Assembly (NCBI RefSeq): GCF_036365525.1
Contig: NC_090378.1
Location: 123,179,593-123,243,592, forward strand
Origin: Heterodontus francisci
Lineage: Eukaryota
Direction of reading: 5' to 3'
Length of the DNA: 64,000 nt
Positions 1 to 64,000 of this stretch are shown in pieces. The translations under genes were made by a program, and so were the position numbers. Positions within the stretch are counted from its first letter, which is position 1, and each line of letters opens with the position of its first letter. The notes under the pieces were generated by a model, which ran no database searches, was not told the DNA's origin, and saw only the letters and a list, made by a program, of their open reading frames with translations.

Positions 1-906
1 TATATATAATATATAATAATGAACACACAGTCCCACCTCCTGTACTGACACATCCCACAGTTATATATAATATATAATAATGAACACACAGTCCCACCTC
101 CTGTACTGACACATCCCACAGTTATATATAATATATAATAATGGACACACAGTCCCACCTCCTGCACTGACACATCCCACAGTTATATATAATATATAAT
201 AATGAACACACAGTCCCACCTCCTGCACTGACACATCCCACAGTTATATATAATATATAATAATGAACACACAGTCCCACCTCCTGTACTGACACGTCCC
301 ACAGTTATATATAATATATAATAATGGACACACAGTCCCACCTCCTGCACAGACACATCCCACAGTTATATATAATATATAATAATGGACACACAGTCCC
401 ACCTCCTGCACTGACACATCCCACAGTTATATATAATATATAATAATGGACACACAGTCCCACCTCCTGTACTGACACGTCCCACAGTTATATATAATAT
501 ATAATAATGGACACACAGTCCCACCTCCTGTACTGACACATCCCACAGTTATATATAATATATAATAATGAACACACAGTCCCACCTCCTGTACTGACAC
601 GTCCCACAGTTATATATAATATATAATAATGAACACACAGTCCCACCTCCTGCACTGACACATCCCACAGTTATATATAATATATAATAATGGACACACA
701 GTCCCACCTCCTGCACTGACACATCCCACAGTTATATATAATATATAATAATGAACACACAGTCCCACCTCCTGCACTGACACATCCCACAATTATATAT
801 AATATATAATAATGAACACACAGTCCCACCTCCTGTACTGACACGTCCCACAGTTATATATAATATATAATAATGGACACACAGTCCCACCTCCTGTACT
901 GACACA

Positions 907-3900
907 TCCCACAGTTATATATAATCTATAATAATGGACACACAGTCCCACCTCCTGTACTGACACGTCCCACAGTTATATATAATATATAATAATGGAC
1001 ACACAGTCCCACCTCCTGTACTGAAACGTTCCACAGTTATATATAATATATAATAATGGACACACAGTCCCACCTCCTGTACTGAAATGTCCCACAGTTA
1101 TATATAATATATAATAATGGACACACAGTCCCACCTCCTGTACTGACACGTCCCAAAGTTATATATAATATATAATAATGGACACACAGTCCCACCTCCT
1201 GTACTGACATGTCCCACAGTTATATATAATATATAATAATGGACACACAGTCCCACCTCCTGTACTGACACGTCCCACAGTTATATAATATAATAATGGA
1301 CACACAGTCCCACCTCCTGGACTGACACGTCCCACAGTTATATATAATATATAATAATGGACACACAGTCCCACCTCCTGTACTGACACGTCCCACAGTT
1401 ATATATAATATATAATAATGGACACACAGTCCCACCTCCTGTACTGACACATCCCACAGTTATATATAATATATAATAATGGACACACAGTCCCACCTCC
1501 TGTACTGAGACGTCCCACAGTTATATAATATAATAATGGACACACAGTCCCACCTCCTGCACTGACACGTCCCACAGTTCTATATAAGATATAATAATGA
1601 ACACACAGTCCCACCTCCGGTACTGACACATCCCACAGTTATATATAATATATAATAATGGACACACAGTCCCACCTCCTGTACTGACACGTCCACAGTT
1701 ATATATAATATATAATAATGGACACACAGTCCCACCTCCTGTACTGACACGTCCCACAGTTATATATAATATATAATAATGGACACACAGTCCCACCTCC
1801 TGTACTGACACGTCCACAGTTATATATAATATATAATAATGGACACACAGTCCCACCTCCTGTACTGACACATCCCACAGTTATATATAATATATAATAA
1901 TGGACACACAGTCCCACCTCCTGTACTGACACGTCCACAGTTATATATAATATATAATAATGGACACACAGTCCCACCTCCTGTACTGACACATCCCACA
2001 GTTATATAAAATATATAATAATGGATACACAGTCCCACCTCCTGTACTGACATGTCCCACAGTTATATAATATAATAATGGACACACAGTCCCACCTCCT
2101 GTACTGACATGTCCCACAGTTATATAATATAATAATGGACACACAGTCCCACCTCCTGTACTGACACATCCCACAGTTATATATAATATATAATAATGGA
2201 CACACAGTCCCACCTCCTGTACTGACATGTCCCACAGTTATATAATATAATAATGGACACACAGTCCCACCTCCTGTACTGACATGTCCCACAGTTATAT
2301 AATATAATAATGGACACACAGTCCCACCTCCTGTACTGACACATCCCACTGTTATATATAATATATAATAATGGACACACAGTCCCACCTCCTGTACTGA
2401 CATGTCCCACAGTTATATAATATAATAATGGACACACAGTCCCACCTCCTGTACTGACACATCCCACTGTTATATATAATATATAATAATGGACACACAG
2501 TCCCAGCTCCTGTACTGACACGTCCCACAGTTATATATAATGTATAATAATGGACACACAGTCCCACCTCCTGTACTGACACATCCCACAGATATATAAT
2601 ATAATAATGGACACACAGTACCACCTCCTGTACTGACACGTCCCACAATTACATATAATATATAATAATGGACACACAGTCCCACCTCCTGTACTGACAC
2701 GTCCCACAGTTATATATAATATATAATAATGGACACACAGTCCCACCTCCTGTACTGACATGTCCCACAGTTATATATAATCTATAATAATGGACACACA
2801 GTCCCACCTCCTGTACTGACACGTCCCACAGTTATATATAATATATAATAATGGACACACAGTCCCACCTCCTGTACTGAAACGTTCCACAGTTATATAT
2901 AATATATAATAATGGACACACAGTCCCACCTCCTGTACTGAAATGTCCCACAGTTATATATAATATATAATAATGGACACACAGTCCCACCTCCTGTACT
3001 GACACGTCCCAAAGTTATATATAATATATAATAATGGACACACAGTCCCACCTCCTGTACTGACATGTCCCACAGTTATATATAATATATAATAATGGAC
3101 ACACAGTCCCACCTCCTGTACTGACACGTCCCACAGTTATATAATATAATAATGGACACACAGTCCCACCTCCTGGACTGACACGTCCCACAGTTATATA
3201 TAATATATAATAATGGACACACAGTCCCACCTCCTGTACTGACACGTCCCACAGTTATATATAATATATAATAATGGACACACAGTCCCACCTCCTGTAC
3301 TGACACATCCCACAGTTATATATAATATATAATAATGGACACACAGTCCCACCTCCTGTACTGAGACGTCCCACAGTTATATAATATAATAATGGACACA
3401 CAGTCCCACCTCCTGCACTGACACGTCCCACAGTTCTATATAAGATATAATAATGAACACACAGTCCCACCTCCGGTACTGACACATCCCACAGTTATAT
3501 ATAATATATAATAATGGACACACAGTCCCACCTCCTGTACTGACACGTCCACAGTTATATATAATATATAATAATGGACACACAGTCCCACCTCCTGTAC
3601 TGACACGTCCCACAGTTATATATAATATATAATAATGGACACACAGTCCCACCTCCTGTACTGACACGTCCACAGTTATATATAATATATAATAATGGAC
3701 ACACAGTCCCACCTCCTGTACTGACACATCCCACAGTTATATATAATATATAATAATGGACACACAGTCCCACCTCCTGTACTGACACGTCCACAGTTAT
3801 ATATAATATATAATAATGGACACACAGTCCCACCTCCTGTACTGACACATCCCACAGTTATATAAAATATATAATAATGGATACACAGTCCCACCTCCTG

Positions 3901-4636
3901 TACTGACATGTCCCACAGTTATATAATATAATAATGGACACACAGTCCCACCTCCTGTACTGACATGTCCCACAGTTATATAATATAATAATGGACACAC
4001 AGTCCCACCTCCTGTACTGACACATCCCACAGTTATATATAATATATAATAATGGACACACAGTCCCACCTCCTGTACTGACATGTCCCACAGTTATATA
4101 ATATAATAATGGACACACAGTCCCACCTCCTGTACTGACATGTCCCACAGTTATATAATATAATAATGGACACACAGTCCCACCTCCTGTACTGACACAT
4201 CCCACTGTTATATATAATATATAATAATGGACACACAGTCCCACCTCCTGTACTGACATGTCCCACAGTTATATAATATAATAATGGACACACAGTCCCA
4301 CCTCCTGTACTGACACATCCCACTGTTATATATAATATATAATAATGGACACACAGTCCCAGCTCCTGTACTGACACGTCCCACAGTTATATATAATGTA
4401 TAATAATGGACACACAGTCCCACCTCCTGTACTGACACATCCCACAGATATATAATATAATAATGGACACACAGTACCACCTCCTGTACTGACACGTCCC
4501 ACAATTACATATAATATATAATAATGGACACACAGTCCCACCTCCTGTACTGACACGTCCCACAGTTATATATAATATATAATAATGGACACACAGTCCC
4601 ACCTCCTGTACTGACATGTCCCACAGTTATATATAA
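907..4636. repeat. Tandem higher-order duplication, 2 x 1856 bp (31 monomers per unit)
   Basis: The rare marker ATAATCTATA recurs at an offset of 1856 (C at 926 and 2782), and ORF-track entries 1159-2761 recur identically at +1856. The length fits 31x61 minus eight 57-bp and three 60-bp monomers. Confidence 0.9.
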
Positions 4637-7221
4637 GATATAATAATGGACACACAGTCCCACCTCCTGTACTGACACGTCCCACAGTTATATATAATAT
4701 ATAATAATGGACACACAGTCCCACCTCCTGTCCTGACACGTCCCACAGTTATATAATATAATAATGGACACACAGTCCCACCTCCTGTACTGACACCTCC
4801 CACAGTTATATATAATATATAATAATGGACACACAGTCCCATCTCCTGTACTGACACGTCCCACAGTTATATATAATATATAATAATGGACACACAGTCC
4901 CATCTCCTGTACTGACACGTCCCACAGTTATATATAATATATAATAATGGACACATAGTCCCACCTCCTGTACTGACACATCCCACACTTATATATAATA
5001 TATAATAATGGACACACAGTCCCACCTCCTGTACTGACACATCCCACACTTATATATAATATATAATAATGGACACACAGTCCCACCGCCTGTACTGACA
5101 CATCCCACAGATATATATAATAAAAAATAATGGACTCACAGTCCCACCTCCTGTACTGACACATCCCACAGTTATATATAATATATAATAATGGACACAC
5201 AGTCCCACCGCCTGTACTGACACATCCCACAGATATATATAATAAAAAATAATGGACTCACAGTCCCACCTCCTGTACTGACACATCCCACAGTTATATA
5301 TAATATATGATAATGGACACGCAGTCCCACCTCCTGTACTGACTCATCCCACAGTTACATATAATTTATGATAATGGACACACAGTCCCACCTCCTGTAC
5401 TGACACTTCCCACAGTTACATACAATATATAATAATGGACACACAGTCCCACCTCCTGCACTGACACGTCCCACAGTTATATACAATATATAATAATGGA
5501 CACACAGTCCCACCTCCTGTATACTGACACATCCCACAGTTATATATAATATATAATAATGGACACACAGTCCCACCTCATGTACTGACATATCCCACAG
5601 TTATATACAATATATAATAATGGACACACAGTCCCACCTCCTGGACTGACACATCCCACAGTTATATGTAATATATAATAATGGACACACGGTCCCACCT
5701 CCTGTACTGACACATCCCACAGTTATATATAATATATAATAATGGACACACAGTCCCACCTCCTGGACTGACACATCCCACAGTTATATATAATATATAA
5801 TAATGGACACACCGTCTCACCTCCTGGACTGACACATCCCACAGTTATATATAATATATAATAATGGACACTCAGTCCCACCTCCTGTACTGACACATCC
5901 CACAGTTATATATAATATATAATAATGGACACACAGTCCCACCTCCTGTACTGACACGTCCCAAAGTTATATATAATATATAATAATGGACACACAGTCC
6001 CACCTCCTGTACTGACATGTCCCACAGTTATATATAATATATAATAATGGACACACAGTCCCACCTCCTGTACTGACACGTCCCACAGTTATATAATATA
6101 ATAATGGACACACAGTCCCACCTCCAGTACTGACACGTCCCACAGTTATATATAATATATAATAATGGACACACAGTCCCACCTCCTGTACTGACACGTC
6201 CCACAGTTATATATAATATATAATAATGGACACACAGTCCCACCTCCTGTACTGACACATCCCACAGTTATATATAATATATAATAATGGACACACAGTC
6301 CCACCTCCTGTACTGAGACGTCCCACAGTTATATAATATAATAATGGACACACAGTCCCACCTCCTGCACTGACACGTCCCACAGTTCTATATAAGATAT
6401 AATAATGAACACACAGTCCCACCTCCGGTACTGACACATCCCACAGTTATATATAATATATAATAATGGACACACAGTCCCACCTCCTGTACTGACACGT
6501 CCACAGTTATATATAATATATAATAATGGACACACAGTCCCACCTCCTGTACTGACACGTCCCACAGTTATATATAATATATAATAATGGACACACAGTC
6601 CCACCTCCTGTACTGACACGTCCACAGTTATATATAATATATAATAATGGACACACAGTCCCACCTCCTGTACTGACACATCCCACAGTTATATATAATA
6701 TATAATAATGGACACACAGTCCCACCTCCTGTACTGACATGTCCCACAGTTATATAAAATATATAATAATGGATACACAGTCCCACCTCCTGTACTGACA
6801 TGTCCCACAGTTATATAAAATATATAATAATGGACACACAGTCCCACCTCCTGTACTGACACATCCCACAGTTATATATAATATATAATAATGGACACAC
6901 AGTCCCACCTCCTGTACTGACATGTCCCACAGTTATATAAAATATATAATAATGGATACACAGTCCCACCTCCTGTACTGACATGTCCCACAGTTATATA
7001 ATATAATAATGGACACACAGTCCCACCTCCTGTACTGACACATCCCACAGTTATATATAATATATAATAATGGACACACAGTCCCACCTCCTGTACTGAC
7101 ATGTCCCACAGTTATATAATATAATAATGGACACACAGTCCCACCTCCTGTACTGACATGTCCCACAGTTATATAATATAATAATGGACACACAGTCCCA
7201 CCTCCTGTACTGACACATCCC

Positions 7222-7229
7222 ACAGTTAT
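7222..7229 (+). other. Left target-site duplication ACAGTTAT of the RTE insertion
   Basis: CC C-ACAGTTAT|TCTTTTGGGCC; the same 8-mer recurs at 8701-8708. Confidence 0.85.
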
Positions 7230-8700
7230 TCTTTTGGGCCTCCTTATCTCGAGAGACAATGGATACGCGCCTGGAGGTGGTCAGTGGTTTGTGAAGCAGC
7301 GCCTGGAGTGGCTATAAAGGCCAATTCTGGAGTGACAGGCTCTTCCACAGGTGCTGCAGAGAAATTTGTTTGTTGGGGCTGTTGCACAGTTGGCTCTCCC
7401 CTTGCGCCTCTGTCTTTTTTCCTGCCAACTACTAAGTCTCTTCGACTCGCCACAATTTAGCCCTGTCTTTATGGCTGCCCGCCAGCTCTGGCGAATGCTG
7501 GCAACTGACTCCCACGACTTGTGATCAATGTCACACGATTTCATGTCGCGTTTGCAGACGTCTTTATAACGGAGACATGGACGGCCGGTGGGTCTGATAC
7601 CAGTGGCGAGCTCGCTGTACAATGTGTCTTTGGGGATCCTGCCATCTTCCATGCGGCTCACATGGCCAAGCCATCTCAAGCGCCGCTGACTCAGTAGTGT
7701 GTATAAGCTGGGGGTGTTGGCCGCTTCAAGGACTTCTGTGTTGGAGATATAGTCCTGCCACCTGATGCCAAGTATTCTCCGAAGGCAGCGAAGATGGAAT
7801 GAATTGAGACGTCGCTCTTGGCTGGCATACGTTGTCCAGGCCTCGCTGCCGTAGAGCAAGGTACTGAGGACACAGGCCTGATACACTCGGACTTTTGTGT
7901 TCCGTGTCAGTGCGCCATTTTCCCACACTCTCTTGGCCAGTCTGAACATAGCAGTGGAAGCCTTACCCATGCGCTTGTTGATTTCTGCATCTAGAGACAG
8001 GTTACTGGTGATAGTTGAGCCTAGGTAGGTGAACTCTTGAACCACTTCCAGAGCGTGGTCGCCAATATTGATGGATGGAGCATTTCTGACATCCTGCCCC
8101 ATGATGTTCGTTTTCTTGAGGCTGATGGTTAGGCCAAATTCATTGCAGGCAGACGCAAACCTGTCGATGAGACTCTGCAGGCATTCTTCAGTGTGAGATG
8201 TTAAAGCAGCATCGTCAGCAAAGAGGAGTTCTCTGATGAGGACTTTCCGTACTTTGGACTTCGCTCTTAGACGGGCAAGGTTGAACAACCTGCCCCCTGA
8301 TCTTGTGTGGAGGAAAATTCCTTCTTCAGAGGATTTGAACGCATGTGAAAGCAGCAGGGAGAAGAAAATCCCAAAAAGTGTGGGTGCGAGAACACAGCCC
8401 TGTTTCACACCACTCAGGATAGGAAAGGGCTCTGATGAGGAGCCACCATGTTGAATTGTGCCTTTCATATTGTCATGGAATGAGGTGATGATACTTAGTA
8501 GCTTTGGTGGACATCCGATCTTTTCTAGTAGTCTGAAGAGACCACGTCTGCTGACGAGGTCAAAGGCTTTGGTGAGATCAATGAAAGCAATGTAGAGGGG
8601 CATCTGTTGTTCACGGCATTTCTCCTGTATCTGACGAAGGGAGAACAGCATGTCAATAGTCGATCTCTCTGCACGAAAGCCACACTGTGCCTCAGGGTAG
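7230..8700 (-). mobile_element. 5'-truncated RTE-clade non-LTR retrotransposon (LINE), 1471 bp, inserted in the satellite
   Basis: RT motifs QCGFR, YIAFIDLTKAFD, GVKQGCVLAPTLF, LLFADD, GLTISLKKT, FTYLG; RTE-type LFNLARLRAK insert and RWLGHVSRM; C-terminal CxxC..H..C finger; ~50-bp 3' UTR ending GGCCCAAAAGAA; flanked by ACAGTTAT direct repeats. Confidence 0.95.
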
Positions 8701-8756
8701 ACAGTTATATATAATATATAATAATGGACACACAGTCCCACCTCCTGTACTGACAT
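7281..8756 (-). CDS. Uninterrupted 491-aa ORF: about 19 satellite-derived residues (MSVQEVGLCVHYYILYITV) fused to the RTE reverse transcriptase and C-terminal zinc finger; no endonuclease; expression unknown
   Basis: The ATG is the reverse complement of CAT at 8754-8756 in a GACATGTCCC monomer; the stop TGA is at 7281-7283; no stops or frameshifts over ~472 LINE codons. Confidence 0.55.
   Translation of the reverse strand: MSVQEVGLCVHYYILYITVYPEAQCGFRAERSTIDMLFSLRQIQEKCREQQMPLYIAFIDLTKAFDLVSRRGLFRLLEKIGCPPKLLSIITSFHDNMKGTIQHGGSSSEPFPILSGVKQGCVLAPTLFGIFFSLLLSHAFKSSEEGIFLHTRSGGRLFNLARLRAKSKVRKVLIRELLFADDAALTSHTEECLQSLIDRFASACNEFGLTISLKKTNIMGQDVRNAPSINIGDHALEVVQEFTYLGSTITSNLSLDAEINKRMGKASTAMFRLAKRVWENGALTRNTKVRVYQACVLSTLLYGSEAWTTYASQERRLNSFHLRCLRRILGIRWQDYISNTEVLEAANTPSLYTLLSQRRLRWLGHVSRMEDGRIPKDTLYSELATGIRPTGRPCLRYKDVCKRDMKSCDIDHKSWESVASIRQSWRAAIKTGLNCGESKRLSSWQEKRQRRKGRANCATAPTNKFLCSTCGRACHSRIGLYSHSRRCFTNH
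8701..8708 (+). other. Right target-site duplication ACAGTTAT of the RTE insertion
   Basis: GGGTAG|ACAGTTAT-ATAATATAT; the satellite phase resumes 8 bp behind where it stopped at 7229. Confidence 0.85.
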
Positions 8757-11700
8757 GTCCCACAGTTATATAATATAATAATGGACACACAGTCCCACCT
8801 CCTGTACTGACACATCCCACAGTTATATATAATATATAATAATGGACACACAGTCCCACCTCCTGTACTGACATGTCCCACAGTTATATAATATAATAAT
8901 GGACACACAGTCCCACCTCCTGTACTGACATGTCCCACAGTTATATAATATAATAATGGACACACAGTCCCACCTCCTGTACTGACACATCCCACTGTTA
9001 TATATAATATATAATAATGGACACACAGTCCCACCTCCTGTACTGACATGTCCCACAGTTATATAATATAATAATGGACACACAGTCCCACCTCCTGTAC
9101 TGACACATCCCACTGTTATATATAATATATAATAATGGACACACAGTCCCAGCTCCTGTACTGACACGTCCCACAGTTATATATAATGTATAATAATGGA
9201 CACACAGTCCCACCTCCTGTACTGACACATCCCACAGTTATATAATATAATAATGGACACACAGTACCACCTCCTGTACTGACACGTCCCACAATTACAT
9301 ATAATATATAATAATGGACACACAGTCCCACCTCCTGTACTGACACGTCCCACAGTTATATATAATATATAATAATGGACACACAGTCCCACCTCCTGTA
9401 CTGACATGTCCCACAGTTATATATAAGTTATAATAATGGACACACAGTCCCACCTCCTGTACTGACACATCCCACAGTTATATATAATATATAATAATGG
9501 ACACACAGTCCCACCTCCTGTCCTGACACGTCCCACAGTTATATAATATAATAATGGACACACAGTCCCACCTCCTGTACTGACACCTCCCACAGTTATA
9601 TATAATATATAATAATGGACACACAGTCCCATCTCCTGTACTGACACGTCCCACAGTTATATATAATATATAATAATGGACACACAGTCCCATCTCCTGT
9701 ACTGACACGTCCCACAGTTATATATAATATATAATAATGGACACATAGTCCCACCTCCTGTACTGACACATCCCACACTTATATATAATATATAATAATG
9801 GACACACAGTCCCACCTCCTGTACTGACACATCCCACACTTATATATAATATATAATAATGGACACACAGTCCCACCGCCTGTACTGACACATCCCACAG
9901 ATATATATAATAAAAAATAATGGACTTACAGTCCCACCTCCTGTACTGACACATCCCACAGTTATATATAATATATAATAATGGACACACAGTCCCACCG
10001 CCTGTACTGACACATCCCACAGATATATATAATAAAAAATAATGGACTCACAGTCCCACCTCCTGTACTGACACATCCCACAGTTATATATAATATATGA
10101 TAATGGACACGCAGTCCCACCTCCTGTACTGACTCATCCCACAGTTATATATAATTTATGATAATGGACACACAGTCCCACCTCCTGTACTGACACTTCC
10201 CACAGTTACATACAATATATAATAATGGACACACAGTCCCACCTCCTGCACTGACACGTCCCACAGTTATATACAATATATAATAATGGACACACAGTCC
10301 CACCTCCTGTACTGACACGTCCCACAGTTATATATAATATATAATAATGGACACACAGTCCCACCTCCTGTACTGACACGTCCCACAGTTATATACAATA
10401 TATAATAATGGACACACAGTCCCACCTCCTGGACTGACACATCCCACAGTTATATGTAATATATAATAATGGACACACGGTCCCACCTCCTGTACTGACA
10501 CATCCCACAGTTATATATAATATATAATAATGGACACACAGTCCCACCTCCTGGACTGACACATCCCACAGTTATATATAATATATAATAATGGACACAC
10601 CGTCTCACCTCCTGGACTGACACATCCCACAGTTATATATAATATATAATAATGGACACTCAGTCCCACCTCCTGTACTGACACATCCCACAGTTATATA
10701 TAATATATAATAATGGACACTCAGTCCCACCTCCTGTACTGACACGTCCCACAGTTATATATAATATATAATAATGGACACACAGTCCCATCTTCTGTAC
10801 TGACACGTCCCACAGTTATATATAATATATAATAATGGACACATAGTCCCACCTCCTGTACTGACACATCCCACACTTATATATAATATATAATAATGGA
10901 CACACAGTCCCACCTCCTGTACTGACACATCCCACACTTATATATAATATATAATAATGGACACACAGTCCCACCGCCTGTACTGACACATCCCACAGAT
11001 ATATATAATAAAAAATAATGGACTCACAGTCCCACCTCCTGTACTGACACATCCCACAGTTATATATAATATATAATAATGGACACACAGTCCCACCGCC
11101 TGTACTGACACATCCCACAGATATATATAATAAAAAATAATGGACTCACAGTCCCACCTCCTGTACTGACACATCCCACAGTTATATATAATATATGATA
11201 ATGGACACGCAGTCCCACCTCCTGTACTGACTCATCCCACAGTTATATATAATTTATGATAATGGACACACAGTCCCACCTCCTGTACTGACACTTCCCA
11301 CAGTTACATACAATATATAATAATGGACACACAGTCCCACCTCCTGCACTGACACGTCCCACAGTTATATACAATATATAATAATGGACACACAGTCCCA
11401 CCTCCTGTACTGACACGTCCCACAGTTATATATAATATATAATAATGGACACACAGTCCCACCTCCTGTACTGACACGTCCCACAGTTATATACAATATA
11501 TAATAATGGACACACAGTCCCACCTCCTGGACTGACACATCCCACAGTTATATGTAATATATAATAATGGACACACAGTCCCACCTCCTGGACTGACACA
11601 TCCCACAGTTATATATAATATATAATAATGGACACACCGTCTCACCTCCTGGACTGACACATCCCACAGTTATATATAATATATAATAATGGACACACAG

Positions 11701-14700
11701 TCCCACCTCCTGGACTGACACATCCCACAGTTATATACAATATATAATAATGGACACACAGTCCCACCTCCTGGACTGACACATCCCACAGTTATATGTA
11801 ATATATAATAATGGACACACAGTCCCACCTCCTGGACTGACACATCCCACAGTTATATATAATATATAATAATGGACACACGGTCCCACCTCCTGTACTG
11901 ACACATCCCACAGTTATATATAATATATAATAATGGACACACAGTCCCACCTCCTGGACTGACACATCCCACAGTTATATATAATATATAATAATGGACA
12001 CACCGTCTCACCTCCTGGACTGACACATCCCACAGTTATATATAATATATAATAATGGACACTCAGTCCCACCTCCTGTACTGACACATCCCACAGTTAT
12101 ATATAATAAATAATAATGGACACACAGTCCCACCTCCTGCACTGCCACATCCCACAGTTATATATAATATAGAATAATGGACACACAGTCCCACCGCCTG
12201 TACTGACACATCCCACAGATATATATAATAAAAAATAATGGACTCACAGTCCCACCTCCTGTACTGACACATCCCACAGTTATATATAATATATAATAAT
12301 GGACACACTGACCCACCTCCTGTACTGACACATCCCACAGTTATATATAATATATAATAATGGACACACAGTCCCACCTCCTGTACTGACACATCCCACA
12401 GATATATATAATAAAAAATAATGGACTCACAGTCCCACCTCCTGTACTGACACATCCCACAGTTATATACAATATATAATAATGGACACACAGTCCCACC
12501 TCCTGGACTGACACATCCCACAGTTATATGTAATATATAATAATGGACACACGGTCCCACCTCCTGTACTGACACATCCCACAGCTATATATAATATATA
12601 ATAATGGACACACAGTCCCACCTCCTGGACTGACACATCCCACAGTTATATATAATATATAATAATGGACACACAGTCCCACCTCCTGGACTGACACATC
12701 CCACAGTTATATAAAATATATAATAATGGACACGCAGTCTCACCTCCTGCACTGACACATCCCACAGTTATATGTAATATATAATAATGGACACACGGTC
12801 CCACCTCCTGCACTGACACATCCCACAGGTATATATAATATATAATAATGGACACGCAGTCTCACCTCCTGTACTGACACATCCCACAGTTATATGTAAT
12901 ATATAATAATGGAAACACGGTCCCACCTCCTGCACTGACACATCCCACAGTTATATATAATATATAATAATGGACACACAGTCCCACCTCCTGTACTGAC
13001 ACATCCCACAGTTATATATAATATATAATAATGGACACACGGTCCCACCTCCTGTACTGACACATCCCACAGTTATATATAATATATAATAATGGACACA
13101 CGGTCCCACCTCCTGTACTGAAATGTCCCACAGTTATATATAATATATAATAATGGACACACAGTCCCACCTCCTGTACTGACATGTCCCACAGTTATAT
13201 ATAATATATAATAATGGACACACAGTCCCACCTCCTGTACTGACACGTCCCACAGTTATATAATATAATAATGGACACACAGTCCCACCTCCTGTACTGA
13301 CACGTCCCAAAGTTATATATAATATATAATAATGGACACACAGTCCCACCTCCTGTACTGACACGTCCCACAGTTATATAATATAATAATGGACACACAG
13401 TCCCACCTCCTGTACTGACATGTCCCACAGTTATATAATATAATAATGGACACACAGTCCCACCTCCTGTACTGACACATCCCACAGTTATATATAATAT
13501 ATAATAATGGACACACAGTCCCACCTCCTGTACTGACATGTCCCACAGTTATATAATATAATAATGGACACACAGTCCCACCTCCTGTACTGACACATCC
13601 CACAGTTATATATAATATATAATAATGGACACACAGTCCCACCTCCTGTACTGACATGTCCCACAGTTATATAATATAATAATGGACACACAGTCCCACC
13701 TCCTGTACTGACATGTCCCACAGTTATATAATATAATAATGGACACACAGTCCCACCTCCTGTACTGACACATCCCACTGTTATATATAATATATAATAA
13801 TGGACACACAGTCCCACCTCCTGTACTGACATGTCCCACAGTTATATAATATAATAATGGACACACAGTCCCACCTCCTGTACTGACACATCCCACTGTT
13901 ATATATAATATATAATAATGGACACACAGTCCCAGCTCCTGTACTGACACGTCCCACAGTTATATATAATGTATAATAATGGACACACAGTCCCACCTCC
14001 TGTACTGACACATCCCACAGTTATATAATATAATAATGGACACACAGTACCACCTCCTGTACTGACACGTCCCACAATTACATATAATATATAATAATGG
14101 ACACACAGTCCCACCTCCTGTACTGACACGTCCCACAGTTATATATAATATATAATAATGGACACACAGTCCCACCTCCTGTACTGACATGTCCCACAGT
14201 TATATATAAGTTATAATAATGGACACACAGTCCCACCTCCTGTACTGACACATCCCACAGTTATATATAATATATAATAATGGACACACAGTCCCACCTC
14301 CTGTCCTGACACGTCCCACAGTTATATAATATAATAATGGACACACAGTCCCACCTCCTGTACTGACACCTCCCACAGTTATATATAATATATAATAATG
14401 GACACACAGTCCCATCTCCTGTACTGACACGTCCCACAGTTATATATAATATATAATAATGGACACACAGTCCCATCTCCTGTACTGACACGTCCCACAG
14501 CTATATATAATATATAATAATGGACACATAGTCCCACCTCCTGTACTGACACATCCCACACTTATATATAATATATAATAATGGACACACAGTCCCACCT
14601 CCTGTACTGACACATCCCACACTTATATATAATATATAATAATGGACACACAGTCCCACCGCCTGTACTGACACATCCCACAGATATATATAATAAAAAA

Positions 14701-17700
14701 TAATGGACTTACAGTCCCACCTCCTGTACTGACACATCCCACAGTTATATATAATATATAATAATGGACACACAGTCCCACCGCCTGTACTGACACATCC
14801 CACAGATATATATAATAAAAAATAATGGACTCACAGTCCCACCTCCTGTACTGACACATCCCACAGTTATATATAATATATGATAATGGACACGCAGTCC
14901 CACCTCCTGTACTGACTCATCCCACAGTTATATATAATTTATGATAATGGACACACAGTCCCACCTCCTGTACTGACACTTCCCACAGTTACATACAATA
15001 TATAATAATGGACACACAGTCCCACCTCCTGCACTGACACGTCCCACAGTTATATACAATATATAATAATGGACACACAGTCCCACCTCCTGTACTGACA
15101 CGTCCCACAGTTATATATAATATATAATAATGGACACACAGTCCCACCTCCTGTACTGACACGTCCCACAGTTATATACAATATATAATAATGGACACAC
15201 AGTCCCACCTCCTGGACTGACACATCCCACAGTTATATGTAATATATAATAATGGACACACGGTCCCACCTCCTGTACTGACACATCCCACAGTTATATA
15301 TAATATATAATAATGGACACACAGTCCCACCTCCTGGACTGACACATCCCACAGTTATATATAATATATAATAATGGACACACCGTCTCACCTCCTGGAC
15401 TGACACATCCCACAGTTATATATAATATATAATAATGGACACTCAGTCCCACCTCCTGTACTGACACATCCCACAGTTATATATAATATATAATAATGGA
15501 CACACAGTCCCACCTCCTGTACTGACATGTCCCACAGTTATATATAAGTTATAATAATGGACACACAGTCCCACCTCCTGTACTGACACGTCCCACAGTT
15601 ATATATAATATATAATAATGGACACACAGTCCCACCTCCTGTCCTGACACGTCCCACAGTTATATAATATAATAATGGACACACAGTCCCACCTCCTGTA
15701 CTGACACCTCCCACAGTTATATATAATATATAATAATGGACACACAGTCCCATCTCCTGTACTGACACGTCCCACAGTTATATATAATATATAATAATGG
15801 ACACACAGTCCCATCTCCTGTACTGACACGTCCCACAGTTATATATAATATATAATAATGGACACATAGTCCCACCTCCTGTACTGACACATCCCACACT
15901 TATATATAATATATAATAATGGACACACAGTCCCACCTCCTGTACTGACACATCCCACACTTATATATAATATATAATAATGGACACACAGTCCCACCGC
16001 CTGTACTGACACATCCCACAGATATATATAATAAAAAATAATGGACTCACAGTCCCACCTCCTGTACTGACACATCCCACAGTTATATATAATATATAAT
16101 AATGGACACACAGTCCCACCGCCTGTACTGACACATCCCACAGATATATATAATAAAAAATAATGGACTCACAGTCCCACCTCCTGTACTGACACATCCC
16201 ACAGTTATATATAATATATGATAATGGACACGCAGTCCCACCTCCTGTACTGACTCATCCCACAGTTATATATAATTTATGATAATGGACACACAGTCCC
16301 ACCTCCTGTACTGACACTTCCCACAGTTACATACAATATATAATAATGGACACACAGTCCCACCTCCTGCACTGACACGTCCCACAGTTATATACAATAT
16401 ATAATAATGGACACACAGTCCCACCTCCTGTACTGACACGTCCCACAGTTATATATAATATATAATAATGGACACACAGTCCCACCTCCTGTACTGACAC
16501 GTCCCACAGTTATATACAATATATAATAATGGACACACAGTCCCACCTCCTGGACTGACACATCCCACAGTTATATGTAATATATAATAATGGACACACG
16601 GTCCCACCTCCTGTACTGACACATCCCACAGTTATATATAATATATAATAATGGACACACAGTCCCACCTCCTGGACTGACACATCCCACAGTTATATAT
16701 AATATATAATAATGGACACACCGTCTCACCTCCTGGACTGACACATCCCACAGTTATATATAATATATAATAATGGACACTCAGTCCCACCTCCTGTACT
16801 GACACATCCCACAGTTATATATAATAAATAATAATGGACACACAGTCCCACCTCCTGCACTGCCACATCCCACAGTTATATATAATATAGAATAATGGAC
16901 ACACAGTCCCACCGCCTGTACTGACACATCCCACAGATATATATAATAAAAAATAATGGACTCACAGTCCCACCTCCTGTACTGACACATCCCACAGTTA
17001 TATATAATATATAATAATGGACACACTGACCCACCTCCTGTACTGACACATCCCACAGTTATATATAATATATAATAATGGACACACAGTCCCACCTCCT
17101 GTACTGACACATCCCACAGATATATATAATAAAAAATAATGGACTCACAGTCCCACCTCCTGTACTGACACATCCCACAGTTATATACAATATATAATAA
17201 TGGACACACAGTCCCACCTCCTGGACTGACACATCCCACAGTTATATGTAATATATAATAATGGACACACGGTCCCACCTCCTGTACTGACACATCCCAC
17301 AGCTATATATAATATATAATAATGGACACACAGTCCCACCTCCTGGACTGACACATCCCACAGTTATATATAATATATAATAATGGACACACAGTCCCAC
17401 CTCCTGGACTGACACATCCCACAGTTATATAAAATATATAATAATGGACACGCAGTCTCACCTCCTGCACTGACACATCCCACAGTTATATGTAATATAT
17501 AATAATGGACACACGGTCCCACCTCCTGCACTGACACATCCCACAGGTATATATAATATATAATAATGGACACGCAGTCTCACCTCCTGTACTGACACAT
17601 CCCACAGTTATATGTAATATATAATAATGGAAACACGGTCCCACCTCCTGCACTGACACATCCCACAGTTATATATAATATATAATAATGGACACACAGT

Positions 17701-20700
17701 CCCACCTCCTGTACTGACACATCCCACAGTTATATATAATATATAATAATGGACACACGGTCCCACCTCCTGTACTGACACATCCCACAGTTATATATAA
17801 TATATAATAATGGACACACGGTCCCACCTCCTGTACTGAAATGTCCCACAGTTATATATAATATATAATAATGGACACACAGTCCCACCTCCTGTACTGA
17901 CATGTCCCACAGTTATATATAATATATAATAATGGACACACAGTCCCACCTCCTGTACTGACACGTCCCACAGTTATATAATATAATAATGGACACACAG
18001 TCCCACCTCCTGTACTGACACGTCCCAAAGTTATATATAATATATAATAATGGACACACAGTCCCACCTCCTGTACTGACACGTCCCACAGTTATATAAT
18101 ATAATAATGGACACACAGTCCCACCTCCTGTACTGACACGTCCCAAAGTTATATATAATATATAATAATGGACTCACAGTCCCACCTCCTGTACTGACAC
18201 ATCCCACAGTTATATATAATATATGATAATGGACACGCAGTCCCACCTCCTGTACTGACACATCCCACAGTTATATATAATTTATGATAATGGACACACA
18301 GTCCCACCTCCTGTACTGACACTTCCCACAGTTACATACAATATATAATAATGGACACACAGTCCCACCTCCTGCACTGACACGTCCCACAGTTATGTAC
18401 AATATATAATAATGGACACACAGTCCCACCTCCTGTACTGACACGTCCCACAGTTATATATAATATATAATAATGGACACACAGTCCCACCTCCTGTACT
18501 GACACGTCCCACAGTTATATACAATATATAATAATGGACACACAGTCCCACCTCCTGGACTGACACATCCCACAGTTATATGTAATATATAATAATGGAC
18601 ACACGGTCCCACCTCCTGTACTGACACATCCCACAGTTATATATAATATATAATAATGGACACACAGTCCCACCTCCTGGACTGACACATCCCACAGTTA
18701 TATATAATATATAATAATGGACACACCGTCTCACCTCCTGGACTGACACATCCCACAGTTATATATAATATATAATAATGGACACTCAGTCCCACCTCCT
18801 GTACTGACACATCCCACAGTTATATATAATAAATAATAATGGACACACAGTCCCACCTCCTGCACTGACACATCCCACAGTTATATATAATATATAATAA
18901 TGGACACACAGTCCCACCTCCTGTACTGACACATCCCACATTTATATATAATATATAATAATGGACACACAGTCCCACCTCCTGTACTGACACATCCCAC
19001 AGTTATATATAATATATAATAATGGACACACAGTCCCACCTCCTGGACTGACACATCCCACAGTTATATATAATAAATAATAATGGACACACAGTCCCAC
19101 CTCCTGTACTGACACATCCCACAGTTATATATAATAAATAATAATGGACACACAGTCCCACCTCCTGTACTGACACATCCCACAGTTATATATAATATAT
19201 AATAATGGACACTCAGTCCCACCTCCTGTACTGACACATCCCACAGTTATATATAATAAATAATAATGGACACACAGTCCCACCTCCTGCACTGACACAT
19301 CCCACAGTTATATATAATATATAATAATGGACACACAGTCCCACCTCCTGTACTGACACATCCCACAGTTATATATAATATATAATAATGGACACACAGT
19401 CCCACCTCCTGTACTGACACATCCCACATTTATATATAATATATAATAATGGACACACAGTCCCACCTCCTGGACTGACACATCCCACAGTTATATATAA
19501 TAAATAATAATGGACACACAGTCCCACCTCCTGTACTGACACATCCCACAGTTATATATAATAAATAATAATGGACACACAGTCCCACCTCCTGTACTGA
19601 CACATCCCACAGTTATATATAATATATAATAATGGACACACAGTCCCACCTCCTGGACTGACACATCCCACAGTTATATATAATAAATAATAATGGACAC
19701 ACAGTCCCACCTCCTGTACTGACACATCCCACAGTTATATATAATAAATAATAATGGACACACAGTCCCACCTCCTGTACTGACACATCCCACAGTTATA
19801 TATAATATATAATAATGGACACTCAGTCCCACCTCCTGTACTGACACATCCCACAGTTATATATAATATATAATAATGGACACACAGTCCCACCTCCTGC
19901 ACTGACACATCCCACAGTTATATATAATATATAATAATGGACACACAGTCCCACCTCCTGTACTGACACATCCCACAGTTATATATAATATATAATAATG
20001 GACACACAGTCCCACCTCCTGTACTGACACATCCCACATTTATATATAATATATAATAATGGACACACAGTCCCACCTCCTGCACTGACACATCCCACAG
20101 TTATATATAATATATAATAATGGACACACAGTCCCACCGCCTGTACTGACACATCCCACAGATATATATAATAAAAAATAATGGACTCACAGTCCCACCT
20201 CCTGTACTGACACATCCCACAGCTATATATAATATATAATAATGGACACACAGTCCCACCTCCTGGACTGACACATCCCACAGTTATATATAATATATAA
20301 TAATGGACACACTGACCCACCTCCTGTACTGACACATCCCACAGTTATATATAATATATAATAATGGACACACAGTCCCACCTCCTGTACTGACACATCC
20401 CACAGATATATATAATAAAAAATAATGGACTCACAGTCCCACCTCCTGTACTGACACATCCCACAGTTATATACAATATATAATAATGGACACACAGTTC
20501 CACCTCCTGGACTGACACGTCCCACAGTTATATACAATATATAATAATGGACACACAGTCCCACCTCCTGGACTGACACATCCCACAGTTATATGTAATA
20601 TATAATAATGGACACACGGTCCCACCTCCTGTACTGACACATCCCACAGCTATATATAATATATAATAATGGACACACAGTCCCACCTCCTGGACTGACA

Positions 20701-23700
20701 CATCCCACAGTTATATATAATATATAATAATGGACACACAGTCCCACCTCCTGGACTGACACATCCCACAGTTATATGTAATATATAATAATGGACACAC
20801 GGTCCCACCTCCTGTACTGACACATCCCACAGCTATATATAATATATAATAATGGACACACAGTCCCACCTCCTGGACTGACACATCCCACAGTTATATA
20901 TAATATATAATAATGGACACATAGTCTCACCTCCTGCACTGACACATCCCACAGTTATATGTAATATATAATAATGGACACACGGTCCCACCTCCTGCAC
21001 TGACACATCCCACAGTTATATATAATATATAATAATGGACACGCAGTCTCACCTCCTGTACTGACACATCCCACAGTTATATGTAATATATAATAATGGA
21101 CACACGGTCCCACCTCCTGCACTGACACATCCCACAGTTATATATAATATATAATAATGGACACACAGTCCCACCTCCTGTACTGAAATGTCCCACAGTT
21201 ATATATAATATATAATAATGGACACACAGTCCCACCTCCTGTACTGACACGTCCCAAAGTTATATATAATATATAATAATGGACACACAGTCCCACCTCC
21301 TGTACTGACATGTCCCACAGTTATATATAATATATAATAATGGACACACAGTCCCACCTCCTGTACTGACACGTCCACAGTTATATAATATAATAATGGA
21401 CACACAGTCCCACCTCCTGTACTGACACGTCCCAAAGTTATATATAATATATAATAATGGACACACAGTCCCACCTCCTGTACTGACATGTCCCACAGTT
21501 ATATATAATATATAATAATGGACACACAGTCCCACCTCCTGTACTGACACGTCCCACAGTTATATAATATAATAATGGACACACAGTCCCACCTCCTGTA
21601 CTGACACGTCCCACAGTTATATATAATATATAATAATGGACACACAGTCCCACCTCCTGTACTGACACGTCCCACAGTTATATATAATATATAATAATGG
21701 ACACACAGTCCCACCTCCTGTACTGACACATCCCACAGTTATATATAATATATAATAATGGACACACAGTCCCACCTCCTGTACTGACACGTCCCACAGT
21801 TATATAATATAATAATGGACACACAGTCCCACCTCCTGCACTGACACGTCCCACAGTTCTATATAAGATATAATAATGAACACACAGTCCCACCTCCGGT
21901 ACTGACACATCCCACAGTTATATATAATATATAATAATGGACACACAGTCCCACCTCCTGTACTGACACGTCCACAGTTATATATAATATATAATAATGG
22001 ACACACAGTCCCACCTCCTGTCCTGACAAGTCCCACAGTTATATATAATATATAATAATGGACACACAGTCCCACCTCCTGTACTGACACGTCCACAGTT
22101 ATATATAATATATAATAATGGACACACAGTCCCACCTCCTGTACTGACACATCCCACAGTTATATATAATATATAATAATGGACACACAGTCCCACCTCC
22201 TGTACTGACATGTCCCACAGTTATATAATATAATAATGGACACACAGTCCCACCTCCTGTACTGACATGTCCCACAGTTATATAATATAATAATGGACAC
22301 ACAGTCCCACTTCCTGTACTGACATTTCCCACAGTTATATAATATAATAATGGACACACAGTCCCACCTCCTGTACTGACACATCCCACAGTTATATATA
22401 ATATATAATAATGGACACACAGTCCCACCTCCTGTACTGACATGTCCCACAGTTATATAATATAATAATGGACACACAGTCCCACCTCCTGTACTGACAT
22501 GTCCCACAGTTATATAATATAATAATGGACACACAGTCCCACCTCCTGTACTGACACATCCCACTGTTATATATAATATATAATAATGGACACACAGTCC
22601 CAGCTCCTGTACTGACACATCCCACAGTTATATATAATATATAATAATGGACACACAGTCCCACCTCCTGTACTGACACATCCCACAGTTATATAATATA
22701 ATAATGGACACACAGTACCACCTCCTGTACTGACACGTCCCACAATTACATATAATATATAATAATGGACACACAGTCCCACCTCCTGTACTGACACGTC
22801 CCACAGTTATATATAAGATATAATAATGGACACACAGTCCCACCTCCTGTACTGACACGTCCCACAGTTATATATAATATATAATAATGGACACACAGTC
22901 CCACCTCCTGTCCTGACACGTCCCACAGTTATATAATATAATAATGGACACACAGTCCCACCTCCTGTACTGACAGCTCCCACAGTTATATATAATATAT
23001 AATAATGGACACACAGTCCCATCTCCTGTACTGACACGTCCCACAGTTATATATAATATATAATAATGGACACACAGTCCCATCTCCTGTACTGACACGT
23101 CCCACAGTTATATATAATATATAATAATGGACACATAGTCCCACCTCCTGTACTGACACATCCCACACTTATATATAATATATAATAATGGACACACAGT
23201 CCCACCTCCTGTACTGACACATCCCACACTTATATATAATATATAATAATGGACACACAGTCCCACCGCCTGTACTGACACATCCCACAGTTATATATAA
23301 TAATGGACACACAGTCCCACCGCCTGTACTGACACATCCCACAGATATATATAATAAAAAATAATGGACTCACAGTCCCACCTCCTGTACTGACACATCC
23401 CACAGTTATATATAATATATGATAATGGACAGGCAGTCCCACCTCCTGTACTGACACATCCCACAGTTATATATAATTTATGATAATGGACACACAGTCC
23501 CACCTCCTGTACTGACATTTCCCACAGTTACATACAATATATAATAATGGACACACAGTCCCACCTCCTGTACTGACACGTCCCTCAGTTATATACAATA
23601 TATAATAATGGACACACAGTCCCACCTCCTGTACTGACACGTCCCACAGTTATATATAATATATAATAATGGACACACAGTCCCACCTCCTGTACTGACA

Positions 23701-26700
23701 CGTCCCACAGTTATATACAATATATAATAATGGACACACAGTCCCACCTCCTGGACTGACACATCCCACAGTTATATGTAATATATAATAATGGACACAC
23801 GGTCCCACCTCCTGTACTGACACATCCCACAGTTATATATAATATATAATAATGGACACACAGTCCCACCTCCTGGACTGACACATCCCACAGTTATATA
23901 TAATATATAATAATGGACACACCGTCTCACCTCCTGGACTGACACATCCCACAGTTATATATAATATATAATAATGGACACTCAGTCCCACCTCCTGTAC
24001 TGACACATCCCACAGTTATATATAATAAATAATAATGGACACACAGTCCCACCTCCTGCACTGACACATCCCACAGTTATATATAATATATAATAATGGA
24101 CACACAGTCCCACCTCCTGCACTGCCACATCCCACAGTTATATATAATATATAATAATGGACACACAGTCCCACCGCCTGTACTGACACATCCCACAGAT
24201 ATATATAATAAAAAATAATGGACTCACAGTCCCACCTCCTGTACTGACACATCCCACAGTTATATATAATATATAATAATGGACACACTGACCCACCTCC
24301 TGTACTGACACATCCCACAGTTATATATAATATATAATAATGGACACACAGCCCCACCTCATGTACTGACACATCCCACAGATATATATAATAAAAAATA
24401 ATGGACTCACAGTCCCACCTCCTGTACTGACACATCCCACAGTTATATACAATATATAATAATGGACACACAGTTCCACCTCCTGGACTGACACGTCCCA
24501 CAGTTATATACAATATATAATAATGGACACACAGTCCCACCTCCTGGACTGACACATCCCACAGTTATATGTAATATATAATAATGGACACACGGTCCCA
24601 CCTCCTGTACTGACACATCCCACAGCTATATATAATATATAATAATGGACACACAGTCCCACCTCCTGGACTGACACATCCCACAGTTATATATAATATA
24701 TAATAATGGACACACAGTCCCACCTCCTGGACTGACACATCCCACAGTGATATATAATATATAATAATGGACACACAGTCCCACCTCCTGTACTGACATG
24801 TCCCACAGTTATATAATATAATAATGGACACACAGTCCCACCTCCTGTACTGACATGTCCCACAGTTATATAATATAATAATGGACACACAGTCCCACCT
24901 CCTGTACTGACACATCCCACTGTTATATATAATATATAATAATGGACACACAGTCCCACCTCCTGTACTGACATGTCCCACAGTTATATAATATAATAAT
25001 GGACACACAGTCCCACCTCCTGTACTGACACATCCCACTGTTATATATAATATATAATAATGGACACACAGTCCCAGCTCCTGTACTGACACATCCCACA
25101 GTTATATATAATATATAATAATGGACACACAGTCCCACCTCCTGTACTGACATGTCCCACAGTTATATAATATAATAATGGACACACAGTCCCACCTCCT
25201 GTACTGACACATCCCACTGTTATATATAATATATAATAATGGACACACAGTCCCACCTCCTGTACTGACATGTCCCACAGTTATATAATATAATAATGGA
25301 CACACAGTCCCACCTCCTGTACTGACACATCCCACTGTTATATATAATATATAATAATGGACACACAGTCCCAGCTCCTGTACTGACACATCCCACAGTT
25401 ATATATAATATATAATAATGGACACACAGTCCCACCTCCTTTACTGACACATCCCACAGTTATATAATATAATAATGGACACACAGTACCACCTCCTGTA
25501 CTGACACGTCCCACAATTACATATAATATATAATAATGGACACAAAGTCCCACCTCCTGTACTGACACGTCCCACAGTTATATATAAGATATAATAATGG
25601 ACACACAGTCCCACCTCCTGTACTGACACGTCCCACAGTTATATATAATATATAATAATGGACACACAGTCCCACCTCCTGTCCTGACACGTCCCACAGT
25701 TATATAATATAATAATGGACACACAGTCCCACTTCCTGTACTGACACCTCCCACAGTTATATATAATATATAATAATGGACACACAGTCCCATCTCCTGT
25801 ACTGACATGTCCCACAGTTATATATAATATATAATAATGGACACACAGTCCCATCTCCTGTACTGACACGTCCCACAGTTATATATAATATATAATAATG
25901 GACACATAGTCCCACCTCCTGTACTGACACATCCCACACTTATATATAATATATAATAATGGACACACAGTCCCACCTCCTGTACTGACACATCCCACAC
26001 TTATATATAATATATAATAATGGACACACAGTCCCACCGCCTGTACTGACACATCCCACAGATATATATAATAAAAAATAATGGTCTCACAGTCCCACCT
26101 CCTGTACTGACACATCCCACAGTTATATATAATATATAATAATGGACACACAGTCCCACCGCCTGTACTGACACATCCCACAGATATATATAATAAAAAA
26201 TAATGGACTCACAGTCCCACCTCCTGTACTGACACATCCCACAGTTATATATAATATCTGATAATGGACACGCAGTCCCACCTCCTGTACTGACACATCC
26301 CACAGTTATATATAATTTATGATAATGGACACACAGTCCCACCTCCTGTACTGACACTTCCCACAGTTACATACAATATATAATAATGGACACACAGTCC
26401 CACCTCCTGTACTGACACGTCCCACAGTTATATACAATATATAATAATGGACACACAGTCCCACCTCCTGTACTGACACGTCCCACAGTTATATATAATA
26501 TATAATAATGGACACACAGTCCCACCTCCTGTACTGACACTTCCCACAGTTATATACAATATATAATAATGGACACACAGTCCCACCTCCTGGACTGACA
26601 CATCCCACAGTTATATAATATAATAATGGACACACAGTACCACCTCCTGTACTGACACGTCCCACAATTACATATAATATATAATAATGGACACAAAGTC

Positions 26701-29700
26701 CCACCTCCTGTACTGACACGTCCCACAGTTATATATAAGATATAATAATGGACACACAGTCCCACCTCCTGTACTGACACGTCCCACAGTTATATATAAT
26801 ATATAATAATGGACACACAGTCCCACCTCCTGTCCTGACACGTCCCACAGTTATATAATATAATAATGGACACACAGTCCCACCTCCTGTACTGACACCT
26901 CCCACAGTTATATATAATATATAATAATGGACACACAGTCCCATCTCCTGTACTGACACGTCCCACAGTTATATATAATATATAATAATGGACACACAGT
27001 CCCATCTCCTGTACTGACACGTCCCACAGTTATATATAATATATAATAATGGACACATAGTCCCACCTCCTGTACTGACACATCCCACACTTATATATAA
27101 TATATAATAATGGACACACAGTCCCACCTCCTGTACTGACACATCCCACACTTATATATAATATATAATAATGGACACACAGTCCCACCGCCTGTACTGA
27201 CACATCCCACAGATATATATAATAAAAAATAATGGACTCACAGTCCCACCTCCTGTACTGACACATCCCACAGTTATATATAATATATAATAATGGACAC
27301 ACAGTCCCACCGCCTGTACTGACACATCCCACAGATATATATAATAAAAAATAATGGACTCACAGTCCCACCTCCTGTACTGACACATCCCACAGTTATA
27401 TATAATATATGATAATGGACACGCAGTCCCACCTCCTGTACTGACACATCCCACAGTTATATATAATTTATGATAATGGACACACAGTCCCACCTCCTGT
27501 ACTGACACTTCCCACAGTTACATACAATATATAATAATGGACACACAGTCCCACCTCCTGTACTGACACGTCCCACAGTTATATACAATATATAATAATG
27601 GACACACAGTCCCACCTCCTGTACTGACACGTCCCACAGTTATATATAATATATAATAATGGACACACAGTCCCACCTCCTGTACTGACACGTCCCACAG
27701 TTATATACAATATATAATAATGGACACACAGTCCCACCTCCTGGACTGACACATCCCACAGTTATATGTAATATATAATAATGGACACACGGTCCCACCT
27801 CCTGTACTGACACATCCCACAGTTATATATAATATATAATAATGGACACACAGTCCCACCTCCTGGACTGACACATCCCACAGTTATATATAATATATAA
27901 TAATGGACACACCGTCTCACCTCCTGGACTGACACATCCCACAGTTATATATAATATATAATAATGGACACTCAGTCCCACCTCCTGTACTGACACATCC
28001 CACAGTTATATATAATAAATAATAATGGACACACAGTCCCACCTCCTGCACTGACACATCCCACAGTTATATATAATATATAATAATGGACACACAGTCC
28101 CACCTCCTGCACTGCCACATCCCACAGTTATATATAATATATAATAATGGACACACAGTCCCACCGCCTGTACTGACACATCCCACAGATATATATAATA
28201 AAAAATAATGGACTCACAGTCCCACCTCCTGTACTGACACATCCCACAGTTATATATAATATATAATAATGGACACACTGACCCACCTCCTGTACTGACA
28301 CATCCCACAGTTATATATAATATATAATAATGGACACACAGCCCCACCTCATGTACTGACACATCCCACAGATATATATAATAAAAAATAATGGACTCAC
28401 AGTCCCACCTCCTGTACTGACACATCCCACAGTTATATACAATATATAATAATGGACACACAGTCCCACCTCCTGGACTGACACATCCCACAGTTATATA
28501 CAATATATAATAATGGACACACAGCCCCACCTCATGTACTGACACATCCCACAGATATATATAATAAAAAATAATGGACTCACAGTCCCACCTCCTGTAC
28601 TGACACATCCCACAGTTATATACAATATATAATAATGGACACACAGCCCCACCTCATGTACTGACACATCCCACAGATATATATAATAAAAAATAATGGA
28701 CTCACAGTCCCACCTCCTGTACTGACACATCCCACAGTTATATACAATATATAATAATGGACACACAGTCCCACCTCCTGGACTGACACATCCCACAGTT
28801 ATATATAATATATAATAATGGACACACAGTCCCACCTCCTGTACTGACACATCCCACAGTTATATATAATATATAATAATGGACACACAGCCCCACCTCA
28901 TGTACTGACACATCCCACAGATATATATAATAAAAAATAATGGACTCACAGTCCCACCTCCTGTACTGACACATCCCACAGTTATATACAATATATAATA
29001 ATGGACACACAGTCCCACCTCCTGGACTGACACATCCCACAGTTATATATAATATATAATAATGGACACACAGCCCCACCTCATGTACTGACACATCCCA
29101 CAGATATATATAATAAAAAATAATGGACTCACAGTCCCACCTCCTGGACTGACACGTCCCACAGTTATATACAATATATAATAATGGACACACAGTCCCA
29201 CCTCCTGGACTGACACATCCCACAGTTATATATAATATATAATAATGGACACACAGTCCCACCTCCTGTACTGACACGTCCCACAGTTATATATAATATA
29301 TAATAATGGACACACAGTCCCACCTCCTGTACTGACACGTCCCACAGTTATATACAAAATATAATAATGGACACACAGTCCCACCTCCTGGACTGACACA
29401 TCCCACAGTTATATGTAATATATAATAATGGACACACGGTCCCACCTCCTGTACTGACACATCCCACAGTTATATATAATATATAATAATGGACACACAG
29501 TCCCACCTCCTGGACTGACACATCCCACAGTTATATATAATATATAATAATGGACACACCGTCTCACCTCCTGGACTGACACATCCCACAGTTATATATA
29601 ATATATAATAATGGACACTCAGTCCCACCTCCTGTACTGACACATCCCACAGTTATATATAATAAATAATAATGGACACACAGTCCCACCTCCTGCACTG

Positions 29701-32700
29701 ACACATCCCACAGTTATATATAATATATAATAATGGACACACAGTCCCACCTCCTGCACTGCCACATCCCACAGTTATATATAATATATAATAATGGACA
29801 CACAGTCCCACCGCCTGTACTGACACATCCCACAGATATATATAATAAAAAATAATGGACTCACAGTCCCACCTCCTGTACTGACACATCCCACAGTTAT
29901 ATATAATATATAATAATGGACACACTGACCCACCTCCTGTACTGACACATCCCACAGTTATATATAATATATAATAATGGACACACAGCCCCACCTCATG
30001 TACTGACACATCCCACAGATATATATAATAAAAAATAATGGACTCACAGTCCCACCTCCTGTACTGACACATCCCACAGTTATATACAATATATAATAAT
30101 GGACACACAGTTCCACCTCCTGGACTGACACGTCCCACAGTTATATACAATATATAATAATGGACACACAGTCCCACCTCCTGGACTGACACATCCCACA
30201 GTTATATGTAATATATAATAATGGACGCACGGTCCCACCTCCTGTACTGACACATCCCACAGCTATATATAATATATAATAATGGACACACAGTCCCACC
30301 TCCTGGACTGACATATCCCACAGTTATATATAATATATAATAATGGACACACAGTCCCACCTCCTGGACTGACACATCCCACAGTTATATATAATATATA
30401 ATAATGGACACACAGTCCCACCTCCTGTACTGACATGTCCCACAGTTATATAATATAATAATGGACACACAGTCCCACCTCCTGTACTGACATGTCCCAC
30501 AGTTATATAATATAATAATGGACACACAGTCCCACCTCCTGTACTGACACATCCCACTGTTATATATAATATATAATAATGGACACACAGTCCCACCTCC
30601 TGTACTGACATGTCCCACAGTTATATAATATAATAATGGACACACAGTCCCACCTCCTGTACTGACACATCCCACTGTTATATATAATATATAATAATGG
30701 ACACACAGTCCCAGCTCCTGTACTGACACATCCCACAGTTATATATAATATATAATAATGGACACACAGTCCCACCTCCTGTACTGACATGTCCCACAGT
30801 TATATAATATAATAATGGACACACAGTCCCACCTCCTGTACTGACACATCCCACTGTTATATATAATATATAATAATGGACACACAGTCCCACCTCCTGT
30901 ACTGACACATCCCACTGTTATATATAATATATAATAATGGACACACAGTCCCAGCTCCTGTACTGACACATCCCACAGTTATATATAATATATAATAATG
31001 GACACACAGTCCCACCTCCTTTACTGACACATCCCACAGTTATATAATATAATAATGGACACACAGTCCCAGCTCCTGTACTGACACATCCCACAGTTAT
31101 ATATAATATATAATAATGGACACACAGTCCCACCTCCTGTACTGACATGTCCCACAGTTATATAATATAATAATGGACACACAGTCCCACCTCCTGGACT
31201 GACATATCCCACAGTTATATATAATATATAATAATGGACACACAGTCCCACCTCCTGGACTGACACATCCCACAGTTATATATAATATATAATAATGGAC
31301 ACACAGTCCCACCTCCTGTACTGACATGTCCCACAGTTATATAATATAATAATGGACACACAGTCCCACCTCCTGTACTGACATGTCCCACAGTTATATA
31401 ATATAATAATGGACACACAGTCCCACCTCCTGTACTGACACATCCCACTGTTATATATAATATATAATAATGGACACACAGTCCCACCTCCTGTACTGAC
31501 ATGTCCCACAGTTATATAATATAATAATGGACACACAGTCCCACCTCCTGTACTGACACATCCCACTGTTATATATAATATATAATAATGGACACACAGT
31601 CCCAGCTCCTGTACTGACACATCCCACAGTTATATATAATATATAATAATGGACACACAGTCCCACCTCCTGTACTGACATGTCCCACAGTTATATAATA
31701 TAATAATGGACACACAGTCCCACCTCCTGTACTGACACATCCCACTGTTATATATAATATATAATAATGGACACACAGTCCCACCTCCTGTACTGACACA
31801 TCCCACTGTTATATATAATATATAATAATGGACACACAGTCCCAGCTCCTGTACTGACACATCCCACAGTTATATATAATATATAATAATGGACACACAG
31901 TCCCACCTCCTTTACTGACACATCCCACAGTTATATAATATAATAATGGACACACAGTCCCAGCTCCTGTACTGACACATCCCACAGTTATATATAATAT
32001 ATAATAATGGACACACAGTCCCACCTCCTTTACTGATACATCCCACAGTTATATAATATAATAATGGACACACAGTCCCACCTCCTGTACTGACACATCC
32101 CACTGTTATATATAATATATAATAATGGACACACAGTCCCAGCTCCTGTACTGACACATCCCACAGTTATATATAATATATAATAATGGACACACAGTCC
32201 CACCTCCTTTACTGACACATCCCACAGTTATATAATATAATAATGGACACACAGTACCACCTCCTGTACTGACACGTCCCACAATTACATATAATATATA
32301 ATAATGGACACAAAGTCCCACCTCCTGTACTGACACGTCCCACAGTTATATATAAGATATAATAATGGACACACAGTCCCACCTCCTGTACTGACACGTC
32401 CCACAGTTATATATAATATATAATAATGGACACACAGTCCCACCTCCTGTCCTGACACGTCCCACAGTTATATAATATAATAATGGACACACAGTCCCAC
32501 TTCCTGTACTGACACCTCCCACAGTTATATATAATATATAATAATGGACACACAGTCCCATCTCCTGTACTGACACGTCCCACAGTTATATATAATATAT
32601 AATAATGGACACACAGTCCCACCTCCTGTACTGACACATCCCACAGTTATATATAATATATGATAATGGACACGCAGTCCCACCTCCTGTACTGACACAT

Positions 32701-35700
32701 CCCACAGTTATATATAATTTATGATAATGGACACACAGTCCCACCTCCTGTACTGACACTTCCCACAGTTACATACAATATATAATAATGGACACACAGT
32801 CCCACCTCCTGTACTGACACGTCCCACAGTTATATACAATATATAATAATGGACACACAGTCCCACCTCCTGTACTGACACGTCCCACAGTTATATATAA
32901 TATATAATAATGGACACACAGTCCCACCTCCTGTACTGACACGTCCCACAGTTATATACAATATATAATAATGGACACACAGTCCCACCTCCTGGACTGA
33001 CACATCCCACAGTTATATGTAATATATAATAATGGACACACGGTCCCACCTCCTGTACTGACACATCCCACAGTTATATATAATATATAATAATGGACAC
33101 ACAGTCCCACCTCCTGGACTGACACATCCCACAGTTATATATAATATATAATAATGGACACACCGTCTCACCTCCTGGACTGACACATCCCACAGTTATA
33201 TATAATATATAATAATGGACACTCAGTCCCACCTCCTGTACTGACACATCCCACAGTTATATATAATAAATAATAATGGACACACAGTCCCACCTCCTGC
33301 ACTGACACATCCCACAGTTATATATAATATATAATAATGGACACACAGTCCCACCTCCTGCACTGCCACATCCCACAGTTATATATAATATATAATAATG
33401 GACACACAGTCCCACCGCCTGTACTGACACATCCCACAGATATATATAATAAAAAATAATGGACTCACAGTCCCACCTCCTGTACTGACACATCCCACAG
33501 TTATATATAATATATAATAATGGACACACTGACCCACCTCCTGTACTGACACATCCCACAGTTATATATAATATATAATAATGGACACACAGCCCCACCT
33601 CATGTACTGACACATCCCACAGATATATATAATAAAAAATAATGGACTCACAGTCCCACCTCCTGTACTGACACATCCCACAGTTATATACAATATATAA
33701 TAATGGACACACAGTCCCACCTCCTGGACTGACACGTCCCACAGTTATATACAATATATAATAATGGACACACAGTCCCACCTCCTGGACTGACACATCC
33801 CACAGTTATATATAATATATAATAATGGACACACAGTCCCACCTCCTGTACTGACACGTCCCACAGTTATATATAATATATAATAATGGACACACAGTCC
33901 CACCTCCTGTACTGACACGTCCCACAGTTATATATAATATATAATAATGGACACACAGTCCCACCTCCTGGACTGACACATCCCACAGTTATATGTAATA
34001 TATAATAATGGACACACGGTCCCACCTCCTGTACTGACACATCCCACAGTTATATATAATATATAATAATGGACACACAGTCCCACCTCCTGGACTGACA
34101 CATCCCACAGTTATATATAATATATAATAATGGACACACCGTCTCACCTCCTGGACTGACACATCCCACAGTTACATATAATATATAATAATGGACACAC
34201 AGTCCCACCTCCTGGACTGACACATCCCACAGTTATATGTAATATATAATAATGGACACACGGTCCCACCTCCTGTACTGACACATCCCACAGTTATATA
34301 TAATATATAATAATGGACACTCAGTCCCACCTCCTGTACTGACACATCCCACAGTTATATATAATAAATAATAATGGACACACAGTCCCACCTCCTGCAC
34401 TGACACATCCCACAGTTATATATAATATATAATAATGGACACACAGTCCCACCTCCTGCACTGCCACATCCCACAGTTATATATAATATATAATAATGGA
34501 CACACAGTCCCACCGCCTGTACTGACACATCCCACAGATATATATAATAAAAAATAATGGACTCACAGTCCCACCTCCTGTACTGACACATCCCACAGTT
34601 ATATATAATAAATAATAATGGACACACAGTCCCACCTCCTGCACTGACACATCCCACAGTTATATATAATATATAATAATGGACACACAGTCCCACCTCC
34701 TGTACTGACACATCCCACAGTTATATATAATAAATAATAATGGACACACAGTCCCACCTCCTGCACTGACACATCCCACAGTTATATATAATATATAATA
34801 ATGGACACACAGTCCCACCTCCTGCACTGCCACATCCCACAGTTATATATAATATATAATAATGGACACACAGTCCCACCTCCTGGACTGACACATCCCA
34901 CAGTTATATGTAATATATAATAATGGACACACGGTCCCACCTCCTGTACTGACACATCCCACAGTTATATATAATATATAATAATGGACACACAGTCCCA
35001 CCTCCTGGACTGACACATCCCACAGTTATATATAATATATAATAATGGACACACCGTCTCACCTCCTGGACTGACACATCCCACAGTTACATATAATATA
35101 TAATAATGGACACACAGTCCCACCTCCTGGACTGACACATCCCACAGTTATATGTAATATATAATAATGGACACACGGTCCCACCTCCTGTACTGACACA
35201 TCCCACAGTTATATATAATATATAATAATGGACACTCAGTCCCACCTCCTGTACTGACACATCCCACAGTTATATATAATAAATAATAATGGACACACAG
35301 TCCCACCTCCTGCACTGACACATCCCACAGTTATATATAATATATAATAATGGACACACAGTCCCACCTCCTGCACTGCCACATCCCACAGTTATATATA
35401 ATATATAATAATGGACACACAGTCCCACCGCCTGTACTGACACATCCCACAGATATATATAATAAAAAATAATGGACTCACAGTCCCACCTCCTGTACTG
35501 ACACATCCCACAGTTATATATAATATATAATAATGGACACACTGACCCACCTCCTGTACTGACACATCCCACAGTTATATATAATATATAATAATGGACA
35601 CACAGCCCCACCTCATGTACTGACACATCCCACAGATATATATAATAAAAAATAATGGACTCACAGTCCCACCTCCTGTACTGACACATCCCACAGTTAT

Positions 35701-38700
35701 ATACAATATATAATAATGGACACACAGTTCCACCTCCTGGACTGACACGTCCCACAGTTATATACAATATATAATAATGGACACACAGTCCCACCTCCTG
35801 GACTGACACATCCCACAGTTATATGTAATATATAATAATGGACGCACGGTCCCACCTCCTGTACTGACACATCCCACAGCTATATATAATATATAATAAT
35901 GGACACACAGTCCCACCTCCTGGACTGACATATCCCACAGTTATATATAATATATAATAATGGACACACAGTCCCACCTCCTGGACTGACACATCCCACA
36001 GTTCTATATAATATATAATAATGGACACACAGTCCCACCTCCTGTACTGACATGTCCCACAGTTATATAATATAATAATGGACACACAGTCCCACCTCCT
36101 GTACTGACACATCCCACAGTTATATATAATATATAATAATGGACACACAGTCCCACCTCCTGTACTGACATGTCCCACAGTTATATAATATAATAATGGA
36201 CACACAGTCCCACCTCCTGTACTGACACATCCCACTGTTATATATAATATATAATAATGGACACACAGTCCCAGCTCCTGTACTGACACATCCCACAGTT
36301 ATATATAATATATAATAATGGACACACAGTCCCACCTCCTGTACTGACATGTCCCACAGTTATATAATATAATAATGGACACACAGTCCCACCTCCTGTA
36401 CTGACACATCCCACTGTTATATATAATATATAATAATGGACACACAGTCCCACCTCCTGTACTGACACATCCCACTGTTATATATAATATATAATAATGG
36501 ACACACAGTCCCAGCTCCTGTACTGACACATCCCACAGTTATATATAATATATAATAATGGACACACAGTCCCACCTCCTTTACTGACACATCCCACAGT
36601 TATATAATATAATAATGGACACACAGTCCCAGCTCCTGTACTGACACATCCCACAGTTATATATAATATATAATAATGGACACACAGTCCCACCTCCTTT
36701 ACTGATACATCCCACAGTTATATAATATAATAATGGACACACAGTCCCACCTCCTGTACTGACACATCCCACTGTTATATATAATATATAATAATGGACA
36801 CACAGTCCCAGCTCCTGTACTGACACATCCCACAGTTATATATAATATATAATAATGGACACACAGTCCCACCTCCTTTACTGACACATCCCACAGTTAT
36901 ATAATATAATAATGGACACACAGTACCACCTCCTGTACTGACACGTCCCACAATTACATATAATATATAATAATGGACACAAAGTCCCACCTCCTGTACT
37001 GACACGTCCCACAGTTATATATAAGATATAATAATGGACACACAGTCCCACCTCCTGTACTGACACGTCCCACAGTTATATATAATATATAATAATGGAC
37101 ACACAGTCCCACCTCCTGTCCTGACACGTCCCACAGTTATATAATATAATAATGGACACACAGTCCCACTTCCTGTACTGACACCTCCCACAGTTATATA
37201 TAATATATAATAATGGACACACAGTCCCATCTCCTGTACTGACACGTCCCACAGTTATATATAATATATAATAATGGACACACAGTCCCATCTCCTGTAC
37301 TGACACGTCCCACAGTTATATATAATATATAATAATGGACACATAGTCCCACCTCCTGTACTGACACATCCCACACTTATATATAATATATAATAATGGA
37401 CACACAGTCCCACCTCCTGTACTGACACATCCCACTGTTATATATAATATATAATAATGGACACACAGTCCCAGCTCCTGTACTGACACATCCCACAGTT
37501 ATATGTAATATATAATAATGGACACACAGTCCCACCTCCTGTACTGACATGTCCCACAGTTATATAATATAATAATGGACACACAGTCCCACCTCCTGTA
37601 CTGACACATCCCACTGTTATATATAATATATAATAATGGACACACAGTCCCACCTCCTGTACTGACACATCCCACTGTTATATATAATATATAATAATGG
37701 ACACACAGTCCCAGCTCCTGTACTGACACATCCCACAGTTATATATAATATATAATAATGGACACACAGTCCCACCTCCTTTACTGACACATCCCACAGT
37801 TATATAATATAATAATGGACACACAGTCCCAGCTCCTGTACTGACACATCCCACAGTTATATATAATATATAATAATGGACACACAGTCCCACCTCCTTT
37901 ACTGATACATCCCACAGTTATATAATATAATAATGGACACACAGTCCCACCTCCTGTACTGACACATCCCACTGTTATATATAATATATAATAATGGACA
38001 CACAGTCCCAGCTCCTGTACTGACACATCCCACAGTTATATATAATATATAATAATGGACACACAGTCCCACCTCCTTTACTGACACATCCCACAGTTAT
38101 ATAATATAATAATGGACACACAGTACCACCTCCTGTACTGACACGTCCCACAATTACATATAATATATAATAATGGACACAAAGTCCCACCTCCTGTACT
38201 GACACGTCCCACAGTTATATATAAGATATAATAATGGACACACAGTCCCACCTCCTGTACTGACACGTCCCACAGTTATATATAATATATAATAATGGAC
38301 ACACAGTCCCACCTCCTGTCCTGACACGTCCCACAGTTATATAATATAATAATGGACACACAGTCCCACTTCCTGTACTGACACCTCCCACAGTTATATA
38401 TAATATATAATAATGGACACACAGTCCCATCTCCTGTACTGACACGTCCCACAGTTATATATAATATATAATAATGGACACACAGTCCCATCTCCTGTAC
38501 TGACACGTCCCACAGTTATATATAATATATAATAATGGACACATAGTCCCACCTCCTGTACTGACACATCCCACACTTATATATAATATATAATAATGGA
38601 CACACAGTCCCACCTCCTGTACTGACACATCCCACACTTATATATAATATATAATAATGGACACACAGTCCCACCGCCTGTACTGACACATCCCACAGAT

Positions 38701-41700
38701 ATATATAATAAAAAATAATGGTCTCACAGTCCCACCTCCTGTACTGACACATCCCACAGTTATATATAATATATAATAATGGACACACAGTCCCACCGCC
38801 TGTACTGACACATCCCACAGATATATATAATAAAAAATAATGGACTCACAGTCCCACCTCCTGTACTGACACATCCCACAGTTATATATAATTTATGATA
38901 ATGGACACACAGTCCCACCTCCTGTACTGACACTTCCCACAGTTACATACAATATATAATAATGGACACACAGTCCCACCTCCTGTACTGACACGTCCCA
39001 CAGTTATATACAATATATAATAATGGACACACAGTCCCACCTCCTGTACTGACACGTCCCACAGTTATATATAATATATAATAATGGACACACAGTCCCA
39101 CCTCCTGTACTGACACTTCCCACAGTTATATACAATATATAATAATGGACACACAGTCCCACCTCCTGGACTGACACATCCCACAGTTATATAATATAAT
39201 AATGGACACACAGTACCACCTCCTGTACTGACACGTCCCACAATTACATATAATATATAATAATGGACACAAAGTCCCACCTCCTGTACTGACACGTCCC
39301 ACAGTTATATATAAGATATAATAATGGACACACAGTCCCACCTCCTGTCCTGACACGTCCCACAGTTATATAATATAATAATGGACACACAGTCCCACCT
39401 CCTGTACTGACACCTCCCACAGTTATATATAATATATAATAATGGACACACAGTCCCATCTCCTGTACTGACACGTCCCACAGTTATATATAATATATAA
39501 TAATGGACACACAGTCCCATCTCCTGTACTGACACGTCCCACAGTTATATATAATATATAATAATGGACACACAGTCCCACCGCCTGTACTGACACATCC
39601 CACAGATATATATAATAAAAAATAATGGACTCACAGTCCCACCTCCTGTACTGACACATCCCACAGTTATATATAATATATAATAATGGACACACAGTCC
39701 CACCGCCTGTACTGACACATCCCACAGATATATATAATAAAAAATAATGGACTCACAGTCCCACCTCCTGTACTGACACATCCCACAGTTATATATAATA
39801 TATGATAATGGACACGCAGTCCCACCTCCTGTACTGACACATCCCACAGTTATATATAATTTATGATAATGGACACACAGTCCCACCTCCTGTACTGACA
39901 CTTCCCACAGTTACATACAATATATAATAATGGACACACAGTCCCACCTCCTGTACTGACACGTCCCACAGTTATATACAATATATAATAATGGACACAC
40001 AGTCCCACCTCCTGGACTGACACATCCCACAGTTATATGTAATATATAATAATGGACACACGGTCCCACCTCCTGTACTGACACATCCCACAGTTATATA
40101 TAATATATAATAATGGACACACAGTCCCACCTCCTGGACTGACACATCCCACAGTTATATATAATATATAATAATGGACACACCGTCTCACCTCCTGGAC
40201 TGACACATCCCACAGTTATATATAATATATAATAATGGACACTCTGTCCCACCTCCTGTACTGACACATCCCACAGTTATATATAATAAATAATAATGGA
40301 CACACAGTCCCACCTCCTGCACTGACACATCCCACAGTTATATATAATATATAATAATGGACACACAGTCCCACCTCCTGCACTGCCACATCCCATAGTT
40401 ATATATAATATATAATAATGGACACACAGTCCCACCGCCTGTACTGACACATCCCACAGATATATATAATAAAAAATAATGGACTCACAGTCCCACCTCC
40501 TGTACTGACACATCCCACAGTTATATATAATTTATGATAATGGACACACAGTCCCACCTCCTGTACTGACACTTCCCACAGTTACATACAATATATAATA
40601 ATGGACACACAGTCCCACCTCCTGTACTGACAAGTCCCACAGTTATATACAATATATAATAATGGACACACAGTCCCACCTCCTGTACTGACACGTCCCA
40701 CAGTTATATATAATATATAATAATGGACACACAGTCCCACCTCCTGTACTGACACTTCCCACAGTTATATACAATATATAATAATGGACACACAGTCCCA
40801 CCTCCTGGACTGACACATCCCACAGTTATATAATATAATAATGGACACACAGTACCACCTCCTGTACTGACACGTCCCACAATTACATATAATATATAAT
40901 AATGGACACAAAGTCCCACCTCCTGTACTGACACGTCCCACAGTTATATATAAGATATAATAATGGACACACAGTCCCACCTCCTGTCCTGACACGTCCC
41001 ACAGTTATATAATATAATAATGGACACACAGTCCCACCTCCTGTACTGACACCTCCCACAGTTATATATAATATATAATAATGGACACACAGTCCCATCT
41101 CCTGTACTGACACGTCCCACAGTTATATATAATATATAATAATGGACACACTGTCCCATCTCCTGTACTGACACGTCCCACAGTTATATATAATATATAA
41201 TAATGGACACACAGTCCCACCGCCTGTACTGACACATCCCACAGATATATATAATAAAAAATAATGGACTCACAGTCCCACCTCCTGTACTGACACATCC
41301 CACAGTTATATATAATATATAATAATGGACACACAGTCCCACCGCCTGTACTGACACATCCCACAGATATATATAATAAAAAATAATGGACTCACAGTCC
41401 CACCTCCTGTACTGACACATCCCACAGTTATATATAATATATGATAATGGACACGCAGTCCCACCTCCTGTACTGACACATCCCACAGTTATATATAATT
41501 TATGATAATGGACACACAGTCCCACCTCCTGTACTGACACTTCCCACAGTTACATACAATATATAATAATGGACACACAGTCCCACCTCCTGTACTGACA
41601 CGTCCCACAGTTATATACAATATATAATAATGGACACACAGTCCCACCTCCTGGACTGACACATCCCACAGTTATATGTAATATATAATAATGGACACAC

Positions 41701-44700
41701 GGTCCCACCTCCTGTACTGACACATCCCACAGTTATATATAATATATAATAATGGACACACAGTCCCACCTCCTGGACTGACACATCCCACAGTTATATA
41801 TAATATATAATAATGGACACACCGTCTCACCTCCTGGACTGACACATCCCACAGTTATATATAATATATAATAATGGACACTCTGTCCCACCTCCTGTAC
41901 TGACACATCCCACAGTTATATATAATAAATAATAATGGACACACAGTCCCACCTCCTGCACTGACACATCCCACAGTTATATATAATATATAATAATGGA
42001 CACACAGTCCCACCTCCTGCACTGCCACATCCCATAGTTATATATAATATATAATAATGGACACACAGTCCCACCGCCTGTACTGACACATCCCACAGAT
42101 ATATATAATAAAAAATAATGGACTCACAGTCCCACCTCCTGTACTGACACATCCCACAGTTATATATAATATATAATAATGGACACACTGACCCACCTCC
42201 TGTACTGACACATCCCACAGTTATATATAATATATAATAATGGACACACAGTCCCACCTCCTGTACTGACACATCCCACAGATATATATAATAAAAAATA
42301 ATGGACTCACAGTCCCACCTCCTGTACTGACACATCCCACAGTTATATATAATATATAATAATGGACACACAGTTCCACCTCCTGGACTGACACGTCCCA
42401 CAGTTATATACAATATATAATAATGGACACACAGTCCCACCTCCTGGACTGACACATCCCACAGTTATATGTAATATATAATAATGGACACACGGTCCCA
42501 CCTCCTGTACTGACACATCCCACAGATATATATAATAAAAAATAATGGACTCACAGTCCCACCTCCTGTACTGACACATCCCACAGTTATATATAATATA
42601 TAATAATGGACACACAGTCCCACCTCCTGTACTGACACATCCCACAGATATATATAATAAAAAATAATGGACTCACAGTCCCACCTCCTGTACTGACACA
42701 TCCCACAGTTATATATAATATATAATAATGGACACACAGTCCCACCTCCTGTACTGACACATCCCACAGATATATATAATAAAAAATAATGGACTCACAG
42801 TCCCACCTCCTGTACTGACACATCCCACAGTTATATATAATATATAATAATGGACACACAGTCCCACCTCCTGTACTGACACATCCCACAGATATATATA
42901 ATAAAAAATAATGGACTCACAGTCCCACCTCCTGTACTGACACATCCCACAGTTATATATAATATATAATAATGGACACACAGTTCCACCTCCTGGACTG
43001 ACACGTCCCACAGTTATATACAATATATAATAATGGACACACAGTCCCACCTCCTGGACTGACACATCCCACAGTTATATGTAATATATAATAATGGACA
43101 CACGGTCCCACCTCCTGTACTGACACATCCCACAGTTATATATAATATATAATAATGGACACATAGTCCCACCTCCTGTACTGACAAATCCCACAGTTAT
43201 ATATAATATATAATAATGGACACGCAGTCTCACCTCCTGTACTGACACATCCCACAGTTATATATAATATATAATAATGGACACACAGTCCCACCTCCTG
43301 TACTGACAAATCCCACAGTTATATATAATATATAATAATGGACACGCAGTCTCACCTCCTGTACTGACACATCCCACAGTTATATATAATATATAATAAT
43401 GGACACACAGTCCCACCTCCTGTACTGACAAATCCCACAGTTATATATAATATATAATAATGGACACGCAGTCTCACCTCCTGTACTGACACATCCCACA
43501 GTTATATGTAATATATAATAATGGACACACGGTCCCACCTCCTGCACTGACACATCCCACAGTTATATATAATATATAATAATGGACTCACAGTCCCACC
43601 TCCTGTACTGACACATCCCACAGTTATATACAATATATAATAATGGACACACAGTCCCACCTCCTGGACTGACAAATCCCACAGTTATATATAATATATA
43701 ATAATGGACACGCAGTCTCACCTCCTGTACTGACACATCCCACAGTTATATGTAATATATAATAATGGACACACGGTCCCACCTCCTGCACTGACACATC
43801 CCACAGTTATATATAATATATAATAATGGACTCACAGTCCCACCTCCTGTACTGACACATCCCACAGTTATATATAATATATAATAATGGACTCACAGTC
43901 CCACCTCCTGTACTGACACATCCCACAGTTATATACAATATATAATAATGGACACACAGTCCCACCTCCTGGACTGACACATCCCACAGTTATTTTTAAT
44001 ATATAATAATGGACACATAGTCCCACCTCCTGTACTGACACATCCCACAGTTATATATAATATATAATAATGGACACACAGTCCCACCTCCTGCACTGAC
44101 ACATCCCACAGTTATATATAATATATAATAATGGACACACAGTCCCACCTCCTGCACTGCCACATCCCATAGTTATATATAATATATAATAATGGACACA
44201 CAGTCCCACCCCCTGTACTGACACATCCCACAGTTATATATAATATATAATAATGGACACACAGTCCCACCTCCTGCACTGCCACATCCCATAGTTATAT
44301 ATAATATATAATAATGGACACACAGTCCCACCCCCTGTACTGACACATCCCACAGTTATATATAATAAAAAATAATGGACTCACAGTCCCACCTCCTGTA
44401 CTGACATGTCCCACAGTTATATATAATATATAATAATGGACACACAGTCCCACCTCCTGCACTGCCACATCCCATAGTTATATATAATATATAATAATGG
44501 ACACACAGTCCCACCCCCTGTACTGACACATCCCACAGTTATATATAATATATAATAATGGACACACAGTCCCACCTCCTGCACTGCCACATCCCATAGT
44601 TATATATAATATATAATAATGGACACACAGTCCCACCCCCTGTACTGACACATCCCACAGTTATATATAATAAAAAATAATGGACTCACAGTCCCACCTC

Positions 44701-47700
44701 CTGGACTGACACGTCCCACAGTTATATACAATATATAATAATGGACACACAGTTCCACCTCCTGGACTGACACGTCCCACAGTTATATACAATATATAAT
44801 AATGGACACACAGTCCCACCTCCTGGACTGACACATCCCACAGTTATATGTAATATATAATAATGGACACGCAGTCTCACCTCCTGTACTGACACATCCC
44901 ACAGTTATATGTAATATATAATAATGGACACACGGTCCCACCTCCTGCACTGACACATCCCACATTTATATATAATATATAATAATGGACACACAGTCCC
45001 ACCTCCTGTACTGACACATCCCACTGTTATATGTAATATATAATAATGGACACACGGTCCCACCTCCTGCACTGACAAATCCCACAGGTATATATAATAT
45101 ATAATAATGGACACGCAGTCTCACCTCCTGTACTGACACATCCCACAGTTATATGTAATATATAATAATGGACACACGGTCCCACCTCCTGCACTGACAC
45201 ATCCCACATTTATATATAATATATAATAATGGACACACGGTCCCACCTCCTGTACTGACACATCGCACAGTTATATATAATATATAATAATGGACACACA
45301 GTCCCACCTCCTGGACTGACACATCCCACAGTTATATGTAATATATAATAATGGGCACACCGTCCCACCTCCTGTACTGACACGTCCCACATGTATATAT
45401 AATATATAATAAAGGACACACAGTCCCACCTCCTGGACTGACACATCCCACAGTTATATGTAATATATAATAATGGACACACGGTCCCACCTCCTGTACT
45501 GACACATCCCACATTTTATATATAATATATAATAAAGGACACACAGTCCCACCTCCTGGACTGACACGTCCCACAGTTATATACAATATAAAATAATGGA
45601 CACACAGTCCCACCTCCTGGACTGACACATCCCACAGTTATATATAATATATAATAATGGACACACAGTCCCACCTCCTGTACTGACACATCCCACAGCT
45701 ATATATAATATATAATAATGGGCACACAGTCCCACCTCCTGTACTGACACGTCCCACAGTTATATATAATATATAATAATGGACACACAGTCCCACCGCC
45801 TGTACTGACACATCCCACAGATATATATAATAAAAAATAATGGACTCACAGTCCCACCTCCTGTACTGACACATCCCACAGTTATATATAATATATAATA
45901 ATGGACACACTGACCCACCTCCTGTACTGACACATCCCACAGTTATATATAATATATAATAATGGACACACAGTCCCACCTCCTGTACTGACACATCCCA
46001 CAGATATATATAATAAAAAATAATGGACACACAGTCCCACCTCCTGGACTGACACATCCCACAGTTATATATAATATATAATAATGGACACACAGTCCCA
46101 CCTCCTGTACTGACACATCCCACAGATATATATAATAAAAAATAATGGACACACAGTCCCACCTCCTGGACTGACACATCCCACAGTTATATATAATATA
46201 TAATAATGGACACACAGTCCCACCTCCTGGACTGACAAATCCCACAGTTATATATAATATATAATAATGGACACGCAGTCTCACCTCCTGCACTGACACA
46301 TCCCACAGTTATATGTGATATATAATAATGGACACACGGTCCCACCTCCTGGACTGACACATCCCACAGGTATATATAATATATAATAATGGACACGCAG
46401 TCTCACCTCCTGTACTGACACATCCCACAGTTATATGTAATATATAATAATGGACACACGGTCCCACCTCCTGCACTGACACATCCCACAGTTATATATA
46501 ATATATAATAATGGACACACAGTCCCACCTCCTGTACTGACACATCCCACATTTATATATAATATATAATAATGGACACACGGTCCCACCTCCTGTACTG
46601 ACACATCCCACAGTTATATATAATATATAATAATGGACACACAGTCCCACCTCCTGGACTGACACATCCCACAGTTATATGTAATATATAATAATGGGCA
46701 CACCGTCCCACCTCCTGTACTGACACGTCCCACATTTATATATAATATATAATAAAGGACACTCAGTCCCACCTCCTGGACTGACACATCCCACAGTTAT
46801 ATGTAATATATAATAATGGACACACAGTCCCACCTCCTGTACTGACACATCCCACAGTTATATGTAATATATAATAATGGACACACAGTCCCACCTCCTG
46901 TACTGACACATCCCACATTTTATATATAATATATAATAAAGGACACACAGTCCCACCTCCTGGACTGACACGTCCCACAGTTATATACAATATAAAATAA
47001 TGGACACACAGTCCCACCTCCTGGACTGACACATCCCACAGTTATATATAATATATAATAATGGACACACGGTCCCACCTCCTGCACTGACACATCCCAC
47101 AGTTATATATAATATATAATAATGGACACACAGTCTCACCTTCTGGACTGACACATCCCACAGTTATATATAATACATAATAATGGACACACAGTCTCAC
47201 CTCCTGTACTGACACATCCCACAGCTATATATAATATATAATAATGGGCACACAGTCCCACCTCCTGTACTGACACGTCCCACAGTTATATATAATACAT
47301 AATAATGGACACACAGTCCCACCTCCTGGACTGACACATCCCACAGTTATATGTAATATATAATAATGGACACACAGTCCCACCTCCTCTACTGACACGT
47401 CCCACAGTTATATCCAATATAAAATAATGGACACACAGTCCCACCTCCTGGACTGACACATCCCACAGTTATATATAATATATAATAATGGACACACAGT
47501 CCCACCTCCTGCACTGACACATCCCACAGTTATATATAATATATAATAATGGACACACAGTCTCACCTTCTGGACTGACACATCCCACAGTTATATATAA
47601 TACATAATAATGGACACACTGACCCACCTCCTGCACTGACACGTCCCACAGTTCTATCTAAGATATAATAATGAACACACAGTCCCACCTCCGGTACCGA

Positions 47701-50700
47701 CACATCCCACAGTTATATATAATATATAATAATGGACACACAGTCCCACCTCCTGCACTGACACGTCCCACAGTTATATATAATATATAATAATGGACAC
47801 ACAGTCCCACCTCCTGTACTGACACGTCCCACAGTTATATATCATATATAATAATGGACACACAGTCCCACCTCCTGTACTGACACGTCCACAGTTATAT
47901 ATAATATATAATAATGGACACACAGTCCCACCTCCTGTACTGACACATCCCACAGTTATATATAATATATAATAATGGACACACAGTCCCACCTCCTGTA
48001 CTGACATGTCCCACAGTTATATAATATAATAATGGACACACAGTCCCAGCTCCTGTACTGACATGTCCCACAGTTATATAATATAATAATGGACACACAG
48101 TCCCACCTCCTGTACTGACATGTCCCACAGTTATATAATATAATAATGGACACACAGTCCCACCTCCTGTACTGACACATCCCACAGTTATATATAATAT
48201 ATAATAATGGACACACAGTCCCACCTCCTGTACTGACATGTCCCACAGTTATATAATATAATAATGGACACACAGTCCCACCTCCTGTACTGACATGTCC
48301 CACAGTTATATAATATAATAATGGACACACAGTCCCACCTCCTGTACTGACACATCCCACTGTTATATATAATATATAATAATGGACACACAGTCCCACC
48401 TCCTGTACTGACATGTCCCACAGTTATATAATATAATAATGGACACACAGTCCCACCTCCTGTACTGACACATCCCACTGTTATATATAATATATAATAA
48501 TGGACACACAGTCCCAGCTCCTGTACTGACACGTCCCACAGTTATATATAATGTATGATAATGGACACACAGTCCCACCTCCTGTACTGACACATCCCAC
48601 AGTTATATAATATAATAATGGACACACAGTCCCACTTCCTGTACTGACACGTCCCACAATTACATATAATATATAATAATGGACACACAGTCCCACCTCC
48701 TGTACTGACACGTCCCACAGTTATATATAATATATAATAATGGACACACAGTCCCACCTCCTGTACTGACATGTCCCACAGTTATATATAAGATATAATA
48801 ATGGACACACAGTCCCACCTCCTGTACTGACACGTCCCACAGTTATATATAATATATAATAATGGACACACAGTCCCACCTCCTGTACTGACACGTCCCA
48901 CAGTTATATAATATAATAATGGACACACAGTCCCAACTCCTGTACTGACACCTCCCACAGTTATATATAATATATAATAATGGACACACAGTCCCATCTC
49001 CTGTACTGACACGTCCCACAGTTATATATAATATATAATAATGGACACACAGTCCCACCTCCTGTACTGACATGTCCCACAGTTATATATAAGATATAAT
49101 AATGGACACACACTCCCAACTCCTGTACTGTCACGTCCCACAGTTATATATAATATATAATAATGGACACATAGTCCCACCTCCTGTACTGTCACATCCC
49201 GCACCTATATATAATATATAATAATGGACACACAGTCCCACCTCCTGTACCGACACGTCCCACAGTTATATATAATATATAATAATGGACACATAGTCCC
49301 ACCTCCTGTACTGACACATCCCACACTTATATATAATATATAATAATGGACACACAGTCCCACCTCCTGTACCGACACGTCCCACAGTTATATATAATAT
49401 ATAATAATGGACACATAGTCCCACCGCCTGTACTGACACATCCCACAGATATATATAATAAAAAATAATGGACTCACAGTCCCACCTCCTGGACTGACAC
49501 ATCCCACAGTTATATATAATATATAATAATGGACACACAGTCCCACCGCCTGTACTGACACATCCCACAGATATATATAATAAAAAATAATGGACTCACA
49601 GTCCCACCTCCTGTACTGACACATCCCACAGTTATATATAATATATGATAATGGACACGCAGTCCCACCTCCTGTACTGACACATCCCACAGTTATATAT
49701 AATTTATAATAATGGACACACAGTCCCACCTCCTGGACTGACACTTCCCACAGTTACATACAATATATAATAATGGACAGACAGTCCCACCTCCTGTACT
49801 GACACGTCCCACAGTTATATACAATATATAATAATGGACACACAGTCTCACCTCCTGGACTGACACGTCCCACAGTTATATACAATATATAATAATGGAC
49901 ACACAGTCCCACCTCCTGGACTGACACATCCCACAGTTATATATAATAAATAATAATGGACACACTCCCACCTCCTGCACTGACACATCCCACAGTTATA
50001 TATAATATATAATAATGGACACACAGTCCCACCTCCTGCACTGACACATCCCACAGTTATATATAATATATAATAATGGACACACAGTCCCACCGCCTGT
50101 ACTGACACATCCCACAGATATATATAATAAAAAATAATGGACTCACAGTCCCACCTCCTGTACTGACACATCCCACAGTTATATATAATATATAATAATG
50201 GACACACTGACCCACCTCCTGTACTGACACATCCCACTGTTACATACAATATATAATAATGGACACACAGTCCCACCTCCATTACTGACACGTCCCACAG
50301 TTATATATAATATATAATAATGGACACACAGTCCCACCTCCTGTACTGACACGTCCCACAGTTATATACAATATATAATAATGGACACACAGTCCCACCT
50401 CCTGGACTGACACATTCCACAGTTATATGTAATATATAATAATGGACACACGTTCCCACCTCCTGTACTAACACATCCCACAGTTATATATAATATATAA
50501 TAATGGACACACAGTCCCACCTCCTGGACTGACACAAACCACTGTTATATATAATATATAATAATGGACACACAGTCCCACCTCCTGCACTGACACATCC
50601 CACAGTTATATATAATATATAATAATGGACACACAGTCCCACCTCCTGCACTGACACATCCCACAGTTATATATAATATATAATAATGGACACACCGTCT

Positions 50701-53700
50701 CACCTCCTGGACTGACACAAACCACAGTTATATATAATATATAATAATGGACACACAGTCCCACCTCCTGCACTGACACATCCCACAGTTATATATAATA
50801 AATAATAATGGACACACAGTCCCACCTCCTGCACTGACACATCCCACAGTTATATATAATATATAATAATGGACACACAGTCCCACCGCCTGTACTGACA
50901 CATCCCACAGATATATATAATAAAGAATAATGGACTCACAGTCCCACCTCCTGCACTGACACATCCCACAGTTATATATAATATATAATAATGGACACAC
51001 TGACCCACCTCCTGTCCTGACACATCCCACAGTTATATATAATATATAATAATGGACACACAGTCCCACCTCCTGTACTGACACATCCCACAGATATATA
51101 TAATAAAAAACAATGGACTCACAGTCCCACCTCCTGTACTGACACATCCCACAGTTATATACAATATATAATAATGGACACACAGTCCCACCTCCTGGAC
51201 TGACACGTCCCACAGTTATATACAATATATAATAATGGACACACAGTCCCACCTCCTGGACTGACACGTCCCACAGTTATATACAATATATAATAATGGA
51301 CACACAGTCCCACCTCCTGGACTGACACATCCCACAGTTATATGTAATATATAATAATGGACACACGGTCCCACCTCCTGTACTGACACATCCCACAGCT
51401 ATATATAATATATAATAATGGACACACAGTCCCACCTCCTGTATACTGACACATCCCACAGTTATATATAATATATAATAATGGACACACAGTCCCACCT
51501 CCTGGACTGACACATCCCACAGTTATATATAATATATAATAATGGACACACCGTCCCACCTCCTGGACTGACACATCCCACAGTTATATATAATATATAA
51601 TAATGGACACACAGTCCCACCTCCTGGACTGACACATCCCACAGTTATATATAATATATAATAATGGACACGCAGTCTCACCTCCTGCAATGACACATCC
51701 CACAGTTATATGTAATATATAATAATGGACACACGGTCCCACCTCCTGCACTGACACATCCCACAGGTATATATAATATATAATAATGGACACGCAGTCT
51801 CACCTCCTGTACTGACACATCCCACAGTTATATGTAATATATAATAATGGACACACGGTCCCACCTCCTGCACTGACACATCCCACAGTTATATATAATA
51901 TATAATAATGGACACACAGTCCCACCTCCTGTAGTGACACATCCCACATTTATATATAATATATAATAATGGACACACGGTCCCACCTCCTGTACTGACA
52001 CATCCTACAGTTATATATAAAATATAATAATGGACACACAGTCCCACCTCCTGGACTGACACATCCCACAGTTATATGTAATATATAATAATGGGCACAC
52101 AGTCCCACCTCCTGTACTGACACGTCCCACATTTATATATAATATATAATGAAGGACACACAGTCACACCTCCTGGACTGACACATCCCACAGTTATATG
52201 TAATAAATAATAATGGGCACACAGTCCCACCTCCTGCACTGACATGTCCCACATTTATATATAATATATAATAAAGGACACACAGTCCCACCTCCTGGAC
52301 TGACACATCCCACAGTTATATATAATATATAATAATGGACACACGGTCCCACCTCCTGTACTGACACATCCCACATTTATATATAATATATAATAAAGGA
52401 CACACTGTCCCACCTCCTGGACTGACACGTCCCACAGTTATATACAATATAAAATAATGGACACACGGTCCCACCTCCTGGACTGACACATCCCACAGTT
52501 ATATATAATATATAATAATGGACACACGGTCCCACCTCCTGCACTGACACATCCCACAGTTATATATAATATATAATAATGGACACAGAGTCTCACCTTC
52601 TGGACTGACACATCCCACAGTTATATATAATACATAATAATGGACACACAGTCTCAACTCCTGTACTGACACATCCCACAGCTATATATAATATATAATA
52701 GTGGACACACAGTCCCACCTCCTGTATACTGACACATCCCACAGTTATATATAATACATAATAATGGACACACAGTCCCACCTCCTGGACTGACACATCC
52801 CACAGTTATATGTAATATATAATAATGGACACACAGTCTCACCTCCTGCACTGACACATCCCACAGTTATATATAATATATAATAATGGACACACAGTCC
52901 CACCGCCTGTTCTGACACATCCCACAGATATATATAATAAAGAATAATGGACTCACAGTCCCACCTCCTGCACTGACACATCCCACAGTTATATATAATA
53001 TATAATAATGGACACACTGACCCACCTCCTGTCCTGACACATCCCACAGTTATATATAATATATAATAATGGACACACAGTCCCACCTCCTGTACTGACA
53101 CATCCCACAGATATATATAATAAAAAACAATGGACTCACAGTCCCACCTCCTGCACTGACACATCCCACAGTTATATATAATATATAATAATGGACACAC
53201 TGACCCACCTCCTGTCCTGACACATCCCACAGTTATATACAATATATAATAATGGACACACAGTCCCACCTCCTGGACTGACAAGTCCCACAGTTATATA
53301 CAATATATAATAATGGACACACAGTCCCACCTCCTGGACTGACACATCCCACAGTTATATGTAATATATAATAATGGACACACAGTCCCACCTCCTGTAC
53401 TGACACATCCCACAGCTATATATAATATATAATAATGGACACACAGTCCCACCTCCTGTATACTGACACATCCCACAGTTATATATAATATATAATAATG
53501 GACACACAGTCCCACCTCCTGGACTGACACATCCCACAGTTATATATAATATATAATAATGGACACACAGTCCCACCTCCTGGACTGACACATCCCACAG
53601 TTATATATAATATATAATAATGGACACACAGTCCCACCTCCTGGACTGACACATCCCACAGTTATATATAATATATAATAATGGACACGCAGTCTCACCT

Positions 53701-56700
53701 CCTGCACTGACACATCCCACAGTTATATGTAATATATAATAATGGACACACGGTCCCACCTCCTGCACTGACACATCCCACAGGTATATATAATATATAA
53801 TAATGGACACGCAGTCTCACCTCCTGTACTGACACATCCCACAGTTATATGTAATATATAATAATGGACACACGGTCCCACCTCCTGCACTGACACATCC
53901 CACAGTTATATATAATATATAATAATGGACACACAGTCCCACCTCCTGTAGTGACACATCCCACATTTATATATAATATATAATAATGGACACACGGTCC
54001 CACCTCCTGTACTGACACATCCCACAGTTATATATAATATATAATAATGGACACACAGTCCCACCTCCTGGGCTGACACATCCCACAGTTATATGTAATA
54101 TATAATAATGGGCACACAGTCCCACCTCCTGTACTGACACGTCCCACATTTATATATAATATATAATAAAGGACACACAGTCCCACCTCCTGGACTGACA
54201 CATCCCACAGTTAGATGTAATATATAATAATGGGCACACAGTCCCACCTCCTGTACTGACACATCCCACAGTTATATATAATATATAATAATGGACACAC
54301 AGTCCCACCTCCTGTACTGACACATCCCACATTTATATATAATATATAATAAAGGACACACAGTCCCACCTCCTGGACTGACACATCCCACAGTTATATA
54401 TAATATATAATAATGGACACACGGTCCCACCTCCTGTACTGACACATCCCACATTTATATATAATATATAATAAAGGACACACAGTCCCACCTCCTGGAC
54501 TAACACGTCCCACAGTTATATATAATATATAATAGTGGACACACAGTCCCACCTCCTGTATACTGACACTTCCCACATTTATATATAATATATAATAAAG
54601 GACACACGGTCCCACCTCCTGTACTGACACATCCCACATTTATATATAATATATAATAAAGGACACACAGTCCCACCTCCTGGACTAACACGTCCCACAG
54701 TTATATATAATATATAATAATGGACACACAGTCCCACCTCCTGGACTGACACATCCCACAGTTATATGTAATATATAATAATGGACACACATTCCCACCT
54801 CCTGTACTGACACATCCCACAGTTATATACAATATAAAATAATGGACACACAGTCCCACCTCCCGCACTGACACATCCCACAGTTATATATAATATATAA
54901 TAATGGACACACGGTCCCACCTCCTGCACTGACACATCCCACAGTTATATATAATATATAATAATGGACACACGGTCCCACCTCCTGCACTGACACATCC
55001 CACAGTTATATATAATATATAATAATGGACACACAGTCTCACCTTCTGGACTGACACATCCCACAGTTATATATAATACATAATAATGGACACACAGTCT
55101 CACCTCCTGTACTGACACATCCCACAGCTATATATAATATATAATAATGGACACACAGTCCCACCTCCTGTATACTGACACATCCCACAGTTATATATAA
55201 TATATAATAATGGACACACAGTCCCACCTCCTGTACTGACACATCCCACAGATATATATAATAAAAAACAATGGACTCACAGTCCCACCTCCTGTACTGA
55301 CACATCCCACAGTTATATACAATATATAATAATGGACACACAGTCCCACCTCCTGGACTGACACGTCCCACAGTTATATACAATATAAAATAATGGACAC
55401 ACAGTCCCACCTCCTGGACTGACACATCCCACAGTTATATATAATATATAATAATGGACACACGGTCCCACCTCCTGCACTGACACTTCCCACAGTTATA
55501 TATAATATATAATAATGGACACACAGTCTCACCTTCTGGACTGACACATCCCACAGTTATATATAATACATAATAATGGACACACAGTCTCACCTCCTGT
55601 ACTGACACATCCCACAGCTATATATGATATATAATAATGGACACACAGTCCCACCTCCTGTATACTGACACATCCCACAGTTATATATAATATATAATAA
55701 TGGACACACAGTCCCACCTCCTGTACTGACACATCCCACAGATATATATAATAAAAAACAATGGACTCACAGTCCCACCTCCTGTACTGACACATCCCAC
55801 AGTTATATATAATATATAATAATGGACACACAGTCCCACCTCCTGGACTGACACGTCCCACAGTTATATACAATATATAATAATGGACACACAGTCCCAC
55901 CCCCTGGACTGACACATCCCACAGTTATATGTAATATATAATAATGGACACACGGTCCCACCTCCTGTACTGACACATCCCACAGCTATATATAATATAT
56001 AATAATGGACACACAGTCCCACCTCCTGTATACTGACACATCCCACAGTTATATATAATATATAATAATGGACACACAGTCCCACCTCCTGGACTAACAC
56101 ATCCCACAGTTATATATAATATATAATAATGGACACACAGTCCCACCTCCTGGACTGACACATCCCACAGTTATATATAATATATAATAATGGACACACA
56201 GTCCCACCTCCTGGACTGACACATCCCACAGTTATATATAATATATAATAATGGACACGCAGTCTCACCTCCTGCACTGACACATCCCACAGTTATATGT
56301 AATATATAATAATGGACACACGGTCCCACCTCCTGCACTGACACATCCCACAGGTATATATAATATATAATAATGGACACGCAGTCTCACCTCCTCTACT
56401 GACACATCCCACAGTTATATTTAATATATAATAATGGACACACGGTCCCACCTCCTGCACTGACACATCCCACAGTTATATAGAATATATAATAATGGAC
56501 ACACAGTCCCACCTCCTGTCGTGACACATCCCACATTTATATATAATATATAATAATGGACACACGGTCCCACCTCCTGTACTGACACATCCCACAGTTA
56601 TATATAATATATAATAATGGACACACAGTCCCACCTCTTGGACTGACACATCCCACAGTTATATGTAATATATAATAATGGGCACACAGTCCCACCTCCT

Positions 56701-59139
56701 GTACTGACATGTCCCACATTTATATATAATATATAATAATGGACACACAGTCCCACCTCCTGGACTGACACATCCCACAGTTATATGTAATATATAATAA
56801 TGGGCACACAGTCCCACCTCCTGTACTGACACGTCCCACATTTATATATATCATATATAATAAAGGACACACAGTCCCACCTCCTGGACTGACACATCCC
56901 ACAGTTATATATAATATATAATAATGGACACACGGTCCCACCTCCTGTACTGACTCATCCCACATTTATATATAATATATAATAAAGGACACACAGTCCC
57001 ACCTCCTGGACTGACACGTCCCACAGTTATATACAATATAAAATAATGGACACACAGTCCCACCTCCTGGACTGACACATCCCACAGTTATATATAATAT
57101 ATAATAATGGACACACAGTCTCACCTTCTGGACTGACACATCCCACAGTTATATATAATATATAATAATGGACACACAGTCCCACCTCCTGGACTGACAC
57201 ATCCCACAGTTATATATAATATATAATAATGGACACACAGTCCCACCTCCTGTACTGACACATCCCACAGCTATATATAATATATAATAGTGGACACACA
57301 GTCCCACCTCCTGTATACTGACACTTCCCACAGTGATATATAATACATAATAATGGACACACAGTCCCACCTCCTGGACTGACACATCCCACAGTTATAT
57401 GTAATATATAATAATGGACACACAGTCCCACCTCCTGTACTGACACGTCCCACAGTTATATACAATATAAAATAATGGACACACAGTCCCACCTCCTGGA
57501 CTGACACATCCCACAGTTATATATAATATATAATAATGGACACACGGTCCCACCTCCTGCACTGACACATCCCACAGTTATATATAATATATAATAATGG
57601 ACACACAGTCTCACCTTCTGGACTGACACATCCCACAGTTATATATAATACATAATAATGGACACACAGTCTCACCTCCTGTACTGACACATCCCACAGC
57701 TATATATAATATATAATAATGGACACACAGTCCCACCTCCTGTATACTGACACATCCCACAGTTATATATAATATATAATAATGGACACACAGTCTCACC
57801 TCCTGTACTGACACATCCCACAGCTATATATAATATATAATAATGGACACACAGTCCCACCTCCTGCATACTGACACATCCCACAGTTATATATAATATA
57901 TAATAATGGACACACAGTCCCACCTCCTGGACTGACACATCCCACAGTTATATATAATATATAATAATGGACACACAGTCTCACCTCCTGGACTGACACA
58001 TCCCACAGTTATATATAATATATAATAATGGACACACAGTCCCACCTCCTGGACTGACACATCCCACAGTTATATATAATATATAATAATGGACACACAG
58101 TCCCACCTCCTGGACTGACACGTCCCACAGTTATATATAATATATAATAATGGACACACGCTCCCACCTCCTGAACTGACACATCCCACAGTTATATATC
58201 ATATAAAATAATGGACACACAGTCCCACCTCCTGGACTGACACATGCCACAGTTATATATAATATATAATGATGGACACACAGTCCCACCTCCTGGACTG
58301 ACACATCCCACAGTTATATATCATATATAATAATGGACACACAGTCCCACCTCCTGGACTGACACATCCCACAGTTATATATAATATATAATAATGGACA
58401 CACAGTCCCACCTCCTGGACTGACACATCCCACAGTTATATATCATATAAAATAATGGACACACAGTCCCACCTCCTGGACTGACACATCCCACAGTTAT
58501 ATATAATATATAACAATGGACACACAATCCCACCTCCTGGACTGACACATCCCACAGTTGTATATAATATATAATAATGGACACACAGTCCCACCTCCTG
58601 GACTGACACATCCCACAGTTATATATAATATATAATAATGGGCACACAGTCCCACCTCCTGGACTGACACATCTCACAGTTATATATAATATATAATAAT
58701 GGACACACAGTCCCACCTCCTGTACTGACACGTCCCACAGTTATATATAATATATAATAATGGACACACAGTCCCACCTCCTGGACTGACACATCTCACA
58801 GTTATATATAATATATAATAATGGACACACAGTCCCACCTCCTGTACTGACACGTCCCACAGTTATATATAATATATAATAATGGACACACGGTCCCACC
58901 TCCTGAACTGACACATCCCACAGTTATATATGTAATATAATTAATGAAGAACGTAAACTGATCAAATTAAACCATGACATTATGTTCACTGTCCACTACA
59001 CCCCCCTGCCCCTGTGGTGCCCACTGCTCATTGAAGGCTTAAGTTGTTCCTCGAACACTCCATGTGCACTTATGAAGAGATGCTGAAAATGTTTTCATTG
59101 AATTGGGATTCCAACTCTCCCGAGCACTGCTGCATGCAG

Positions 59140-59360
59140 CTTAGACACAGCAAGACACAGAAACAGTGAGAGGCAGAGTGTGAGAGAGATACAGACCAAG
59201 GGAGAGACAGAATGAGTGAGAGAAGGTGGGAGAGGGACAGGGAGATATGCGTAGAGGCACAGAGACATGCACGCAGACATTGAGAGAGAGACAGAAGGAA
59301 AGAGACACATCCACACACACACAACGGGAGACACGCAGGCAATGAGAGACAAATACAGAC
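59140..59360. repeat. Degenerate GA/CA-rich low-complexity tract
   Basis: GAGAGAGA/CACACA runs; ends in ACAAATACAGAC, a word also in the 72-bp minisatellite on the far side of the CR1. Confidence 0.7.
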
Positions 59361-61283
59361 TTTGAAAAACAATGATAGAATTATAGAATGGTTACAGCAC
59401 AGAAGAAGGCCATTCAGGCCATCATTTCTGTGCTGGATCTCTGAAAGAGCAATTCACCTCGTGACACTCCGGCACCTTCTCCCCGTCATCCTGCATATCC
59501 TTCCTTTTAGGAGAATAATCCAATTCCCTTTTGAATGCATCAATTGAACATGCCTCCACCACACTCTCAGGCAGTGCATTCCAGATCCGAACTACTCGCT
59601 GTGTGAAAAAGTTTCTCCTCATGTCACCATTGCATCTTTTGCCAATTACCTTACATCTGTGCCGTCTGGTTCTCGATCCTTCCACCAATGGTAATAGTTT
59701 CTCCCTATCTACTCTGTCCAGAGCCCTAATGATTTTGAATACCCCTATCAAATCCCCTCTCAACCTTCTCATCTCCAAGGAAACAGTCCCAGCTTCTCCA
59801 ATTTATCCACATAACTATCCCTGGACCGATTCTTGTGAATCCTTTCTGCACCCTCTCTAATGCCTTCACTTCCTTCCTAAATTGTGGCACCCAGAACTGG
59901 ACACAGTCCTCCAGTTGAGGCTGAACTAGTGTTTTATACAAATTTAACATAACCTCCTTGCTCTTGTACTCTGTGCCCCTATTAATAAAGCCCAGGATAC
60001 TGTATGCTTTATTATCCTCTCTCTCAACCTGTCCTGCCACCTTCAATGACGTCCGCACATATACACTTAGGTCCCTATGCTCCTGAACCCCCTTTAGAAT
60101 TATACCCTTTATTTTATATTGTCTCTCCGCATTCTCTCTACCACATCACCCTTCTCTGCATTTAAATTTCATCTGCCACTTGTCAGCCCATTCCACCAAC
60201 CTGTCCGTATCCTTTTGAAGTTCTACACTATCTTCCTCACAGTTCACAATACTTCCAAGTTTTGTATCTTCTGCAAATTTTGAAATTGTGCCCTGCACAC
60301 CAAGGTTTAGGTCATTAATATATATTAGGAAAAGCAAGGATCCCAACACTGATCCCTGAGGAACTCCACTACAATCCTTCCTCCAGCCTGAAAAACATCC
60401 ATTAACTACTCTCTTTTTCCTGTCAGTCAGCCAATTTTGTATCCATGTTGCTACTGTCCCTTTTATTCCATGAGCTATAACTTTGCTCACCAGTCTGTTG
60501 TGTGGCACTGTGTCAAACACCTTTTGAAAGTCCATGTACACAACATCAACAGCAACAACATTGCCCTCATCAACTCTCTCTGTTACCTCATCAAAAACTC
60601 CAACAAGTTAGTTAAACATGATTTGCCCTGAACAAATCATTGCTGGCTTTCCTTAACTAACTTGCACTTGTCCATGTGACTATTAATCTTGTCCCGAATT
60701 ATTCTTTCTAGAAGTTTCCCCACCACTGAGGTTAAACTGACTGGCTTGACATTGCTGGGCTTATCTTTACACCCTTTTTTTGAACAAGGGTGTCACATTT
60801 ACAATTCTCCAATTCTCTGCCACCATCCCTGAGTTTAACGAAGACTGTAAAATTATGGCCAGTGGCTCTGCAATTTCCACTCTCACTCCCTCAGTATCTC
60901 ATCCGGTCCTGGTGTTTAATCCACTTTAAGTACAGACAGCCTATCCAATAACTCCTCTTTATCAATTTTAAACCCATCTGGTGTCTGAATTACCTTCTCT
61001 TTCACTATGACCTGTGCAGCATCTTCTCCCTTGATAAAGACAGATGGAAAGTATTCATTTCATACCTCAGCCATGCTCCTACCTCCATGTGTAAATCCCC
61101 TTTTTGGTCCCTAATCGCCCCACTACTCCTTTTACCACTCTTTTACTATATACATGCCGATACAAGACTATTAGATCCACTATTGTATTAGCTGCCAGTC
61201 TCTTTTCATACTCTCTCTTTTCTTCCCTTTGCCTTTTAAATTCCCCTCTGAGCCTTCTACATTCAGCCTAGTTCTCGATTGTA

Positions 61284-62001
61284 GGGGGAGGTGATGGTGT
61301 AGTGGTAATGTCACTTGACCAGTAATCCAGAGGCCCAGGCTAATTTTTTTTTTAGAGATACAGCATTGAAACAGGCCCTTCGGCCCACCGAGTCTGTGCC
61401 GACCATCAACCACCCATTTATACTAATCCTACACTAATTCCATATTCCTACCACATCCTCACCTGTACCCAAATTTCCCTACCACCTACCTATACTAGGG
61501 GCAATTGCTAATGGCCAATTTACCTATCAATCTGCAAGTCTTTGGCATGTTTGAGGAAACCGGAGCACCCGGAGGAAACCCACGCAGACACAGAGAGAAC
61601 TTGCAAACTCCACACAGGCAGTACCCAGAATTGAACCCGGGTCGCTGGAGCTGTGAGGCTGCGGTGCTAACCACTGCGCCACTGTGCCGTTCTGGGGACA
61701 TGTGTTTGAATCCCACCATGGCAGATAGTGAAATTTGAATTCAATTAATAAATCTGGAATTAAAAGCTGGTGGAATGGTGACCATGAAACCATTGTCGAT
61801 TGTTGTAAAAACCCATCTGGTTCACTAATGTCCTTCAGGGAAGGAAATCTGCAGGCCTTACCTGGTCTGGCCTTCATGTGACTCCAGACCCACAGCAATG
61901 TGGTTGACTCTTAAATGCCTTCAGTGGGCAATTAGGGATGGGCAATAAATGCTGGCCTAGCCAGTGACGCCCATATCCCATGATCAAATAACAAAAGAAA
62001 A
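61284..62001 (+). mobile_element. tRNA-derived SINE (family unassigned), split by a V-SINE between its A and B boxes
   Basis: A-box TGGTGTAGTGG (~61295-61305); resumes at ~61690 with B-box-like GTTTGAATCCC; body CCCATCTGGTTCACTAATGTCCTTCAGGGAAGG; LINE-like tail GGGCAATTAGGGATGGGCAATAAATGCTGGCC with an A-rich end. Confidence 0.8.
61345..61689 (-). mobile_element. Full-length V-SINE (HE1-like, elasmobranch type)
   Basis: Minus strand: A-box TGGCGCAGTGG, B-box GGTTCAATTC, V-domain CTGTGTGGAGTTTGCAAGTTCTC...GCGTGGGTTTCCTCCGGGTGCTCCGGTTTCCTC, CR1-like tail GGGCCGAAGGGCCTGTTTCAATGCTGTATCTCT plus oligo-A. Confidence 0.88.
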
Positions 62002-62209
62002 TCCACCTGACATTTATCATAAGCAGACTTTTTCTTCTTTATCTTAACCTCTGTCTCTTTTGTCATCCAGGGAGCTCTGGATTTGTTTGCCCCACGTTTC
62101 CCCTTCGTGGAAATACACCTTGGTTTTGCCCGAACTATCTCTTCTTTAAAAGCAGCCCATTGTTCAGTTACAGTTCTCCAATTTATCTGGGTCAGATCCA
62201 TTCTTACCC

Positions 62210-63020
62210 GAAGAGAGAGAGAGACACAGGGGCACACACCGGGAAGTAAACACAGAGAGAGACACACACAAATACAGACGGAGAGACAGACACACACACA
62301 GAGGCACACACCGAGAAGGAAACACAGAGAGAGACACACACACAAATACAGACAAAGAGAGGCACACACAGGGAAGGAAACACAGAGAGAGACACACACA
62401 CAAANNNNNNNNNNNNNNNNNNNNNNNNNNNNNNNNNNNNNNNNNNNNNNNNNNNNNNNNNNNNNNNNNNNNNNNNNNNNNNNNNNNNNNNNNNNNNNNN
62501 NNNNNNNNNNNNNNNNNNNNNNNNNNNNNNNNNNNNNNNNNNNNNNNNNNNNGAGAGAGACACACACACAAATACAGACGGAGAGACAGACACACACACA
62601 GAGGCACACACCGGGAAGTAAACACAGAGAGAGACACACACACAAATACAGACGGAGAGACAGACACACACACAGAGGCACACACCGAGAAAGAAACACA
62701 GAGAGAGACACACACACAAATACAGACAGAGAGAGACACACACACAGAGGCACACACCGAGAAGGAAACACAGAGAGAGACACACACACAAATACAGACA
62801 GAGAGAGACACACACACAGAGGCACACACCGAGAAGGAAACACAGAGAGAGACACACACACAAATACAGACAGAGAGACAGACACACACACAGAGGCACA
62901 CACAGGGAAGGAAACACAGAGAGAGAGAAAGAGAGACACACACACACACACAAATACAGACAGAGAGAGAGAGACACAGTGACAGTGAAAGACAGAGAGA
63001 GTGTGAGAGTGAGTGAGTGA
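62210..63020. repeat. GA/CA-rich minisatellite, ~72-bp unit
   Basis: AAATACAGAC recurs at 62718, 62790 and 62862 (72-bp period); unit approx. GAGAGAGACACACACACAAATACAGACAGAGAGAGACACACACACAGAGGCACACACCGAGAAGGAAACACA. Confidence 0.9.
62405..62552. other. Assembly gap (148 N)
   Basis: Run of N inside the 72-bp minisatellite. Confidence 1.
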
Positions 63021-63033
63021 AACACAGAGCAGA

Positions 63034-63072
63034 GGATATTGTACAGCCCCTGCACTGGAAGCTGTCAGTGTG
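63034..63072 (-). promoter_or_regulatory. V(D)J recombination signal sequence with 23-bp spacer, 5' of a J segment
   Basis: GGATATTGT (63034-63042; consensus GGTTTTTGT, 7/9), exactly 23 nt, then CAGTGTG (63066-63072; consensus CACTGTG, 6/7, essential GTG intact) abutting the J coding sequence. Confidence 0.88.
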
Positions 63073-63107
63073 GTTAACGTTTGGTAAAGGAACCAAGCTC
63101 AGACTGA
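63073..63107 (+). CDS. IGKJ: Germline (unrearranged) immunoglobulin light-chain J segment, LTFGKGTKLRL, probably kappa (type III/NS4-like)
   Basis: G TTA ACG TTT GGT AAA GGA ACC AAG CTC AGA CTG A gives the FGxGTKL J motif, preceded by a 23-RSS and followed by a phase-1 GTAAGT donor. The kappa call rests on the 23-spacer and recalled similarity to shark kappa J (FGKGTKLRL), and is less certain than the J call. Confidence 0.88.
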
Positions 63108-63113
63108 GTAAGT
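63108..63113 (+). other. 5' splice donor GTAAGT opening the J-C intron
   Basis: Perfect consensus donor directly after the J, in phase 1 as expected for Ig domain exons. Confidence 0.85.
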
Positions 63114-63675
63114 AAACCTCAATCCTCCGTTACTAATCCTTTAAATACTGAAACATTCTAAAACACAAATGCTGAATAGTGGAAGGTGTTAGTAAGGAGC
63201 TGCAGTCAATGAAATGGTTCATTGAAGAGCACTGTGTATAACAGGGTGCCCAGCTGTATTTCTTTAGTTACATTCCCCCTTTAACCAACAAGATATAAGT
63301 AACCAACTTTTACCGAGTGTGTAGAGGAGATCTGGACGTTTGCAGACTGTGGTCACATTCCTGCTCCATGGAGTGAAATCCCTCACTAGATTCCTGCCAG
63401 TCTCAGTGTGAGCTCTGGGTCTCTGTCACAGTCTCTGATATAACTGATCTCAGCACCAGCACAGTGAGACACCGAGGTCCCACCTCCCCCAGCTTTAACT
63501 CTGTTCTGTCCACTCCCTGCTTATCTCTTGTCAAAGTTCTGATGACAAACAGTGACAGCAGGGCTCCCAATCCAGTGGCTTCAGTGTTCCAGGGTTTTGG
63601 GGAGACTCTCAGTTGCTTTCTCTTTGGGTGAAGTTCAGGCCAAAATTTATCTCTGAACCGACATTGCTAAAAATG

Positions 63676-63849
63676 CTCATTTACCTCATTGCTGTTTGTG
63701 GGATCTTGCTGTGCACAAATTGTCTGCCACATTTCCTACATTCCAACAGTGACTGCTCTTTAAACAAGTCCTTCATTGTCTGTAAATGACTTTGGGAGGT
63801 CCTGAGGTGTGAAATACTCGATATAAATACAAGTCTTTCTTTTCTTTTT
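63676..63849 (+). mobile_element. Old 3' fragment of a DeuSINE (AmnSINE1/SacSINE1-like)
   Basis: CATTGCTGTTTGTGGGATCTTGCTGTGCACAAATTG...TTTCCTACATT...TTTGGGAGGTCCTGAGG...TATAAATACAAGTCTTTCTTT resembles, from memory, the 3' half and tail of this SINE group. Confidence 0.7.
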
Positions 63850-64000
63850 ATTAACCGGGAGCTCCCACAATACCCTGTTGATTAAAGCTGAACCCAGCAG
63901 AAAATCCACAGAAAACTGACTAATGTTTGTCTGATTTGTCTGTGTGTTTATTAGACATGACTGAGCAGATAGCAAGAGTTTCAGCAGCAACAAAGGTGTT

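Follow-up and report, generated by a model that had tools for sequence, protein, structure and literature searches.

A 61-bp satellite confined to the V–J spacers of an immunoglobulin kappa family in Heterodontus francisci

The 61-bp satellite in a 64,000-nucleotide stretch of Heterodontus francisci DNA (the window; contig NC_090378.1) is the V–J spacer of a shark immunoglobulin (Ig) kappa cluster of the NS4/type III kind. We propose that the array expanded from a duplication of the DNA flanking V and is deleted as a passenger when V is joined to J, a reading that we consider probable. It builds on the observed position, confinement and orientation of the array, on the intact recombination signals (RSSs) and on joined V–J sequences of the family.

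Anatomy of the cluster and of the kappa family

Upstream of the window, the leader and V exon of an Ig kappa gene are intact (locus L030, 6442–6978) and are followed by a perfect consensus 12-RSS (G000:C8:123176571; 3,021 nt upstream of the window). The array begins 5 nt behind the nonamer of this signal, directly behind the V gene and 2,988 nt before the window start, and the J 23-RSS, convergent with the V RSS, is 66.1 kb from it (Table 1); the C exon follows past the window end (G000:C8:123246722–123247048). The original prediction of a single array of about 59 kb holds for the 61-bp tandem repeat, of which the window contains 937 units, but a 1.47-kb LINE fragment inserted within the AT-rich part of a monomer splits the array, and its start precedes the window. 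Minus-strand open frames of the array were rejected as genes, being repeat translations. Near J, a CA/GA repeat holds 12-spacer RSS-like words at 62323, 62623, 62697, 62769 and 62841. No look-alike of the monomer was found among the other scanned DNA windows.

Table 1 Features of the window (positions in the 64,000-nt stretch)
Feature	Position	Strand	Remarks
Satellite array, 61-bp unit, first part in window	1..7229	+	Tandem repeat
LINE fragment, 5'-truncated	7230..8700	-	Reverse transcriptase, Pfam RVT_1; 8-bp target duplication
Satellite array, 61-bp unit, main part	8701..58946	+	
Spacer remainder without satellite	58947..63033	.	Dispersed and simple repeats
J 23-RSS	63034..63072	-	Heptamer 6/7, nonamer 7/9
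J kappa segment, LTFGKGTKLRL	63073..63107	+	Splice donor present

The kappa locus on C8 (115.7–124.8 Mb) comprises 28 V, 28 J and 28 C, with one V–J–C per cluster. V and J are 7.5–216.6 kb apart (median 48.9 kb; 28/28 clusters), and 1.46 of the 1.59 Mb of spacer DNA is satellite, in arrays of about 3–207 kb that start 5 nt past the V nonamer in 28/28 V. None of the 28 has the 250–500 bp between V and J described for shark Ig clusters (PMC5192425), and the other light-chain families of this genome have V–J distances of ~0.4 kb (378–381 bp in 5/5 V–J pairs on C46). The tie between satellite and Ig cluster anticipated by the original prediction is borne out genome-wide: rather than mostly far from antigen-receptor loci, 7,531 of 7,542 exact matches to a 29-mer of the satellite fall inside the 28 V–J spacers. 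The remaining 11 (8 forward, 3 reverse) lie outside the examined stretches, and the satellite is absent from 21/21 control stretches. With head-to-tail units, kb-scale length variation and a confined location, it is a locus-specific satellite, or macro-VNTR.

The V 12-RSS faces a J 23-RSS, as in an NS4/type III kappa cluster. The C region matches kappa-like proteins of H. francisci at 93–99% and nurse shark P0009 at 84%; P0005, a joined protein, shares 78% identity with P0009, taken here as NS4 on the strength of the FR1 primer in PMC2193156. A sigma-cart/type I identity was rejected given the kappa-like C, the 186-bp leader intron and the separate 380-bp family on C46. The latter presumably fits the published type I gene.

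That assembly inflated the arrays or falsely duplicated clusters is hardly credible. Near-identical inverted pairs (L037/L038, L043/L044 and L047/L049) and other close pairs point that way, but the 22,986 units comprise 4,494 distinct 61-mers, several independent LINE/SINE-like insertions sit within arrays, most paired clusters are unequal in length, and N is absent from the 27 other fetched intervals. False duplication would, moreover, alter the cluster count and not the layout.

Likeness to a recombination signal and origin of the repeat unit

As predicted, the 61-mer carries two CACAGT words, and the heptamer-like words are convergent to the J RSS. The count of ~1,900 such words was too high: the window array has 1,501 CACAGT words on the plus strand (1 on the minus strand) and 1,521 heptamers with at most one mismatch. 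Because a head-to-tail array has a single orientation, their shared direction is one fact and not ~1,900. The proposed 7-23-9 likeness is also real: CACAGTT (6/7 to the heptamer) is followed after 23 nt by ACACAGTCC (6/9 to the nonamer), and a gap of exactly 23 nt to an intact next word is found for 466 of 754 CACAGTT words, with a 19-nt gap for 85. Among 20,000 dinucleotide shuffles of the monomer, 0.65% reach at least 12/16 with a 23 spacer and 1.4% with either spacer; the monomer's RSS-like score exceeds that of most shuffles, a modest, post hoc excess (p = 0.0065–0.014).

With at most 4 mismatches allowed, as in the PMC11153149 filter for strong cryptic RSSs, the window array (1–58946) contains 501 RSS-like 23-spacer words, and 120 kb of flank contains 9, of which 6 have a 23 spacer. 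Words with 3 mismatches in the window array number three, at 24743, 57329 and 58492. Across all 28 arrays there are 15,968 words at ≤4 mismatches and 863 at ≤3, no more mismatches than the real J RSS has. The words have CAC at heptamer positions 1–3, as functional cryptic RSSs do; the common unit has G at nonamer position 6 and lacks the A-tract, a caveat correctly raised by the original prediction, and A is present in ~200 variants. Conservation of the CAC of CACAGTT somewhat exceeds that of random columns (p = 0.013, in 1 of 4 sets tested and among related haplotypes), and the nonamer columns show no raised conservation (p = 0.49). Variants with a perfect heptamer are neither depleted nor enriched: 73 haplotypes have one, against 24–457 for other T-to-G columns.

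The likeness is likely to be a by-product of the duplication junction, because the word read as a 'nonamer' is the CACAGT word of the following unit. After the last heptamer-like word of an array, only 0–2 of 9 nonamer positions match, in 27/27 arrays where this word was found. Its two halves, compared within the monomer, have only CACAGT and scattered bases in common, with a 31-bp period at 51%; an older internal duplication may underlie them.

Nor does the unit appear to derive from an Ig-cluster signal, as had been suggested: its alignment to the V and J RSSs gives p = 0.37 and 0.15, and that of spacer plus nonamer alone gives p = 0.92 and 0.63 (4,000 shuffles). The unit corresponds instead to the flank behind the V nonamer. 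Gene models that read through beyond V in basking shark, catshark, zebra and bamboo sharks match this flank, and our comparison with other sharks is confined to them. The flank aligns in 8/8 examined models, picked by eye among 25 proteins, at 61–82% including the RSS codons; in P0010, 11 of 12 residues past the RSS match. In the five basking shark and catshark models, the codon at the first CACAGT word is a different one. From these alignments, the satellite is likely to have grown in place out of the DNA just behind V.

Rearrangement of the family and possible roles of the array

Joined and apparently expressed members of the family are found in contigs from a single sample, whose RNA label is a guess and whose donor may be a different animal with arrays of other lengths. 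In 4/4 probable RNA runs the leader is spliced and V ends continue into J, the splice joint (GT..AG) skipping 186 nt in each. One L054/L058-type V end (35–36 kb spacers) is joined to J, and P0005 is nearest to L047/L049 (51 kb), with 3 differences in 88 amino acids. At the level of the family, at least in these contigs, somatic V–J rearrangement and expression are therefore present, and B cells likely still excise the array, which contradicts the predicted silencing of the cluster. For the window cluster itself there is a hint of expression, a V allele at L030:6827 in X1/X2. The CDR3 end of L060, which has the longest spacer (216.6 kb), is covered by no contig and cover dips at private bases; this is no evidence either way because rare variants are lost from contigs and the sample may come from a different animal.

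Germline DNA likewise speaks against the predicted destabilization. None of 23,729 units in the germline arrays is reversed, and heptamer and array are kept in 28/28 V. We hold it highly improbable that, as originally proposed, convergent CACs absorb a J-bound scanning RAG and so silence or destabilize the cluster. The strand bias of CAC in the window array (4,551 on plus, 43 on minus) and the very low-level use of convergent CACs in mouse (PMC11153149) would suit such a role, but 23/23 pairing is not legal and the array is present in 28/28 clusters, yet the family is spliced and V–J joined. On the J side, the upstream flank is kept in 28 J regions (27/28 over the full 121-nt query) and a CAC heptamer in 22 of the 23 J RSSs read, J alleles and the 1.5 kb beside J covering 23 of 28 clusters.

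Under the 12/23 rule, the 23-spacer words are legal with the V 12-RSS and not with J; the partner named by the original prediction was therefore wrong, V having lain outside the window. On sequence grounds the array is a possible decoy for V, although we judge this improbable: RAG would invert V onto the satellite, inactivating the cluster, and array length and variants would tune productive rearrangement. The words share the orientation of the V signal, an arrangement that is inversional (PMC11153149), lie far nearer to it than J does, and on the V strand number 15,968 with a 23 spacer against 14 with a 12 spacer; ~200 of the 863 best have the A at nonamer position 6. The excess over shuffles (p about 0.01), the slight conservation of the CAC columns and the functional cryptic signals of mouse gamma-satellite (PMC2193808) point in the same direction. 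Against this, the common word lacks that A, which the shark J RSS retains and which is present in 18/18 23-RS in Table I of PMC2193808; the nonamer columns are not conserved; no unit is reversed, though RAG is active in the germ cells of sharks (PMC2193156); and the duplication junction accounts for the pattern.

Retention of the array in 28/28 clusters could reflect selection. Selection on distance or chromatin and not on motif, with length delaying rearrangement or blocking germline joining, seems very unlikely. It would fit the minimum array of 3.4 kb and its loss in no cluster, the 0/28 germline-joined V against roughly 10% of some 50 in the nurse shark (PMC2193156), and the origin of assignable joins from 35–51 kb clusters; but at a 10% rate, 0/28 would turn up in about one case in 20, arrays differ 60-fold in length, the shared layout is accounted for by recent duplication of clusters, and clusters cannot be ranked from contigs. 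A further reading, unlikely in our view, makes the V-flank motif a brake on V(D)J: thousands of weak 23-RSS words beside each V and 3–207 kb of array would govern how likely each cluster is to join productively, impose long-range RAG synapsis on a lineage described as doing without it, and allow between-cluster joins. If so, the locus would be a natural intermediate of cluster and translocon organization.

In the passenger model that we favour, one tandem duplication of the DNA behind the V RSS would have come before the clusters multiplied, and unequal exchange may then have altered array length cluster by cluster, with expansion to 3–207 kb in all 28. The RSS-like pattern would arise at the unit junction, RAG would bridge tens of kb by diffusion or looping, and cryptic cutting within the array would be rare. 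The satellite would be removed as RAG recombines the genuine V 12-RSS with the genuine J 23-RSS.

Comparison with known systems

Satellite-filled long V–J spacers depart from the described shark Ig cluster layout; we found no published description of them, most subscription journals lying outside the search. The clusters resemble the split NS4/horn shark type III clusters (PMC2193156) in V–J–C organization, the 186-bp leader intron, the FR1 motif, the V 12-RSS and the J 23-RSS, and all are split here too. They differ from nurse shark NS4, in which V and J are 502–524 bp apart, in having 7.5–217 kb of satellite-bearing spacer and no germline-joined V. Like shark IgH miniloci (PMC2435157), they are many and each has one V and one J; unlike those miniloci, in which segments ~400 bp apart rearrange at short range without locus contraction, the within-cluster distance here reaches between-cluster scale, the next cluster's J being nearer than 216.5 kb for 6/26 V. 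The 28 spacers, with near-identical signals and distinguishable V ends, form a natural dose series for the effect of distance and cryptic-signal load on RAG partner choice, and an expressed kappa family with long spacers bears on how many clusters achieve exclusion.

With mouse Igk (PMC11153149) the family shares a kappa V 12-RSS of consensus heptamer and nonamer and long-distance joining past convergent CACs, whereas mouse Igk is a translocon with Cer/Sis elements. Mouse gamma-satellite (PMC2193808), too, is a very high-copy unit with heptamer–spacer–nonamer-like words, and it establishes that satellites can be genuine RAG substrates. Activity was demonstrated there, and the shark words are known from sequence; the shark array, in turn, is restricted to Ig spacers, where its units share one orientation and lie beside a real 12-RSS. 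Should it prove a RAG substrate as well, it would be a locus-confined decoy field; if not, thousands of near-RSS words are tolerated beside a real signal.

Satellite DNA between V and J of the kappa clusters

In the 6.0-Gb genome of Heterodontus francisci, a consensus 12-recombination signal sequence (12-RSS), preceded by an intact leader and V exon, ends 3.0 kb upstream of the window, the 61-bp array starts 5 nt past the V nonamer, and the C exon follows 4 kb downstream of J, giving a heptamer-to-heptamer distance of 66.1 kb. The satellite is therefore V–J intervening DNA. The C domain is 93–99% identical to H. francisci proteins named kappa-like, and the locus shares the 186-bp leader intron and the FR1 motif with NS4 of nurse shark, whose horn shark homologue is type III (PMC2193156); this family is termed kappa elsewhere (PMC5192425, PMC4279169).

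Features of the window (positions within G000:C8:123179593-123243592)
Feature	Position	Strand	Remarks
61-bp satellite array	1-58946		head-to-tail, 937 units
Reverse-transcriptase (LINE) fragment, antisense	7230-8700	-	interrupts array; 8-bp target duplication
CA/GA simple repeat	62323-62868		within 0.8 kb before J
J segment and 23-RSS	63034-63107		heptamer 6/7, nonamer 7/9

The same anatomy recurs across a locus on contig C8 (115.7–124.8 Mb; minus strand below 120.7 Mb, plus above 121.0 Mb) that comprises 28 copies each of V, J and C. In 28/28 clusters, V is unjoined, its heptamer is consensus and the array begins 5 nt past the nonamer. V–J distances, analysed in all 28 minus 1.5 kb beside J in five, span 7.5–216.6 kb (median 48.9 kb), with 3.4–207 kb of satellite per cluster and 1.46 of 1.59 Mb of V–J DNA overall; all 23,729 units run in the V-to-J direction. 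The genome-wide mapping called for by the original prediction places 7,531 of 7,542 exact 29-mer matches inside these 28 intervals rather than mostly far from antigen-receptor loci, and the satellite is absent from 21 control stretches, mostly other light-chain-like families.

Several further features accompany the locus. Three clusters recur in inverted order (119.10–119.53 versus 122.81–123.25 Mb; L038/L037, L044/L043 and L049/L047) with near-identical V and spacer lengths, representing either a recent inverted duplication or a false duplication. One LINE family inserted independently several times, in the window and in the arrays of L043, L044, L053, L060, L061, L062 and L064, with most insertions in the monomer's AT-rich part and both orientations represented, and some copies were later amplified with the array; a SINE-like element lies in the L061 array. 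A 45-bp minisatellite (247 copies) starts 1.1 kb past the C exon, 4.6–15.7 kb beyond the window end (L031–L032), and a shorter related array trails C of the upstream cluster. An orphan kappa J-like segment (L221:5303; G000:C2:125446227) has no V, C or satellite detected within 10 kb.

Recombination-signal likeness of the satellite

The window array carries CACAGT 1,501 times on the plus strand and once on the minus (CACAGTT, n = 754; CACAGTC, n = 733), with an intact second word exactly 23 nt past CACAGTT in 466/754. The likeness originally predicted, 6/7 to the heptamer and 6/9 to the nonamer, was reproduced. When the unit was shuffled 20,000 times with its dinucleotide content preserved, an equal score arose in 0.65% of shuffles for a 23 spacer and in 1.4% if either spacer was allowed, and 2.8% attained the 6/9 nonamer when both CACAGT words were kept fixed; the likeness, chosen post hoc, modestly exceeds chance. 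Across 4,494 distinct units from 22,986 copies, nonamer columns are as variable as any others (p = 0.49), with p = 0.14 for heptamer columns and 0.056 for matched positions; the CAC of CACAGTT shows somewhat stronger conservation (p = 0.013, one of four column sets, in related haplotypes). A change to the perfect heptamer occurs in 73 haplotypes, inside the range of other T-to-G columns.

The array strand carries only 14 12-spacer RSS-like words, the words being otherwise 23-spacer; under the 12/23 rule (PMC9099191), these are not legal partners of the J 23-RSS, as the original prediction had cautioned. They are legal with the V 12-RSS, where their same orientation, inversional by definition (PMC11153149), would yield inversion rather than deletion. 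It is possible that they act as RAG decoys for V, a reading with a precedent in the active cryptic signals of mouse gamma-satellite (PMC2193808). However, no germline inversion is seen in 28 arrays (23,729 units), though RAG works in shark germ cells (PMC2193156), and at nonamer position 6 the commonest word carries G, in contrast to the A of the shark J RSS and of 18/18 23-RS in Table I of PMC2193808. We consider the likeness real but likely incidental. Against this reading stand 15,968 words in the 28 arrays (501 in the window) that pass the strong-cryptic-site filter of ≤4 mismatches (PMC11153149), compared with 6 such 23-spacer words in 120 kb of flanking DNA; of the array words, 863 show ≤3 mismatches, the real J RSS having 3.

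The CA/GA repeat, found also in the L038, L039, L042, L045 and L050 intervals, gives 12-spacer RSS-like words with 3 mismatches that face the J RSS convergently and are legal partners for it under the 12/23 rule, making it a nearer legal J partner than the satellite; several copies occur in 6/23 clusters with J-proximal DNA examined.

Expression, joining and origin of the unit

In contigs from four runs of one sample, putatively RNA, the 186-bp leader intron has been removed by splicing and V ends continue straight into J. A V end of L054/L058 type (spacers 35–36 kb, satellite 32–33 kb) is joined to J, and the joined protein P0005 is closest to L047/L049 (51-kb spacer); the sampled animal may differ from the assembly in array lengths, and the contigs are unsuited to ranking clusters. 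These joins speak against the proposed silencing, of which there is no sign among kappa clusters at the family level. Because the smallest array in the assembly is 3.4 kb, every join likely deletes satellite. The J RSS keeps CAC in 22/23 read. The J heptamer of the L053 cluster (J at L013; 80-kb cluster) has lost CAC and the leader splice donor of L050 (15-kb cluster) is altered; both are likely non-functional.

Descent of the array from an Ig signal, also envisaged originally, finds no support in alignments of the unit to the V or J RSS, which were no better than shuffles (p = 0.37 and 0.15). The 'nonamer' is the CACAGT word of the following unit, and at array 3′ ends, where no unit follows, the position matches 0–2/9 in 27/27 arrays scored; the 7-23-9 pattern would thus most simply be the product of a duplication junction. 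V-RSS read-through gene models of basking shark, cloudy catshark, zebra shark and bamboo sharks match the horn shark array start (8/8 examined, chosen by eye from 25 predicted proteins; 61–82% over 16–28 codons, RSS codons included). The motif is therefore likely ancient flanking DNA of kappa V. In 4–5/5 basking shark and catshark models, V is replaced by A, F or A/E at the codon completing the first CACAGT word. We propose that a duplication arose inside the V flank of an ancestral kappa cluster, which then multiplied, and that arrays grew by unequal exchange, taking LINE and SINE-like insertions along; V–J joining would delete across the array.

Comparison with other light-chain families and sharks

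The C46 pairs have V–J gaps of 378–381 bp (5/5) and the C36 clusters gaps of about 0.38 kb (2/2), and two C23 genes are germline-joined. One C46 stretch (L228; G000:C46:15155500-15165499) has two tandem V–J pairs before a single C. Our literature search, outside which lay the original horn shark papers and most subscription journals, found no description of satellite-filled V–J spacers; as far as it reached, the arrangement is a previously undescribed variant among shark Ig kappa clusters. The V–J spacer is 502–524 bp in nurse shark kappa (PMC2193156) and 250–500 bp in shark clusters generally (PMC5192425), whereas horn shark kappa spans 7.5–216.6 kb; the 0.5-kb nurse shark spacer would have room for about 8 units at most. 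For 6/26 V, the next cluster's J is nearer than the longest within-cluster spacer. Shark IgH is described as rearranging without long-distance recombination and contraction (PMC2435157); in contrast, horn shark kappa would need long-range V–J synapsis, over 15–430 times the 0.5-kb distance.
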